Assembly: GCA_020847415.1 (NCBI GenBank)
Contig: JADLBZ010000200.1
Span: forward strand, 1 to 46,396
Reading direction: 5' to 3'
Origin: Planctomycetota bacterium
GTDB taxonomy: Bacteria; Planctomycetota; UBA8742; UBA2392
Length of the DNA stretch: 46,396 bases
Part shown: positions 1 through 46,396 of the stretch, one piece after another
How positions within the stretch are numbered: position 1 is the stretch's first letter
Layout of the letters: every line of letters begins with the position of its first letter
Program-made: the position numbers and the translations under genes
Notes under the pieces: generated by a model
Told to the model about the DNA's origin: nothing
The model's input: only the letters and a program-made list of their open reading frames with translations
Databases searched by the model: none

Positions 1-100
1 AGAAGCAGTTCGTGATGTGGCCGTCTCGGCCGCAAAAGCAGTTCGTGATGTGGGCGTCCTCGCCCGCAGAAGCAGTTCGTGATGTGGGCGTCCCGCCCGC
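1..100. repeat. Tandem array of three 33-34 nt stem-loop units, truncated by the window edge
   Basis: Units at 1-33, 34-67 and 68-100 share AGCAGTTCGTGATGTGG followed by a short GC hairpin (e.g. GGGCG-TCCT-CGCCC at 52-65). A degenerate related unit lies at 161-197. There are no unique spacers between units. Confidence 0.8.
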
Positions 101-241
101 AAAAACCGCTTCGAACTGCAATCTCTCGCAAAGACGCAGAGCCCGCAGAGAACAGCAACTGCTTTTGTGGCCGGCCGTCCCGGCCGCTGCCGAGAACACA
201 ACCCATGACGAGGATGTCAAAGAGTACCGGTACCCGGGCGC

Positions 242-712
242 TCAGGCTGCAGGTCGGCGGGCCTCGCCTTCGCGGCCCTGGGCCGCGACCGGCACACCGG
301 CCTCGCCGCCATCGTGATCCGGCCCGGCTGATCGCCCTGCTGCCGGGGGCGGCGGGTCGCCGCGGCGGGCCTCGGGCGCCCTGGCTGCGGGTGTCGCAGT
401 CTCATGCTGCGCGGCCGGCTCGCCGGCCATGGCTTCGTCGTGGCAGCGGGTCAGCAGCTCTTCCAGCGCAGCCTGCAGCCGCTGCTGTTCGCGCATGGCG
501 CGCATGGCCTCGGCGGGTTTGACGCGCCACCGGAACTTCTCGGGGCTGTTGTCGCTGCGGGTGCGTTGCAGGTCCTGCTCATAGACATCCAGCGTGCCGT
601 CCAGCAGCCGCTGGGCGCGCTTCAGGCCCTCGCCTCCGCGCATCCGGAACAGCTCTGCCGCACGGGCCAGGCGCTGGTCGTTGTTCTGGGGCACTCGTTG
701 GTTGCGGTTCAT
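242..712 (-). CDS. Hypothetical protein (156 aa): coiled-coil-like N-terminal half, Pro/Ala/Gly-rich tail
   Basis: This is the frame of track ORF 242..913. The internal ATG at 712 is preceded by AAGGAA (complement of 718-723) at 5 nt spacing. No family recognised. Confidence 0.5.
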   Translation of the reverse strand: MNRNQRVPQNNDQRLARAAELFRMRGGEGLKRAQRLLDGTLDVYEQDLQRTRSDNSPEKFRWRVKPAEAMRAMREQQRLQAALEELLTRCHDEAMAGEPAAQHETATPAARAPEARRGDPPPPAAGRSAGPDHDGGEAGVPVAAQGREGEARRPAA

Positions 713-867
713 ACTCGTTCCTTTCGTGGCCCTATTCCTATCACGTGCTGCGACAAAACCGCCGCACACCCGCGCCTGCCACTGCCGCAACCAGCCCGCA
801 CCAGCCAGTTTGTGCTTTTCAAGTGGCCCACTCTGCCGCGCGTTTTTGGCCATGCTAAACAGGCCAC

Positions 868-2676
868 ATGCCCGACGAAGCGCTGCTGGACCCGGTTTCC
901 AACCCCATGTCACGGCTGTTCCGCTACCTGAATCCCATGCGGGGGCGGCTGCTGGTGGCCTCGTGGTGGGCCGTGGTCAACAAGGTGCTGGATCTCGCCC
1001 CGCCCATCCTGGTGGCGTGGCTGATTGACGTGGTGGCGGGCACGGCGCCCTCGTGGCTGCCGGGCTGGCTGGGCATCAGCAGCGCCATGTCGCAGGTGGT
1101 GTTCCTGGCGGTGATGACGGTGGTGGTGTTCGGCCTGGAGAGCCTTTCGCAGTGGGGCTACGCCTATGGCTTCATGACCCTGGCCCAGGACGCCCAGCAT
1201 GCCCTGCGCATGGACGCCTACGCGCGCATGCAGCAGCGCGAGATCCGCTTCTTTGAAGAGCACCGCCTGGGCCGCACCCTGGCCATGCTGAACGACGACG
1301 TGAACCAGCTGGAGCGCTTCCTGAACACCGGCTTCGCCGAGCTGGTGCACCTGGTGGTGCTGGTGCTGTTCGCGGGCAGCGTGCTGTTCGGGCTGAACCC
1401 GCTGCTGGCGCTGGTGGGGCTGATCCCGCTGCCCGTGATTGTGTGGGGCAGCCTGCGCTTCTCGCGCATGCTGGAGCCGCGCTACAGCAAGGTGCGCGAG
1501 TCCGTGGGCGACGTAGCCACGCGCCTCGAGAACAACATCGGCGGCATACTCGTCATCAAGAGCTTCACGGCGGAAAGCTTCGAGCAGCAGCGTGTGGCCC
1601 AGGCCAGCGACGCCTACCGCCGCGCCAACCGCAACGCCATCAAGCTCAGCACGGTGTTTACGCCGCTGATTCGCATGGCCATTGCGCTCGGCTTTGCCGC
1701 CGTGATTGTGCTGGGCGGCTGGTGGGCCATGCAGGGCAAGGTAAGCCCCGGCGAACTGGTGCTGTTCTGCATGATGATCCAGCGCCTGCTGTGGCCGCTG
1801 ACCCGCCTGGGCTCGACCTTTGACGAGTACCAGCGCGCCCGAGCCGGCGCCTCTCGCGTCTTCAGCCTCTTGAACACCCCGCCCCGCATTGCCGACCCCG
1901 CCCAGCCGGCAGCCCTGGGCCGCGCCCGCGGCGAGGTCGAGTTCGACAACGTGGTCTTTCGCTATCGCGACCGCGAACCCGTGCTGAACGGGCTCTCCTT
2001 CAAGGTTGCTGCGGGCGAGATGGTGGGCATTGCCGGCCCCACGGGTGCCGGCAAAAGCACACTGATCAAGCTGTTGTTGCGGCTGTACGACGTGAACGGC
2101 GGCGCCGTGAAGATTGACAACCACGACGTGCGTGCTTTGGCCCAGCTGGACCTGCGCCGCCAGATCGCGCTGGTCAGCCAGGATGTGTTCCTGTTTCACG
2201 GAACGATCCGCGAGAACATTGCCTATCCGGGCGTGGACGTGCCGCTGGAGAAGGTGACTGAGGCCGCCACCCACGCGCACTTTCATGAGTTCGTGCAGAC
2301 TTTGCCCCAGGGTTACGACACGCTGGTGGGCGAGCGCGGGATCAAGCTCTCGGGCGGCCAGCGCCAGCGCCTGAGCATTGCCCGCGCGCTGCTGAAGGAC
2401 GCGCCCATTCTTGTGCTGGACGAAGCCACCAGCAGCGTGGACACCGAGACCGAGCGCATTATCCAGCAGAACCTGAGCGAGCTGGTTACGGGCCGCACGG
2501 CACTGGTGATTGCGCACCGCCTGAGCACGATCCGCAACGCGGACCGCATCCTGGTGCTGAAAGACGGCGTGCTGGCGGAAGAGGGCGACCACGACGCGCT
2601 GGTGGCCGCGGGCGGCACCTACGCCGACCTGTGGGCAGTGCAAAGCGGATCATCAGCCACCCCCGCCCAGGCGTAG
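868..2676 (+). CDS. ABC transporter, fused permease/ATPase (MsbA/multidrug-exporter type)
   Basis: 602-aa ORF with an N-terminal multi-TM half. Motifs seen: Walker A GPTGAGKST, ABC signature LSGGQRQRLSIARA, Walker B ILVLDEATS, H-loop IAHRLST. The start could instead be the ATG at 907. Confidence 0.9.
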   Translation: MPDEALLDPVSNPMSRLFRYLNPMRGRLLVASWWAVVNKVLDLAPPILVAWLIDVVAGTAPSWLPGWLGISSAMSQVVFLAVMTVVVFGLESLSQWGYAYGFMTLAQDAQHALRMDAYARMQQREIRFFEEHRLGRTLAMLNDDVNQLERFLNTGFAELVHLVVLVLFAGSVLFGLNPLLALVGLIPLPVIVWGSLRFSRMLEPRYSKVRESVGDVATRLENNIGGILVIKSFTAESFEQQRVAQASDAYRRANRNAIKLSTVFTPLIRMAIALGFAAVIVLGGWWAMQGKVSPGELVLFCMMIQRLLWPLTRLGSTFDEYQRARAGASRVFSLLNTPPRIADPAQPAALGRARGEVEFDNVVFRYRDREPVLNGLSFKVAAGEMVGIAGPTGAGKSTLIKLLLRLYDVNGGAVKIDNHDVRALAQLDLRRQIALVSQDVFLFHGTIRENIAYPGVDVPLEKVTEAATHAHFHEFVQTLPQGYDTLVGERGIKLSGGQRQRLSIARALLKDAPILVLDEATSSVDTETERIIQQNLSELVTGRTALVIAHRLSTIRNADRILVLKDGVLAEEGDHDALVAAGGTYADLWAVQSGSSATPAQA

Positions 2677-2815
2677 TTGTGGCGTGGGGCTGCGCAGCGG
2701 CCCCCACCACCGTGCTTGACCGCAGCCGCCTGCCAGCCGCACAATCACCCTGCCCCGCCCAAACCCGCGCCCGCCCGGGCCGTTTATACCCAGTGGCTGG
2801 CCAATGGAGGCTGTC

Positions 2816-4495
2816 ATGCCGCGAACTGCCCTGTGTGTCCTGTGCGCCCTGCTGGCCGCCTTGGCGGCGGCAGCGGCCCTGCTGGGCCCCTCGCCCGCCG
2901 CGGCACAAGAGGTCGCCAAGGGTGCGGTCACCATCGGCACCGGCGAGAAGCCCGTGGGTACCATCCGCTGCACCGTGCGCATGCTGGGGGCTGATGCCGC
3001 CCTGGCCGAATTCAAGTTGCTCACGCTGGCGCGCTTCTCCGATGGCACCCTGGCCACCCACGAGGCCCTCACCACCGAGGATGGCCAGCTTGTCCTGACC
3101 CTGCTGCAGAAGCCCGCCGAGCTGCGCGTCTTCGCTTTCGGCGAGTACACCGTGCCCGACGCCTGGGCGACTCTGCCGCTGCAGCGCATGTCGTTCGAAA
3201 AGGAAGAAAGCTGGGAGGTGCGCGTGCGCCCCCTGCGCAACGTGCGGCTGTCGGGCAAGGTCACCATCGGGGCCACGGGCAAGCCCGCGCCGCGCGCCAA
3301 CGTGATGATCGCCCCCCTCGATGTTGCCCAGGACGGCACCACCCAGCTCTTTGACCAGCCGCTGGGCACCATGACCGCCGAGGACGGCACCTTCTCCATG
3401 GACCTGCCCACGGGCTACTACAGCGTGTGGTCCTATTGGGCCGACCGCAGCGGCGATGACTGGATCGGGCACATCAAAGTGGTCGGCAAGCTCGACCTGT
3501 TCGGCGAGCGCACCCTGGACATGGCTGTGCTGGAGGGGCCGGTTCTGAAGGGCAAAGTCGTGGACGCACGCACCGGCGAGGGGCTGGCTGCGAACATTGA
3601 CCTGTACAGCAACCAGTACCTGCGCCAGTTGCGCAACCCCACCGCCGACGGCCAGATGGCGGACGAGTACGACGCCCAGGGCAACGAGGTGATCTGGCCG
3701 GTGGGTACCTTCAAGGTGCGGGCCTGGATGGTGGACCCGGAGGATTTTACGGCGGTCATCCGCCCCCAGGGCAACGACCGCGTGCTGAAGGTGATCCCCA
3801 ACCTGAAGGCCTCCGAACTGGCGGGCAAGGAGATCATCTGGAAGCTCTACACCGAGGACATGCCGGTGCTGGACGTTTCGGTCGTCACCCACAAGCACGA
3901 CCTGCCCGTAAACGAGCTGGACGTGCAGTTGCTGCCCAAGAAGATCGAGGCGCCCGCGCACATCCGCCAGAGCTACACCGCGGGAGGCATCACCGGCGAG
4001 AGGGGCGAACTGCGCTTCATTGGCCTGGCTCCCGGCAAGTATGAGGCCTACGGCGCGCGCGGCAGCGTGCTGCTGGGCGAGCTGGAGGTGACCCGCGCCG
4101 CGGCCCAGACCGCCACCCTGAAGTTCGAGATTCCCTTTGCGGTGGGAACCGTGAAGCTGGCGGACGGTACGGCATGCCGCAACCTGGTGGTGTTCATCCG
4201 CATGGTGAACGCCGAGGGCCGCGAGTTCGGGCCCTTCTCCAGCGACGCCTTCCGCGACAACCCGGTGCTGCGCGAGCAGGGCAAGGTGTTCGTGCCGCTC
4301 ACCCAGCGCGGGGCCACTTTCAAGCTGGTGTTTGCCGCCATGGAGGGCGGACGCGCGTTCAAGGAAGAAGAATGGGCGGGCCTGAGCGCGTTCCACCTGG
4401 CCACCGACGAAGTCTCGTTCAAGGTGGACAGCGAGGAGGCCTTTGCCGTGGACCTGACGCTGAAGGCCAACCCGCAATACAAGAAAGAAGGGTAG
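2816..4495 (+). CDS. Exported protein with CarboxypepD_reg-like beta-sandwich repeats
   Basis: The ATG at 2816 lies 5 nt after GGAGG (2806-2810). Signal-peptide-like N-terminus (ALCVLCALLAALAAAAALL...AAAQ). Repeats of the type LSGKVTIGATGKPAPRANV...DGTFSM and LKGKVVDARTGEGLAANIDL. Confidence 0.75.
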   Translation: MPRTALCVLCALLAALAAAAALLGPSPAAAQEVAKGAVTIGTGEKPVGTIRCTVRMLGADAALAEFKLLTLARFSDGTLATHEALTTEDGQLVLTLLQKPAELRVFAFGEYTVPDAWATLPLQRMSFEKEESWEVRVRPLRNVRLSGKVTIGATGKPAPRANVMIAPLDVAQDGTTQLFDQPLGTMTAEDGTFSMDLPTGYYSVWSYWADRSGDDWIGHIKVVGKLDLFGERTLDMAVLEGPVLKGKVVDARTGEGLAANIDLYSNQYLRQLRNPTADGQMADEYDAQGNEVIWPVGTFKVRAWMVDPEDFTAVIRPQGNDRVLKVIPNLKASELAGKEIIWKLYTEDMPVLDVSVVTHKHDLPVNELDVQLLPKKIEAPAHIRQSYTAGGITGERGELRFIGLAPGKYEAYGARGSVLLGELEVTRAAAQTATLKFEIPFAVGTVKLADGTACRNLVVFIRMVNAEGREFGPFSSDAFRDNPVLREQGKVFVPLTQRGATFKLVFAAMEGGRAFKEEEWAGLSAFHLATDEVSFKVDSEEAFAVDLTLKANPQYKKEG

Positions 4496-4644
4496 CCGGG
4501 CGCCGGGCTGCCACCCGCTGCAGCGGTGTGAAAGCGCCGCTGGAGTAACGGGCCCACGGAGAACAACAAGGCGATTGTCCCGTAGCTCTGCTTTGCCCCG
4601 CTTTTCGCGCCCCTTGCCACCCTTGCGCCCTGGCGTGAAATGCT

Positions 4645-4808
4645 GCTGCAGTTTGTGGCGTGGCCGTCCCGGCCCGCGTGCCGCTGCCGTTCGTGATGCG
4701 GGCGTCCTCGCCCGCACTGCCGTTGTCGTCGGCAGTTCTCTGTTACTCAGTAACTCGGTTTTCAAACGCAGTTGCCGTTCTTCGCCATCTTCGCTTCAGC
4801 AGTTGCCG
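4645..4808. repeat. Degenerate array of about 31-37 nt GCAGTT/GCCGTT-initiated units with GC hairpins, same family as 1-100
   Basis: Best unit is GCCGTTCGTGATGCGGGCGTCCTCGCCCGC (4686-4715), containing a perfect 7-bp stem GCGGGCG-TCCT-CGCCCGC (4698-4715). A GGCCG-TCC-CGGCC hairpin lies at 4662-4674. GCAGTT or GCCGTT recurs at 4648, 4686, 4719, 4733, 4768 and 4799. Confidence 0.7.
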
Positions 4809-4911
4809 CCCCATTGCCGGGCGCGCAGAGCCCCCGCCGGCGGCGTCCGAACAGGACGGAGATTTGTTTCGTGTGCACGAAGGAGGCAGGTAACCTGTCT
4901 GCGGAGACTGC

Positions 4912-7137
4912 ATGCGCGGGCGAACCCTGCTGATCGTGCTTCCGGTGCTGCTGCTTCTGGCTGCCTTGGCGGCCTGGCTGATGCTTGCGCCGGGCGAATC
5001 GCGCCCCGCGCGCCCCAATGCCGGTGGCGCACAAGTGCCCGTGGCAAAGGCCGCTCCCCCTGCCGTCGCGCCGGCCGAATTGCCGCCGGCAGCCGCAGAA
5101 AGCACGCCGCTGCCCCTGGCACCCGCCGGAACAGAAGGCTCCGCGCCTGAAGCCCAGCCCTCCCAGCCGGCGGGCGCCACGCCGGCAAGCCCCGGCGGCG
5201 GCACTCAGCCGTCAAGCCCCGGGACGAACCCCCCACGCCGGGCACCCGGCAACATCAGACAGGATCCCCCGCGCAACCTGACGCCTGCGGAGCGTGAAGA
5301 GCAGGCCCGCATCAACGGCGGCCGCGCCCGTCACGAGCGCGAGGTGGGTCTCACGCCCGCCGTTGCCGAGCGCAACCAGCCTGCCCTGCGCAAGAGCCTG
5401 AAGCCCGACGAATGGAAGCAGGCCTTCCGTGACGAGGGCCTGGAAGCACCTGAGATGACGCCCACGCCGGTCACCGGCAAGCTGATGTCCCCCATCTCGC
5501 GCGAGGGAATCGCCGACGCCAGCCTGCGAATGATCTCGTTCCTGCCCCTGAACAACCAGCCGGGCGGCGCGCTTTATCCGGTGATAACGGACCTTCGCAC
5601 GGACGCCCTGGGCAACTTCAGTGGCCAGATCCCGGCGCCCCTGCGTGCCCCCCAGGGCCACCCCACCCTGGGCATTGCCGTGGACCTGGTGCAGCCCGTG
5701 GACGCCAACCAGGACCCGACGCTGACCGGCCTGGGCAATCGCATCCTGGCCGGCTACCCCATCGCCGCCCTTCGCCCCGGTGAAACCAACGCCCTGGGCA
5801 TCCTGTGGGCGCCCGAGACGCCCTTTGACGTGGACTGCGACGCCGGCCAGTTCAACTATGCCGCCGGGAAGCTGGTGCTGTGCTGCACCGGCGAACTGGA
5901 CCCGCAGCGCTGGCACCCGGTCCGGGCCGCCGCGCTGCTGGCCGAGTTCCCGCAGGTGGCAGTGCCCGCCGAGGCGCAAGACCCCGCTCGCCGCGGCCGC
6001 ACGCTGCTGCGCAGCACCTGGGACGGCAGCGACGCGCCCTTCGTGACCCTGCTGGAGTCGGGCTCGCCCCTGCAGACGCGCCGCTGCGCGCGGCCGCGCC
6101 AGAAGTCGGAGTCCTCGGACTCCAAGGCCATCGAGATTCCCCGGCCTTTCGACGTGCTGGTCTTTGAGAACGCCGGATACACAGCCATCACCGGCCAGGT
6201 CGTGGACGCCGACGGAGCACCCGTGGCCGGCGCGGTGGTGGAAACCCTGGGCGACCCCACGCCGCAACGGGCACTCACCGACGGCTCGGGCTGGTTTACC
6301 GTTGCGCAGCCGGGCAAGGCAGTCAGCGCCCTGCGCTTCAGCCATGACGACTTCATCACCCAGGAGAAGTCAGGCGTCACCCCCGGCGCCTCGGGCGTGC
6401 TGCTGGCGTTTGCCAACCGCAAGCCCGTATTGTGGTTCACCCTGCGTGATTCGCGCAGCCAGGCCTTGTTGACTTCTGTGACTCTTGAGCTGCACGAGGC
6501 CGCATCCAACAGCCAGGCCATCAAGGCGCGCACCGAGACGCGCGAGCTGACCAGCGCCACGGGCGAGTACGTGGTGAAGGCGGAGTTCCTGCTGCATTCG
6601 GTGGCCCTGCAGAAGGTGGGCTACTTCCCGCGCACCGTGCAAAACCCGCAAGCGGCACAGGCCGCAGCCGCCGGGCCCATGGCGCTGGTGCTGGCGCCGG
6701 GACGCGAGCTGACCGTGAGACCGCGCGACTACACCGCGGTGGAAGACGCCGAGCGCTGGTTCCCCGACAGCAAGCCTGAGGACCCGGGCATCTACACCGC
6801 GTGGCAGACCCACTGGATTGAGTGGCAGGTCGAGTTCGGCGCCCAGCCGGAGCCCGGCGTGGAAGGCGGCAGCTTTGACCTGCTGCTGGGCTGCACCAAC
6901 CACGGCATTGTGGACAACGACTATCAATTCGCGGTGGACGTGTACGTGGACGGCCAGAAGAAGGGAAGCCTCAGCATTCTGGCCGACAGCCTGCACGAGC
7001 AAACCGGGCGGCTGGCCCTGGGCAAACTGGCGGGCGCGCACACCATCCGGCTGGTGTGGACCAACGACAAGTGGATCCCGGACCAGTTGGACGCGAACAT
7101 TCGCTACGCAAGCATGAAGTTCCTGGAGCAGCCGTAG
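4912..7137 (+). CDS. Membrane-anchored 741-aa protein: N-terminal TM helix, Pro/Ala-rich linker, CarboxypepD_reg-like domain, C-terminal CBM-like beta-sandwich
   Basis: GGAG lies 5 nt upstream of the ATG. TM segment LLIVLPVLLLLAALAAWLML. Repeat ITGQVVDADGAPVAGAVVETLGD...DGSGWFTV. The jelly-roll-like C-terminus (HTIRLVWTNDKW...IRYASMKF) is a by-eye call only. Confidence 0.75.
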   Translation: MRGRTLLIVLPVLLLLAALAAWLMLAPGESRPARPNAGGAQVPVAKAAPPAVAPAELPPAAAESTPLPLAPAGTEGSAPEAQPSQPAGATPASPGGGTQPSSPGTNPPRRAPGNIRQDPPRNLTPAEREEQARINGGRARHEREVGLTPAVAERNQPALRKSLKPDEWKQAFRDEGLEAPEMTPTPVTGKLMSPISREGIADASLRMISFLPLNNQPGGALYPVITDLRTDALGNFSGQIPAPLRAPQGHPTLGIAVDLVQPVDANQDPTLTGLGNRILAGYPIAALRPGETNALGILWAPETPFDVDCDAGQFNYAAGKLVLCCTGELDPQRWHPVRAAALLAEFPQVAVPAEAQDPARRGRTLLRSTWDGSDAPFVTLLESGSPLQTRRCARPRQKSESSDSKAIEIPRPFDVLVFENAGYTAITGQVVDADGAPVAGAVVETLGDPTPQRALTDGSGWFTVAQPGKAVSALRFSHDDFITQEKSGVTPGASGVLLAFANRKPVLWFTLRDSRSQALLTSVTLELHEAASNSQAIKARTETRELTSATGEYVVKAEFLLHSVALQKVGYFPRTVQNPQAAQAAAAGPMALVLAPGRELTVRPRDYTAVEDAERWFPDSKPEDPGIYTAWQTHWIEWQVEFGAQPEPGVEGGSFDLLLGCTNHGIVDNDYQFAVDVYVDGQKKGSLSILADSLHEQTGRLALGKLAGAHTIRLVWTNDKWIPDQLDANIRYASMKFLEQP

Positions 7138-7258
7138 CAGGCTGTCTAAGGACCCCCGCGCGCGCCGGCTGCACACACCGGACAGTTCAGTCTGAAATTA
7201 ACTCACCCGCGTTGCGCCCATGTTAAAAGGCACGCGCCCAACCTGCACAGAGGACTCC

Positions 7259-10147
7259 ATGACTGACGCCAATGCACAGGCCAGCCGCCGCAACAAGCGG
7301 CTTGCCGGCGGTTTCGTCGCCCTGGTGGTGGCTGCCGTCATCATCTGGCTGCTCATGCAGCGCTGCCATCCGGTTGAGACGCCCCAAGGCCCGTTCCCGT
7401 TTGACTACTTCCGCGTGAAGGCCGAGGAACTGGGCCGCGACCCCGTGCGCATCAAGGAGTTTGTGGCTGGCCTGACAACGCTGGACTACCAGGGCGACCG
7501 CAAGGGCCCCCTGGGCTGCCTGTGGGACGGCGGCGGCAGCGCCGAGGAGAAGGCGCTGGTGGAAGACGCGCTGATCCAGTGCTGCGACCCCATGGTGGCT
7601 GCACCGGCCCTGTACAACGGGGCGGCAACCAACAAGGCTGCCACGCTGGATGTGCGCCTGAATGTGGAGCGCGCCGGCGGCACCGACGCCAAGGGCATGC
7701 AGACCACCGCGGGTGCGCTGCTGGGCAACGTGCACAGCCTGGAGTTCCCCGCCGAGAACAAGGCCCGCCTGACCCTGCGGCCCTACCGCAGCGAGCCGGT
7801 GGTGATTGAGGTGGACACCGCCGGGGCCGAGGCCCTGAGCCTGAGCTTCCTTGAGGAAGGCGGCCGGTCCAGCGAGCGCGAGTTCTGGCACCGCAAGAAC
7901 CGCGTGGGCTACGCCAACGGCTATCCCGGCGACCGTCACGACTTCGTGGTGCTGCCCGCGCGAGTCGGCAAGTACGTGCGCGAGAAAGAGGAGCTGCGCC
8001 TGAAGGAGGCCGGGCGCGACCCGGCCCAGGACCAGGCCGCCCAAGCCTACCTGACGCTGCTGGACTGGTGCCTCGACAGCGACGCCGAGCTGGAGAAGAT
8101 CGAGAAACGCTTTGCCGTGCGCGCCCAGTTTGACCGGCCCCGCATCGTCTTCCTGGGCCGCCACGAAGGCCCGATCGCCAAACAGCCGCTGCTGACCCTG
8201 GACCTGCGCCAGGACAACGTGCGTTTTGCCGGCGAGGCCGGGCCGGCTCGCGCCGCCACCGAGTGCCGCAGCCGCCTGGAGAGCGCGCTGGAGCAGATGT
8301 TCCTGGAGCGCATCACCAAGAAGCCCTCGAACTCGGCCTTCAGCATCTTCAGCAGTATCAGCGAGGATTATCCCAACAGCGTGGACCGCCGCCTGCGCCG
8401 CGCCCAGCAGGTGCTTTCGGCCCTCAAGCCCGGCGAGAAAGCCCACTTTGCGGCGGCCGGCCGCAACGATGTAAAGGCAACCGTGGAACGCACCGCGCAG
8501 CAGAAGCTGCGCCTGACCGCGGGCGCCATCCGGCCGGAATTCGCGCAGGCGCTGGCGGCCACCGAGGGCGCGATCCGGCTGCCCGCCGGCAAGCCCCTGG
8601 ACGAACAGTTCGACGAAGCCGCGGCGGCCTCGGGCGCGCTGGAAGTGGCGCTGGCCGGGCAGCCCGCCGAGCCGCCCCTGGGGCCGGGCTTTGTGCTGGA
8701 CGTGCGCCTGGAGCTGCAGCCGCTTTCGCTGGTGGCCGGAGGCGCCGGCTTCTCGTTCCGCTGGGGCGAGGGCGACAGCCGCACCGAGCAGGACATCCGC
8801 GTGGTGGACTGCAAGTCCGGCTTGTCGCTGGAGTGGCGTGTGCACGCGGGGCTGCGCCCCGCCAAGGGAAAGCGCGTGATCTCGGCGGCGGCACTGGATT
8901 TGGCGGCTGTTCACAATCCCTGGTACCTGGCCGGCGAGACGGACCCGCAGGAGGCCACGTCGTTTGTGGTTTCGCGGGCGGTGTATGCGGCCCTGAAGGC
9001 CGGCAAGGCAGCGCCCATTGGCCTGTGCGGCCGCTATGGCGCCAACGACGACCACCAGGGCCCGCGGCCCGTCGAGTGGCAGGGCGAGCTGCAGCCGGCC
9101 GGCGAAGGCGAGATCACCGTGAAAGTGAACAACCGCGACGAGAAGCTGCGCGTGCTGCGGGCCAAACTGGGCGACGACACCGTGGCCTTTTTGGACGACG
9201 CGCGCTTCCCGGTCGGCATGGCGGACCGCCTGGTGGAGGTGCACACCACCATTCGCTGCCTGCTGGTGGACCAGCGCGGCGCCCCGGTACCGGGCGCCCG
9301 AGGGGTTGTGGAGGACGTTGAGCTGGAGAGCCGCCTGGACGGCATACTGGAGCTGGCGCCCCGCCCCGGCAAGTACGGCAAGCTGACGTTGCAGATCACG
9401 CTTAACGAGTTGCAGGCCCAGAAGGTGGAGGTGGATCTGTCCGCACCGGGCCTTTCGCCGGTGAAGGTGACCGTGGACCGGCCGCTGACCGAGCTGCTGT
9501 GGCTGGAGCCCTCGCAGGCCGCGCAACTGGATGCCTTGCCGGTCTCGGACCAGGTCAAGCGCCACGCGCGGCGCGACCTGCAGCGCGGCCGCTGCGTGCT
9601 GATTCCCAGCCGCATGGTGGGCGCCTGGCCCCGCCGGACGATTGCCTATTACGCCTACGAGCCCGAATGCGGGTACTCCGTGGGCATCATGGAGCACGGC
9701 CTGTGCGGCGCCGACCCGTTCATCAGCGACCACCTTATGGACGAGTTCAAGAAGGCGGCGGAAGAGAAGCTGGAAGAGGGAATGCAGGAAAAGCTGACCG
9801 TGGACCCCATGGCGGCCTTCCATTGCTTCCGGGGTGCCGTGATCTCGTGGTGGGTGTACAGCGCCTATCGCGTCGAGGGCGACAGCCACACCCAGGCGGT
9901 GCTTCGCGCCCTGAAAGACATGGAGTACTGGGCCGACCAGACCGACTTCTTCCATCATGCGGGGCAGGAGGCCGGCAATCTCATGGGCAACGAGTGGGCC
10001 GGCGGGCAAGCAGCCGACCAGCTTCGCGAACTGGCCAGCAAGGCCATCTTCGGCGCCGGCAGCCAGGAGATGTCCAAGAAGGCCTTTATGCTGGGCTATG
10101 TGTGCGGCCTGCTGTACCTGGCGTCTGAGCTTGGGGAGGGCGAATAA
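7259..10147 (+). CDS. Large membrane-anchored hypothetical protein (962 aa)
   Basis: The ATG at 7259 lies 4 nt after GAGGA (7250-7254). N-terminal TM segment GGFVALVVAAVIIWLLM. One CarboxypepD_reg-like segment (RCLLVDQRGAPVPGARGVV). Hydrophobic C-terminus. No confident family call. Confidence 0.75.
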   Translation: MTDANAQASRRNKRLAGGFVALVVAAVIIWLLMQRCHPVETPQGPFPFDYFRVKAEELGRDPVRIKEFVAGLTTLDYQGDRKGPLGCLWDGGGSAEEKALVEDALIQCCDPMVAAPALYNGAATNKAATLDVRLNVERAGGTDAKGMQTTAGALLGNVHSLEFPAENKARLTLRPYRSEPVVIEVDTAGAEALSLSFLEEGGRSSEREFWHRKNRVGYANGYPGDRHDFVVLPARVGKYVREKEELRLKEAGRDPAQDQAAQAYLTLLDWCLDSDAELEKIEKRFAVRAQFDRPRIVFLGRHEGPIAKQPLLTLDLRQDNVRFAGEAGPARAATECRSRLESALEQMFLERITKKPSNSAFSIFSSISEDYPNSVDRRLRRAQQVLSALKPGEKAHFAAAGRNDVKATVERTAQQKLRLTAGAIRPEFAQALAATEGAIRLPAGKPLDEQFDEAAAASGALEVALAGQPAEPPLGPGFVLDVRLELQPLSLVAGGAGFSFRWGEGDSRTEQDIRVVDCKSGLSLEWRVHAGLRPAKGKRVISAAALDLAAVHNPWYLAGETDPQEATSFVVSRAVYAALKAGKAAPIGLCGRYGANDDHQGPRPVEWQGELQPAGEGEITVKVNNRDEKLRVLRAKLGDDTVAFLDDARFPVGMADRLVEVHTTIRCLLVDQRGAPVPGARGVVEDVELESRLDGILELAPRPGKYGKLTLQITLNELQAQKVEVDLSAPGLSPVKVTVDRPLTELLWLEPSQAAQLDALPVSDQVKRHARRDLQRGRCVLIPSRMVGAWPRRTIAYYAYEPECGYSVGIMEHGLCGADPFISDHLMDEFKKAAEEKLEEGMQEKLTVDPMAAFHCFRGAVISWWVYSAYRVEGDSHTQAVLRALKDMEYWADQTDFFHHAGQEAGNLMGNEWAGGQAADQLRELASKAIFGAGSQEMSKKAFMLGYVCGLLYLASELGEGE

Positions 10148-12015
10148 TGCTGCAACGCGTGTTCTTGCTGCTGGTGGTGGGGCTGTTCTGCCGTGCGGCG
10201 GGCACAGCCGTTGCCCAGGAAGCCCCCGCCCAAGCGCCCCTGACCGGCGAAGTCATCGAGGCCGAGTCCAACGACGTCCGCGACGCCGAGAACCTGCAGC
10301 GCATCGCGCCCGGCGCAACGGTCAGCGGTACGGTCCGCGACGAGCAAGACCGCGATCACTTCTGGTTGGTGGCGGCCGCGGACATGCTCTGCGATTTCCG
10401 CATTACCTGCAGCAAGAAGACCGACGTGGACTTCAACATTGAGGGCCTGGTGTTCGGGCAGCACACGCTGCACAGCCCCGAAGGCAGCGTGTTCTTTCTG
10501 CTGCGCCAGCGCGTGCCCGCCGGAGAGCATTCGCTTTGCATCTCGTGCGGCGGCTATGCCGAGGGCGGAACCTGGCGCCTTGCGATTACCGCCAGCCCGG
10601 AGGTTGAAGACTCCGAGTCCGAACCCAACAACAACCGCGACGAGCCCAGCATCGCCGTGGTCGGCAAGACCATGCGCGGCTTCCACTCACGCAGCGAGAG
10701 CGACTCCGACCACTGGAGCATCGAGGTGCCGCGCCGGGGTGTCTATCGCCTTGCCGTGGAAGGCACCGGTACGCCCAAGCCCAAGGACCTGAACCTGAAG
10801 ACCCGGCTGGAGCCCCCCGAGCTCGGCCGCAAGAAACTGCCCCGCTACTCGTACGAGACCGACGAGCCGCGCCCCGGCGGCTACGTGTACTACCCCGTGC
10901 TGGAGGCAGGCACCTGGGAGCTGGTCTTCTTCATGAGCCACAGCACCACCGAGGGCTTCACCTACACGTTTGTGCTGGAGCCCTTCACGCCCGGCGTGGA
11001 TGACGCGCTGACCAAGCAGGCGCGCGATGCCATCGCCCGTGGCGAGGCCTGGCTGCAGACCACGGTACCCGCCAAGGTGCGAGAGAGTCATGTCGTGGCT
11101 GTGGAGGGCCTGGTGCTGGCGGCGCTCTCGGGCGTGAAAGGCAACAAGGATCTCCAGGCGGTCCTGGCGGCCGAGTATGTGCAGTGGTTCGCAAAGAAAG
11201 CTGTTGCAGACGCCGAGGTCTCGTGGCGCGGCCGGAACCTGGGGACAGCCAGCGACAACTTGTATGAGGCAGCCATTGCCACCCTGGCCCTGGCTGAAGC
11301 CGCCGAGGCCGGCATCGCGGGTGCCAAGGAGCTGTGCGAGCGCCAGGTGCGCTTCCTGCTGGCAGCGCAGCAGTCCACGGTGAAAGACCCCGCCTGGAAG
11401 GGGCCCATCCAGCGCCACAACGAGTATCACGGCGGGTGGCGCTACGGGCCCGACGAAGACACCGGCGACATCTCCATCGCGGGCTGGTGCCTGGTGGCCC
11501 TGCTGGCCGCCGACGCCGCCGGAGTCAAGGTGGATGGCATGCGCGACGCCGTGGCCTGGGGCACCGAGTTCGTGAAACGTTGCACAAGCGAAAGCGGGGA
11601 GTTCACCTACCTGCCCAGCCACTCAGACGGCAACAACATCCGCAACTCCATCGGCCTGTTGCTGTACTTGCTGATGGACGAGCCACTGGAAGAGCAGGCA
11701 GGCGCCGTGTGGGACCTGGACCACCACCTGCCCTCGGGCACCCAAGTGGACGACGGCGGCGAGTACATCCTCTATTACGCGTACTACGGCACGCGCCTCA
11801 ACTACCTTCGCGGCGGATTCCAGTGGGAAGCCTGGCGCAGCGTGATGATCCGGCAAGCCCTGCGCCTGCAGGGCGGCGACGGGCGCTGGCCGGCCATCGG
11901 CCAGGAGAAGGGTGACGGCGGCGACCGCTACGCCACGGCCCTGAGTGTCATCATCCTGCGTATCTGCCTGAATGAAGTGCCGGGCTATCTGCGGCCGGAA
12001 GCCCGGGGGTTCTGA
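10147..12015 (+). CDS. Exported protein: two PPC (pre-peptidase C-terminal)-like domains plus a prenyltransferase/squalene-cyclase-like alpha/alpha toroid
   Basis: The start overlaps the upstream TAA (ATAATG, 10144-10149). Signal peptide present. PPC-like EAESND...DHFWL and ESEPNNNRDE...DHWSI. QW-type motifs FLLAAQ...HGGWRYG and RLQGGDGRWP. Confidence 0.8.
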   Translation: MLQRVFLLLVVGLFCRAAGTAVAQEAPAQAPLTGEVIEAESNDVRDAENLQRIAPGATVSGTVRDEQDRDHFWLVAAADMLCDFRITCSKKTDVDFNIEGLVFGQHTLHSPEGSVFFLLRQRVPAGEHSLCISCGGYAEGGTWRLAITASPEVEDSESEPNNNRDEPSIAVVGKTMRGFHSRSESDSDHWSIEVPRRGVYRLAVEGTGTPKPKDLNLKTRLEPPELGRKKLPRYSYETDEPRPGGYVYYPVLEAGTWELVFFMSHSTTEGFTYTFVLEPFTPGVDDALTKQARDAIARGEAWLQTTVPAKVRESHVVAVEGLVLAALSGVKGNKDLQAVLAAEYVQWFAKKAVADAEVSWRGRNLGTASDNLYEAAIATLALAEAAEAGIAGAKELCERQVRFLLAAQQSTVKDPAWKGPIQRHNEYHGGWRYGPDEDTGDISIAGWCLVALLAADAAGVKVDGMRDAVAWGTEFVKRCTSESGEFTYLPSHSDGNNIRNSIGLLLYLLMDEPLEEQAGAVWDLDHHLPSGTQVDDGGEYILYYAYYGTRLNYLRGGFQWEAWRSVMIRQALRLQGGDGRWPAIGQEKGDGGDRYATALSVIILRICLNEVPGYLRPEARGF

Positions 12016-12030
12016 TCGCAGGACGTGAGC

Positions 12031-12450
12031 CTACTGCGGTTGAACATCGCCCGAGGGCCAAAGCTCCTTCAGCCGCCGCCGGATCTCGTCGCGCACGGCG
12101 CGAAACGCCTCCAGCGAGCCCTCCCTGGCCGGGTCCGGCAGGGGCCAGTGCAGCCGCCGCACGGGCCCGGGAAACACCGGGCAGACTTCCTCGGCGCACA
12201 GGGTGATGACCAGGTCCACGGTTTCGGTGTCAATCTCGGCCACCGCCTTGCTGCGCTGCGCCGAGATGTCCAGCCCCAGCTCCGCCAGCACAGCCACCGC
12301 CTGCGGCCGCACCTGTGCCGGCGCAGAGCCGGCCGAAGACACGCGCACGCCGGCGGGAGCCATGGCGCGGGCCAGACCCTCCGCCATCTGGCTGCGGGCC
12401 GAGTTCTGCACGCACAAGAACAGCACATGGAGCGGCTCCAGCGGGCTCAT
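12031..12450 (-). CDS. arsC: LMW-PTP-fold arsenate reductase (thioredoxin-coupled ArsC type)
   Basis: 139 aa. CX5R(S) P-loop within [11 protein letters not shown], and a second Cys pair in TLCAEEVCP. The ATG (12450-12448) overlaps the stop of the upstream MIP gene by 4 nt (ATGA). Track ORF 12031..13116 over-extends it. Confidence 0.7.
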
Positions 12451-13097
12451 GGCGAGCGCTCCCGGCGCATAACCGCCCACAGCGGCACAGCCGTGAACAT
12501 GCCCGCCACCGGAGCGACCAGATAGACCCACAAGTACCGCGTGTTGCCGCTGACCAGCGCGGGAGCCAGGCTGCGCGCGGGGTTCATGCTGGCCCCGCAG
12601 ACGGGCCCGGCGAACAGGGCTTCCAGCGCGACAACGCCGCCCACCGCCACGGCGGGCACCAGGATGCTCTCGCCGGGCTTGCCGCCGGTGGCCAGGATCA
12701 CGAGCATCAAGATCAGGCTCAGCAGGTACTCCAGCAGCAGGCTCTGGCTGAAGTGCCCGGCGGGCAGGGTGGCGCCCAGGTCCGCCACGTTGCCGAACAG
12801 GGCGAGCAACGAGGCGCTGGCCAGCACAGCACCCAGCACCTGTGCAGCCACATAGCGCGGCACGGCGCCCGGGCGTGCACGCCCTGCCGCCCACAAGGCC
12901 AGCGTTACCGCGGGGTTCAGGTGCGCGCCGCTGGCCGGCCCGAAGGCGCAGATCATGGCGGTCACCACCAGCCCGAACACCAGCGCGACGCCAAGGTGGG
13001 TCACCGCGCCGCCGCTGACCTGGTTGACGACAATGGCGCCCGTGCCGGCAAAGACAAGCGCCCAGGTGCCCAGCAGCTCGGCGACAAACTCGCGCAT
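12447..13097 (-). CDS. MIP-family channel (aquaporin/aquaglyceroporin)
   Basis: 216 aa and multi-TM. Two NPA boxes (HLNPAVTLA and SMNPARSLA). Translationally coupled to arsC. Confidence 0.9.
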
Positions 13098-13195
13098 GGG
13101 CGCATTGCAGCAACAACAGTTAAAGATGGCGTAAACGCGGCCTGTTGCTGGGCAGCCGGGCCGGCAAGCGGCTATACTGTGCGCCGGGGCGACCG

Positions 13196-13417
13196 ATGGC
13201 CAAAACCAAAGCGTACAAGGTTATCGTGAGGGGCGAGATGAAGGGGCCCTTCAAGGAAAGCAGCATCATCAACGGCATCCGCGCCGGCATGCTGCCGCTC
13301 TCGGCCAAACTGCTGGACCTGGAAACGGGCCAGACCATTGAGGCGCGCACGCTGCTCAAGAACGCGCAATCGCCCGACTTCGACAACACCATCCCGCTCT
13401 TTGACGGCGATTTCTAG
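13196..13417 (+). CDS. Small hypothetical protein (73 aa)
   Basis: In-frame ATG at 13196 within track ORF 13145..13417. The composition looks coding (MAKTKAYKVIVRGEMKGPFKESSIINGIRAG...). No family recognised. Confidence 0.45.
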   Translation: MAKTKAYKVIVRGEMKGPFKESSIINGIRAGMLPLSAKLLDLETGQTIEARTLLKNAQSPDFDNTIPLFDGDF

Positions 13418-13455
13418 CAGGCTAGGCAACTCGCAGCGGGGCTGGAGACCGGCTG

Positions 13456-13653
13456 CTACCCCGCGCGGCGGGCCGCACCCATCTCGTCCAGCAGGTCGCA
13501 CAGGGCGCCCGCCAGTTGTTCCTGGCTCTCCAGCAGGGCAGCGCGGCCTTCCACGGTCATCAGCAGCGCCTGCACGGGCAGGCGCGGGTTGGTTGTGCGC
13601 AGGCCCTCCACCTTGGTGGCAAAGAACTCCAGGATGCGAGTGACCTCGTCCAT
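13456..13653 (-). CDS. Small hypothetical protein (65 aa)
   Basis: ATG start with GGAG about 7 nt upstream. Helical-looking sequence. No family recognised. Confidence 0.4.
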   Translation of the reverse strand: MDEVTRILEFFATKVEGLRTTNPRLPVQALLMTVEGRAALLESQEQLAGALCDLLDEMGAARRAG

Positions 13654-13997
13654 GGTGGGCTCCGCAATTGTGCGTATGGCTTGAATCGGCGTTGCGGCTG
13701 AAGAGCTTGAGCGAATTCCGGCCCGGCTGTTATCCCTGCGGGGCGTTGCAAAAGCGCATTTCGACGCCCGGCCCGCGCGGCTTCACGGGCCGACCGGCGC
13801 GCGGCTGCACGCCGCAAGCAGGGCAGTCGCTTTCCGCTGGGGAAGGCGCCAAAGGCGATTTCTTCAACGGCCACCTAGAGATAAGGCACAAGAGGCAAAT
13901 TGGGCGTATCAACACACTACATCTTGCGGTGGGCGCAAACCGGGCGCTACGATAGCCGCACCATCTTGCTGCCAACCCACTGCCACTTGGGGACCTC

Positions 13998-14447
13998 ATG
14001 CGTTGCCCGTTCTGCAAAGTTGACAACGACCGCGTCGTGGATTCCCGTTCAGCCTCGGAGGGCGGCGTGGTGCGGCGCCGTCGCGAGTGCCTGGCCTGCG
14101 GCAAGCGTTTCACCACTTACGAGCGCGTCGAAGAAGCGCCCCTGCGCGTCGTGAAGAAGGACGGCAGCCGCGAGCCCTTTGACTCAGAGAAGATCCGCCA
14201 CGGCATCGTGCGCGCCTGCGAGAAGCGCCCGGTCACCACCGCCCAGATTGACGAAGTCGTGCAGGGTATAGAGGACGAGATCAACAAGAAGTACGACCGC
14301 GAGGTGCCCACGCGCGTGATCGGCGAGCTGGTCATGGAGCGGCTGAAGCAGCTCGACAGCGTGGCCTACGTGCGCTTTGCCAGCGTGTACCGCGAGTTCA
14401 AGGACACGGCGGATTTCATTGCCGCCATCCAGGGCGCCAAGAACTGA
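13998..14447 (+). CDS. nrdR: Transcriptional repressor NrdR
   Basis: Zn-ribbon MRCPFCK...[12 protein letters not shown] followed by an ATP-cone ([14 protein letters not shown]...[13 protein letters not shown]). 149 aa is the typical length. Confidence 0.95.
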
Positions 14448-14566
14448 CGACTGTCGCGCAGTCGCGTGCAGGCCGGCTTCCAAACCACCCGGCGTGTTGT
14501 AATCGGCGGCGACGTCCGCACGGGGTACTGTCTCGTCATCTGAGAAAACAAATCCAAGGAGACGAG

Positions 14567-14941
14567 ATGAACAGCCCCGCCGCAAACGCCCCGATGGCAC
14601 TTCGCCGACCTGTCGCGCGCCGCCCGCTGAACCCGGCCGGCGCCAGCCTCCCGCCCGCCAACCCGGACACCGGCATGCTGAACCTGGCTGTGATCGGCCT
14701 GGTGGTGCTGCTGGTTACCGGCCTGCCCGTGTCGCTGTTCGTGGGTCCCAGGGCGCTGCGCCGCGCCAAGACGGTTGAGGACCTGGTCAAGCGCTACCGG
14801 CGCCCGGACTCGGACCTCAGCACGGTGCGCAGCACGCGCATCGTGGCCTGGATCTCCATCATCCTGGGCATTCCCTGCATGATCGCCTGGACCATCATCC
14901 TCATCGGCATTGCCTTCGGCGTCCTGAACGCCGTGTTGTAG
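14567..14941 (+). CDS. Small membrane protein (124 aa, two TM segments)
   Basis: AAGGAG lies upstream of the ATG. TM segments LNLAVIGLVVLLVTGLPVSLFV and IVAWISIILGIPCMIAWTIILIGIAF. Confidence 0.6.
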   Translation: MNSPAANAPMALRRPVARRPLNPAGASLPPANPDTGMLNLAVIGLVVLLVTGLPVSLFVGPRALRRAKTVEDLVKRYRRPDSDLSTVRSTRIVAWISIILGIPCMIAWTIILIGIAFGVLNAVL

Positions 14942-14956
14942 CCCGGTCCGTGCGCC

Positions 14957-15475
14957 ATGCCCGGAGTTCTGTATGCTCCGGGCATGGACGGCGACAGCAC
15001 CCAACGGGCCAGAACTCTGCTGCAACAGAAGCGCGAAGGCGCCTGGTACGCGGGCGGCCTGCGTTTTGCCTGCCGCTTCCCCGAGTGCTGCGACTGCTGC
15101 AGCGGCAAGCGCGGCCCCGGCTACGTGTGGGTCAGCCGCGACGAAATGGCGACCATCGCCGCCCACCTGGGCATCGGCTTTGATCTCTTTCAGGCTGCCT
15201 ACACGCGGCCCGTGGACTCGCGCTTCAGTCTTGTGGAGAAGCCCAACGAGGACTGCATTTTCCTGGGCGACGGCGGGTGCAGCATTTATGCCGTGCGGCC
15301 GGCCCAGTGCCGGACTTATCCCTTCTGGGAAGAGAACCTGCGCAACCGGGCAGCCTGGCGGCTTGAGGCCGCCCATTGCCCCGGCATCCACGACAATGCA
15401 GAACCGGTGCCCGCCGACGAAGTGGAACGGCGGCTGGGCGAGGATATCGCCTGGCGGCGCCGCCACGAACCCTGA
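14957..15475 (+). CDS. YkgJ-family Cys-cluster (zinc/iron-chelating) protein
   Basis: Cys-rich signature FACRFPECCDCCSG plus a later CIFLGDGGCSIY...RPAQCRTYPFW. The start could instead be the ATG at 14984. Confidence 0.75.
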   Translation: MPGVLYAPGMDGDSTQRARTLLQQKREGAWYAGGLRFACRFPECCDCCSGKRGPGYVWVSRDEMATIAAHLGIGFDLFQAAYTRPVDSRFSLVEKPNEDCIFLGDGGCSIYAVRPAQCRTYPFWEENLRNRAAWRLEAAHCPGIHDNAEPVPADEVERRLGEDIAWRRRHEP

Positions 15476-15483
15476 CGCGCACC

Positions 15484-16080
15484 ATGGCCCTGCTGACCCG
15501 ATCGCTCGTGCTGGCATCCGGCTCGCCCTACCGGGCGCGCATCCTGCGTGAGCACGGCGTCGAGTTCACCGTGCAGGTCAGCGACGTGGACGAAGACCTG
15601 CACCCCAAGGACCGTCCCGAGCCCTTTGTGCGCTCGCTGGCGGCGCGCAAGGCTATGGCGGTGGCGGCGCGCGTGCCCAAGGGGGCGCTGGTGCTGGCCG
15701 CCGACACCATGTGCGTGATGGCGGGCGAGCTGGTGGGCAAGCCAGCCGACCACGCCGACGCCCGGCGCATCATTGCCCGGGCCTGCGCCATCGGCCTGCA
15801 AAGCGTGATCAGCGGCGTCTGCGTGGTGGACACCGAGGACATGACGACGGTGTCCTTTGCCGAGACCAGCCTGGTCGAGATGAAGCCCGCCTCCCTGGAC
15901 GAGATTGACGCCTACGTGGCCACCGGCGAGCCGATGGGCAAGTGCGGCGCCTTGTGCATTGAAAGCGGCGCGGGCTTCGTGAAGTCCTGGCGCGGCAGCT
16001 TCGCCAACGTGATGGGCCTGCCCATTGAGCGCCTTCTGCCCCTGCTGTTGAAGCTGGACGTGCGCGCCCAATACCGGTAA
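15484..16080 (+). CDS. maf: Maf-like nucleoside triphosphate pyrophosphatase
   Basis: The N-terminus LVLASGSPYRARIL and overall Maf-like sequence begin at the internal ATG 15484 of track ORF 15376..16080. Confidence 0.9.
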   Translation: MALLTRSLVLASGSPYRARILREHGVEFTVQVSDVDEDLHPKDRPEPFVRSLAARKAMAVAARVPKGALVLAADTMCVMAGELVGKPADHADARRIIARACAIGLQSVISGVCVVDTEDMTTVSFAETSLVEMKPASLDEIDAYVATGEPMGKCGALCIESGAGFVKSWRGSFANVMGLPIERLLPLLLKLDVRAQYR

Positions 16081-16178
16081 GAGCCTGTCTGGAGACTCCG
16101 AGCGTTGGCGATTTCGGAGCGCCGTACCGCGAAGTTCGCCGCCCGAAAGCGCTCGCGAACGGGTCTCCAGACAGGCTC
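16081..16178. repeat. 98-nt inverted-repeat element (long hairpin) directly after the maf stop
   Basis: Perfect 16-nt arms GAGCCTGTCTGGAGAC (16081-16096) and GTCTCCAGACAGGCTC (16163-16178). An inner CGAGCG/CGCTCG pairing extends the stem. No T-run follows. Confidence 0.7.
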
Positions 16179-16196
16179 TAACAGTGCGGCACACCC

Positions 16197-17651
16197 ATGG
16201 AATCGCCCGAACAACCAGCCTTTCGCGTTGCCGTGGTCGGCGCCGGCATCTCGGGCCTGTCCTTTGCCTACCGGCTGCAGCGTGAGGCCCAGAAGGCCGG
16301 GCGCCCGGTCGCGGTCACGCTGCTTGAAGCGGGGGCCCGCCCGGGCGGCGTCATTGAGACCCGCCGCACCCACGGCTGCCTGCTGGAACAGGGGCCGGAC
16401 TGCTGGGCCAGCAACAAGCCCGCGGGGGTGGAGCTGGCCCGCGAACTGGGCCTGGAGGCCGAGCTGATCGGCACCCGGCCCGGCGTGCGCCGCAGCTTCA
16501 TCCTGCACCAGGGCGAGTTGCGCCGCCTGCCCGAGGGCTTCTTCCTGATCTCTCCCATGAGTGTGCGCGCCGTGGCTGCCACGCCGCTGCTGACGCCCTG
16601 GGGCAAGCTGCGCATGGCCCTGGAGCTGTTCATGCCCGCGCGCCGCGAGGACAGCGACGAGTCGCTGGCCGACTTCGTACGCCGCCGCTTCGGGCGCGAG
16701 GCCCTGGCACGCATTGCCCAGCCCATGGTGGCGGGCATCTACACCGCCGACCCCGAGAAGCTCAGCCTGAAGGCCACCTTCCCGCAGTTTCTGCAGTGGG
16801 AGCGCGAACAAGGCAGCGTAATCCGCGCGCTTCGGGCCAGGGCCGCCGCCGAGAAAGCCTCCGGCTCGGCCACGGGCGGCGAGGTCTCCCGCGCCGCCGG
16901 GCCGCGCTACGGCTTGTTCGTCACCCTGCGCGGCGGCCTGGACGGCCTGCCGCGTGCCCTGGAAAGGGCGCTGACGCCGGGCACCCTGCGGCTGACCAGC
17001 ATAGTGGCGGGCATGCGGCGCGAGGGGCAGGGCTGGGAGCTCAAGGTCGGCAGCACAGCCGAGCATTACGACGCCCTGTGCCTGGCCCTGCCCGCGCACC
17101 GTTCGGCGGCCCTGCTGCGCGAGCCCGAGCCGGCCCTCTCGGCCATGCTGGCCGAGTTTGAGTACGCGGGCTCGGCAGTAGTGAACTTCGTCTTTCGCCG
17201 CAGCCAGGTGGCGCACCCCATGGACGGCATCGGCGCGGTCATCCCCGCCGCCGAGCATCGCAAGCTGGTGGCCTTCAGCTTCAGCAGCGTGAAGTTTGAG
17301 GGCCGCGCGCCCGACGGCATGGTGGTACTGCGAGCCTTCATGGGCGGGGCCTTGAACCCCGAGCTGGCCGGCAAGTCCCCCGCCGAGCTTGCTTCCATCG
17401 CGCTGGCCGAGCTGCGTGACCTGGTGGGCTTGCGCGGCGAGCCCCTGCATGTGGAAGCAGCCAGCCACCACGGCACCATGGCCCAGTATCACGTGGGACA
17501 CCTGGACCGCGTGGCCCGCGTGCGCGCGGCGCTGGCAGCCGCGCCGCGGCTGTGCGTGATCGGCAACGCCTTTGACGGCGTCAGCATCCCGGATTGCATC
17601 CGCAACGCCAACGACGCAGCCCGCGCCCTGCTGAGGCAGCTCGCGCCATGA
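16197..17651 (+). CDS. hemY: FAD-dependent protoporphyrinogen/coproporphyrinogen oxidase (HemY type)
   Basis: 484 aa. N-terminal dinucleotide fold VAVVGAGISGLSFAY...LLEAGARPGG. C-terminal HemY-like segment (GNAFDGVSIPDCI). Confidence 0.85.
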   Translation: MESPEQPAFRVAVVGAGISGLSFAYRLQREAQKAGRPVAVTLLEAGARPGGVIETRRTHGCLLEQGPDCWASNKPAGVELARELGLEAELIGTRPGVRRSFILHQGELRRLPEGFFLISPMSVRAVAATPLLTPWGKLRMALELFMPARREDSDESLADFVRRRFGREALARIAQPMVAGIYTADPEKLSLKATFPQFLQWEREQGSVIRALRARAAAEKASGSATGGEVSRAAGPRYGLFVTLRGGLDGLPRALERALTPGTLRLTSIVAGMRREGQGWELKVGSTAEHYDALCLALPAHRSAALLREPEPALSAMLAEFEYAGSAVVNFVFRRSQVAHPMDGIGAVIPAAEHRKLVAFSFSSVKFEGRAPDGMVVLRAFMGGALNPELAGKSPAELASIALAELRDLVGLRGEPLHVEAASHHGTMAQYHVGHLDRVARVRAALAAAPRLCVIGNAFDGVSIPDCIRNANDAARALLRQLAP

Positions 17652-18853
17652 GAGAACTGCCCTCCATTCCCACCGGCAAGGGTTGGCTCACGCGCAACGT
17701 GGTGGCCCTGGGGCTGGTTAGCCTGCTGACGGACGCCTCCAGCGAGATGATCCTGCCGCTGTTGCCGGCCTTCCTGGTCACGCTGCCCGGCGGCGGCGCT
17801 CTTGCCCTGGGCGTGATCGAGGGGGCGGCCGACACCATTGCCAGCCTGCTGAAGCTGGTCAGCGGCCGCGTGGCGGACCGCACCGGGCGCAACAAGCCGC
17901 TGATCCTGGCGGGTTACGGCCTGTCCTCGCTGGTGCGGCCCCTGGTGGCACTGGCGCTGGTCCCCTGGCATGTGCTGGCGGTGCGCTGCACCGACCGCGT
18001 GGGCAAAGGCCTGCGCACCAGCCCGCGCGACGCCCTGATTGCCGGCAGCGCGTCTTCAGAGAAGCACGGCAAGGCGTTTGGCTTTCACCGCGCCATGGAC
18101 CACACGGGCGCCATGCTGGGCCCGTTGCTGGCGGTGGGCGTGCTGGCCTGGGTGACCACCGACCTGCGCGTGGTGTTTGCCCTGGCGGCCATCCCCGGCG
18201 CACTGGCGGTTGCCGCCATTGTGTTTCTCGTGCGCGACCAGCAGCGCCAGGCTGGGCCCGCCAAAAAGATCCTGCTGGCGCCTTCGCGCAGCCTGCTGGC
18301 GGTGCTGTTGCCCGTGGGGGTGTTCACGCTGGGGGCGGCCAGCGACACCTTTCTGCTGCTGCGACTGGGCTTGGAGAAGGAAGACGTCATTGCCCTGCCC
18401 CTGCTGTGGGTGGCCCTGCACCTGGTGCGCAGCGTGCTTTCCACGCCGGGCGGCATGCTGGCGGATCGCATTGGGCACCGGGCATCCCTGACCCTGGGGT
18501 GGCTGGTGTTTGCCGGGGTGTTCGCGGGCATGGCCCTGACCGAAAGCCGCGAGGCCGCCATTGCCCTGTTTCTGGTCTTTGGCCTGTACAACGCACTGGC
18601 TGAGGCACCCCAGAAAGCGCTGGTGGCGCGCTTTGCAGCCAAGACCGAACAGGGGACCAGTTTTGGCTGGTACAACCTTACGGTGGGCCTGATGGCGCTG
18701 CCCGCGAACTTGATGTTCGGCGCCCTGTGGCAGCAATGGGGGGCACCGGCAGCCTTTGCGACCGGTGCAGCCCTGGCGCTGGCTGCCGTAGTGTTGCTGC
18801 TGCTTCTGTCGCCGCTGGCACGGGTTGCCCCTGCGAACAGTAACGGCGGTTGA
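17648..18853 (+). CDS. MFS transporter
   Basis: The ATG at 17648 overlaps the hemY stop (ATGA). About 12 TM segments and an MFS loop motif (DRTGRNKP). Confidence 0.85.
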   Translation: MRELPSIPTGKGWLTRNVVALGLVSLLTDASSEMILPLLPAFLVTLPGGGALALGVIEGAADTIASLLKLVSGRVADRTGRNKPLILAGYGLSSLVRPLVALALVPWHVLAVRCTDRVGKGLRTSPRDALIAGSASSEKHGKAFGFHRAMDHTGAMLGPLLAVGVLAWVTTDLRVVFALAAIPGALAVAAIVFLVRDQQRQAGPAKKILLAPSRSLLAVLLPVGVFTLGAASDTFLLLRLGLEKEDVIALPLLWVALHLVRSVLSTPGGMLADRIGHRASLTLGWLVFAGVFAGMALTESREAAIALFLVFGLYNALAEAPQKALVARFAAKTEQGTSFGWYNLTVGLMALPANLMFGALWQQWGAPAAFATGAALALAAVVLLLLLSPLARVAPANSNGG

Positions 18854-18926
18854 CGCGCAAGCGCCAACCGGGAACCAAATGCGGCTTCCCACGGCGGGTG
18901 GCCCTGCTTAGCCTTGACGGCTCTCT

Positions 18927-19721
18927 ATGACTGCCGACGACAACAACCTGGCCTTCCAGGAGCTGCGTGTGCAGGCGCCGGGCGCGCGCGCGTTCCGGCT
19001 GGAGGGCGCGCTGGTGACGGCCACGATCCCGGCCTTTGTGCGCGAGTTCGGGCGGGCGCTGAACCCGCGCCCGCGGCGGGTGTTTCTGGATGTGAAGGCA
19101 CTCTCGCGCATTGACCGGCACGGGCTGGACACGCTGGCGGGCCTGGCGGGGTTCTTTGGCGACCTGGACGGCGGCTACCTGGCGCTGGTAGGAGCGCCGC
19201 GGCTGCTGCAGGAAAAGCTGGCCGAGCCTGCCTCCGATGGGCACTTGAAGTTCTTTGCCAACTTCGGCCAGGGCGCCGTGAAAGTGATGGACACGGTGCT
19301 GGTGTCGCTCAGCCAGAAACAGGCTGCGTCCAAGGCCGCCCCGGTGCAGACCACCGAGACGGCACGTGCGGTCTGGGCCGGCATCCGCGATGCCAAGGTA
19401 CCGCAGGCGCAGGTGCTGACCCTGCAGGGGAACTTCGACAAGGTTTCGGCCCCGCACTTTGAGAAGCACTGGAATGCCGAGTTCGGGCCCCAGACCCGCT
19501 ACCTGATCCTGGACCTGGAGGGTCTGCGCAGCGTGGTGGATGACGGCATCGAGTGGATGCACAAGATGGTGGCCGCGGTGCGCGCCCGCGACGGGCGCGT
19601 GCTGGTGGCCAACGCACGGCCCAAGATCAAGGTGCTGTTCGACATGCTGGACATGTCGGCGCAGTTCGAACTGGTGAATACGGTGGACGAAGCCGAGCAG
19701 TCGCTGGGCCGACGGCCCTGA
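18927..19721 (+). CDS. Tandem STAS-domain protein (anti-sigma-factor-antagonist-like)
   Basis: 264 aa with two SpoIIAA-like halves (FLDVKALSRIDRHGLDTLAGL and ILDLEGLRSVVDDGIEWM). No partner kinase or phosphatase in the window. Confidence 0.65.
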   Translation: MTADDNNLAFQELRVQAPGARAFRLEGALVTATIPAFVREFGRALNPRPRRVFLDVKALSRIDRHGLDTLAGLAGFFGDLDGGYLALVGAPRLLQEKLAEPASDGHLKFFANFGQGAVKVMDTVLVSLSQKQAASKAAPVQTTETARAVWAGIRDAKVPQAQVLTLQGNFDKVSAPHFEKHWNAEFGPQTRYLILDLEGLRSVVDDGIEWMHKMVAAVRARDGRVLVANARPKIKVLFDMLDMSAQFELVNTVDEAEQSLGRRP

Positions 19722-19748
19722 GCAAGGCGTGTTGCGGTGATGAAAACA

Positions 19749-19776
19749 CAGGGGGTCGCCTGACGGCGACCCCCTG
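19749..19776. terminator. Hairpin between the convergent STAS and HU genes (bidirectional terminator candidate)
   Basis: Perfect 12-bp stem CAGGGGGTCGCC / GGCGACCCCCTG with a 4-nt loop TGAC. Confidence 0.65.
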
Positions 19777-19795
19777 TAAAGGCTGGGGCTACAAA

Positions 19796-20098
19796 CTACT
19801 TCTTGCCCTTCTTCTTGCCGTTGATGCCGTCGCGGAATTCCTTGCCGACCTTGAAGCCGACGGTCTTGTAGGCCGCGATCTTGATGGCCTCGCCGGTCTG
19901 GGGGTTGCGGCCGCTACGGGCGCCGCGCTCACGGACCGAGAAGGTGCCGAAGCCGATGACCTGGACCTTCTTGTCCTTGGTGACGCCTTCCTTGAGGGCG
20001 TCAACGACGGCGTCGAAAGCGCGCTCAGCGGCGGCCTTGCTCTCGAAGCCAGCAGCCTTGTTCTTGAGAATGATGTCGATGAGTTGGGCTTTGTTCAT
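19796..20098 (-). CDS. hup: HU/IHF-family DNA-binding protein with a Lys-rich tail
   Basis: MNKAQLIDII...VQVIGFGTFSVRERGARSGRNPQTGEAIKIAAYKTVGFKVGKEF. Starts at the internal ATG 20098 of track ORF 19796..20161, with AGGAG upstream. Confidence 0.95.
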   Translation of the reverse strand: MNKAQLIDIILKNKAAGFESKAAAERAFDAVVDALKEGVTKDKKVQVIGFGTFSVRERGARSGRNPQTGEAIKIAAYKTVGFKVGKEFRDGINGKKKGKK

Positions 20099-20308
20099 TT
20101 CTACTCCTGAGAGTGGGTCGAAGATCACCTGGCCTGTCCAGGATGATTTTTGTCTTGTCACTTCGCCAACACACTAGCTGTAGTCCGTTGGCAACCGCAC
20201 TAGAGGCAAGCCCCGTTTCCTCGCTGCGTTATCTCCCTTTGTTGCACGACTTCACGGGTGACTTCGCTGCGGGCCGGAACCAATACCCCCTATTCCTTGC
20301 GTGGCGAA

Positions 20309-20337
20309 ACCATATCGCGCTGCCGCCAAGGGGTCAA
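20309..20337 (-). promoter_or_regulatory. Sigma-70-like promoter candidate for hup
   Basis: The minus strand reads TTGACC-17 nt-TATGGT (complement of 20332-20337 and 20309-20314) with an A/T-rich tract upstream. It implies a leader of about 200 nt. Confidence 0.35.
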
Positions 20338-20623
20338 GCAATTCCAGCCCGATTGTTGAAAAAATCGCGCCCGCAAACCCGCTTCAATTCAAGGTTTTTT
20401 CGCGCAGACGCCCGCAAAGCCGCTTGACAGAGCCTCGGAGCGTCTCTATTGGCGAACCCGCACCGGGCATGGATTCCCAGCCCGCTCCCCGTGCAAAACC
20501 TTGCCCTTGGCGGGGAAAGCGACACCGCGCGCGCCCATCCCGCGCCGCCGGCGGCAAGCGACGCACCTGCGACAACGGGCACGCAACGTGCCCGCGTCCG
20601 ATAATCTCCGCGTGCGTTCAGTG

Positions 20624-21229
20624 CTATCGGGGCAAGGTCACCCGCACCACCTTGTCGGCGTGCTCGATCACGGCTTTCACCCGGCGCGTCCACGCCGCCT
20701 GGAACCGCGCATGCGCGCCAGCATCGCCCGCCAGTGCGGGCTTCAGGTTCGCGCTGATGTCCGGCTCGTGGGGCAGCGCATCCGCAAGCGCCTCGACCAC
20801 CACACGGGCCCCGTTGTCGGCGCGCTCGAACGTGACGGCGCCAAAGGGTGCGGCTGTGGCATCAAAGCGCAACAGGTTCTGGCGCGACCAGTGGCCGGCC
20901 AGGCCGCGGAATCCCTCCACGCCGCCGGCGCCAGTGATGTAGCCGATCACCCGCCCCAGCGGGCCGTTGGCAAAAGCGTCCGGCGCCGAGTGCACGGTGA
21001 CGCGCACTCCGCCTCGCACGGGCGTGCCTGTCGGCCACAGCGCCTTCAGGCCCGCGCGGGCCATCTCAAAGGCGGTCGCCACGGTCGGGCACAGGTGGCC
21101 CGCGTAGCGCCCCGCGTCCTCCAGCGTGTACTGGATCGTGCCGCCTTCTTTGAAGCCGAGGAACTCCGCCAAGGGGTCCTTCACGGTGATGGGCGCGGCT
21201 GTCGCGGCTGCACGGTCCAGATCAGTCAT
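20624..21229 (-). CDS. Hypothetical protein, possibly FmdE-like
   Basis: The ATG at 21229 overlaps the upstream stop by 8 nt (ATGACTGA). GHLCPTVATAF resembles the FmdE HxCP motif. The functional call is weak. Confidence 0.55.
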   Translation of the reverse strand: MTDLDRAAATAAPITVKDPLAEFLGFKEGGTIQYTLEDAGRYAGHLCPTVATAFEMARAGLKALWPTGTPVRGGVRVTVHSAPDAFANGPLGRVIGYITGAGGVEGFRGLAGHWSRQNLLRFDATAAPFGAVTFERADNGARVVVEALADALPHEPDISANLKPALAGDAGAHARFQAAWTRRVKAVIEHADKVVRVTLPR

Positions 21230-23246
21230 GGCGGGCTCCTTGCAATGCCTGTTGCAGCTCATTCATCACCTGCGCCAGCGGCACGCCGTTGTGCTCTGCC
21301 GCGTGGGCAATGCTTTCGGCGCCGCCGCAGCAGGCATCCAGCCCCAGGCGCGAGAAAACCGGCACCGTGGCCGGCCAGCGGCGGGCGGCCTCCGCCACGC
21401 TCAGGGCCGGGTCAATGGCAGGCGCCGCTGTTGCCGCTGTGGCCGCCGGCGGTTGCGGCTGGGCAGGGCCGCCCTGGGCGGCCTTGAGGTCCGCCAGCAG
21501 GTTGTCCAGGTTCACTTTCTGCAGCTCACAGGCCTGGCGCAGGGTCACGTTGCGGGCCAGGGTGGCACGCAGCATGGGGTTCTTGAGCAGGGCAAAGCCG
21601 TGCTTCACAAACACGTCCAGCAGGTGGGGCCAGCGTTGCAGCACGGCGCCCACGCGGGCGTCGGCCTCCAGCACCACTTCGCCCGAGATGCTCGGCGGAG
21701 CAGGCGGGGCCACAATGAAGCGCCCCACATGAACCGCCCACAGGCCCAGTGCCACCAGCGCCGCAGTGCCGCTCAGGGGCAGCAGCTTCAAGGCAAAGGG
21801 CACCTTGTCGCTGGTCCCTTCCAGCACGACGCGCGACAGCACGGCGAAGATCAGCAGGCCGAAGATCAGGTTCAGGCGGCTGAGCTTGTTGGGGTCTACG
21901 CCATTCAGCGTGGGCACCACTTTGGCCGAGACGCCCACAATCATGGTGGCGATGAAGCCCAGGGTCATGGCATGACGCAGCGCGCCGTGGTAGCCGTGGC
22001 CGAAGCTGCCCGCCACGCCGGCGATGTACAGGGGCTCCGCCACCCACAACAGCACACCCACGGCAAACCACAGGTGCGCCATGCGCACAAACTTGATGCT
22101 GCGGTCGTTGCCCGTGGGCTTGCGCCATGGCTTGAAGCCCGCCAGCAGCCACAAGAACAGCCCAGCCACGGCAAGCGTGCCCAGCCAGTACAGGCCCTCC
22201 CACATATGGTAGGAGCCGACGCCGGAAACCAGACCGCGCCGCGTGGCCACCATCAGCGGAAAGCAGACGATGACACAGGAAATGGCCAGGTTGAGTGGCA
22301 CGAACACGCGCTTGAAGCGACTCTCGCCGGGGTCAGCAAACCCGAACACCGGGGGCAGGAAACGCAGCATGACGCCGAAGATGATCATGGCTGCCACGCC
22401 GTACAACTGCACCACGCGCAAGGGCTCCTGGAACATGGCCACTTGCAGCAGTATGGCGGCTGCCTCCGGCGCAAATGCCAGGCGCGCGAAGTGCACAGCC
22501 TCAGCCACGATGCTGAAGGCAAACCAGCCTGTCGCCGCCAGCACGTACCAGTCGTAGGCCTCGAGCTTCTTGCCCGAGGACTTGTAGGTGCGGTTGATGA
22601 CCAGGGCGAAGAGGCCCGCCGCTGCCAGCTCCAGCGCGCTTCCCGCCAGGGCCACAGCCGCCGGCCCCGGTCGCGAGTTGGCCTGCAAGTCGTAGGCAAA
22701 CGCCGACCCCAGTACGTGCATGGCCACGCCCGCCACCATGAGCAGGAACGAAAGGCCGGCCAGCTTGGGGCCCCACAGGGCCGCATGTTTGAAGCGCGGC
22801 AGGGCCTGGTAGCCGAAGCCGATGATGAACAGGCCCATGAAGCCAAAGACCATGGCGTGGCCATGGGCGTTGATGAAGCTCAGGGGAGGTCCAACCACGC
22901 TTCCGATGCGCGCCGCGGTGCCCATCAGCACCGTGCCCAGCAGCGCCCCCGGCAGCACAGCCATGACCATGCCCACCAGGAAGAAGGGCCGGTAAATCAC
23001 GTCGCCCAGGCTGGGGCGGTAGTCGGCAGTGGGAGCCTGGTCGGGGTTGCGGATGGCGTCGTCGATCTCGCGGCAGAGGCCGTCGTAATCCACGCCGTGG
23101 GTCTTGGCAAAGAACTCCAGCGTCTCGGAGGGCCCGTGCTCGCCGCCGCAGCCTTTCAGGCCGTAGCGGTCCAGGATGCCGCGTACCTGAGGGTGAGCCT
23201 GCAGCAGGTCCGGCAGGAGCAGGTTCGGATGCAGGGTGACGGCCAT
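21222..23246 (-). CDS. nnrS: NnrS-family membrane protein fused to DUF1858 (N-terminal) and DUF1858 + ScdA_N (C-terminal) modules
   Basis: The ATG at 23246 lies 4 nt after GGAGG. Multi-TM core with NAHGHAMVFGF. N-terminal LLQAHPQVRGILDRYGLKGCGGEHGPSETLEFFAKTHGVD. C-terminal WPATVPVFSRLGLDACCGGAESI (ScdA/RIC N-domain CCGG motif). Confidence 0.8.
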   Translation of the reverse strand: MAVTLHPNLLLPDLLQAHPQVRGILDRYGLKGCGGEHGPSETLEFFAKTHGVDYDGLCREIDDAIRNPDQAPTADYRPSLGDVIYRPFFLVGMVMAVLPGALLGTVLMGTAARIGSVVGPPLSFINAHGHAMVFGFMGLFIIGFGYQALPRFKHAALWGPKLAGLSFLLMVAGVAMHVLGSAFAYDLQANSRPGPAAVALAGSALELAAAGLFALVINRTYKSSGKKLEAYDWYVLAATGWFAFSIVAEAVHFARLAFAPEAAAILLQVAMFQEPLRVVQLYGVAAMIIFGVMLRFLPPVFGFADPGESRFKRVFVPLNLAISCVIVCFPLMVATRRGLVSGVGSYHMWEGLYWLGTLAVAGLFLWLLAGFKPWRKPTGNDRSIKFVRMAHLWFAVGVLLWVAEPLYIAGVAGSFGHGYHGALRHAMTLGFIATMIVGVSAKVVPTLNGVDPNKLSRLNLIFGLLIFAVLSRVVLEGTSDKVPFALKLLPLSGTAALVALGLWAVHVGRFIVAPPAPPSISGEVVLEADARVGAVLQRWPHLLDVFVKHGFALLKNPMLRATLARNVTLRQACELQKVNLDNLLADLKAAQGGPAQPQPPAATAATAAPAIDPALSVAEAARRWPATVPVFSRLGLDACCGGAESIAHAAEHNGVPLAQVMNELQQALQGARHD

Positions 23247-23426
23247 GGGTCCTCCGGTGTGGCATCCACATTGAAATGGGGGGTGTTCGTTCCGTCCCGC
23301 TGTCGCGTCAGGCCGCGACTGGCGCTCGCGACACGCGCCCACCGGGCTTCTGTCGCTCACTGTCGCGGAAAAGACCGCAAGCGATGGATGGAGCTACCCC
23401 TTTATTCAACCGTGATGAACCTCCAG

Positions 23427-23465
23427 TATTCCAGACAACGTTGTCCTTTTATTGGCTATTCCAGA
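23427..23465. promoter_or_regulatory. Operator-like site: 12-bp perfect palindrome flanked by 9-nt direct repeats
   Basis: GACAACGTTGTC at 23434-23445. TATTCCAGA at 23427-23435 and 23457-23465. It sits in the relatively AT-rich divergent nnrS / ODP-like intergenic region. Confidence 0.35.
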
Positions 23466-23554
23466 AAGCGCAACGAGCGTGCACGGGATTCACCTTTGCA
23501 GCAACCAGATAAACCGTATAAAGTGGCAAAAGGACCAAGCGCAAAGGAGTGCCC

Positions 23555-24328
23555 ATGCCCGCAGCCGTTGCTTTCGCCACCGAGGCCACCGTCCTGTTTG
23601 AGCAGGGGGACCACCGCTGGATCTGGCTGGGAACCGACGACGGCGCCGGCGAAGGCGTGCCCGCGAACCAGTACCTGGTGCAAGATCGCGGCCGCGGCCT
23701 GCTGCTGGACCCGGGCTCGGTGCTGGATTTTGCCCGCACCATTTCCAACCTCTCGCGCTTTGCCGAGCCTGCCACGCTGGATTACCTCTTCTTCAGCCAC
23801 CAGGACCCGGACGTTTCTTCGGGCGTGCCCATGTGGGCGGGCGTGACCAAGGCCAAGCTCGTCATGCCGGCCATCTGGGCGCGCTTCCTGCCCCACTTTG
23901 GCGAGTTTGACCAGACGCGCATCCAGGGCGTGCCCGACAAGGGCAGCACACTGGCGCTGGGCAAGTCCGAGCTGCGGGTGATCCCGGCGCACTTCCTGCA
24001 CTCCACGGGCAACATCGTGCTCTACGATCCTGTGGCCCGCTACCTGTTCACGGGCGACATCGGCACGGCCATCATGCCGCCCGGCGACAACAGCCTGTAT
24101 GTGCAGGACTTCAGCAAGCACCTCAAGCTGATGGAGGGCTTCCACAAGCGCTACATGGCCAGCAACGCCGCCTGCCGCAACTTCGTGGAGCGCATCAACC
24201 ACCTGGCCATTGACGCGATTGTGCCCCAGCACGGGCGCATTATCCGCGGCGACGACGTGAAGCGCTTCAAGGACTGGTTCCGCGAGCTGCGTTGCGGGGT
24301 GGACCTGCTGGCCGAGATGTATCGCTAG
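23555..24328 (+). CDS. Metallo-beta-lactamase-fold di-metal protein, ODP-like (oxygen-binding di-iron protein family candidate)
   Basis: The ATG at 23555 lies 5 nt after AGGAG (23545-23549); the track starts at GTG 23549. Metal-ligand-like [26 protein letters not shown] and VPQHGRII. A soluble MCP gene follows directly. Confidence 0.7.
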
Positions 24329-24381
24329 CGGGGCCAGTTAACGCGACAGCGCGCCACAAGCCAATCGCCACGAGGACGACC

Positions 24382-25284
24382 ATGCAGCCGCAAGCCGAAG
24401 CCGTACTGACCCTGGACAACCCGACGCAGGCCGGTGCGCCGGAACCCGCGCCGGCGCCCGCCCCGGTTGTGTTCCCGGAAGCCTCGTTGCGTGCCTTGGC
24501 GCGCGAGGCTGCGCTGGGGGCGCAGATCCGCACTCTGTATCGGCGCCTGGCCGACCACATGAACGGCCGCCTGGCGGTGCAAGCCCAGGGTCTGAACTCG
24601 ATCAGCGTCACGTTTGACAAGGCCGGCCAGGCCACCCAGGAGGCCGCCCAGGCCACCCCGGAAGCCGCCGACAGCGTGCGCAACATGGACGCCAGCGCCG
24701 CGGAGGTCGAGGGCCGCGCCAACACCGGTGCCGCCCAGTTGCGCGAGGTCGCCCGCGAAGCGCGTTCGGCCGAAGAAAACGTCGCCCGCCTGACCGCCGA
24801 GACCACGCAGATTTCGCGCGTGCTCTCGGGCATCACCCGCATTGCCCAGCAGACCAACATGCTGGCCCTGAATGCCACCATTGAGGCGGCCCGCGCCGGG
24901 GAAGCCGGCAAGGGCTTTGCCGTGGTGGCTGCCGAGGTCAAGAACCTGGCAAACCAGACCCGCGAGTCGGCTGTCGCGGTAGACGCTTCCATTGCGCGGC
25001 TGGTGAATGTGGTCTCGGGCGTGGCGGGCACGGTGAACCGCCTGGGCCAGACCACCACGGCAGCCGCGGAAGAGATGGCCCGGCTGGCCGAGCGCATGGT
25101 GGCCATGCGCCAGGACAGCGCCCGCACCCTGGAAAGCACCGAGAAGCTGGCGCGCATCAGCGACGAGTATTCGCGCCAGATTACTGAGCTGCGCTCGCAG
25201 GTGGCGGGCGCCAGCCGCGAACTGGAAGCCGCCGTGAAGATGCTGGCGGCGGGCCGCGCCGCCACCGCCCACATTGTGGGGTAG
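24382..25284 (+). CDS. Soluble methyl-accepting chemotaxis protein (signalling domain only, 300 aa)
   Basis: The ATG at 24382 follows GAGGA. Highly conserved MCP hairpin tip [37 protein letters not shown]. No TM segment. Confidence 0.9.
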
Positions 25285-25449
25285 CAGCAATCCCAGCCCA
25301 TGCTGCCGGTTTTCTGTGCATCGTGCGCCGGCTGGGGGACAGGGCGCCGCATCCTCGGCTGCGCGCGCAAACCGGCAACCGAACCGGGCAGGGGGCGCAG
25401 CAGCCAGACCCGACGCCGCGCCCGTCACGCCCGCCGAGGCGCCCGCGCG

Positions 25450-26232
25450 CTACTTCAGCGCGCGCACAAACGCACTTAGAAACAACCGGCGCTCGCCGCG
25501 GAAGAACTCCCCGTCGTCCATCAGTGGCCCCAGGAAGCTGGCCATCTGCGCCGCCACCAGCAGGTACATCACCACCCACAGGGCCAGCACCCGCCCGTGG
25601 AACAGACGCCGATGGGGCCGGTACAGCCGCACGTAGCGATGCATGCGGGCCAGCAAATGAATGCCAAAGCCGATGGCCGCGACCACCACACCCACATGCA
25701 GCAGCACCAGGAATGCGGCTGTGCCGGCTTCGATGCTGATGCTGAAGAACCAGACCACGGGTGCGCAGGCAGCCACGATCAAGCCCGCCGCGGCGCACAA
25801 CAGCAGGGTGCCCAGTGCGGCCTGCGCAAGTGACGGCCGCGCGCCCAGCAGGCACTGGAACACATAGAACGAGGGCAGGCAGATGGCGCCCGAGCCAAGC
25901 ACCACCAGGGGCAGCTTCAGGGCCGCATAGAGCGATTGCCCCGGCCCGGCCGCCGAGCCGATGATGGCGCCGTAGGCCAGGGTGGCCAGCAGGGTCACGA
26001 TCAGGCAGCCCAGGGCGTACCGCGCGGGCGCCTTCTCGTGCAGCAGGTCGCGCGCCACCTGGCCCTGGGCCTTCAGCAGCGCGCCGCCCACCCGCAACAG
26101 GCCCGGCTGGTTGATCTCGAACTCGTCCTGGTCCCAGCGCTGCATCCAGGCGGGCTTCGGCGCGGGCGGGATGGTCCCGGCCTCGTCGGGGCAGCTTGCG
26201 GCTGCGGGCTTGTAGGGAATGGGGTCAGTCAT
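25450..26232 (-). CDS. Integral membrane protein (260 aa), paralog of 26263..26934
   Basis: AAGGAG lies upstream of the ATG. Multi-TM. Shares ALK(L/M)PL...C...ARP..Q blocks with its neighbour. Confidence 0.7.
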   Translation of the reverse strand: MTDPIPYKPAAASCPDEAGTIPPAPKPAWMQRWDQDEFEINQPGLLRVGGALLKAQGQVARDLLHEKAPARYALGCLIVTLLATLAYGAIIGSAAGPGQSLYAALKLPLVVLGSGAICLPSFYVFQCLLGARPSLAQAALGTLLLCAAAGLIVAACAPVVWFFSISIEAGTAAFLVLLHVGVVVAAIGFGIHLLARMHRYVRLYRPHRRLFHGRVLALWVVMYLLVAAQMASFLGPLMDDGEFFRGERRLFLSAFVRALK

Positions 26233-26262
26233 GGTCTGCTCCTTTGCGCCTGAGAATGGGGC

Positions 26263-26934
26263 TCAGGTCCACTGCTGCATCCAGCGCAGCAGCACACGAC
26301 CCACGCCCACGTAGAAATTGCCGGTCAGTCCGCGCGACAGGCTGTAGTAGCCCTCGACGCCGTAGCTGCTGCCGATCCAGGGCCGCAGCACCCACGCCAT
26401 TTGCGCGCCGGTGAACTGGTAGATCAGCAACCAGCCCGCCAGCACGGCCCTGGGCGTGCTGCCGTGCAGGGCGCGCAGCCCCATGGCCAGGTGCCGGGCG
26501 CCCGCCAGGCCGGCCGCGGCCCCGCAGGCAGTGCAGAAGACGTACAGGTTCACGTAGCTGGCGTTGCTTGGGATGGGCGCGCATGCGGCAAACAGGGCCA
26601 GCACCGGGCTGAACGCGCCCAGCACGGTCGAAGTCACGCTGAGGCCCGAGAGCGCGACCTGCAGCGTCTGGGCCGGGCGCGCGCGCACGCCGCCCGCCAG
26701 GGCCAGCACATGCATCAGGGCAAAGCACAGCGCCAGGGTGGCGGCAAAGAACAGGGGCATCTTCAGGGCGGTCAGCAGCAGGTGCACGCCGCCCACGTGA
26801 ATGCCCATGGCAGCGCCCCAGCAGGCGGCGCCGACCACGCCGGCCGCCATCAGGCGCAGGGACGCCCGGACCGGCGTGCCGCCGGAGAGTGCCGTGGCGT
26901 AGCATAGCCGGGGGAACTGGAGCAGCGCCTGCAC
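26263..26934 (-). CDS. Integral membrane protein (223 aa), paralog of 25450..26232
   Basis: GTG start at 26934 with GAGG upstream. Multi-TM. Contains ALKMPLFF...ALCFALMH...ARPAQTLQ. Confidence 0.65.
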   Translation of the reverse strand: MQALLQFPRLCYATALSGGTPVRASLRLMAAGVVGAACWGAAMGIHVGGVHLLLTALKMPLFFAATLALCFALMHVLALAGGVRARPAQTLQVALSGLSVTSTVLGAFSPVLALFAACAPIPSNASYVNLYVFCTACGAAAGLAGARHLAMGLRALHGSTPRAVLAGWLLIYQFTGAQMAWVLRPWIGSSYGVEGYYSLSRGLTGNFYVGVGRVLLRWMQQWT

Positions 26935-27061
26935 GGGAGCCTCACTTTGTGCCGCAAAGTAATCGGCGGCAGGGGAGGTTGCCTTGAGGCGAATTCGCCG
27001 CGAACAGGCTCTATTCCAAGGTCCGGTAAGGTGTGAGCCCGCGTCTTGCAGCGTAAACAGG

Positions 27062-27085
27062 CCGGCCCGGCGAGGGCCGGGCCGG
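27062..27085. terminator. GC hairpin, terminator candidate
   Basis: Perfect 10-bp stem CCGGCCCGGC / GCCGGGCCGG with a 4-nt loop. Followed by TTTGCCGGTTT on the plus strand and CTGTTTAC on the minus strand. Confidence 0.4.
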
Positions 27086-27114
27086 TTTGCCGGTTTCCTG
27101 TCCTAGAAATCGTA

Positions 27115-27317
27115 GGGGCGCAGCATGCTGCGCCCGACGTGCGGCACCAAGCCAATTTGCAGGCGACGCACGCCTCGTCCCCACGGCGCAACAAAATGAA
27201 GCAGGGGCGCAGCATGCTGCGCCCGACGTGCGGAACCAAGCCGATTTGCAGGCGACGCACGCCTCGTCCCCACGGCGCAACAGAATGAAGTAGGGGCGCA
27301 GCATGCTGCGCCCCTAC
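27115..27317. repeat. 89-bp tandem repeat (2 full copies plus a partial third), each headed by a GC palindrome
   Basis: GGGGCGCAGCATGCTGCGCCC starts at 27115, 27204 and 27293, giving a period of 89. The two inter-palindrome segments are near-identical. The third copy forms a 28-bp perfect palindrome GTAGGGGCGCAGCATGCTGCGCCCCTAC (27290-27317). Confidence 0.9.
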
Positions 27318-27369
27318 CAAGAACACATTGAGCCGTCTGGGACAGGACACCAGCTGACCCGCGCCGGCG

Positions 27370-28395
27370 CTATCCGCCGGCGTTAGCGGAAGGCTCCGCC
27401 AGCAACCGATCCACGGCAATGCGCAGCAGGTGCTCCTTGGCGCCGCCCACGGCCACGAAGGCCACGCGGCCCTGCTTGTCCAGCACGAACACGCTGGGAA
27501 TGCCGGTCACGCCGTAGGCCTTGAAGTCTTCCTTCGTGCCCACTGCAAAGGGATAGCGCACGCCTGTGTTCTTGCGGAAGTCAGCCAGGTGCTGCAGGTA
27601 GGCAGCCTCGTCCATGTCACGGCTGGCAGTGCCGCCGCGCTTGCCCTCTTTCAGTTCCTGCATGTTCACGGGCAGATAGCCGTTCTTGTAGACCTGGGTA
27701 AGTCCGATTACCGCCAGCCCCTTTTCCGCACGCTCCGCGTGCAGCGCGTCCAGGCCGGGCATGGACGCAAGGCAGGGCCCTCACCACGTGGCCCAGCAAT
27801 CCAGCAGCACCACCTTGCCCTTGAAGGCGGACAGCTTGGCGGGCTCGGCCCCCAGCCAGGTCTTGGCGTCCACCTCAGGCGCGGGCTTGCCCACCAGGGC
27901 GGCGCGCATCTGGATGTAGCCGCGGGCACGGCCGCGGGCATCCTTCTTGGGGTCGGCATCCTCGGGGATGGCCTTCAGGGCCTCGGCGTAGCTGGCCTGG
28001 GCGGCGTCGTAGTTGCCGCGCAGGGCCTGCACGTCGCCAATGCCCATGCGCACGGTGGGCTTGTGTTCTTCAGGCACCTCGGCGAACAACTCGCCCAGGC
28101 GCTTCTCGGCGTGCTCCAGTTCGCCCGTGGAGGGCAGGGCAATGGGCAGCCAGGTGTGCCGCACGTAATCAGCCATGCCGCACTTGGGCAGCTTCTTCAG
28201 GAGCAGCTCCCAGCGCTCGACGGCGCGCTTGGGGTTGGTCTCCAGGGCGTCGCGGGCCGATTCATAGAGCCCCACTTCCAGCAGCTCGGCCTCGTCGGGA
28301 AGCTTGAAGGCCTCAACCTCCGCGGCGTCGAACAGCTTGCAGAAGGTGTCCGTGGCGGCGTTTTCCTTCTCACTCCACTCGCGCGAGACCTTCAT
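27370..28395 (-). CDS. TlpA/ResA-like thioredoxin-fold protein with an N-terminal helical (TPR-like) domain; in-frame TGA at the first CxxC position (selenocysteine candidate)
   Basis: Track ORFs 27781..28395 and 27370..27762 share one frame. Read-through gives VVLLDCWATW-TGA-GPCLASMPGLDAL...YGVTGIPSVFVLDKQGRV, i.e. the WCGPC motif with TGA (27783-27781) in place of the first Cys. Confidence 0.7.
27746..27768 (-). promoter_or_regulatory. Candidate bacterial SECIS hairpin
   Basis: The mRNA can form GCGUCCA-UGCCCGGCC-UGGACGC (7-bp stem, 9-nt G-containing loop), starting 12 nt after the UGA. Confidence 0.45.
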
Positions 28396-28434
28396 GGCTT
28401 CGTCCTGCGCGGCTTTCTTGGCGGCCTCGTCCGT

Positions 28435-28617
28435 CTACCCCCGGGACTTCTCAAAGTCAGCGCTGCGGGCTTCCTGGCCCTTGGCGCGCACCGCCAGCAG
28501 CTCGGCGTAGGCAGCGCGGGCAGTGTCGGCCGGGTCCTCGGGCGGGTCATCGGCCCTGGCGGGCAGAGCAAGCAGAAGCAGCATCAGGCAGGGAAACAGA
28601 CGCAAAAGGGGTTTCAT
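28435..28617 (-). CDS. Signal-peptide-bearing 60-aa leader ORF, in frame with the TlpA-like ORF but closed by TAG
   Basis: The ATG at 28617 lies 4 nt after GGAGG. Encodes MKPLLRLFPCLMLLLLALPARADD.... TAG lies at 28437-28435. The 13 codons between the TAG and the ATG at 28395 are open and coding-like (TDEAAKKAAQDEA). Confidence 0.4.
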   Translation of the reverse strand: MKPLLRLFPCLMLLLLALPARADDPPEDPADTARAAYAELLAVRAKGQEARSADFEKSRG

Positions 28618-28668
28618 GCGACCTCCAGGGGTGGCTGTACCACCTTGATGCTGCCGCGGGCAGCCACT

Positions 28669-28683
28669 TTGCACAATATGCAA
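28669..28683. promoter_or_regulatory. Palindrome TTGCA-N5-TGCAA upstream of the TlpA-like gene
   Basis: TTGCACAATATGCAA lies in the 86-nt gap between 28704 and 28617. Confidence 0.2.
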
Positions 28684-28703
28684 CGGTTTGAGCCGGCTGC
28701 TGC

Positions 28704-29063
28704 TTACTTCGTGGCGCCGGCCCGGAACCATGCCGCCAGGGCTTTCAGGCGGCAGAGGGCGGGGTCGGCCAGAACTGCGGACTCGGCAAACGCCGCGACT
28801 TCACGCCCGGCGCGGTCCACGAAACGCGTGCCGTGCTGTACTACGCCGGCCTGGGCCAGCATCTCGTCCACCTGCGCGTGGGTGGGCAGGTGGGTGTTCA
28901 GGCGCCGGATGCGCGGGGCATCCACAGGCCGGGTGGTCAGCATGCCCACGCTGTGGTCGTCGCGGTCCAGCAGCCAGTCGCCGGGGCCGGGCTGCCAGCA
29001 ATAGCCGGCATGCTCAAGCTCCAGCGCCGCCTGCACGTACTCCTCGGTGATGCGGAAGCTCAC
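28704..29063 (-). CDS. Hypothetical protein (119 aa)
   Basis: GTG start. Non-repetitive, coding-like composition. No family recognised. Confidence 0.45.
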   Translation of the reverse strand: MSFRITEEYVQAALELEHAGYCWQPGPGDWLLDRDDHSVGMLTTRPVDAPRIRRLNTHLPTHAQVDEMLAQAGVVQHGTRFVDRAGREVAAFAESAVLADPALCRLKALAAWFRAGATK

Positions 29064-29088
29064 GCGACCCCCAACCCCAGGCCCCGTG

Positions 29089-30897
29089 CTAGCCGGTTGG
29101 CAACGGCTCGCTCCAGGGGCCGTCGAGTTTGCCTTTGCACAAGCCGCGCACCACTAGAAGCGCCTTCAGGTCCTTGGTGTTTTTCAGGACCAGGCGGCAA
29201 CCTTTGCCGCGCTCAAGTTTGCCCAGCACCTTCAAGCCCTTGGGCTTGCCGTCTTCCACGGACTCGCAGGTGGCGACCTCAAAGCCCTCGAACTCGGCCC
29301 AGTCGTCGTAGGTGAACTTCTCGCCCTCCCACAGGTGTTCGTCCCAGCTCACGGCGCCGTCCTGCAGCGCCAGGTCGCGCGGGGCCGGCACCAGCCAGCG
29401 GGCGGTCGGGTCCGCGCCAAAGGGGCGGTCCGGCCGGGTGGCCAGGAACTCGCGCAGGGCCGGCTCAAAGGGCGTGTCGCGGATGCGCATGGTGCCCGCT
29501 GCCATGCCGTGCTCGCTCTGGCCGGTGTTGTTGCCCAGCCAGGTCACGGCCCGCACATAGCGCGCCCCATGATCCCAGAAGAGCTGCAGCGCCAGGGCAT
29601 ACTCGGCCTGGCTGAGCTTGTTCAAATCGTAGGGGCTGGGGTGAAACTCGAAGCTGCCCCAGTCGCAGCCGGCCTCTTTGGCCTGGGCAGCAACGGCGGC
29701 CCAGATCTTGGCCTCGCGGGGCACGCCATAGAGGTTGAAACCCATGTTGTTGTGGGGCGTCACGTTCATCCAGGGCGCCAGCGAGGCGCGGGCGTGCTCG
29801 ACCCCGCTGCTGCGCAGGGCGCAACCGTGCTGGCGGGTCCAGATGTCGGACTTGGGCACGCCGCACTCCTCCACGGCAACGCGCAGCAGCTCGCGCAGGG
29901 CGTCGGCAATGCGCCACTGGCGATAGCCCGGCGAGTCCTCAAGGTTGCACTGGTACAGCGCCCACAGCGGCTGGCCGGGCGCGCGGGGCGAGTCAAAGCC
30001 GCCCTCCACAAAGCCGCGCTCGCCCTTGACGGGCATGCCCTTGGCGCCGCGCTCCAGGGGCTCGGCGAAGCGGTCCAGGTCCCAGTACTTCAGCTCCCAA
30101 GTGGTGAAGTCCGTGCCGTAGGCCTGGTTGAAGCTGCGGTTACCGCCCTTGGCGGCGGCCGGCGAAGGGTCGTCGGCAAAATCCTCCCCGCCCTTGCGGC
30201 CTTTGCCTGCCAGCGGCTGGCCCTTGGCAAAGAAGCCCCGGTGAGTCAGCCAGTCACGGAACTCCGCCACCGCAAAGGGCGAGTAATCGGCGTACCAGGC
30301 ATCGCCGCCAAAGAAGACGTACTCGAACTCGTTGGGCCCGGCAAACAGCGTGAAGCGCTCGGCCTCGCGGCGGCGCACGTCGTCGGTCGCCGCGCTGCGC
30401 AGGTAGGTGAACATGCCCTCCCATGTTTCGCGCGAGTAGTAGCTGGGCGTGAGGTCGGCGTCGGCGGGGTTGCCCTTCTCCTTGGCGGTCTTCTCGTCCA
30501 CCAGCTCGTTGCGCTGGTTCCACTGGCGGGCGCGGCGGTCGGCGGTCTTGTAGGCCGGGTTCAGGCTGTCCAGGGGGCTGTTCCAGACGTAGCTCTCGTA
30601 GAGACCGTGTTGCGCGCGGAACTCCGTGGAAAGGGGCACGCCGTCGTAGTTCAGGCGCACGTAGATGCCGCCCTTGCCCAGCCGCCGCACGATGTCGTGG
30701 TATTCGTCTTCCCAGGACTTGAAGCCGGGGTCCAGGTTCTTGGTGCGCTGGATGGTCAGCCAGAAGCACTTGTCCCAGGCGGGCCGGGGCAGCACTTGCG
30801 GTTCATTCTTGCCCGCCGCGCGCTTGGGCGCGCCCTGGGTGGGAACAGCCGCAACCAGCAGGGCGGCTGCGGCGGCAAGCATGGTCAGCGTGCGCAT
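29089..30897 (-). CDS. Exported protein (602 aa), possibly glycoside-hydrolase-like
   Basis: The internal ATG at 30897 gives the signal peptide MRTLTMLAAAAALLVAAVPTQGA. Trp/Tyr/Asp-rich globular body. The hydrolase idea is a by-eye impression only. Confidence 0.7.
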   Translation of the reverse strand: MRTLTMLAAAAALLVAAVPTQGAPKRAAGKNEPQVLPRPAWDKCFWLTIQRTKNLDPGFKSWEDEYHDIVRRLGKGGIYVRLNYDGVPLSTEFRAQHGLYESYVWNSPLDSLNPAYKTADRRARQWNQRNELVDEKTAKEKGNPADADLTPSYYSRETWEGMFTYLRSAATDDVRRREAERFTLFAGPNEFEYVFFGGDAWYADYSPFAVAEFRDWLTHRGFFAKGQPLAGKGRKGGEDFADDPSPAAAKGGNRSFNQAYGTDFTTWELKYWDLDRFAEPLERGAKGMPVKGERGFVEGGFDSPRAPGQPLWALYQCNLEDSPGYRQWRIADALRELLRVAVEECGVPKSDIWTRQHGCALRSSGVEHARASLAPWMNVTPHNNMGFNLYGVPREAKIWAAVAAQAKEAGCDWGSFEFHPSPYDLNKLSQAEYALALQLFWDHGARYVRAVTWLGNNTGQSEHGMAAGTMRIRDTPFEPALREFLATRPDRPFGADPTARWLVPAPRDLALQDGAVSWDEHLWEGEKFTYDDWAEFEGFEVATCESVEDGKPKGLKVLGKLERGKGCRLVLKNTKDLKALLVVRGLCKGKLDGPWSEPLPTG

Positions 30898-31028
30898 GGG
30901 GTTGGTCCTGTGCAGGTGCAGTTTACCCCCGCGGCGCCGCAACATACGCCGCGGGGGTAGAACTGCGTTCCAGAAGCGGAAGGCCGGGTCCGTTCCCGGT
31001 CAGATCCGGCCTGCCGCCATGGAGTTCC

Positions 31029-33821
31029 CTACTTGGCCGATTCGCGCTCTTTCAGCGCCTTCAGGGCGTCTTCAGAAACGCCGGCCGTCTTCAGGCCTTC
31101 GTCGGTAGCCTCGCCGTTCACTTTCGGGTTGCTGAGTTCCAGCGTCACCTTCACCTCCGCGCTCGTACCGGCAAACGAGATGCTCAGGGTCGCCTGCAGT
31201 TTGCTGACCAGGCTGAAGCCCTGGTGGCTGGTGCGGCCCAGTACGGAGACGGGCGTTTCGGCGAGGTCGCGGCGGGTCTGGACCGCCTGCCCGGGCACGG
31301 AGATGGTGGTCGTGACCTCGCGGCCCAGCGTCACCTCTTCCAGCTCGAGGCCGACCGGGTCGCCTTCGTGCTCAAGAAAACAGGGCCGGTTGATCCGGTA
31401 GGCATCCTCGCCGGCCTGGCCGACCCGGAACTCCGTGAGCTCGCGGCTGTCGCCCGACACGCGGTAGTACTCGGGCACAGAGTCCGTGCCGCGCAGGACC
31501 TTCACGTCCCAGGCCTCGGTTCTGGAGCCGGTGTCCACGGGGGTGAAGCTGAAGGTCGCTCCCGCGAAGCGCGACTCGAACGACGCCATCCCGGGCAACC
31601 AGGGCAGAAGCTCGGCTGCCCGCTGCGTCAGGGCGGCCTGAAGCCCCCGAAGCGACTTGCCTTGGGCATCCTCGGCACTCCGGAACGAGGTCTGACCGCC
31701 GCTGTACCAGACCAGCGAGCCTTCCACGGGCTGCACCGCCAAGGGGAGTTGCCCGGCTTCCACCGTCAGCTTGGCGTCCGCCAGCAGGCGGGTCAGGCCG
31801 TTTGACTCGGCTGAGTACAGCCTGGCCCACGCGGACTGGAGCAACTCGCGGGCCTGCGCCGCGTTCTTCTCGGCCTCAGCCTGTTTGGCATCGGCCTTGG
31901 GGGCCTCGGCCTCCTGTGCGTCAATGGCCGCAGTTGCGGGAAGCACACACAGGCAGGCGGCTGCAAGAACTGCCTTGCGCCGGCGCAGCAGCAGAAGTGC
32001 TGCGAGCAGGGCCAGTGCCGCCAGGGCAGAGCCGCCGCTGCCGGTGCTGCACCCGCCGCCGCCGCCCGAGCCGCCGCCCCCGAACTGGCCGGGGGCCGCC
32101 TGCTCGGCCAGGCGGAACACGAAGGTCGCCTGGCCGCCGTTGCCGTCCTGGGCCACCAGCGTCACGGTGTGCGTGGTCAGCGGGGCATTGAACAGACCGC
32201 TGGTGGGCTGCAGCACATACGGCACCGCGGCCGAGCCGCTGCTGAATTCGCCATTGTCGAGGCCCGTGGTGCCCACATTGGTGATGGTCGCGGCCACCGA
32301 GCAGGCGTCGCCGTCGGGGTCATCCACGGTGATGGCCAGCGCCAGTGCCGCCAGCGTCGAGCCCGGCGCCACGGCAATCTCGCTGCCGTTCACCACGTTG
32401 CTGCCGCCCGCGGTCAGGGCCAGCGTGGGCGAGTTGTTGGTGGGCGCCAGCCCCACCACAATGCTGAAGCCGAACGTGGTCACGCCGCCGCGGTAGTCGT
32501 CCGCCGTCAGCGTTACCTGGTGGGTGGTGCCGCCCTGGTTGAACGTGCCGCTGGCCGGGAAGAGGCTGTAGGGCGTGGCCCCGTGGCTGTGGGAGAATTC
32601 GGCCGTGGCCAGCCCCTGGGTCGTGACGTTGCTGATGGCGGCGGAAAGCTCCACGGAATCCGTGTCCGCGTCGCTGATGTCCAGCCGCAGGTTCAGGGCA
32701 GCCAGCGTGCTGCCGAAGGCGACGTTCAGGGTGCCGCCGTCAGTGACGGCGCCGCCGGCCGCCTGCACCTGTACTTCGGGGGCGTTGTTGCCCTGTGCCG
32801 GCAGCACAGTCAGGTAGAAGGCGAACTGCGCGGTGCCGCCTTTGCCGTCGTTGGCCTGGAACTGGAAGGTGTGCGTAACTCCGGCGCGGTTGAACTGCCC
32901 GCTGGTGGGTTGCAGCACATAGGGCGTGGCGGCGCTGGCGCTGGAGAACTCGCTGTTCAGGATGCCCTGGGTGGTTACGTTGCTGACGTTGCCGACCAGG
33001 CTGCACGGGTCGCCGTCGGCGTCGGCCACCGTGATGCGCGGGTAGAAGGCGGTCATCAGGCCGCCGTAGCTGCAGTTGATCTGCTGGCCGTTGCTGATGG
33101 GCATGTACAGGGTCAGCACCGTGACCGCGATGGTGGGCGCGTTGTTGGCGGTGGTCACCGGCGTGAAGCGCACGAAGCGCAGCCACGGCCACTGCGAGAC
33201 TGAGCCGTCGGGCTTGATGGAGCCGGGGTCCGCGCCGGGAAACACGGTCTGGCCGCCGCCGGTACCGGTGGGGCCCGAGATGGCGCAGGTGTTGGCGGCC
33301 GGCGAGTTGGGGCCCGCCGTGGCGGTGCCCGGCGCCGAGTACTGGAACTCGATGGCGCCGGTAGCGGTGTCCAGCAGGGCCGTCATGGTGAGCCGGGGCG
33401 GATTGACCGAGCCCGAGCCGGGGCTCAGCACGGTGATGTCGTCCCACTCCACAGCCAGCACGGGCGCCGTGTACTTCCAGCGGATGGCACCGCCCAGGTT
33501 CGGCTTCAGGTCTGCCCAGAAGGGGGCAACCACCAGGCCGGGTGCGGTGCTGTGCGCGGGCGTGCTGGAGGTAGTGGTGCCCTGCGTGCCCAGCACCAGG
33601 TAGCCGTTGGAGCCCACCTTGAATCCGGTGTAGGCCGTGCCGAAGTACGCAAACGAGAACCCGGGCGGGCTCTGGACTGCCGACAGTTCGTTGTCGCCCA
33701 GGGCCAGGGTGGTGGCGCCGGTCAGGGCCGTGTAGTTGGAAAGCGAGCCGCTGCTGACGGAGTATGTCTGCGCCGCCAGCGCGCCCGAGCCAAGCAGAAT
33801 CAACAGGCAAAGCCGAATCAT
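31029..33821 (-). CDS. Giant surface protein: signal peptide, NIDO-like domain, three cadherin-like (NNAP...DxDGD) repeats, internal Gly-Cys/TM/RRRK tag, 315-aa C-terminal domain
   Basis: The ATG at 33821 follows GGAGGAG. NIDO-like FSFAYFG...SNGYLVLG...VVAPFWADL. Repeats of about 115 aa begin NNAPTIAV, NNAPEVQV and NNSPTLAL. The tag is GGGGGCSTGSGGSALAALALLAALLLLRRRK. Confidence 0.85.
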   Translation of the reverse strand: MIRLCLLILLGSGALAAQTYSVSSGSLSNYTALTGATTLALGDNELSAVQSPPGFSFAYFGTAYTGFKVGSNGYLVLGTQGTTTSSTPAHSTAPGLVVAPFWADLKPNLGGAIRWKYTAPVLAVEWDDITVLSPGSGSVNPPRLTMTALLDTATGAIEFQYSAPGTATAGPNSPAANTCAISGPTGTGGGQTVFPGADPGSIKPDGSVSQWPWLRFVRFTPVTTANNAPTIAVTVLTLYMPISNGQQINCSYGGLMTAFYPRITVADADGDPCSLVGNVSNVTTQGILNSEFSSASAATPYVLQPTSGQFNRAGVTHTFQFQANDGKGGTAQFAFYLTVLPAQGNNAPEVQVQAAGGAVTDGGTLNVAFGSTLAALNLRLDISDADTDSVELSAAISNVTTQGLATAEFSHSHGATPYSLFPASGTFNQGGTTHQVTLTADDYRGGVTTFGFSIVVGLAPTNNSPTLALTAGGSNVVNGSEIAVAPGSTLAALALAITVDDPDGDACSVAATITNVGTTGLDNGEFSSGSAAVPYVLQPTSGLFNAPLTTHTVTLVAQDGNGGQATFVFRLAEQAAPGQFGGGGSGGGGGCSTGSGGSALAALALLAALLLLRRRKAVLAAACLCVLPATAAIDAQEAEAPKADAKQAEAEKNAAQARELLQSAWARLYSAESNGLTRLLADAKLTVEAGQLPLAVQPVEGSLVWYSGGQTSFRSAEDAQGKSLRGLQAALTQRAAELLPWLPGMASFESRFAGATFSFTPVDTGSRTEAWDVKVLRGTDSVPEYYRVSGDSRELTEFRVGQAGEDAYRINRPCFLEHEGDPVGLELEEVTLGREVTTTISVPGQAVQTRRDLAETPVSVLGRTSHQGFSLVSKLQATLSISFAGTSAEVKVTLELSNPKVNGEATDEGLKTAGVSEDALKALKERESAK

Positions 33822-33888
33822 GGTTTCTCCTCCGGTTCGTATGTTCAAACCGGCCCCCAAGCCGTGTCCGCGCAGTCACACTAACGTA

Positions 33889-33933
33889 AATGGAATGCCT
33901 AGGGTCGAATCGGCTGCTAGGATCTATTCCATT
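33889..33933. promoter_or_regulatory. Nested inverted repeat in the divergent promoter region (operator candidate)
   Basis: AATGGAAT (33889-33896) pairs with ATTCCATT (33926-33933). These enclose CCTAG (33898-33902) and CTAGG (33917-21). The patch is AT-rich relative to its surroundings. Confidence 0.4.
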
Positions 33934-33954
33934 CCCGGAACCGGAGGTCCTGCC

Positions 33955-35442
33955 ATGCCGGAAACGAATAGCACAGGCACGTTGCGCGAGCGCCTGCGCA
34001 CCCTGGCGGCCGCCCACTCGCAGGCCGAGCTTGCCCGCCGCACGGGCTTTCCCCCCGCCAACGTCCACCGCTTCCTGCGCGGCGGCAAGGTGCCCGCCGA
34101 GTTCTGCGAGTCGCTGGTGCGCGAGATGGGCGTGAACCCGGCCTGGCTGCTGGCCGGCGAGGGCACGGCGTACCTGGCCGACGTCACGGCAGAGACCGCC
34201 CGCATGGGCTCCAACCTGCTGGAGCTGGTCGAGGCCATGAGTGCCGTCTCGCGCATGCGCCTGGGATCGTTGACCGGCAAGCACCACCTGCGGGTGCTGC
34301 GCGAGCTCAGTGACGCCGTGTCGGAGCACGAGCGCCTGCGCCAGAAGTTGAACACCCAGAGCCTGCCCGTCTTTGCCAAGCTGCTGGAGGACCTGGAAGC
34401 CGCCCTGGACCGCATGAACCTGGAGCGCGCCGAGGACCTGCTGAAGGCCACCGAGCAGGTGGCGCGGCTGTGTGACGACGACGCCCTGGCTTTGCGGCTG
34501 GACGCCGCCCGCGCCCAGTACGCCTTCCTCACCGGCGACTCAGAGCACAGCGCAACCTGGCGGCGCAAGGTGTTTGTGCGCCAGATGGCAGGCGGCCTCG
34601 AGTTCAATGAGACGCGCCTTTTGCACGCCCAGTATCTGGTCATGGCGGTGCTGGCCACGGGCCGCATCGCCGAGGCCCTGCGCATCTGCCTGGCTGCGCT
34701 GGACCTCAGCGAGGGCAGGCGCACTCGCGCCTGGTGCGTGCTGCAGGCCACCGCGGGCGGCCTGGAAATGGACCTGGGTGACATGGCGGGCGGCATGGCT
34801 CGCATCCACCGCGCCCTTCCCGAGGCGCTGCCAGTGCTGCAGCAGCCTTACTCCAGCTACCAGGCCAAGTTCCTGCTCTTTGGCGGCCTTGGCGACATCG
34901 CCGCCTGCCTGGCCCTGAAGCCGTCCTCGATGCACCGCAGCACCGTGATCCTGCGTTTCGCCGCCTGGCTCGAAGATGCCGACGCCCTGCGCGTTGCAGC
35001 CAGGCAGTGCATCAGCCCCGACCATGCCGCGCGCCAGACGCACCTGCTGCCGGACAGCCCACCGGCGCTGCACGCCGCGGCCCTTTTGGACGTGCTGGCG
35101 GACAAGTCCCACCTGAAGCAGGCCGAGAAGCGCCTGGAAGCCGTGCAGGTGCGCGACGGGCGCCAGCGCTTCTTCAAGGCCGCTGTGCGCACCCAGTTGC
35201 GCCGGCTGGCAGGCGGGCGCAGCGCGCTGGAGGCCCTGAAGGAAGCCGATGCCGAGCTGCTGGCCCTGCCGCCGGGGGTAACGGTGTTGCCCGACTTCGC
35301 GGCTGTTCACTACCGCAACCTGCGAGAGCTGGGCGAGCGTGACCCATTGCTGCAGCCGCGCCTTGCGGCGGCCCGGGAGTTCTTCCGCAGCCACTACGCG
35401 CGCGGCTTTGCCTGCTTCAAGAGCTGGGCAGAAAAGGCGTAA
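33955..35442 (+). CDS. XRE/Cro-type HTH regulator with a large helical C-terminal domain (495 aa), paralog of 42263..43750
   Basis: The ATG at 33955 lies 8 nt after GGAGG. HTH QAELARRTGFPPANVHRFLRGGKVPAEFCESLVREMGVNPAWLLAGEG. Confidence 0.8.
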   Translation: MPETNSTGTLRERLRTLAAAHSQAELARRTGFPPANVHRFLRGGKVPAEFCESLVREMGVNPAWLLAGEGTAYLADVTAETARMGSNLLELVEAMSAVSRMRLGSLTGKHHLRVLRELSDAVSEHERLRQKLNTQSLPVFAKLLEDLEAALDRMNLERAEDLLKATEQVARLCDDDALALRLDAARAQYAFLTGDSEHSATWRRKVFVRQMAGGLEFNETRLLHAQYLVMAVLATGRIAEALRICLAALDLSEGRRTRAWCVLQATAGGLEMDLGDMAGGMARIHRALPEALPVLQQPYSSYQAKFLLFGGLGDIAACLALKPSSMHRSTVILRFAAWLEDADALRVAARQCISPDHAARQTHLLPDSPPALHAAALLDVLADKSHLKQAEKRLEAVQVRDGRQRFFKAAVRTQLRRLAGGRSALEALKEADAELLALPPGVTVLPDFAAVHYRNLRELGERDPLLQPRLAAAREFFRSHYARGFACFKSWAEKA

Positions 35443-37358
35443 CCCAGCAGCAGCAGGGCCAGGATCCCCGCCCCGGTCCCGCCTGCGTTGCAGCCGCTGC
35501 CTCCACCGCCGCCTGCCGCGGCAGGGGTGCCGCCTGTCCCCGGGGGAACCGGCCCGCCGCCACCCCCACCGCCGCCGCCGGAGCCCGCGCCGGCAGGGCC
35601 ATAGGCCGGCTGGCTGCTGCCGCGCTCGCAGGCGCCCAGGTCCGGTGCGGCACCCGCGAAGCCATCGGTGATATTGGGCAGGGCCACGCCGGCGTCCACC
35701 GCGCTGTTGGTGCCTGCAGCCAGCGCGAGATTGGCGGAACCCACCCCATAGGCCGGGCCGAAGCCCGTGGCGAACGGGTACGACGTGCCGCTGCGGGTGG
35801 GCACCGGTGCGTTCACGAACACGCCGTGGGTCACCAGCAGGCCGTGGGTCTCCTGGCCGGTGGCGGTGCGGAAGGCCGCCAGGGTGGCGTAGGTGGTGCT
35901 GCCGATGCGCCCGAAGTTGGCCGCAGCAGGCGACTGATACCAGCCGTTGTAGTCCCAGTCGTAGCGGGCGGCGATGGTGTCAAAGGCGATGGCGCCGGCG
36001 TCGTTGCTGCCCACGAAGAGGTTGTTGCGAAACAACCCGTGGCGCCAATCGCCGCCGCCAAAGCCGCGTTCATCTGCGCCCACAAACGTGTTGTTGAACA
36101 CCTGCAGCCCCGTGGGCGTGTTCTTGGGCGTGGTGCCCAGGGGGTGAAACTTGAGCGGCTTGAGCTGGCAGTTGTAGACCACGTTGCGGGCGATGATGGC
36201 GGGGCCCGCCAGCAACGGCTGCGCCGAGATGCCGCAGAGCACGTTGGTGAAGCGGTTTGCCAGCACGCGCAGGTTGCAGCGCGAGCTGTCCAGCTCGATG
36301 CCGTCGTCGGTGATCTCGTGGCACTCGTTGCCGATGAAGTCGCAGCCGCTGGTGTCCACGGTGTTGTCGTTGCCGCCGAAGCCCGCGCTGTCCCACCAGT
36401 CGTAGAACTCGTTGAAGCGCACGACGTGGCCGCGACCCACCAGGGTGCAGGCGTAGGAGTCCTGGCCGCGGCCGCTGCTCCAGTCGGCGTTGCCCTGCAG
36501 GGTGTTCTCGCTGATGAAGGCGCTCTCATGGCCCGCCCCCTGCAGCAGGATTCCCCCGGCCTCTGAGGTGGGCGAGACCGCCGAGCAGTCAATGCGGCAA
36601 CGCCGCACCACCAGGCCGCGCGTGGCTGTGCCCGAGATGGCGGTGCGCAGCGGCTTGCGCACGGTCAGGTTCTCCAGGTGCACGTACTGCGTGCCGGGAA
36701 AGGCCAGCAACGGCTGCGCGGTGCCGGCGCCGTCCACAACAACGGTGGCAGCATCCACCCCGCGCCAGACGATGGGGTTGCTGCTGGTGCCGCTGACCGA
36801 GAACGAGAAGGTGCTTGCGTGGGTGTAGGTGCCCGCCGCCAGCAGGAACACATCGCCCGGTGCCGCCGCCGCCTGGGCAGCAGCGAGGCCCTTGAAGGGG
36901 TCGGCCTGGCTGCCCGTGCCTCCGCCGGAGCCGGGCATCACGTAGCGCGTGCGGGGCGCGGCAGGATCAGCCGGGACGGCGCGCGTGCGCAGGCTGCGCG
37001 TCTGGACGCTGCTGCCGCCGTCGGCGTCGGCAAGGCTCAGGCGGACCTCGTACTCGGTGTCGGGCGACAAGCCGATCACGCTTCCCGCCAGCAGGTTGCC
37101 GGGGTCAAAGTCGTTGCCGCTGGTGGCGGCGGGCTCGACCCGCAGCAACGGCAGGGCCGCCAGCCAGGTCGCGGAGCCGGCGACGCGGTACTCGACGCCG
37201 ACGGAGCAATCAAGGTCGGCATCGCCGGTGATGGCCCAGCGAAAGCCGAGGCAGTTGCAGGTGGGGATCTCGTCGGTGATGGCGCCCGGCGTGGTCGCGT
37301 TCTGGGCGCACAGCGGCAGGGCCAGGCTCACGGACAGCAGGAGCAGCAACAGGCGCAT
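35394..37358 (-). CDS. Exported Fn3 + right-handed beta-helix protein with Gly-rich linker and C-terminal Gly-Cys/TM sorting tag
   Basis: The ATG at 37358 follows AGGAGG. Signal peptide MRLLLLLLSVSLALPLCAQ. Fn3-like VEYRVAGS...TEYEVRLSL. Beta-helix-like ITDDGIELDSSRCNLRVLANRF. Tail GGGGGSGCNAGGTGAGILALLLLGY. Confidence 0.85.
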   Translation of the reverse strand: MRLLLLLLSVSLALPLCAQNATTPGAITDEIPTCNCLGFRWAITGDADLDCSVGVEYRVAGSATWLAALPLLRVEPAATSGNDFDPGNLLAGSVIGLSPDTEYEVRLSLADADGGSSVQTRSLRTRAVPADPAAPRTRYVMPGSGGGTGSQADPFKGLAAAQAAAAPGDVFLLAAGTYTHASTFSFSVSGTSSNPIVWRGVDAATVVVDGAGTAQPLLAFPGTQYVHLENLTVRKPLRTAISGTATRGLVVRRCRIDCSAVSPTSEAGGILLQGAGHESAFISENTLQGNADWSSGRGQDSYACTLVGRGHVVRFNEFYDWWDSAGFGGNDNTVDTSGCDFIGNECHEITDDGIELDSSRCNLRVLANRFTNVLCGISAQPLLAGPAIIARNVVYNCQLKPLKFHPLGTTPKNTPTGLQVFNNTFVGADERGFGGGDWRHGLFRNNLFVGSNDAGAIAFDTIAARYDWDYNGWYQSPAAANFGRIGSTTYATLAAFRTATGQETHGLLVTHGVFVNAPVPTRSGTSYPFATGFGPAYGVGSANLALAAGTNSAVDAGVALPNITDGFAGAAPDLGACERGSSQPAYGPAGAGSGGGGGGGGGPVPPGTGGTPAAAGGGGGSGCNAGGTGAGILALLLLGYAFSAQLLKQAKPRA

Positions 37359-37524
37359 GGTGATTCCTCCTGCCGCATTGAATGCCGGGCAGGAGTGCAG
37401 GGCAGCCTGTGCGCGACACCTTGGCAACCGGAAGCGAAAGCGGGCACTGCGCCCCGCCCGCTTCTGGAATGCGGCAGATGCTCGGCCAAAGCGCAGCCAT
37501 CCCGGAAACGGTGGCCGGCAGCAC

Positions 37525-37554
37525 CACAGGGCCCGGCGTTCGCCGGGCCCTGTG
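37525..37554 (-). terminator. GC hairpin after the ECF-fusion gene
   Basis: 14-nt arms CACAGGGCCCGGCG / CGCCGGGCCCTGTG. The T-tail is weak. Confidence 0.45.
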
Positions 37555-37575
37555 CTTGCATGGAGCCCACTTGGG

Positions 37576-40500
37576 CTAGCGAAGTTCCAGCTTCGCGCGT
37601 TCTCCCTCTTTCAGGGTAATCTCACCGCTGATTGGCTCGTGGCCCATCACGTCCACCACGATCCGCAACGTGCCCGCGGGCAGGGGACCGATCTCGCGGC
37701 CGTCCGGCGAGGGCTCGCCCTTACCCTCCAACAGTGCAGCCAGGCGGCCGTGCGGGCGGTACTCCACCCCATCCGCACCGAACACCCGCACGCTCGCGGA
37801 TTCCAGCTCGGCCCGGGGCAGGCCCTCCACCACCAGCACCGCGCGGGCCGCGGGAGTCACAGGCATTTCCAGCGACGCCTGGTTGCCCGAAACCTCTACC
37901 TCCGCGACCGTGGGTACCAGCAGCGGCCCGCCAACCTCCACGCGGTAGCGACCTGTCGAAAGGCCCTCAAACACGAGTTGCGCGTCCTTGCGCAGGAGCT
38001 GCGGCTGTGAGGCCAGGGCGATGTTGCTGCCCGCCGCGAACAAGCGAGCCATCATGACCAACTGCGGCTTGCGGGCTTCTGCATTCTCGAACATGGAGGC
38101 AGGCATGCCCTTCAAGGCCACCTTCAACGTGCTGCCGCCCGGCTCCAGGGCCAGTGTCACGGCCCGGTCCCGTGCCGTGTCCACGGTGATGCCGACTGTC
38201 GCACGGCCCGGTGCGGTAGCCACCAGGGCGTACTTGCCGCGCGGCATGCCCTTGAATACCTGGGTGCTGCCCTCGCCCTCAAGGCGCCGGGGCTCCATCA
38301 TGGGCTCCAATGGGTCCGGGCCGAAAGGATACTCCAGCACCGGCAGCACGTTCAGCCGCACGGTCTTCAGGTCCAGGCCCTCGCCCTTGATCGTGACCGC
38401 CAGCTCGTCGCACACCAGTGTGCGCTCCAGGACTTCGACGCCGTCCCAGCCGCTGAAGCGGACCTCGTGCCGGACCGCCCCGCTGCTGCCCCTGGGCATG
38501 ATCCACGCGTAGTAGTCGCCCGGCGCAATGCCGGAGATCTCGAAGCAGCCCTGTTCGTCCACGTTGCCGCGGTGCATCGCGTCCGAAGCGCCGGTACCCA
38601 TCAGGAACACGCCCTTGATTTTCAGGTCCGGGCAGGTGATGCAGCCCTTGAACACGTTGCCGGGAGCACGCTGCGAGTAGTCAATGTCCAGGGTTGCGGC
38701 CTGGCCCTCTGCCACTTCCACGCGGCGCTTTTCCTTCAGTGCGGGCGACGGCGTGTCGAGGTTCTTGATCAGCACCACATACGAGCCGGGCTCGATGCCT
38801 TCAAACAGATAGCGCCCTTCGGAGTCCGTCTTGCCGCTCTTCACGTGACGAAGTTCCGGGGTGCCGAGGAAGACCGACGCGTCGGCCATGGGCTTGCCGT
38901 CCGGCCCGGTTACGAGGCCGGAGATCGAGGTTCCGCCCAGGTTCAGGCGCACCACCAGGGGCTCATCGGCCACCAGCACAGAAACGCGCGCAGAGCCCTT
39001 TTCGTGGGAAGCGATCAACACGTAGCTGCCGGGGGCGACGCGCTCGAAGCGGATCTCGCCGGTCGCGGAAGGCTCCGGGCCGTAGCCGGCGTAGCGGGTC
39101 AGCTCGGGGTTCTCGGCATCGGCGGCGTAGAACAGCATGGCGCCCACTCCCTGCACCAGGGTCGCGCCGGAGCCGTCGTGCACCGTGCAAGTCACTGTGC
39201 TTCCCTTGTGCAGCACCAGCCGCAAGTCGGTCTGGTCGGCCGCAGCAGCCTCCACCTTCACCCGGCACTCGGCCAGGCCGGGAGCGCGGGCCACCAGGTC
39301 GGCAGGGTCGCCAGGGGCCACCGTGAACTCAAACCGGCCGAGTTCGTTGCATGCCAGGTACAGGCTGGTCTCGCTGGCACCCTTGTGATCGGGGGTCTCG
39401 CGCAGGCGCACCATGGCCCCCGCCAGAGGCTTGCCGCTCGCGTCCACCACCTGCCCGCCCACGCGGCGGCCGGCCGCCAGCTTGATGGTGCCGAGGTCCG
39501 TGCAGCCGTTGCCGGAAGGGACGGCAATCTCTACGGGCCGGAAGCGCGGGTGCCGCATGCGCAACTGGACCGGCGACTCCTCAGCCTTGTTCAGGTTCAC
39601 TGTGTGGCGGCCCTGCTCGTCCAGCTCGGTCGTCATGCCGCCACCCCAGCGGGTGTTGCCGGCGATGACGGTGATGTACCCGGGCAGTTCTTCCTGCAGG
39701 GGCGGGTCGGTGCTGAACACGACGTAACGGCCCAGCGACTCCATGACCAGCAGAGGCTTATGGCCGGCGCGAAGGGGCATCGCGGCGTCCTTGCCGCTGA
39801 CGTAGCCCGACTTGCTGGCCACCAGCGGAACCAGGCTGCCCGCGGCGTCCTTCTTCACGGCAGCGACCAGGACGAACTTGCCCGTAGCGTCGCTTACCGT
39901 GCTTTCCGGCGCGCGAGCCAACGGGATGCACTCCGCCGCGTCAATCGGCGGCGCATCTATGCCCGAGGCCGGCAGTGCAAACGGCCCAATGGCGCCCACT
40001 TCAGGAGTACCCACCCCAAACGACCCCAACATGCCGAATCGAAAACCGACGGGCTTCTCCGGCCCGACCTTGGCCACTACAACTCGGGCGCCCGCCACGG
40101 GCTTGCGGTCCTGGTCTACGACCGTCCCTTCAATGCGCAGTTCGCGCTCATCCGCGGCCGGCACAGAGCCGGCGCCGGCCGAGACTGAGTTGCCGTTGTT
40201 TCCGGCAGGGGTGCCCGCAGCCTGGTTGCCCTGGTTGGCGCGGTTCCCGGCCGCCTGCGTGTTCCCGGCAGCGCCGCTCTTGCGGCTGTTGGCCGGCTGG
40301 TTGTCCTGCGCGAGCGCAATCGGCCTTGTGTCACCGGCTGCCGGCGGTTCCAGCATCTTCCACGCCACCAGGCCGCCTCCTGCTACCAGGACCGCCAGCA
40401 ACGCCAGCATGAGCGCGATGTTGCCGCCTGTTTTGGTGCCAATACTTGCCATGATTGCTGCCTCCATTGTCCGTAACACGTTTTCCGGGACCTCCTGCCG

Positions 40501-41076
40501 GGCGGCGCCGGCCTGCAGGGCGGTCTCCAGGTCCACGGGGGCCGGCACCGTTGCCAGGCCGCCCGCCAGAAGCGTTTCTCTCAGTCGTTCCAGGGCCGTG
40601 CGCTGGCGCGTCTTGACCGTGCCTTCGGGTATGCCCAGCGCGTGTGCCGTTTCTGTGGCGGTAAAACCCTGGGCAAAGCGCAGCAGCACTACTTCGCGCA
40701 GGTCGTGCGGCAGCGCACTGGCGGCCTCAAAGGCCGCGGCAGCCAGTTCGTTGCTGGGGTTGGCCGTCATGGCGGACTCGGCGGCTTGGGCCTCGCGCTC
40801 GCGGCGGAGTTGCCGGTCGCGCTTCACATCGCGGGCCAGGTTGGTGAGCACGCGAAATGCCAGGGTGCGCAGCTCGCCCGCTTCGGCCAGCGACTTGCGC
40901 GACCGGTGCAGGCGAATGAACGCCTGCTGCACGGCATCCTGGGCATCGCCCGGGTCGCCCAGGAGACTGCGGGCATAGCGGTACATTCCGGGGCTCTCTT
41001 CTCGCACGAACCGGTGCCAGGCGTACTGGTCGCCGTTTCGAAGCCCCTCGCGCAATGGTGCGGTGCTGGTTGACAT
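37576..41076 (-). CDS. ECF sigma factor fused via one TM helix to about 900 aa of CarboxypepD_reg-like repeats
   Basis: The ATG at 41076 lies 6 nt after GGGAGG. Region 2 DAQDAVQQAFIRLHRS. Region 4 LREVVLLRFAQGFTATETAHALGIPEGTVKTRQRTALERLR. TM IALMLALLAVLVAGGGLVAW. N/Q/G-rich linker. Repeats such as IEGTVVDQDRKPVAGARVVV, VGGQVVDASGKPLAGAMVRL and ISGLVTGPDGKPMADASVFL. Confidence 0.85.
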   Translation of the reverse strand: MSTSTAPLREGLRNGDQYAWHRFVREESPGMYRYARSLLGDPGDAQDAVQQAFIRLHRSRKSLAEAGELRTLAFRVLTNLARDVKRDRQLRREREAQAAESAMTANPSNELAAAAFEAASALPHDLREVVLLRFAQGFTATETAHALGIPEGTVKTRQRTALERLRETLLAGGLATVPAPVDLETALQAGAARQEVPENVLRTMEAAIMASIGTKTGGNIALMLALLAVLVAGGGLVAWKMLEPPAAGDTRPIALAQDNQPANSRKSGAAGNTQAAGNRANQGNQAAGTPAGNNGNSVSAGAGSVPAADERELRIEGTVVDQDRKPVAGARVVVAKVGPEKPVGFRFGMLGSFGVGTPEVGAIGPFALPASGIDAPPIDAAECIPLARAPESTVSDATGKFVLVAAVKKDAAGSLVPLVASKSGYVSGKDAAMPLRAGHKPLLVMESLGRYVVFSTDPPLQEELPGYITVIAGNTRWGGGMTTELDEQGRHTVNLNKAEESPVQLRMRHPRFRPVEIAVPSGNGCTDLGTIKLAAGRRVGGQVVDASGKPLAGAMVRLRETPDHKGASETSLYLACNELGRFEFTVAPGDPADLVARAPGLAECRVKVEAAAADQTDLRLVLHKGSTVTCTVHDGSGATLVQGVGAMLFYAADAENPELTRYAGYGPEPSATGEIRFERVAPGSYVLIASHEKGSARVSVLVADEPLVVRLNLGGTSISGLVTGPDGKPMADASVFLGTPELRHVKSGKTDSEGRYLFEGIEPGSYVVLIKNLDTPSPALKEKRRVEVAEGQAATLDIDYSQRAPGNVFKGCITCPDLKIKGVFLMGTGASDAMHRGNVDEQGCFEISGIAPGDYYAWIMPRGSSGAVRHEVRFSGWDGVEVLERTLVCDELAVTIKGEGLDLKTVRLNVLPVLEYPFGPDPLEPMMEPRRLEGEGSTQVFKGMPRGKYALVATAPGRATVGITVDTARDRAVTLALEPGGSTLKVALKGMPASMFENAEARKPQLVMMARLFAAGSNIALASQPQLLRKDAQLVFEGLSTGRYRVEVGGPLLVPTVAEVEVSGNQASLEMPVTPAARAVLVVEGLPRAELESASVRVFGADGVEYRPHGRLAALLEGKGEPSPDGREIGPLPAGTLRIVVDVMGHEPISGEITLKEGERAKLELR

Positions 41077-41194
41077 GGTTGGCCTCCCGGGGCGCATTAT
41101 GCCCCGGACGCCAGCTACACGCGGCCCGCACTGGTTTCGATTTGGGAATCCGGACAAATCTTCGCGCCAGGTCCGGGGCCCGCAAACAACGCAA

Positions 41195-41218
41195 AGGGCC
41201 CGGCTTTCGCCGGGCCCT
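41195..41218 (-). terminator. Rho-independent terminator candidate after the coiled-coil gene
   Basis: The minus strand reads AGGGCCCGGC-GAAA-GCCGGGCCCT followed by TTGCGTTGTTTGCG. Confidence 0.6.
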
Positions 41219-41248
41219 GGTGCAGCGGGAGAGCTCGCTGCGGGGGGG

Positions 41249-42136
41249 TTACTTCACCGAGAAGGCGCCTTCCTTCTCGGCGGGTGCCGCGGCCGGGGCC
41301 TGGGCGGCCTCTCTGGCCTGCTGCTTGCGCTGCAGCTCCAGCAGCTTGGCGCGGGTTTCGTCGTCCAGGTCCTTGGGCGCCACACGCGAGGCCTTCAGGC
41401 GCTCTTCCTGCTCGATGCGGGCGCGCTCGACCGCACCCTTGACCTGCGTCAGCGTGTTCATGGCCTCGCCGTGCTCGCGGCTGGTGCAGCCGGCGCGGGT
41501 CTGGGCCAGCTCCAGCATTTCCTCGTTGCGCTTCAGGCGCTCGATTTCGCGCAGCAGGCTCTGGTACTCGGCTTCAAACTCGGCCTGCTCGGCCTCGATG
41601 GCGGCCAGTTCCACGCCGAGCTGCTCCTTCTCGGCGCCCAGCACGGCGCGCTCGGCCTCAATGTCCTGCAGGCGGGTGCTGTACAGCTCGCGGGTCTGGC
41701 CGATGCGGGCCACCAGCTTGTCGGCCTCGGCGGCTGAGTAGCGGCTGCCGCGGTGCTCAATCACGCGTTCCGTGCCGACGCCCGCGGCCACGGTGTCGCG
41801 CTGGTCCTCCAGGTAGCAGATGTCTTCTTCACACAGCCGCACGATGTCGGCGGCGCGGCCGGCTTCCGTGTCCAGGGTGGCAAGCTGGCGTTCCACCTCG
41901 CGGGCCTGGCTCTTCAGCACGGCAATCTGCTTGGGGTAGGTCTCGCGCAGCTTGGCGAGTTCCTCTTTCATGTCGTTCTGCTTGCGGATCAGCTCGTCAA
42001 CCTCGCCCTGGGCCATCTTCTGCAGGGCCTTGGCGGCGTCCTTGGTGCGCTGCTTGCCCAGCACGGCATGGGTCAGCGCGATCACGCCGACGCTGCACAG
42101 GCCGACGATCACGACAGTCTTGATGAAGCGTTTCAT
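41249..42136 (-). CDS. Membrane-anchored coiled-coil protein (295 aa)
   Basis: GGAGAG lies upstream of the ATG. N-terminal TM IKTVVIVGLCSVGVIAL. The remainder is long and heptad-like, rich in E/K/R/L/A. Confidence 0.75.
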   Translation of the reverse strand: MKRFIKTVVIVGLCSVGVIALTHAVLGKQRTKDAAKALQKMAQGEVDELIRKQNDMKEELAKLRETYPKQIAVLKSQAREVERQLATLDTEAGRAADIVRLCEEDICYLEDQRDTVAAGVGTERVIEHRGSRYSAAEADKLVARIGQTRELYSTRLQDIEAERAVLGAEKEQLGVELAAIEAEQAEFEAEYQSLLREIERLKRNEEMLELAQTRAGCTSREHGEAMNTLTQVKGAVERARIEQEERLKASRVAPKDLDDETRAKLLELQRKQQAREAAQAPAAAPAEKEGAFSVK

Positions 42137-42191
42137 GGGTTCTCTCCGGGTATGCGCGATGGTTGTCCTGCCATGGTTAGGGGTGCTTTGC

Positions 42192-42221
42192 CGGAAATTT
42201 CAGACTGGGCACGAAATTCCG
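42192..42221. promoter_or_regulatory. Inverted repeat in the divergent promoter region (operator candidate)
   Basis: CGGAAATTTC (42192-42201) and GAAATTCCG (42213-42221) are separated by 11 nt. They share the GGAAT/ATTCC core with 33889-33933. Confidence 0.4.
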
Positions 42222-42262
42222 CCGCTCTGGCCTCGCGGCTGCACTGCGGCATACTGGGAGCC

Positions 42263-43750
42263 ATGGCCAAAGAACCACCCGAAGCCGCGTTGCGCCAACG
42301 GCTGGCGTTTCTTGCTGACCGCTTCGGCCAGGCTGCTATCGCGCGCAAGACGGGCACCACCCGCAGCAACGTGCATCGTTACCTGCGCGGCACACAGGTT
42401 CCTGCCTGGTTTTGCACGGCCCTGTGCGATGCGTTTGCCGTCTCTCCCGCCTGGCTGCTGCAAGGCACGGGCAACCCATTGCGCACCGCCCTGCAACCCG
42501 GCACCGCGGACGCGGCCGACACGCTGCTGGAGCTGAACCAGGCCATGGATGCCGTGGCGCGGCTGCAACTGGGGGCGTTGGGCGGCGACCTGGACGCCCG
42601 CCGTGTGCGCGAGTTGCAGGATGCCGCGGCAGCCTCCGGGCGCCTCCGCAAACGTGTGTCGGATGCCGCCGGGCGCGCCCTTTCCGGGCTGGCCGGCCAG
42701 GTGGCCGACGCCATTCGCTCGGGTGCCATCACGCGCGCGCGCGGCCTGGTCAAGACAGGCGAACTGGTGGCGACCCTGGCGCCGGATTCGGACGAGTACC
42801 TGGACTTCCGCTACCTGGCCGCCGCCGTGGAGAATCTCAGCGGCAACGCCGTGCGGGCCCGCAATGAGGTGCGCCGTGTGCTGGTAGCCCTGGTGGCGGC
42901 GGGCCGAAACATTGACCGCGCTGTGCTGGTGCGGGTCTCGGCGCTTGCCTCCACAGCCTACAACCTGGGAGACATGGCCACCGCCCGCACCATCGCCGTG
43001 CTGGTGGCCGACCTGTGCGGGGAGGACCCCCTGCAGTCGCCCTTTGCCGCGAAGATCCAGGTGCTGCTCTCGGACATTGACGCGACCGAGGGCCGTATGG
43101 CCCAGTCCATGCAGACGCTCTCGCGCTATTACCCCTGCGCGTCACGCGAGTTCGCCGAGCAATGCGGCGCCAGCATGGTGCTGAACAGCTACTTCTGCGG
43201 CATTGCGGACTTCGACGGCGTGAGCCGGATAGCGGAAATGGGCGCGGGCAAGGCCTCTGCACTGATGCGCATAGCCGTGTGGGAGGAAGAGCCGGCCCAT
43301 CTCGCCGCCGTGCTGGAGGGCCCGCGGCGTTTTGAGGGCTGGCCCGAGCAAGGCGCGCACCGAACCCTGCAGCGCATGCAGGCGGCGGCTTCGGCTCTGC
43401 AGGCCGCGCTGGCGGGCAAGTACCGCGCGGCGGCGCTGCGTCGCGTGCTTGGCGAGTTACCCGGCAGCCCGCTGCAAAGCCTGCGCGACGACATCCTGTG
43501 CCTGCAGGTGGAACAGCGCGCGGGAGCTGCCGTGGCCGCCAGGCGCGTGGGCGGCCTGTGGGAACAGGTTGCAGCCTTGAAGCCGCTGGTCCTGGGGCAC
43601 CTGTGGGAGGCCACGCTGCATCGCGTGGCCCTGCGAGCCCCCCGGCAGAAGGCCTGGAATGCCCTGCGCGCGAGAGCGCTGGAGTTCTTTGCCCGCGCCG
43701 TAAGCAACGGTTCCGCGCGCTTTGCCGCCCTCGCTGCCGGGCAGCCCTAG
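42263..43750 (+). CDS. XRE/Cro-type HTH regulator (495 aa), paralog of 33955..35442
   Basis: Internal ATG at 42263 of track ORF 41753..43750. HTH QAAIARKTGTTRSNVHRYLRGTQVPAWFCTALCDAFAVSPAWLLQGTG aligns position for position with the paralog. Both proteins are the same length. Confidence 0.8.
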   Translation: MAKEPPEAALRQRLAFLADRFGQAAIARKTGTTRSNVHRYLRGTQVPAWFCTALCDAFAVSPAWLLQGTGNPLRTALQPGTADAADTLLELNQAMDAVARLQLGALGGDLDARRVRELQDAAAASGRLRKRVSDAAGRALSGLAGQVADAIRSGAITRARGLVKTGELVATLAPDSDEYLDFRYLAAAVENLSGNAVRARNEVRRVLVALVAAGRNIDRAVLVRVSALASTAYNLGDMATARTIAVLVADLCGEDPLQSPFAAKIQVLLSDIDATEGRMAQSMQTLSRYYPCASREFAEQCGASMVLNSYFCGIADFDGVSRIAEMGAGKASALMRIAVWEEEPAHLAAVLEGPRRFEGWPEQGAHRTLQRMQAAASALQAALAGKYRAAALRRVLGELPGSPLQSLRDDILCLQVEQRAGAAVAARRVGGLWEQVAALKPLVLGHLWEATLHRVALRAPRQKAWNALRARALEFFARAVSNGSARFAALAAGQP

Positions 43751-44085
43751 CCGGCCTGGTTCATCTCTGATCCGTCATCTCCGGCTCGCCTCGTTGCAAA
43801 TCCGTGACGCCCGGCGGGTTGTCTCCCAGCCGTAACACACGGCGGCTTGTGCATTTCTCCCGCGTGCTGCCGGAGTGCTATCACCGCCCTTGGTCGAGGT
43901 GTCCTCCGGTGGGTTGAGGTGCTCTTGCGGCTGCCGGTCCAGGGCAGGCGCAGCAGCGCAGGCTGCAACCGGGATGGCGGGTGAATGCCGACGGGTGTCG
44001 TGCTCATCGCGGAACTCTTTCAGGCGCCCTGCGGGCGGCTGAAGTTTTGTCCTCGACGGTGACTGGTCGTAAGAAGGAGTACACC

Positions 44086-46396
44086 GTGCGAGTTCTTTTG
44101 TGTTTGATCGGCCTGCTTGCGCTTGGCCTTGGCCTGCCGGCCCTGTGCGGCCAGACCTACACCGCCTCCAGCATTGCCAACGCGTACTCAACCTACGATG
44201 TGAGCGCGACGGGCACGAACATAACGGGAAGCTGGTCGAGCAGGGACGATGGCAACCAGTCCGTGACCATGCCATTTGCCTTCACGTTCTTTGGCCAGAC
44301 TCCGTTCATCACGCCCTATACGCTGCGTATCTGCACGAACGGCTGGGTCTCGCAGACTGCGACTACTGCCGACCGCGCCACCCCTGCGACGCTTCCGTCC
44401 ACGGCTGCCCCGAACGGCTTCATCGCGGCGTTCTTCCGTGATCTCAGCTTCGGCACCACAGCGGCTCCGCTGGGGAACGCGTACACGCACACCATCGGGG
44501 CAGCCCCCAATCGTGCCTTCGTGGTCCAGTTTGCTGACACGCGCGTTTTTGGCGCTACAGCCACTACCTCTGTCTCGTTCTCCATTGTGCTGTTCGAGAC
44601 GACCAACGTTGTCGAGATCCACTACGGCACGATGACCACCCTCACCTACACCGGAGGGGTTGGCCTGGAGAACTCAACGGGCACTCATGGCATTGCCTCG
44701 CCGGCGGGCTTCAACATTGCGCCCGTAACCTCGGCGGCCTACCGCTGGACCCCTGCTGATGCCGCGGTCCTAACCGTCACCAACAACATGGGTACATCAA
44801 CGGGGCAGGGTATCTATGCCGGCGACGCGGGCGCCGGTGGCAACGGCACCAAAGGCGCCGGCCATGTGGTGGTCGCCAACACATCGTCCACTCTCGCCGG
44901 AAGCCTGATTTCGTTGACTTTCACGGCCAACGGGACCGGAAATGACGCCGCGGCCTACAGTGAGCTGGCCTTGTACCGCGACGCCAACGGAAACACGACC
45001 TACGAAAGCGGTACCGACGTGCTGGTCCAGTCCACGACAGCTTTCGGCGCGGACAACGGCACCGCGACATTTGCCATGAGCAGCGGGCTTTTGATTCCCG
45101 CAAGCAGTAACGCTACGTTCTTCGTCGTCGCCAAGTTCGCGGGTACTTCGCCGAACTGGCCGAACAGCGGCACTACGTTTCTCTACCGGTGTTCCAGCAT
45201 TGCCGTGGCCAGCAGCACGGTGGTCGGGCTGGTCAATGCCACGAACTGCTCCGGGTTCGTCATTACCTCGCCCCACGCGACACTGGCCGACACCAGCCCG
45301 GCGGCACAGGTCGGCTGCCAGACCGGCGCCACCAACCAGGTGGCTGGCTCGTTCAGTGTCGCCTACCCGAACGGCCCCACCGTCAACCTGGCCACGGTCA
45401 CCATCGGCCTGACTTTCGGCGCCGGCGGTGCCACGACCCATGTAACGCGCCTGGACATCTTCACCGACAGCAACGGCAACAACCAGATTGACGGCACCGA
45501 CGCCTCGGTGGGCAACACCACCACCATCGCAGCCAGCAACGCGGTGACCATCAACCAGTCCCTGGCGGCCGGCAGCACCACCCGCTTCCTCATCGTGCTC
45601 AGCTTCAACGCCACGGCGCCCACCAACGCCACGTACCAAGGCCAGGTCACGGCTGCCACCTGGAACTACACCACGGTGACCAACGCGGGCCTGCCCACCA
45701 CGCTCAGCGCGGGGCTGATCATCCAGGTCAACAACGACCTCAACGTCACGCGCAACGGGCCGGGCACATCCACCGCGGTGGACAACGACGCGCAGGGCAC
45801 GGGCAACGCGGGGCTGGTGATCCTGGACTTCTCGCTCAAGACCAACCAGGCTGCCTGGACGGTTACGGACATCACCTTTACCGAGAGCGGCACCGCCGAC
45901 GGCAGCACGGACATCAACTTCCTGGCCCTCTACGAGGACAGCACCACGGGCGGCACCGCGGGCAGCTTTGACGCCGCCGACGCCCTGGCGACCGCCGCGG
46001 CAGGCACGGCCTTCAGCGCCGCCAACGGCACCTATGCCGCCACGCTCTCCACCAGCGCCTGGGCGGTCAGCACCACCCGCCGCTTCTTCCTGGTCTGCAA
46101 GCTCAGCGGCCAGGCAACGGCGGGCGAGACCATCCAGGCCGAAGTCACAGCCCTGACCGCAACCACGGCGGCGACTCCGGCAGCAACGACCGGCGTGCCC
46201 ACCACGGCGGCCAACACAGCCCTGACCATTGACGTTCCCAAGCTGACGGTTGCCCTGGCCGGCCCCGGAGCCTACACGGCGGTCAACAACGACGCCCAGG
46301 GCCCCAACAACGACGGCCTGGTGCTGGCGGAAGTCACCCTCACCACCAAGAACGACCAGTTCAACTTCACCAGCCTCACCTTCACGGCCAGCGGCA
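44086..46396 (+). CDS. Giant surface protein (partial, at least 770 aa; runs off the window): signal peptide, NIDO-like domain, at least four repeats of about 165 aa
   Basis: Absent from the ORF track. GTG at 44086 lies 6 nt after AAGGAG (44074-44079). I translated the whole frame by hand and found no stop. N-terminus VRVLLCLIGLLALGLGLPALCGQTY...MPFAFTFFG...CTNGWV...FIAAFFRDL. The VNNDAQG motif recurs at about 45780 and 46285. Confidence 0.85.
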   Translation, partial: MRVLLCLIGLLALGLGLPALCGQTYTASSIANAYSTYDVSATGTNITGSWSSRDDGNQSVTMPFAFTFFGQTPFITPYTLRICTNGWVSQTATTADRATPATLPSTAAPNGFIAAFFRDLSFGTTAAPLGNAYTHTIGAAPNRAFVVQFADTRVFGATATTSVSFSIVLFETTNVVEIHYGTMTTLTYTGGVGLENSTGTHGIASPAGFNIAPVTSAAYRWTPADAAVLTVTNNMGTSTGQGIYAGDAGAGGNGTKGAGHVVVANTSSTLAGSLISLTFTANGTGNDAAAYSELALYRDANGNTTYESGTDVLVQSTTAFGADNGTATFAMSSGLLIPASSNATFFVVAKFAGTSPNWPNSGTTFLYRCSSIAVASSTVVGLVNATNCSGFVITSPHATLADTSPAAQVGCQTGATNQVAGSFSVAYPNGPTVNLATVTIGLTFGAGGATTHVTRLDIFTDSNGNNQIDGTDASVGNTTTIAASNAVTINQSLAAGSTTRFLIVLSFNATAPTNATYQGQVTAATWNYTTVTNAGLPTTLSAGLIIQVNNDLNVTRNGPGTSTAVDNDAQGTGNAGLVILDFSLKTNQAAWTVTDITFTESGTADGSTDINFLALYEDSTTGGTAGSFDAADALATAAAGTAFSAANGTYAATLSTSAWAVSTTRRFFLVCKLSGQATAGETIQAEVTALTATTAATPAATTGVPTTAANTALTIDVPKLTVALAGPGAYTAVNNDAQGPNNDGLVLAEVTLTTKNDQFNFTSLTFTASG

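Follow-up and report, generated by a model that had tools for sequence, protein, structure and literature searches.

The locus considered here raises the question whether an in-frame TGA, lying exactly where a thioredoxin-like protein should carry its attacking cysteine, is a stop codon or a codon for selenocysteine (Sec). It lies on the minus strand of a DNA stretch of 46,396 nucleotides from a Planctomycetota bacterium, and this whole stretch is referred to below as the window. UxxC proteins of the thioredoxin fold are the commonest class of newly found bacterial selenoproteins. On comparison of the gene with its relatives, we conclude that the TGA is very probably a selenocysteine codon and supplies an active-site residue to a thiol-disulfide reductase that is secreted and occurs in Planctomycetota.

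Two minus-strand open reading frames (27781..28395 and 27370..27762) share one common frame and are separated by the TGA (27783-27781) and six sense codons (GPCLAS), a layout given in the preliminary description and confirmed in the sequence. The sequence across the TGA on read-through is ...KGKVVLLDCWATW-TGA-GPCLASMPGLDALH...GIPSVFVLDKQGRV. The gene had been taken to begin at ATG 28395, which proved to be wrong. This ATG is an internal conserved Met and not a start, because the upstream ATG 28617 matches the start of the 83%-identical protein P0001, and the frame extends to it through a TAG. Between ATG 28617 and the terminal stop (27370) the frame is open except for this TAG (28437-28435, codon 60) and the TGA (codon 279). 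The whole gene (27370..28617, minus strand, 415 codons) was delimited by homology, agrees at both ends with P0001/L001, and comprises a signal peptide, a TPR-like helical domain and a TlpA/ResA-like thioredoxin domain. The signal peptide (MKPLLRLFPCLMLLLLALPARA, 28552..28617, minus strand) was read from the sequence, with a putative cleavage site; an equivalent hydrophobic leader is present in all orthologs, and in the ortholog model it forms a separate helix at the N-terminus. Within the U-G-P-C motif, the TGA at 27781..27783 occupies the place of the nucleophilic first Cys of WCGPC and is, by ortholog alignment, the putative Sec codon (U279), and the TGC at 27772..27774 encodes the resolving Cys. 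About 50 nt past the gene stop lies a terminator-like GC-rich palindrome (27289..27318, minus strand), which is one copy of a repeated palindromic element. Another TGA (26265-26263) between two same-frame ORFs was also considered and is merely the boundary of two adjacent genes.

The read-through product was matched by the Pfam families Redoxin (residues 242-395, E 1.1e-17), AhpC-TSA, Thioredoxin_8 and Thioredoxin, and the complete Redoxin domain is recovered solely by read-through. The thioredoxin-fold domain of Redoxin or TlpA-ResA type, placed by Pfam Redoxin and the ortholog model, spans 27433..27894 on the minus strand. AlphaFold models of the orthologs P0003 (pLDDT 91) and P0001 (pLDDT 82.5) were used, and the ortholog model has a TlpA/ResA-type thioredoxin fold with a central insertion and the active site at the N-terminus of helix 1 (pLDDT 91); it superimposes on ResA and 4nmu in Foldseek with TM 0.83-0.87 and rmsd 2.0-2.7 A, and PDB sequence matches include 3kcm, ResA and TlpA. 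The NCBIfam scores lie below the cutoffs of the named groups (ResA NF002854, 56.9 vs 170 bits; TlpA NF047696, 51.3 vs 230; DsbE TIGR00385, 46.6 vs 123), and by these scores the window protein is related to the ResA/TlpA/DsbE groups at superfamily level only.

The N-terminal domain (about 27883..28530, minus strand, boundaries approximate) is all-helical in the ortholog models, with a long helical hairpin followed by about eight helices in TPR-like pairs. It was modelled and searched separately, because the full-length Foldseek search gave matches to the thioredoxin domain alone. Its best Foldseek neighbours are generic TPR domains and are weak (E of at least 0.015; TM 0.70-0.75 to a 120-aa YbgF TPR). 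Pfam gave no match to this part of the window protein, and TPR_2/TPR_16 matched faintly in a few homologs. The fusion of a helical domain of about 200 aa, described earlier as less usual, does exist, but its actual size is about 245 aa including the leader, it is interrupted by the TAG in this copy, and it is the defining architecture of the whole family.

The TGA was then read against a comparison set of 29 family loci and the window. At the codon following WATW, TGA is present in the window and in 14 planctomycete or metagenome loci (L001-L007, L009, L010, L039-L042 and L044), and TGC in the other 15 (L008, L011-L017, L043, L046-L049, L076 and L077). The proposed position of the TGA, at the first Cys of the TlpA/ResA WCGPC motif, is thereby borne out by homologs having either TGA or TGC at this codon. 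The TGA loci fall in five clades with protein identity down to about 40%, and the named Planctomycetota MAGs among them are L006, L007, L009 and L010; TGA forms are carried by MAGs such as GCA_964267665.1, JACKIE01, JACKID01, JADLFN01 and JAGQRI01. The loci L002 (TGA) and L076 (TGC) are orthologs, since their neighbour genes and the order of these agree. Six database proteins (40-83% identity) terminate precisely at ...WATW, and their DNA continues with TGA and then in-frame GPC and 130-137 more sense codons, so that the expected splitting of the gene by gene callers is indeed seen in database gene calls. In close Sec-Sec pairs dN/dS is 0.05-0.31 after the TGA vs 0.07-0.32 before it, and judged by these rates the region after the TGA is under purifying selection equal to that of the region before. 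That an ordinary TlpA gene of Cys type was hit by a random TGC-to-TGA nonsense mutation, or was misread in sequencing, would need one base change only, but it is hardly credible here: the same TGA recurs at this codon in 14 further loci of five clades, each assembled independently, a pattern which is for this reason far beyond chance, and selection downstream of the TGA is strongly purifying.

The same comparison bears on the possibility that the TGA is a true stop and the locus encodes two proteins, of which one is TPR-like, secreted and complete at W278 and the other is a small fragment of the thioredoxin fold that begins with ATG 27762. Automatic gene callers annotate every TGA-form locus in this way and the window has an ATG six codons past the TGA, but this reading is highly unlikely. 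Every Sec form has G-P-C after the TGA, and its Gly and Pro codons vary synonymously (GGG/GGC/GGA, CCC/CCA); since conserved G-P-C-L, with synonymous variation, is encoded ahead of the ATG, the six codons that follow the TGA are translated. The position at which callers start the downstream ORF varies among loci, from 18 to 63 nt after the TGA. The fragment would have neither the nucleophile of the active site nor the first strand of the fold, and the syntenic full-length orthologs are single proteins of 393-434 aa with Cys at this codon.

A SECIS-like hairpin, GCGUCCA-UGCCCGGCC-UGGACGC (27746..27768, minus strand), begins 12 nt after the UGA with a 7-bp stem and dG -12.6 kcal/mol. The preliminary description had pointed to it, and it was found again and has a counterpart in all 12 distinct Sec forms. 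A position-restricted hairpin search gave -10.2 to -15.5 kcal/mol in 12 of 12 distinct Sec sequences, with starts at +11 to +15. The same search gave a mean of -7.1 for 11 Cys forms (Sec vs Cys, Mann-Whitney p = 4e-4, phylogeny ignored), and the hairpin is weak in most of them; two further, closest Cys forms have -7.6 and -5.4 vs -15.5 in their Sec ortholog. The five clades have five different stem sequences in the same place. In the window register 81% of cells are paired vs 65.6% in shuffles and at most 38% when the register is slid, and three of the seven stem pairs show double compensatory changes.

Published bSECIS criteria are a stem of 4-16 bp, an apical loop of 3-9 nt, 16-37 nt from UGA to loop and MFE of -7.5 kcal/mol or lower (PMC13188914). 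The window hairpin falls within this geometry: its stem has 7 bp, its loop 9 nt (or 3 nt if a mini-stem is formed), the spacing is 19-22 nt and the MFE is -12.6 kcal/mol. So do all Sec clades in spacing (19-23 nt), loop, stem and MFE. Three of the four published criteria hold in every clade; the fourth holds in clades B, C and E, in the window only as the open-loop reading UGCCCGGCC, and fails in clade D. Some bSECIS elements are known to depart from the consensus model (PMC13188914). Taken alone the window hairpin is unexceptional for GC-rich sequence (z = -0.24 with dinucleotide shuffles, z = -0.67 with synonymous resampling), and Sec and Cys forms are told apart only weakly by the MFE of the whole segment or by resampling of synonymous codons; the per-sequence z-scores are modest because the amino-acid sequence has co-evolved with the hairpin. 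When the Sec forms were aligned by codon register, RNAalifold missed the hairpin, since its register moves by 4-5 nt from clade to clade, and the position-restricted search with explicit pair counts was used in its place. No SECIS family was found in Rfam, for the whole window at gathering threshold or for 27650-27850 at E <= 10. Sub-threshold Rfam matches were set aside as chance, for example htlv_FSE (15.4 bits), which merely picks up the hairpin.

Elsewhere in the window TGA is an ordinary stop, ending 10147..12015 and 16197..17651, the latter encoding a product whose amine-oxidase domain covers residues 18-479 of 484; the earlier statement that there is no global recoding of TGA therefore stands. 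The genes selA, selB, selD and tRNA-Sec were searched by gene and Pfam content and by tRNA search, and neither the 46-kb window nor the regions flanking 37 loci yielded any of them. Missing linkage of this kind is expected if the Sec genes are unlinked. For Planctomycetes, earlier work reports full sets of Sec-insertion genes as well as split Sec candidates that resemble thioredoxins (PMC4807772). The lack of Sec machinery in the window and the 37 flanking loci, and a hairpin which fits the consensus bSECIS model in part, would suit a TGA decoded by a near-cognate tRNA or a suppressor inserting Trp, Cys or another residue. We regard such decoding as very improbable, since TGA is an efficient ordinary stop for other genes of the window, Trp or Gly at this place would ruin the active site, and the recoded position is exactly the redox-active Cys, a hallmark of Sec/Cys pairs (PMC1794560; PMC13188914). 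Simple leaky read-through also gives no role to a conserved hairpin at SECIS spacing, and members of the phylum are reported with complete Sec gene sets (PMC4807772).

The Sec reading is thus well supported for the family because TGA alternates with TGC (including the pair L002/L076), selection continues after the TGA and the hairpin tracks the TGA, and the same evidence supports the original proposal of a candidate UxxC selenoprotein of TlpA/ResA type. By analogy with the established bacterial Sec pathway, SelB-GTP-Sec-tRNA(Sec) would bind the hairpin and bring Sec to the UGA. The selenolate would attack a substrate disulfide outside the cytoplasm, the selenenylsulfide would then be resolved by Cys282, and re-reduction would probably proceed via a membrane electron donor of CcdA/DsbD type; the TPR-like domain probably picks the partner or substrate.

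The second in-frame stop, the TAG of codon 60 (28435..28437, minus strand), lies between the leader region and the mature domain and is either a premature stop or a sequence error. It is the sole genuine in-frame interruption in the window apart from the TGA, and it was absent from the preliminary description. Two more in-frame TAGs at 45.3-45.7 kb were examined and are an antisense artefact of a plus-strand gene leaving the window end. In L001 the codon aligned to the TAG is GCC (Ala), in a poorly conserved linker. The window copy may not yield a functional exported protein because of this premature TAG, and it is possible, though doubtful, that the copy is dead, the TAG being a true nonsense codon, perhaps fixed after the Sec machinery was lost or unused, and the TGA an undecoded relic Sec codon. 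The TAG parts the signal peptide (28617-28552) from the remainder of the protein, TAG ends about half of the candidate genes of the window and is often a genuine stop there, and orthologs all carry sense codons at the position of the codon-60 TAG. The dN/dS between the window and L001 is 0.16 before the TGA and 0.28 after it, above the 0.05-0.14 of other pairs with a similar dS. Against a dead copy, no frameshift and no second nonsense codon (the TGA aside) are present, all family-invariant residues are kept and the hairpin is intact. A relative-rate test against L001 found no acceleration and no relaxed selection on the window lineage, with 11 window-unique vs 13 L001-unique changes and none at invariant columns, and one A/G-to-T base error would give an identical TAG. 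The TAG is a very recent inactivation or a base-calling or assembly error, because no other decay is seen in the window copy. It is very unlikely that the TAG is genuine and the gene works nevertheless, either by read-through of UAG, giving two recoded stops in one mRNA, or by a restart at ATG 28395 producing a leaderless cytoplasmic TPR-TlpA selenoprotein; such a restart, if true, would mean a change of compartment relative to all orthologs. We hold it probable that the locus belongs to an exported TPR-TlpA/ResA family of Planctomycetota with a subfamily having Sec for the attacking Cys (W-A-T-W-U-G-P-C), and that the window copy carries in addition a TAG which is either a recent mutation or an error.

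The confident family members are from Planctomycetota MAGs and metagenomes. Every TGA-form member is annotated as a "hypothetical protein" ending WATW together with a small orphan ORF; as pipelines split the TGA-form genes, an exported Planctomycetota selenoenzyme is therefore invisible in databases. Recognising the family mends these annotations and adds evidence for the use of selenium in Planctomycetota. The loci L002 and L076 provide a matched Sec/Cys pair in the same genomic context, which can be used to study the advantage of Sec for an extracytoplasmic thiol-disulfide reductase and the gain or decay of a SECIS hairpin within coding sequence. This may be an uncatalogued Planctomycetota selenoprotein family whose syntenic orthologs alternate between Sec and Cys, with the SECIS hairpin forming anew in a shifted register, and if so it would be a natural series for the origin and decay of SECIS elements. 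The known picture of selenoprotein biology is unchanged by it.

Among known systems, Bacillus subtilis ResA and Bradyrhizobium TlpA (PDB 1st9, 4nmu, 1jfu) have the same fold and a WCGPC-type motif. They are extracytoplasmic, a location that the leader would imply for the window family, but in the window copy the TAG cuts this leader off. They differ in being Cys proteins with a single membrane-anchored domain which act in cytochrome c or Cu(A) maturation, whereas the window protein combines a TPR-like domain with Sec; no cytochrome-maturation genes were found near the window gene. The NCBIfam model NF041054, "ResA-like WAxxUGC motif-containing protein", describes a ResA-like protein with Sec in a WAxxU context and an N-terminal extension (model length 354), as in the window protein. 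The match to it gives 34.5 bits vs a cutoff of 300 and covers the active-site stretch alone, and the motif in the window is WATW-U-G-P-C (UxxC) and not UGC, so on score and motif the window protein is not a member. The split "thiol-disulfide isomerase-like thioredoxin" candidates of planctomycete P1 (PMC4807772, S9 Table), compared by description only, come from the same phylum, are likewise two ORFs divided by an in-frame TGA and have Cys proteins as closest NCBI matches, but are listed as "SECIS present: no", unlike the window family. The catalogued UxxC redoxin and TlpA-type selenoproteins have the same Sec for the first Cys of CxxC, Cys homologs and a hairpin directly 3' of the UGA within the coding region, and their Pfam matches are those of the window protein (Redoxin, AhpC-TSA, Thioredoxin). 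The catalogue examples, compared by description only, include HEU0032618.1 (Redoxin family, UxxC), WP_011366075.1 (thiol:disulfide interchange protein) and MDE0950781.1; as a point of difference, the window family carries at its N-terminus a conserved helical, TPR-like domain of about 220 aa. As UxxC redoxin and thiol:disulfide-interchange selenoproteins are already catalogued, Planctomycetes candidates included, the window family is of a known type.

The two minus-strand ORFs 27781..28395 and 27370..27762 lie in one frame, with TGA 27783-27781 and six sense codons between them, as was confirmed from the sequence of 27300-28500, the ORF list and a translation of the frame. Read-through gives ...KGKVVLLDCWATW-TGA-GPCLASMPGLDAL..., which places the TGA at the first cysteine of a thioredoxin motif as stated in the preliminary description, and the read-through protein matches the Pfam families Redoxin (E 1.1e-17, residues 242-395), AhpC-TSA, Thioredoxin_8 and Thioredoxin. 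Elsewhere in the window TGA acts as an ordinary stop and terminates, for example, ORF 16197..17651 with an amine-oxidase domain at residues 18-479 of 484, so the code is not globally altered at this codon. The start had been placed at 28395 and has to be moved, as this ATG is an internal conserved Met and a TAG upstream of it had been overlooked. The frame is open up to ATG 28617 with TAG 28437-28435 as its sole interruption, and the leader beginning there, MKPLLRLFPCLMLLLLALPARA, is a typical signal peptide. An equivalent leader starts the nearest protein in the database (P0001, 83% identity), which is read through at the TAG position, where its DNA has GCC within a poorly conserved linker. 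The open upstream frame and this relative argue that the real gene is 28617..27370 (minus strand, 415 codons). Just downstream of its stop at 27370, three perfect GC-rich palindromes, GGGGCGCAGCATGCTGCGCCCC, are spaced by exactly 89 nt at 27112-27317 inside two tandem 89-nt units of 96% identity; they look like a REP-type intergenic repeat, and the copy at 27289-27318 has a terminator-like hairpin score on the minus strand.

Relatives found with the read-through protein were of two types, full-length proteins of 358-434 aa having WATWCGPC and six proteins of 274-289 aa without a Pfam domain which end exactly at ...WATW. The DNA of the short type has in every case TGA after WATW, and the frame continues beyond it with GPC and 130-137 further sense codons for the rest of the thioredoxin domain, and at each fetched TGA locus the gene callers have annotated a separate downstream ORF. 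Genome and metagenome collections were scanned with a profile restricted to the N-terminal domain, which made the search blind to the Sec/Cys codon, and the loci were sorted by the codon after ...ATW. TGA was found in L001-L007, L009, L010, L039-L042 and L044, and TGC in L008, L011-L017, L043 and L046-L049, with L076 and L077 added later; the alignment of the active-site codon proposed earlier thus gives both TGA and TGC at one codon of the family. The named source genomes are nearly all Planctomycetota MAGs. One TGA locus (L002) and one TGC locus (L076), from two different assemblies and 76% identical in nucleotides, have the same ten neighbours in the same order and are therefore orthologs differing in Sec versus Cys; they are a clean natural Sec/Cys pair. 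Their neighbourhood has a Glu/Leu/Phe/Val dehydrogenase, an ECF sigma factor, a Kelch-repeat protein, a DSE-like_N protein and a large TPR protein. In a rough neighbour-joining tree the Sec forms make five clades of one subfamily with Cys forms nested within, and every deeper outgroup carries Cys; this is the dynamic swapping of Sec and Cys reported for selenoproteins of bacteria (PMC1794560). In a metagenome contig (L044:424 onward) no stop follows the TGA for 520 codons, where other loci have about 135, which suggests that the gene is fused to the next one or has lost its stop.

Two other readings of the TGA, a chance nonsense mutation and a pair of separate genes, were considered and are excluded by three features of the downstream part. 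The dN/dS of close Sec-Sec pairs (Nei-Gojobori) is 0.05-0.31 downstream of the TGA and 0.07-0.32 upstream and is hence indistinguishable; the next three codons read G-P-C in every case and vary synonymously (GGG/GGC/GGA, CCC/CCA); and the position of the first downstream ATG varies among loci.

The hairpin GCGUCCA/UGCCCGGCC/UGGACGC described 12 nt after the TGA was found as reported, at 27768-27746 (minus strand). Taken alone it is unremarkable for a sequence of 68% GC (z = -0.24), and whole-segment MFE told Sec and Cys forms apart weakly. The test was restricted by position to a single hairpin whose 5′ arm begins 8-22 nt after the codon, and here all 12 distinct Sec sequences gave -10.2 to -15.5 kcal/mol with starts at +11 to +15. 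The 11 distinct Cys sequences had a mean of -7.1 kcal/mol, only L013 and L049 matching the Sec range (Mann-Whitney p = 4e-4, uncorrected for phylogeny), and the closest Cys orthologs L076 and L077 had -7.6 and -5.4 kcal/mol against -15.5 in their Sec ortholog L002. The five Sec clades carry five distinct stems at one location, namely GCGUCCA/UGGACGC, UCGUCCAUG/CAUGGACGA, GCGCUUCC/GGAAGCGC, GGGCUCCA/UGGAGnCCC and GGCAUGC/GCAUGCC. RNAalifold did not recover the hairpin from the Sec-form alignment because its register shifts between clades. Pairing on the window register reaches 81% of cells; shuffled sequences give 65.6 +/- 2.9% (0/500 as high as observed), and sliding the 3′ arm gives 38% or less. 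Three of the seven pairs have double compensatory changes, and the covariation score of 0.329 falls to 0.11 or below with the slid arm. The published bSECIS model has a stem of 4-16 bp, a loop of 3-9 nt, a UGA-to-loop distance of 16-37 nt, an MFE of -7.5 kcal/mol or lower and a G in the first or second loop position (PMC13188914). Compatibility with a bacterial SECIS holds for geometry, spacing (19-23 nt) and energy in all Sec clades and is mixed for the loop G, which is present in three clades, in the window only if an open 9-nt loop is read, and absent in clade D. No Rfam family matched the hairpin. A Cys form sister to a Sec clade (L013:10691-10750, TGC) still carries a strong hairpin where a SECIS would lie, GCAUCCC...GGGAUGC (-12.4 kcal/mol), which may be a "fossil" SECIS from a recent Sec-to-Cys conversion.

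In the window copy the amber codon 28437-28435 separates the leader from the mature protein. Roughly half of the candidate genes in the window terminate in TAG, so TAG is not reassigned. Among high-GC3 candidate ORFs, a list including a few antisense shadows, TAG stops about half and exceeds TGA, a higher share than we would expect for a genome as GC-rich as this window (68% GC). A window-wide scan found no other genuine in-frame stop flanked by coding-like sequence; in-frame TAGs at 45.3-45.7 kb (45363-45365, 45666-45668) were rejected because they lie antisense to a plus-strand gene at 44300-46396, which is indicated by high GC3 in the stop-ridden minus-strand frame and is missing from the ORF lists because it continues past the window's 3′ end. 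With its leader detached, the window copy may be a genuine pseudogene, a reading we hold only tentatively and as less likely than not. The copy is otherwise pristine, and all family-invariant residues and the hairpin are kept. The dN/dS between the window and L001 is somewhat higher, yet is not attributable to the window lineage, because a relative-rate test with eight outgroups (11 window-unique versus 13 L001-unique substitutions, p = 0.84) shows no acceleration on the window branch; none of these substitutions falls at an invariant column. One A/G-to-T change from AAG or GAG suffices to give TAG, and the codon reflects a base error or else a nonsense mutation of very recent date.

The AlphaFold model of a Cys ortholog (P0003; pLDDT 91, pTM 0.85) begins with a leader helix and a long helical hairpin (residues 29-100), continues with eight more helices (114-244) and then has a thioredoxin fold (265-410). 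This fold fits ResA and similar structures at TM 0.83-0.87 and rmsd 2.0-2.7 Å, and PDB sequence matches were 3kcm, ResA and TlpA. The N-terminal domain modelled separately gave weak matches to generic TPR domains alone (YbgF TPR, TM 0.70-0.75, E at least 0.015), so the model describes a TPR-like helical module without a specific solved relative. This fusion had been regarded as unusual; the domain is conserved family-wide and so is no peculiarity of the window locus.

Sec/Cys codon alternation in orthologs, translation past the UGA with constraint behind it, and a UGA-linked hairpin were established in this analysis and support the UxxC selenoprotein reading; on sequence grounds the family TGA very probably encodes Sec, and the overall explanation, including the caveat on the window copy, is likely too, though held a little less firmly. 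By analogy with the established bacterial pathway, SelB-GTP-Sec-tRNA(Sec) would bind the hairpin and the UGA would be decoded as Sec, the U279 selenolate of the exported enzyme would attack substrate disulfides, Cys282 would resolve the selenenylsulfide, a CcdA/DsbD-type donor would recycle the enzyme and the TPR-like domain may recruit a partner. No cytochrome-maturation or DsbD gene adjoins the selenoprotein gene in the window, and neighbouring genes vary between family clades. tRNA-Sec, selA, selB and selD were absent from the 46-kb window and the fetched locus flanks; such genes can lie elsewhere in a genome than the selenoprotein genes they serve. For several Planctomycetes (strains P1 and P2, Gemmata obscuriglobus and Isosphaera pallida) full sets of Sec-insertion genes have been documented (PMC4807772).

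Elsewhere in the window, an NnrS / DUF1858 / ScdA_N fusion adjoins an ODP-family metallo-beta-lactamase-fold protein and an MCP-signalling protein (21222-23360, minus; 23549-24328, plus). Lying a few kb away from the redox gene, the group resembles a cluster for sensing nitric-oxide or oxygen stress. The 1193-aa ORF 37576-41157 (minus) has N-terminal sigma-70 regions 2 and 4 (ECF-like) followed by several CarboxypepD_reg / Ig-like domains, an unusual fusion of a sigma-factor module and a large, presumably extracytoplasmic, repeat region; two more CarboxypepD_reg proteins lie at 2804-4495 and 4912-7137.

A second, distinct thioredoxin-fold group with TGA at the first Cys, motif FWG[NH]W-TGA-[GP]PCRAMYPHERSLVKRL, was met in L027:4978-4980 (a Planctomycetota MAG), L054:3029-3031, L059, L062:1090-1092, L065:3226-3228, L066, L067, L069 and L070. 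Its upstream frames are long and open, some with signal peptides, and hairpins at +8 to +22 are strong in L054 (-14.7) and L062 (-9.6) alone; it is probably another UxxC selenoprotein family.

The main value of the data is the annotation correction and the syntenic Sec/Cys pairs. The window protein scores far below the cutoff of NF041054, "ResA-like WAxxUGC motif-containing protein" (34.5 bits against 300), and below all cutoffs of the ResA, TlpA and DsbE NCBIfam models, and by these scores it is placed in the TlpA/ResA superfamily outside these orthologous groups. Selenoproteins with a thioredoxin fold and UxxC are a firmly established class: a list of 2006 (PMC1794560) has "Thiol:disulfide interchange protein", "Prx-like thiol:disulfide oxidoreductase" and thioredoxin, a planctomycete yielded split "thiol-disulfide isomerase-like thioredoxin" candidates for Sec in 2016 (PMC4807772 S9 Table), and new entries in a 2026 catalogue (PMC13188914) include "Redoxin family protein (PF08534, UxxC)" as well as "UGC-containing TlpA family", beside which the window family is possibly an uncatalogued subfamily.

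Follow-up and report, generated by a model that had tools for sequence, protein, structure and literature searches.

A predicted family of HTH-TPR regulators paired with divergently encoded exported proteins in uncultured Planctomycetota

Background

The window analysed here is a stretch of 46,396 nt from the genome of a Planctomycetota bacterium (contig JADLBZ010000200.1, assembly GCA_020847415.1). Towards its end, two helix-turn-helix (HTH) regulators of the same length each lie next to a gene encoding an exported protein, with an ECF sigma factor fusion and a beta-helix protein encoded in between. The question raised by this arrangement is whether it represents one unit that has been duplicated locally or neighbouring members of a more widespread gene pairing. 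An earlier note, made from the sequence alone, took the former view and described a self-contained, duplicated surface-remodelling regulon.

Gene content of the locus

The block covers ca. 15 kb in which the genes occur in the order A1, R1, beta-helix, ECF sigma fusion, transmembrane (TM) coiled-coil protein, R2 and A2. As first described, A1 and R1 are divergent (gap of 133 bp), R2 and A2 are co-directional (gap of 335 bp) and three genes are located in between. The features are listed below.

27370..30945, minus strand: genes co-directional with A1, for a secreted protein of 618 aa (29089..30945), a product of 119 aa and, with an in-frame TGA, a thioredoxin-like candidate selenoprotein (27370..28395)
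31029..33821, minus strand: A1, 930-aa exported protein whose signal peptide and NIDO-like N-domain are followed by three Ig-like repeats (Big_9, Pfam), an internal tail and an extension
31977..32063, minus strand: Gly-Cys/TM/RRRK sorting-type tail, internal, aa 587-615 of A1, sequence GGGGCSTGSGGSALAALALLAALLLLRRRK
33138..33770, minus strand: NIDO-like N-domain of A1, aa 18-228, identified by its profile match to A2
33889..33933, no strand: candidate operator between A1 and R1, perfect inverted repeat AATGGAAT-N29-ATTCCATT
33955..35442, plus strand: R1, 495-aa regulator; XRE-type HTH at aa 6-72, conserved linker/long helix at aa 76-135, TPR-like superhelix at aa 136-495
35394..37427, minus strand: right-handed beta-helix exported protein (Pfam Beta_helix), likely start ATG at 37358
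37576..41157, minus strand: fusion protein in which an ECF sigma factor (regions 2 and 4) is followed by a TM helix and then by a large periplasmic part carrying CarboxypepD_reg domains (Pfam)
41249..42136, minus strand: protein of 295 aa, anchored by an N-terminal TM segment and containing a coiled coil, as read from the translation; no Pfam family
42193..42220, no strand: imperfect inverted repeat GGAAATTTC-N11-GAAATTCC upstream of R2, a weak operator candidate read from the sequence
42263..43750, plus strand: R2, 495-aa divergent paralogue of R1 in which the HTH and linker motifs of the family are kept (R1/R2 alignment)
44086..46396, plus strand: A2, exported protein of at least 770 aa running to the window end, with a NIDO-like N-domain followed by repeats of no known family
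44152..44781, plus strand: NIDO-like N-domain of A2, aa 23-232

The two surface proteins had been called giant, which is too strong a term for products of these sizes. The beta-helix gene is convergent with R1, overlapping its 3' end by 49 nt, and its product ends in a Gly-Cys and TM tail (see below). The product of the sigma fusion gene has sigma-70 regions 2 and 4 (PF04542, 43.9 bits; PF04545, 42.7 bits; aa 51-194) and no region 3, as in ECF sigma factors, followed by a TM helix at about aa 243-268. The gene for the 295-aa coiled-coil protein is divergent to R2 and opens a minus-strand run which ends at the beta-helix gene; its product carries no tail. On the other side of the block, the genes at 27370..30945 may be transcribed together with A1 as one divergent unit, and orthologues of the 618-aa protein and of the thioredoxin-like gene are divergent to R1 orthologues in six other loci (L001-L006). 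The sequence following the in-frame TGA of the thioredoxin-like gene did not fold into a SECIS-like hairpin better than shuffled sequences (z = -1.4). Anti-phage defence models (PADLOC) gave no match.

Two regulators of one family

Translation of both ORFs confirms that R1 and R2 are 495 aa long, and both display a coding-type GC3 (0.89 and 0.83, respectively). Their paralogy, including the shared LLEL..AM.AV..LG.L block, is supported by BLASTP (E 2e-36; 343 aa aligned at 29% identity, with only one gap, of 2 residues), so that the similarity extends beyond a generic HTH. Identity decreases from 49% in the HTH to 40% in the linker block and about 20% in the remainder. The identical length is a coincidence, full-length members of the family (at least 90% query coverage) ranging from 472 to 527 aa.

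With HTH_31, R2 and R1 scored 26.0 and 21.3 bits, both borderline relative to the cut-off of 27, and precomputed domain annotations place PF13560 on R2 and PF01381 or PF13560 on many family members. The AF2 model of R1 (pLDDT 89.7) is all-alpha, with an HTH of five helices at aa 6-67 (pLDDT about 90) followed by about 16 helices; taken with these HTH annotations, the two proteins are of the XRE (Cro/C1) type. The top Foldseek matches of the model (MalT domain III, LGN and NprR) are TPR/SUPR proteins, the best structural match to the sensor domain being MalT domain III (1hz4; E 1.6e-4, TM 0.62 on target). The HTH of MalT is C-terminal and of the LuxR type, whereas that of R1 and R2 is N-terminal and of the XRE type. 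Unlike MalT and other STAND-type regulators, R1 and R2 have no NTPase/STAND domain match in Pfam, and the model consists of HTH, linker and TPR only.

An XRE-type HTH followed by a TPR sensor superhelix within one polypeptide is the architecture of the RRNPP regulators of Firmicutes (PlcR, NprR, Rgg, PrgX, AimR), whose genes also usually lie beside a target or signal gene. R1 and R2 could then be quorum-sensing receptors in which the TPR domain binds a secreted peptide encoded nearby, the surface proteins following cell density, and NprR and Rap do occur among the Foldseek matches. However, these rank 17, 35, 37 and 50 with TM values on target of 0.4-0.5, no better than unrelated TPR proteins (MalT domain III, LGN and APC subunits score as well or higher). 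Pfam and NCBIfam gave no RRNPP-type family match for either regulator. No adjacent propeptide gene was found for the family: the downstream neighbours included no conserved small ORF for a signal peptide, as judged from ORF calling that is crude for short genes, and the sole recurrent small neighbour encodes a cytoplasmic-looking protein of 62-74 aa ending in DNTIPLFDGDF. RRNPP receptors (PlcR, Rgg, PrgX, NprR, AimR) measure roughly 285-425 aa, so that R1 and R2 are longer, and we know of no RRNPP protein with the conserved 60-aa linker described below. The family was found here only in Planctomycetota, and our literature search returned no papers on RRNPP in Planctomycetes. We regard an RRNPP-type function as very unlikely.

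A search with R1 returned 125 matches labelled XRE HTH or TPR protein, from Planctomycetes MAGs. In species-representative Planctomycetota MAGs, 148 regulator loci were confirmed, of which 80 from 22 MAGs were kept; single genomes harbour at least seven regulators (up to seven of the kept loci come from one assembly). On sequence comparison, R1 and R2 are thus members of a lineage-specific family of XRE-HTH + TPR regulators. Mean pairwise identity across this family amounts to 55% in the HTH, where residues of the recognition helix are invariant, and 25-33% in the TPR part, and it is highest (62%) in the linker, to which no role is assigned. R2 represents the deepest branch of the family tree, and a search for its orthologues in 5.8 billion proteins yielded nothing nearer than a match of 37% identity covering 35% of the query. 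The low R1/R2 identity together with the position of R2 therefore indicates that no recent duplication has occurred, and the proposed local duplication of the module is not borne out.

Linkage to divergent genes for exported proteins

The upstream neighbour is divergent to the regulator in 77 of 87 cases. In 40 of these 77, it encodes an exported protein bearing a Gly-Cys/TM/Arg-rich tail, whereas among the other genes within 10 kb the tail occurs in 23 of 1168 (odds ratio 54, p 1e-37, values that overstate independence because the loci are related to each other). Overall, 53 of the 87 upstream neighbours fall into one homology cluster with A1, and independent database gene calls gave the same regulator/exported-protein layout. 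The passenger domains of the partners are varied (FG-GAP, GEVED, TIG, choice-of-anchor D, NIDO-like) and, by visual comparison of the tree, regulator clades match the partner classes FG-GAP, GEVED, TIG and NIDO-like. About a third of the regulators lie beside a gene whose product is not a surface protein, for example a methyltransferase or one that is thioredoxin-like. The earlier note had suggested looking for a conserved pairing of regulator and NIDO-like adhesin in other genomes: for the divergent pair, regulator homologues were indeed found to be strongly linked to exported surface proteins, but what the partners have in common is the C-terminal tail with varied passengers and not the NIDO domain.

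No papers on this pairing were found in the literature. The pairing is real, apparently undescribed and made of familiar parts; contrary to the initial view that no component could be assigned, XRE HTH, TPR, NIDO-like domain, MYXO-CTERM-like tail, ECF sigma factor and beta-helix all belong to described families.

A sorting-type tail shared by many of the partners

The tail of A1 scores above the cut-off of two models, TIGR03382 (GC_trans_RRR; 21.5 bits, cut-off 15.85) and TIGR03901 (MYXO-CTERM; 20.3 bits, cut-off 20). As in the MYXO-CTERM proteins of Myxococcota, it is tripartite, made up of a Gly-rich part with a single Cys, then a TM helix and then a cluster of Arg, and it occurs behind varied passenger domains. 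It lies at the C-terminus in most relatives at other loci, as well as in two relatives of A2 (665 aa in L014 and 369 aa in L030, with a Gly-Cys/TM/RRR tail). In A1 itself the tail is not terminal, about 315 residues following in the same frame; this extension is coding (GC3 of 0.84, versus 0.89 for A1) and of no assigned family. An internal tail has a precedent in MXAN_5598, for which a gene fusion origin was suggested by the authors. MYXO-CTERM sorting goes with a cognate myxosortase (MrtX, CPBP family) and type II secretion; none of the window proteins scanned matched the CPBP family. The MYXO-CTERM tag has been described as myxobacteria-specific (PMC11980579), whereas the hosts here are Planctomycetota. 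A further difference is the dedicated regulator beside the client gene, which we did not find reported for myxobacteria (the Haft preprint contains no regulator terms).

NIDO-like domains of A1 and A2

The N-termini of A1 and A2 had been considered paralogous and NIDO-like. The first claim stands at profile level: BLASTP of A1 against A2 gave no significant match, but a profile of 10 A1-type N-domains built with A2 left out matched the A2 N-terminus at E 1.4e-5, and hhalign of two small A1 and A2 N-domain alignments gave a probability of 97.5% (E 6e-12, 161 columns). The second claim holds through relatives. Both N-domains have the FxFxFFG...NG...APFWxDL pattern of the NIDO domain (PF06119), yet Pfam NIDO matched neither whole A1 and A2 at E<=0.1 nor eight isolated N-domains at E<=10. 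In contrast, all seven relatives scanned carry PF06119 above cut-off, phmmer links the A1 N-domain at E 1e-17 to 1e-51 to proteins scoring 46-104 bits with NIDO, and the NIDO stretch overlaps the A1-matched stretch in both cases checked (P0129 and P0228). Taken on sequence profiles, the two are divergent NIDO-like domains, homologous at that level only. A PDB sequence search with the N-domains returned nothing usable, a protein homologue search with that of A1 returned one fragment only, and an AF2 model of the N-domain from a 3-sequence alignment (pLDDT 41) was unusable for fold comparison.

These data bear on the view of the whole 15-kb block as one self-contained surface-remodelling regulon, in which a regulator-adhesin module would have been duplicated around a sigma-factor core. 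Two paralogous regulators and two homologous N-domains do occur within 15 kb, the beta-helix protein shares the Gly-Cys/TM tail and an ECF sigma gene is also found near the R1 orthologue in L002. Moreover, two regulators lie within 10 kb of each other in 7 of 83 distinct sequences (82 fetched loci and the window), with tandem cassettes at L059/L062. Besides the divergence of R1 from R2 discussed above, however, the N-domains of A1 and A2 are only about 24-30% identical and belong to a widespread domain, that of A1 having 2368 cluster-level relatives. The closest orthologues of R1 (L003-L006) occur without A1, R2 or A2; a protein of 602 aa and a thioredoxin-like candidate selenoprotein are encoded divergently to them instead. 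In the 82 loci, nothing equivalent to the sigma fusion or to the coiled-coil protein occurs beside a regulator, and beta-helix orthologues in the same position (L003-L005) were seen only beside the closest orthologues of R1, so that the block does not appear self-contained. A single duplicated regulon is thus an unlikely explanation.

Candidate operators

The perfect inverted repeat between A1 and R1 contains two of the three occurrences of ATGGAAT in the window. Its AATGGAAT and ATTCCATT half-sites are kept in the orthologous loci L002-L006 (R1 orthogroup) with a spacing that varies between orthologues, and they overlap what could simply be promoter elements. For the imperfect repeat upstream of R2, a pattern search found such sites in intergenic DNA only at this location, in a number not above chance, and no R2-type half-site was found upstream of A2. 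Across the family, with start codons placed by HMM anchoring, an 18-bp palindrome (TGTAyC-N6-GrTACA) precedes 10 of 87 regulator genes, at 49-58 nt from the start codon; it is present in 3 of the 929 upstream regions used as controls, and shuffles give an expectation of 0.4. Inverted repeats in general are weakly enriched (10 observed versus 4.5 +/- 1.8). A scan for sigma-70 promoters and terminators was uninformative.

Two k-mers, CCGGAA and GGAAW, which had emerged as enriched in intergenic regions were rejected, the set having included the conserved Met-Pro-Glu coding start ATGCCGGAA.

An alternative to transcriptional control is that the adjacency reflects a post-translational role: as a checkpoint, or as a chaperone for export or sorting, the TPR domain would bind the partner precursor by its Arg-rich cytoplasmic tail, or the remnant left after cleavage. 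In favour of this, partners that are otherwise unrelated have only the TM and Arg-rich tail in common, which faces the cytoplasm, short peptides are frequent ligands of TPR domains, and conservation within the regulator peaks in the linker without assigned role. Against this, the HTH is strongly conserved with an invariant recognition helix, the palindromes lie at a fixed upstream distance, the tails are too alike between paralogues to account for the divergence of the TPR domains, and many regulators have tail-less partners. Such a role is highly improbable.

A probable multi-copy regulator/surface-protein cassette

The explanation that we favour, and hold to be rather probable, is that the window contains two adjacent members of a multi-copy regulator/surface-protein cassette, so far seen only in uncultured Planctomycetota MAGs. 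Each cassette would comprise a one-component regulator, with its N-terminal XRE-type HTH, highly conserved linker and variable TPR-like sensor superhelix, and a divergent gene or operon for a Sec-exported protein, usually with a MYXO-CTERM-type tail predicted to mark it for the cell surface. Local control of the partner gene by each regulator is most likely. The regulator, probably a dimer, would bind a palindromic operator in the shared intergenic region and, depending on a signal read by its TPR domain, would set transcription of the partner and of itself. Because the TPR domain has diverged between paralogues, each surface protein may have its own input. R1 fits this pattern, its partner being A1 together with the co-directional genes behind it. 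R2 is a deep outlier, with the coiled-coil, ECF sigma fusion and beta-helix run as its divergent partner and A2 located downstream.

An extension of this scheme, the most novel of the readings given here and in our estimate a very improbable one, is a private feedback loop in which the TPR domain of each cassette would sense what becomes of the cognate partner, for instance by binding its Arg-rich cytoplasmic tail or the membrane remnant set free on cleavage of the Gly-Cys tail. The remnant of the sorting signal would thereby serve as signalling peptide in an RRNPP-like switch. If so, a genome with seven or more cassettes would possess a set of surface proteins that are each gated separately, in a phylum from which such a sorting tag has not been described.

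The genomes of uncultured Planctomycetota from activated sludge and comparable habitats contain many genes for large exported proteins of unassigned role, and our data suggest that a good part of these are regulator-plus-client cassettes which multiplied and diversified together. Both the components and the way in which they would work, with a one-component regulator acting locally beside its target, are ordinary, and the cassettes represent a useful new family and not a new principle. They would provide a way to predict individually regulated surface proteins, a defined DNA-binding family with candidate operators, and signs that a Cys-containing C-terminal sorting tag, held to be typical of myxobacteria, is widely used in another phylum.

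Gene content of the block

The window has a G+C content of 68%, and every gene of the finding displays the third-position G+C excess typical of real coding frames. The two HTH regulators, R1 and R2, and the exported surface proteins adjoining them, A1 and A2, occur in the following order:

29089-30945, minus strand: unknown 618-aa protein, secreted-looking
31029-33821, minus strand: A1, 930 aa
33955-35442, plus strand: R1, 495 aa
35394-37427, minus strand: beta-helix protein
37576-41157, minus strand: ECF sigma fusion
41249-42136, minus strand: 295-aa protein with a transmembrane (TM) segment and a coiled coil
42263-43750, plus strand: R2, 495 aa
44086 to beyond 46396, plus strand: A2, cut by the window end

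In the ECF sigma fusion, regions 2 and 4 are followed by one TM helix, an Asn/Gly/Ala-rich linker and ca. 900 periplasmic residues with several CarboxypepD_reg domains; the presence of these parts in one chain indicates a membrane-tethered sigma factor made as a single polypeptide. In L002, an R1-orthologous locus of another Planctomycetota MAG, a stand-alone 168-aa ECF sigma factor and a 615-aa protein are found in the same minus-strand run. The beta-helix protein terminates in AGGGGGSGCNAGGTGAGILALLLLGYAFSAQLLKQAKPRA, a Gly-Cys plus TM tail like that of the regulators' partners (see below), although its basic cluster is weak. Adjacent weak paralogues of 260 and 223 aa (25450-26232 and 26263-26934; mutual E ~1e-5), for which no Pfam family was found, close the minus-strand run that begins with A1.

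A family of HTH-TPR regulators

R1 and R2, which the earlier note took for paralogues, align by BLASTP over 343 residues, far past the HTH, with an E-value of 2e-36, 29% identity and one 2-residue gap. The HTH is 49% identical, the next conserved block 40% and the remainder ca. 20%; the two are true paralogues, but old ones. Their equal length of 495 aa is correct but a coincidence, since full-length relatives of R1 (at least 90% query coverage) range from 472 to 527 aa.

Pfam matches were limited to an XRE/Cro-type HTH at aa 10-65, borderline in score, with none in the other 420 residues, and neither NCBIfam nor PADLOC matched the regulators. With a family alignment of 33 sequences, AlphaFold2 modelled R1 at high confidence (pLDDT 89.7): the five-helix HTH is followed by a hinge of poor order, then by one long helix and a TPR-like superhelix of ca. 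16 helices. Foldseek against the PDB returned TPR/SUPR proteins only, with modest E-values, the top match being MalT domain III (TM 0.62 on target), followed by LGN, APC subunits, the DdvA anti-sigma factor, NprR and Rap. Together these data indicate a one-component HTH plus TPR architecture, without specific family assignment.

The protein collection contained 125 relatives of R1, the named ones all from uncultured Planctomycetes MAGs, and a scan with one genome per species confirmed 148 regulator loci, 80 of which were kept (22 Planctomycetota MAGs, at most seven loci from one assembly). Mean pairwise identity in the family is 62% in the linker, 55% in the HTH, and 33% and 25% in the TPR part. 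No close relative of R2 was found, the best having 37% identity across 35% of its length, and R2 is the deepest branch of the neighbour-joining tree; it retains HTH/linker motifs in common with R1 (NVHR.LRG, VPA.FC, PAWLL.G.G and LLEL..AM.AV..LG.L). An NnrS + DUF1858 + ScdA_N fusion gene (21222-23360, minus strand) lies ca. 10 kb from R1, and the same fusion (L083 and L084, 15034-17034 / 10720-12720), with hemerythrin and FmdE-like genes, adjoins P0123 and P0124, the regulators closest to R2, which suggests remnants of shared synteny.

Pairing with divergent exported proteins

Neighbours were analysed in the window and 82 loci after GC3-based gene calling, a crude method, above all for starts and short genes. 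The upstream neighbour is on the opposite strand for 77 of the 87 regulators, and single-linkage clustering by BLAST places 53 upstream neighbours in one cluster with A1. Passenger domains in this cluster vary (FG-GAP/Big_5, Calx-beta, TIG, choice-of-anchor D, GEVED, He_PIG, ASH-type Ig, NIDO-like); their shared element is C-terminal: one Cys within a run of Gly, then a hydrophobic stretch of 15-18 residues, then RRRR. The proposed linkage of regulator and surface protein is conserved in other genomes at the divergent position, where 40 of 77 neighbours carry this tail versus 23 of 1168 other proteins within 10 kb on either side of the regulators (odds ratio 54; p 1e-37, a value that overstates independence because the loci are related). 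The database's own gene calls also place large exported proteins there in L002 (647 aa) and in L083 and L084 (1130-1146 aa, GEVED/He_PIG), but in L001 a 61-aa thioredoxin-like fragment.

Regulator clades track partner classes, indicating that the pairs were inherited and diversified together, and tandem cassettes of regulator and partner in L059 and L062 show the origin of new copies. The cassette of one FG-GAP clade (L015 11148-12281; L042, L043, L049) includes a conserved third gene, downstream on the regulator's strand, for a fusion of a response-regulator receiver with a PP2C/SpoIIE phosphatase, a hint of phospho-signalling as input. In the GEVED clade this position is occupied by a conserved 307-aa protein that belongs to no known family. 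A small conserved protein (62-90 aa) ending in ...DNTIPLFDGDF is convergent to the regulators of one clade (L036, L050, L063, L066, L070, L072), with a window copy at 13145-13417 (plus strand); the L036 copy had no Pfam match.

The C-terminal tail

Residues 587-615 of A1 reach the curated cut-offs of both NCBIfam MYXO-CTERM sorting-domain models. The tag of these Planctomycetota partners scores as MYXO-CTERM, a tag reported to be restricted to myxobacteria (PMC11980579); Planctomycetes go unmentioned in the Haft preprint, which deals with Cys-containing sorting signals. The tail ends within a few residues of the protein end in most A1 relatives at other loci, but is internal in A1, where RRRK leads directly into a second hydrophobic stretch and ca. 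300 residues of no known family, in the same frame and of coding-type composition throughout. The closest orthologue, in L002, is without the Gly-Cys motif and extends ca. 28 residues beyond its RRK cluster via a second hydrophobic stretch. One Myxococcus protein also has an internal MYXO-CTERM, for which gene fusion was proposed (PMC11980579), and by analogy a fusion would fit A1.

An Lgt (prolipoprotein diacylglyceryl transferase) homologue is convergent with the regulator, on the minus strand, in L011 (11464-12573; PF01790 match) and, as homologues in the same position, in L012 (11464-12486) and L033 (11464-12654). This location deserves attention because the enzyme proposed to attach lipid to the Cys in MYXO-CTERM tails is Lgt-like (PMC11980579).

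A2 and the NIDO-like domain

The N-termini of A1 and A2 had been described as paralogous, which is borne out at the profile level, a profile of ten A1-type N-domains matching A2 (E 1.4e-5; hhalign of the two alignments, 97.5%), although BLASTP gave no match between them. It is a widespread domain, with 2368 cluster representatives at E<=1e-3, and is often repeated 3-12 times within proteins 1-4.6 thousand residues long. Pfam NIDO is not detected in A1 and A2 themselves but is above cut-off in all seven relatives scanned, with overlapping stretches in both cases checked, so that the label "NIDO-like" is supported via intermediates.

Within the loci the N-domain occurs in just 12 of 1348 proteins, and 9 of the 11 outside the window are divergent partners of the clade holding R1. 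Given this distribution, A2 is unlikely to lie beside R2 by pure chance, yet R2 falls outside that clade and the orientation differs. The A2 relatives in L014 and L030 end in a Gly-Cys tail, as A2 itself probably does.

Composition of the block in other genomes

The view of the earlier note that the block looks like a self-contained duplicated regulon is not supported: no counterparts of the sigma fusion and coiled-coil protein were found near regulators elsewhere, the beta-helix gene keeps its place convergent to R1 in L003-L005 alone, and the closest R1 orthologues, in L003-L006, are without A1. Within the R1 orthogroup, A1 occurs in the window, L002 and L008. In L003-L006 the divergent position is taken by a thioredoxin-like gene that has an in-frame stop, and by the orthologue of the 618-aa protein; in the window both genes sit behind A1 on its strand. 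Kept without A1, these two are the most stable neighbours of the R1 orthogroup. Two regulators within 10 kb occur in 7 of 83 distinct sequences (82 fetched loci plus the window), making the window arrangement a recurrent minority pattern and not a unique structure.

The thioredoxin-fold gene of the window (27370-28584, minus strand) reads ...VVLLDCWATW-TGA-GPC..., a CGPC-type active site with TGA as first Cys codon, making its product a candidate selenocysteine (UGPC) protein. An in-frame TAG (28435-28437) separates a signal-peptide-like start from the rest, and the hairpin after the TGA is no better than shuffles (z = -1.4). Minus-strand "ORFs" of 52-62 aa ending in ...VWATY or ...FTAEW lie just upstream of regulators (L002 7611-7799; L003-L006 ca. 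9534-9760; L064, L070, L072, L081) and correspond to thioredoxin-fold N-termini. As these stop where the redox-active Cys is expected, probable TGA read-through recurs beside regulators in several genomes.

Candidate operator sites

A perfect inverted repeat, AATGGAAT-N29-ATTCCATT, lies in the 133 bp between A1 and R1, and its arms account for two of the window's three ATGGAAT sites. The half-sites are kept in R1 orthologues L002-L006, even with another divergent gene and ca. 120 nt spacing; the proximal one, 20-28 nt ahead of the start codon, may overlap the promoter. After regulator starts were re-anchored with an HTH profile, 10 of 87 regulators showed an 18-bp palindrome, TGTAyC-N6-GrTACA, 49-58 nt ahead of the start, versus 3 of 929 control upstream regions (shuffle expectation 0.4), and near-matches are visible in many further FG-GAP and GEVED clade members. 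Upstream of R2 there is a weak imperfect repeat only, and no R2-like site was found upstream of A2. As candidate operators, these sites would fit binding by a dimer within the promoter region common to regulator and partner.

Relation to known systems

The regulators resemble RRNPP and MalT-type sensors in layout, but no propeptide gene was found by them, unlike RRNPP, and they are without the NTPase domain (Pfam) of the MalT type. A literature search retrieved no paper describing the family or its pairing. What the earlier note observed is confirmed and its interpretation partly supported. That the regulators control their divergent partners is somewhat favoured, and the regulators make up a new family that is restricted to one lineage and has a conserved class of partners.

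Follow-up and report, generated by a model that had tools for sequence, protein, structure and literature searches.

A gene on contig JADLBZ010000200.1 of a Planctomycetota bacterium encodes an ECF sigma factor fused, in one polypeptide, to a transmembrane helix and a very long beta-sandwich extension. The fusion is a real single gene, one of a sizeable and so far uncharacterised family in which a promoter-like motif of its own is conserved. That the sigma factor carries its own membrane tether and a large extracytoplasmic domain had been proposed in a sequence-only reading of the window (the whole stretch of 46,396 nucleotides that was analysed), and this agrees with the missing ZAS motif, the lack of a nearby anti-sigma gene and the recurrence of the same layout in 102 of 198 relatives retrieved in a homolog survey. 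The protein is probably a one-protein transmembrane signalling device, in which a tethered cytoplasmic ECF sigma factor would be sequestered at the membrane and then released by regulated proteolysis. What is new here is the upstream ECF-type promoter-like motif and the conserved juxtamembrane motif of the linker; no concept is overturned, and the principle of the design is known from published work. The features of the locus are collected in Table 1.

Table 1. Features of the sigma-fusion gene and its flanks, in window coordinates.
Feature	Residues	Position	Strand	Remarks
GC-rich palindrome AGGGCCCGGC-TTTC-GCCGGGCCCT		41195..41218	.	Between upstream gene and promoter; followed by T-rich tail on minus strand
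-35-like element CAAATCG		41138..41144	-	Exact copy upstream in 7/7 orthologous loci
-10-like element CGTGTA		41116..41121	-	16 nt past -35-like element
Shine-Dalgarno GGGAGG		41083..41088	-	6 nt before ATG at 41076; read off the sequence
Coding sequence of fusion protein	1166 aa	37576..41076	-	Stop codon 37576-37578
Sigma-70 region 2	24-89	40810..41007	-	Pfam PF04542 (Sigma70_r2), 44 bits, cutoff 24
Sigma-70 region 4	118-170	40567..40725	-	Pfam PF04545 and PF08281
Cytoplasmic two-helix linker (predicted)	173-217 (45 aa)	40426..40560	-	Ends in juxtamembrane motif (V/L)E..VMA.IG.K
Single transmembrane helix	218-240	40357..40425	-	Contains GGG; Kyte-Doolittle peak 2.6
Disordered A/G/N/Q-rich spacer	241-309	40150..40356	-	pLDDT 27-46
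Extracytoplasmic domain (predicted)	310-1166 (~860 aa)	37579..40149	-	Beta-sandwich chain (CarboxypepD_reg / transthyretin-like)
GC-rich palindrome CAGGGCCCGGCG-TT-CGCCGGGCCCTG		37527..37552	.	Near-identical to that at 41195..41218; begins 24 nt past stop codon

Domain architecture and conservation

The N-terminus carries sigma-70 regions 2 and 4, as had been read from the sequence, with Pfam and NCBIfam scores over the cutoffs (PF04545, Sigma70_r4, at residues 120-167 with 42.7 bits against 24.1; TIGR02937, sigma70-ECF, with 73.3 bits against 42.9). No r1 or r3 sigma domain was matched in the Pfam and NCBIfam scans of the fusion protein, and the combination of sigma-2 and sigma-4 above curated thresholds without sigma-1 or sigma-3 identifies an ECF (group 4) factor. 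The PDB sequence and fold matches of this part are likewise ECF sigma factors: sigma-2 (AF2 pLDDT ~90) is matched in sequence by SigE, SigL, SigW and RpoE, and sigma-4 is matched by Foldseek to sigma-4 structures with a TM-score of ~0.8 normalised to the target. All NCBIfam subfamily models stayed under their cutoffs, the best being TIGR02983 (97.8 bits against 141.55), and the top subfamily matches are SigE-like rather than FecI-like.

The linker that follows is predicted to form helices at 180-193 and 198-213, and its identity to orthologs (37-52%) is near that of the sigma domain. Residues E205 and M209 are conserved in at least 85% of an alignment of 33 sequences (the query and 32 homologs), and are invariant in a 20-sequence linker alignment. 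The single transmembrane helix of the initial reading is upheld both by hydropathy, with no second hydrophobic segment close to the 218-240 peak in a Kyte-Doolittle profile of the whole protein, and by the fusion homologs, 100 of 102 of which have a corresponding helix at a median of 46 residues past σ4 and so keep the order of sigma domains, linker (median 46 aa), single transmembrane helix and long extension. At least two Gly or Pro residues occur in 75 of 98 transmembrane segments, with helix-destabilising GG or GGG in many members. Gly-rich transmembrane helices are common and not diagnostic.

The stretch beyond the helix, described earlier as an N/Q/G-rich low-complexity spacer, is indeed of this kind and predicted to be disordered, and shares merely 10-24% identity with orthologs. 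The ectodomain can be assigned to the CarboxypepD_reg repeat proteins both by passing the Pfam threshold (PF13620, 141.7 bits, cutoff 32.3, with 2-3 significant repeats; CarbopepD_reg_2 also matches, at 540-624) and by the all-beta fold of its AF2 model. The model has almost continuous all-beta domains over 503-1166, amounting to about eight sandwiches, and a first beta domain at 310-410 that carries a disordered insert. The ~900 aa of beta-sandwich repeats claimed from the sequence are broadly borne out, but 336-389 and 411-501 are of low confidence, and just 3-4 units can be recognised as CarboxypepD_reg by sequence. Foldseek matches of the ectodomain are Ig-like and MG-domain arrays (pilins, SdrD, alpha-2-macroglobulin).

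CarboxypepD_reg was found in 36 of the 48 family members scanned. The sigma part is the most conserved region of full-length orthologs, at 41-56% identity versus 26-42% for the beta domains, and the ectodomain is collinear and almost gap-free against P0001-3 and P0054. As the entire extension stays collinear between orthologs with just 46-54% identity in the sigma domain, the fusion is old and has been maintained.

Promoter-like motif and neighbouring genes

The motif CAAATCG-N16-CGTG(T/G)(A/T) was found at fixed spacing in six of the seven orthologous loci, the remaining one (L002) differing in its spacing; L004 and L086 nearly duplicate each other, so that the six represent five unrelated loci. 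Motif-bearing orthologs share merely 30-45% protein identity and have unrelated spacers and neighbours. A 'CGT' core is typical for ECF -10 elements. No copy with up to one mismatch was found in the remaining 639 kb of fetched loci, 80 generic ECF loci included. The presence of the motif upstream of all seven orthologous loci, together with its absence from these controls, suggests from sequence that the sigma gene is autoregulated through CAAATCG-N16-CGTGTA, although the motif could be read by a different sigma factor.

The adjacent beta-helix and adhesin-like genes had been put forward as the regulon, with a shared ECF promoter upstream of them as a possible sign. This is not supported: these genes have no common promoter motif, their synteny is not conserved, and the only exact motif copy in the window lies upstream of the sigma gene itself, while looser matches, 11 against 5.85 expected, do not exceed chance. 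The strong hairpins on both sides of the sigma gene and the separate ribosome-binding site of the downstream gene likewise lend the idea no support. No second copy, and hence no regulon member, was found in the window or the fetched loci. There are no conserved neighbours beside the orthologs and no protease gene linked to the sigma-fusion locus, and neither an anti-sigma gene nor a second sigma gene was found near the gene in the window or adjoining any ortholog.

Comparison with known systems

The fusion is a variation on a known design, as IutY, the actinobacterial ECF48/52/53 groups and planctomycetal extended ECFs are documented. The earlier suggestion that it differs from the short extensions known for ECF factors is accordingly overstated, as long extensions containing a transmembrane helix and extracytoplasmic domains have already been described (PMC5411451, PMC8999054, PMC5826349, PMC7671368).

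The nearest parallel in topology is IutY of Pseudomonas putida, an ECF243 sigma/anti-sigma hybrid that Prc and then RseP activate by cleavage, and that is constitutively active once its periplasmic part has been truncated (PMC5411451, PMC8999054). In its predicted topology the fusion matches IutY: a cytoplasmic ECF sigma at the N-terminus, one transmembrane helix and a periplasmic C-terminal domain are joined in one polypeptide, and a separate anti-sigma is lacking. IutY is the only protein of such topology with a demonstrated mechanism (Prc, then RseP). Whereas IutY has a FecR-type periplasmic anti-sigma domain and communicates with the adjacent TonB-dependent transducer IutA, the protein described here has a CarboxypepD_reg-like ectodomain of ~860 aa, a sigma part that is not FecI-like, and a planctomycete host. 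Full membership of ECF243 was rejected, given the SigE-like sigma part, the lack of a FecR match in the protein itself and the absence of any FecR domain or TonB-dependent receptor by Pfam from the 17 window genes scanned (seven flanking and ten others).

For the actinobacterial groups ECF48/ECF52/ECF53 (e.g., SCO4117), proteolytic release has been proposed (PMC5826349, PMC8999054). These have a zinc-finger (ZAS, HxxxCxxC) domain between sigma-4 and the transmembrane helix and a CSGYN-17-SRHA promoter, and the fusion differs from them in its linker, ectodomain, phylum and promoter motif. The linker had been read as about 50 aa without a zinc-finger anti-sigma motif; it has 45, and since it contains no Cys or His it is without such a motif. 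The anti-sigma families of Pfam, including zf-HC2 and RskA, gave no match even at E<=10, and these groups are thereby ruled out. ECF57, for which WD40-like repeats and a pair of conserved cysteines that link sigma-2 to sigma-4 have been described (PMC8999054), was on that description also rejected, as there is no cysteine in residues 1-200 and no WD40 match.

A planctomycetal ECF clade with large, varied C-terminal extensions has been reported (Pinto and da Fonseca, 2020; PMC7671368), in which extensions differ between close paralogues, leading the authors to invoke duplication followed by fortuitous insertion. The fusion resembles this clade in phylum and in having a sigma-2/sigma-4 core, more conserved than the rest, with a very long extension of varied Pfam content. 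The duplication-insertion pattern was not found here, as ectodomains remain collinear and nearly gap-free with sigma cores only 46-54% identical. The likeness to RpoE-RseA and SigW-RsiW lies in a membrane-held sigma, an extracytoplasmic sensor, probable regulated intramembrane proteolysis, ECF-type promoter architecture and likely autoregulation, with the difference that here sigma and membrane sensor are one polypeptide with no recognisable anti-sigma domain.

Sensor-carrying ECF sigma factors can be seen as the 'one-component systems' among sigma factors; of those that cross the membrane, IutY alone has a demonstrated mechanism. Planctomycetes have dozens of ECFs per genome, most without a known signal or target. 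The fusion offers a compact test case, being a single gene with a defined candidate promoter (CAAATCG-N16-CGTGTA) that suits reporter assays, and with a short conserved linker in which two residues are invariant; the motif would allow direct regulon prediction once a complete genome is scanned, and the self-contained design could serve as an orthogonal membrane-to-transcription switch. It is possible, though less likely than not, that the query and its ~30 closest 50%-identity clusters form an undescribed Planctomycetota ECF group, defined by the cysteine-free juxtamembrane module (V/L)E..VMA.IG.K (as a new minimal cis anti-sigma or cleavage-control element), the dedicated CAAATCG-N16-CGTGTA promoter and a rod-like ectodomain of ~30 nm made of eight or nine beta-sandwiches. 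If so, the rod could reach across the enlarged periplasm of planctomycetes and report on envelope spacing or a surface polymer.

Proposed mechanism

The sequence-only reading had allowed for either proteolytic release or activity at the membrane, both of which are plausible. By analogy with IutY, sequestration and regulated proteolytic release is the most likely mechanism. The sigma domain and two-helix linker would lie in the cytoplasm, followed by the transmembrane helix, the flexible spacer and, within the periplasm or cell envelope, a rod built from about eight or nine beta-sandwiches. At rest, sigma would be kept inactive at the membrane through tethering, and possibly also through packing of the linker on sigma-2/sigma-4. 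An envelope or extracellular cue would act on the ectodomain and lead to its trimming (site-1 cleavage), whereupon a site-2 protease would cleave inside the glycine-containing transmembrane helix; helix-destabilised transmembrane substrates are favoured by S2P proteases such as RseP. The freed sigma domain would then bind RNA polymerase and direct transcription from CAAATCG-N16-CGTGTA promoters, its own included, giving positive feedback, with further target genes placed elsewhere in the genome.

Membrane-integrated one-component transcription activators exist, and sigma might instead be active while anchored, as are ToxR, CadC and TcpP, with the ectodomain setting oligomerisation or conformation and RNA polymerase being recruited to membrane-proximal DNA without cleavage. 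The ~45-aa linker with its conserved helices could be a signal-transmitting stalk, and the GxxxG-like motifs seen in 9 of 98 transmembrane helices could drive dimerisation. We nevertheless consider this unlikely, as sigma has to enter a core enzyme of ~400 kDa and move along through promoter opening, no documented membrane-bound active sigma was found in a literature search, and IutY, the sole characterised protein of the same topology, requires cleavage (PMC5411451).

Release by proteolysis is also preferred over a reading, rather improbable in our judgement, in which the two-helix linker is a minimal cis anti-sigma module, comparable to the short class II CnrY or NepR, that is relieved by conformational change without proteolysis. 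The linker is conserved almost like the sigma domain, with E205 and M209 invariant, and its pLDDT of 74-88 is above that of the transmembrane helix in the full-length model. Linker conservation counts for the proteolytic reading too, and the conformation of the sigma domain in the full-length AF2 model counts for both: the domain superposes on SigW as bound to RsiW (TMt 0.83, rmsd 3.5 A) and fits RNAP-bound SigL poorly (TMt 0.39), which suggests a compact, inhibited-like state in the model. This state was seen in one of two AF2 runs (for the model of residues 1-260, comparison with 5wuq_A yielded a TMt of 0.51 and an rmsd of 17.7 A), and AF2 may be biased toward compact states for any ECF. Against a cis anti-sigma module, the linker resembles no anti-sigma domain in sequence or by profile, with no match among anti-sigma families and solved structures, and sigma would stay membrane-tethered even once relieved.

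Integrity of the sigma domain and of the gene

The sigma-like domain could also take no part in transcription and be a decoy or vestige like that of PhyR, with the real role of the protein being structural or adhesive through the beta-sandwich array. There is a weak Pfam match to PhyR_sigma2 (E 0.0017), whose 18.8 bits fall short of the cutoff of 27, and secreted paralogues of the ectodomain occur without sigma and with signal peptides (P0005, P0006 and P0014). This is very unlikely, however, as both sigma domains score over curated thresholds, the motifs that contact DNA and RNAP (DAVQQAFIRL; GIPEGTVKTRQRTALERLR) are preserved intact, conservation is highest in the sigma part, and a dedicated ECF-type promoter accompanies the gene.

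The reading frame is a single uninterrupted one of 1166 codons from the ATG, as first read. The earliest start is a TTG, which would extend it to 37576..41157 and 1193 aa; the ATG is preceded by the conserved promoter-like motif. GC3 is 0.66-0.94 in this frame over the full gene length and 0.76-0.84 over the junction and spacer, and the best ortholog, P0054, is collinear in a single stretch (query 1-1159 to protein 1-1159), with no sign of a frameshift in either the GC3 profile or this alignment. That two separate genes were merged by an assembly, frameshift or annotation artefact is scarcely credible. In favour of it, the exact product, from any of six possible starts, is missing from a collection of 15 billion proteins that contains a contig-mate, and a 44-nt deletion in a near-identical metagenome contig (L088) splits the gene further downstream, but that deletion falls at ~aa 959 in the ectodomain, away from the junction of sigma and transmembrane helix, codon-position GC and the P0054 match run unbroken through the junction, and the same layout recurs in 102 independent homologous clusters from many assemblies. 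Of the palindromes that form the hairpins around the sigma gene, the one upstream is probably the terminator of the upstream gene, and the one past the stop codon probably terminates the sigma gene.

Domain architecture and predicted structure

The joining of an ECF sigma factor, a transmembrane (TM) helix and a beta-sandwich ectodomain in one 1166-aa chain is well supported as a real feature. Above the curated Pfam thresholds, the protein carries Sigma70_r2 (24–89), Sigma70_r4 and r4_2 (118–167), and CarboxypepD_reg (141.7 bits), and its N-terminus falls within the ECF superfamily by NCBIfam TIGR02937 (73.3 bits, cutoff 42.9), as the sequence-only reading of this contig had expected, with none of the curated NCBIfam subfamilies fitting it. 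The sigma part matches the solved ECF sigma factors SigE, SigL, SigW and RpoE by sequence, and also resembles solved ECF sigma factors in its predicted fold.

Exactly one strong hydrophobic helix is present (218–240). In the full-length AlphaFold model (mean pLDDT 70), an A/G/N/Q-rich spacer (241–309) is disordered and is followed by a first beta domain with a disordered insert (310–410), a low-confidence stretch (411–501), and almost unbroken beta structure of roughly eight sandwiches (503–1166). Foldseek matches for the ectodomain are chains of Ig-like, CnaB-like and macroglobulin-type domains. The domain count was taken from AF2 secondary structure, a self-built repeat HMM being circular and recovering only 5–6 units. 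The layout proposed earlier, with its domains and single TM helix, therefore stands, with the qualification that no more than three or four units can be recognised as CarboxypepD_reg repeats by sequence and that the structure of about 150 residues in the ectodomain is uncertain.

The linker between sigma domain and TM helix is 45 residues long and contains neither Cys nor His. Linker sequences had no match to anti-sigma families in Pfam at E ≤ 10, and a linker profile matched nothing meaningful in the PDB. AF2 places two helices here (180–193 and 198–213, pLDDT 74–88), and when the query is aligned with 32 homologs, the second is seen to end in (V/L)E..VMA.IG.K, directly N-terminal to the TM helix. 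Residues E205 and M209 are conserved in at least 85% of this 33-sequence alignment and do not vary among the 20 sequences of a linker alignment. The TM helix itself contains GG or GGG in many members, and two or more Gly/Pro residues occur in 75 of 98 TM segments. In the full-length model the sigma domain is compact, like SigW in the SigW–RsiW complex (TMt 0.83), a conformation absent from a shorter AF2 model, so that the two runs disagree on compactness.

Reading frame and sequence variants

The 1166-aa frame described previously was recovered on reading the sequence. ATG 41076 is the best start because GGGAGG precedes it and the other in-frame starts lie before (TTG 41157) or just after (ATG 41097) a conserved promoter-like motif. 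GC3 in the frame ranges from 0.66 to 0.94 over the entire gene, and stays at 0.76–0.84 across the sigma/TM/spacer junction, where an interruption had been feared.

A metagenome contig (L088; ENA ERZ27258500, k141_317033) is 98–99% identical to the window and lacks 44 nt, which frameshifts the ectodomain at around aa 959, the gene being called there as pieces of 353 and 132 aa. The deletion may be genuine variation in the population that leaves the sensor truncated, or it may come from misassembly. The product of the sigma gene under six possible starts was absent from a collection of 15 billion proteins, as was any match to its upstream neighbour, while protein P0203 from the same NCBI contig was present.

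Features of the window around the sigma gene and elsewhere
Feature	Position	Strand	Remarks
Sigma-gene open frame	41157 (TTG) to stop codon 37576–37578	minus	from sequence reading
Start of 1166-aa protein	ATG 41076	minus	GGGAGG 6 nt upstream
44-nt deletion in L088	window 38158–38212; L088 863–873	minus	between two copies of 11-nt direct repeat ACCGGGCCGTG
GC-rich palindrome	41195–41218		flanks sigma gene, one side
GC-rich palindrome	37527–37552		flanks sigma gene, other side
TM and coiled-coil protein	41249–42136	minus	neighbour of sigma gene
Secreted right-handed beta-helix protein	35394–37358	minus	PF13229, DUF1565
Big_9 protein	31029–33860	minus	neighbour of sigma gene
Paralogous HTH regulators	33736–35442; 42263–43750	plus	~500 aa each; 30% identity over 334 aa, E 5e-36
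CarboxypepD_reg proteins (two)	2804–4495; 4912–7137	plus	signal-peptide or TM; single domain each
NnrS + two DUF1858 + ScdA_N fusion	21222–23360	minus	712 aa

Homologs and regional conservation

A word-indexed search returned three full-length orthologs with 32% identity over 99% of the length, together with some 20 remoter proteins that share this domain order. An exhaustive search of 1.84 billion cluster representatives yielded a better-matching ortholog, P0054 (1170 aa), which is encoded on the 896-kb contig JAWKUP010000002.1 and aligns in one stretch (query 1–1159 to protein 1–1159). An N-terminal sigma domain combined with a length above 400 aa was found in 102 of 198 retrieved proteins (median 1046 aa), and the survey of homologs suggested earlier bears out a recurring fusion layout, as 100 of these 102 have a TM helix after sigma-4 (median gap 46 residues). 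All 48 members scanned with Pfam have sigma domains and 36 have CarboxypepD_reg; He_PIG, PEGA, Big_1 or SdrD_B domains occur in others. For named members, such as MEZ5992033.1, the annotation says no more than 'sigma-70 family RNA polymerase sigma factor [Planctomycetota bacterium]'.

Against the four full-length orthologs (P0001–3 and P0054), identity to the query is 46–54% in the sigma domain, 38–41% in the linker, 13–38% in the TM helix, 10–22% in the spacer and 26–42% in the beta domains, which are collinear and almost gap-free. The fusion is therefore older than the divergence of these orthologs, with all parts maintained. A scan of genome contigs with the full protein as query gave a single CarboxypepD_reg locus, which is unrelated. 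Searching metagenome contigs with the subfamily alignment gave mostly generic ECFs, none of the 80 loci matching beyond residue ~184, because the sigma-4 pattern is unspecific; these 80 loci served solely as negative controls for the promoter motif.

A candidate autoregulated promoter

A shared motif lies 35–80 nt before the start codon in all seven orthologous loci, with the form CAAATCG-N16-CGTG(T/G)(A/T) and identical spacing in six (the window and loci L003, L004, L085, L086 and L087) and as a spacing variant in the seventh (L002). Spacers, flanking genes and the remaining intergenic DNA differ between these loci, with the exception of the near-duplicates L004 and L086. With at most one mismatch, on both strands of the 639 kb of fetched loci, including the 80 ordinary ECF loci, only the ortholog sites were found.

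Promoters of ECF sigma factors are generally known to be bipartite with fixed spacing and a CGT-containing −10, and ECFs usually transcribe their own genes (PMC5826349). Since the motif has this form, it is taken as the putative cognate promoter of the sigma factor, which would then be autoregulated. The annotated start of P0004, a 775-aa homolog (MYVIEGRLSV..., L003 3033), overlaps the conserved −10-like CGTGTA. Translation probably begins at a GTG 27 nt further downstream (MNEIEHLRP...), a start that has GAGGG as its ribosome-binding site and lines up with the other orthologs.

Proposed mechanism and comparison with known groups

Among characterised systems the nearest is IutY of Pseudomonas putida, a single chain in which one TM helix joins an ECF sigma domain in the cytoplasm to a domain in the periplasm. 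It is silent until cut by Prc and then RseP, freeing a sigma fragment of ~23 kDa; periplasmic truncation leads to constitutive activity (PMC5411451). Activation by the same route has also been proposed for ECF48, ECF52 and ECF53 of actinobacteria (PMC8999054, PMC5826349). By analogy with IutY, the sigma fusion would be sequestered at the membrane, its ectodomain would be trimmed on a signal, intramembrane cleavage would follow, and the sigma factor might then exert positive feedback from its own promoter. The disordered spacer, as an accessible site for the first cut, supports this without being decisive, as do the Gly/Pro-containing TM helices and the compact sigma domain of the full-length model. 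That the fusion acts from the membrane, that the linker is a purely conformational cis anti-sigma element, or that the sigma domain is a decoy are each less supported than sequestration and release.

The fusion belongs within the ECF sigma family. It would work like IutY, yet falls outside that protein's family, having no FecR domain and a sigma domain that is not FecI-like, with no TonB-dependent partner found among the genes scanned. It is set apart from ECF48, ECF52 and ECF53 by its phylum and by the absence of a ZAS domain, and, compared by description, it lacks the WD40 repeats and two conserved cysteines reported for planctomycetal ECF57. In the published picture, planctomycetal ECF paralogues acquire extensions that are unrelated to one another, through duplication and chance insertion (PMC7671368), whereas orthologs of the fusion keep a collinear ectodomain and all parts. 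A search of the body text of papers for a CarboxypepD_reg extension on an ECF turned up nothing but a T9SS paper on another subject. The fusion and its relatives, ECF sigma factors anchored in the membrane and bearing an ectodomain of arrayed beta-sandwiches, are an uncharacterised, fairly large planctomycetal family; the design principle is already known, and the novelty, as far as this analysis goes, lies in the combination of parts, the juxtamembrane motif and the candidate promoter.

Genomic neighbourhood

The two palindromes flank the sigma gene exactly and are nearly identical, (C)AGGGCCCGGC(G/T)TTCGCCGGGCCCT(G); possible explanations are a pair of similar terminators, a REP-like element, or boundaries of a cassette that was inserted. 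As they bracket the gene, and the downstream beta-helix gene has its own ribosome-binding site (GGAGGA), the sigma gene is probably monocistronic. A third, different hairpin lies at ~27064.

Neither an anti-sigma gene nor a second sigma gene is present in the neighbourhood. The neighbouring beta-helix and adhesin-like genes had been proposed as the regulon, an idea that is not supported: a window search allowing up to three mismatches found one exact motif copy, that of the sigma gene itself, with other copies at chance level and none upstream of the neighbours, and none of the neighbours named in the table is conserved beside the orthologs. In tblastn of seven neighbours against the ortholog loci, the sole match was weak (34% over 168 aa), between the gene at 44086–46395 (+), encoding a large secreted protein, and L003 5617–6918, downstream of P0004; no other sign of a neighbour common to two loci was seen.

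At the C-terminus of the beta-helix protein, a poly-Gly stretch leads into a hydrophobic helix with a basic tail (...GILALLLLGYAFSAQLLKQAKPRA), an arrangement that resembles a sorting or anchor signal without a PEP motif. In both HTH paralogues an N-terminal helix-turn-helix of the HTH_31/XRE type is followed by a long, uncharacterised C-terminal portion, and the genes around each of them encode large secreted proteins. Further away, the two CarboxypepD_reg proteins showed no relatedness to the sigma ectodomain detectable by BLAST, and are followed by two large proteins without a Pfam match (7220–10147 and 10147–12015). NnrS is a membrane protein of the haem-copper type associated with the response to NO, and the gene for the NnrS fusion is adjoined by one for an ODP-family metallo-beta-lactamase-fold protein (23549–24328), which suggests a nitrosative-stress or iron-sulfur repair cluster.
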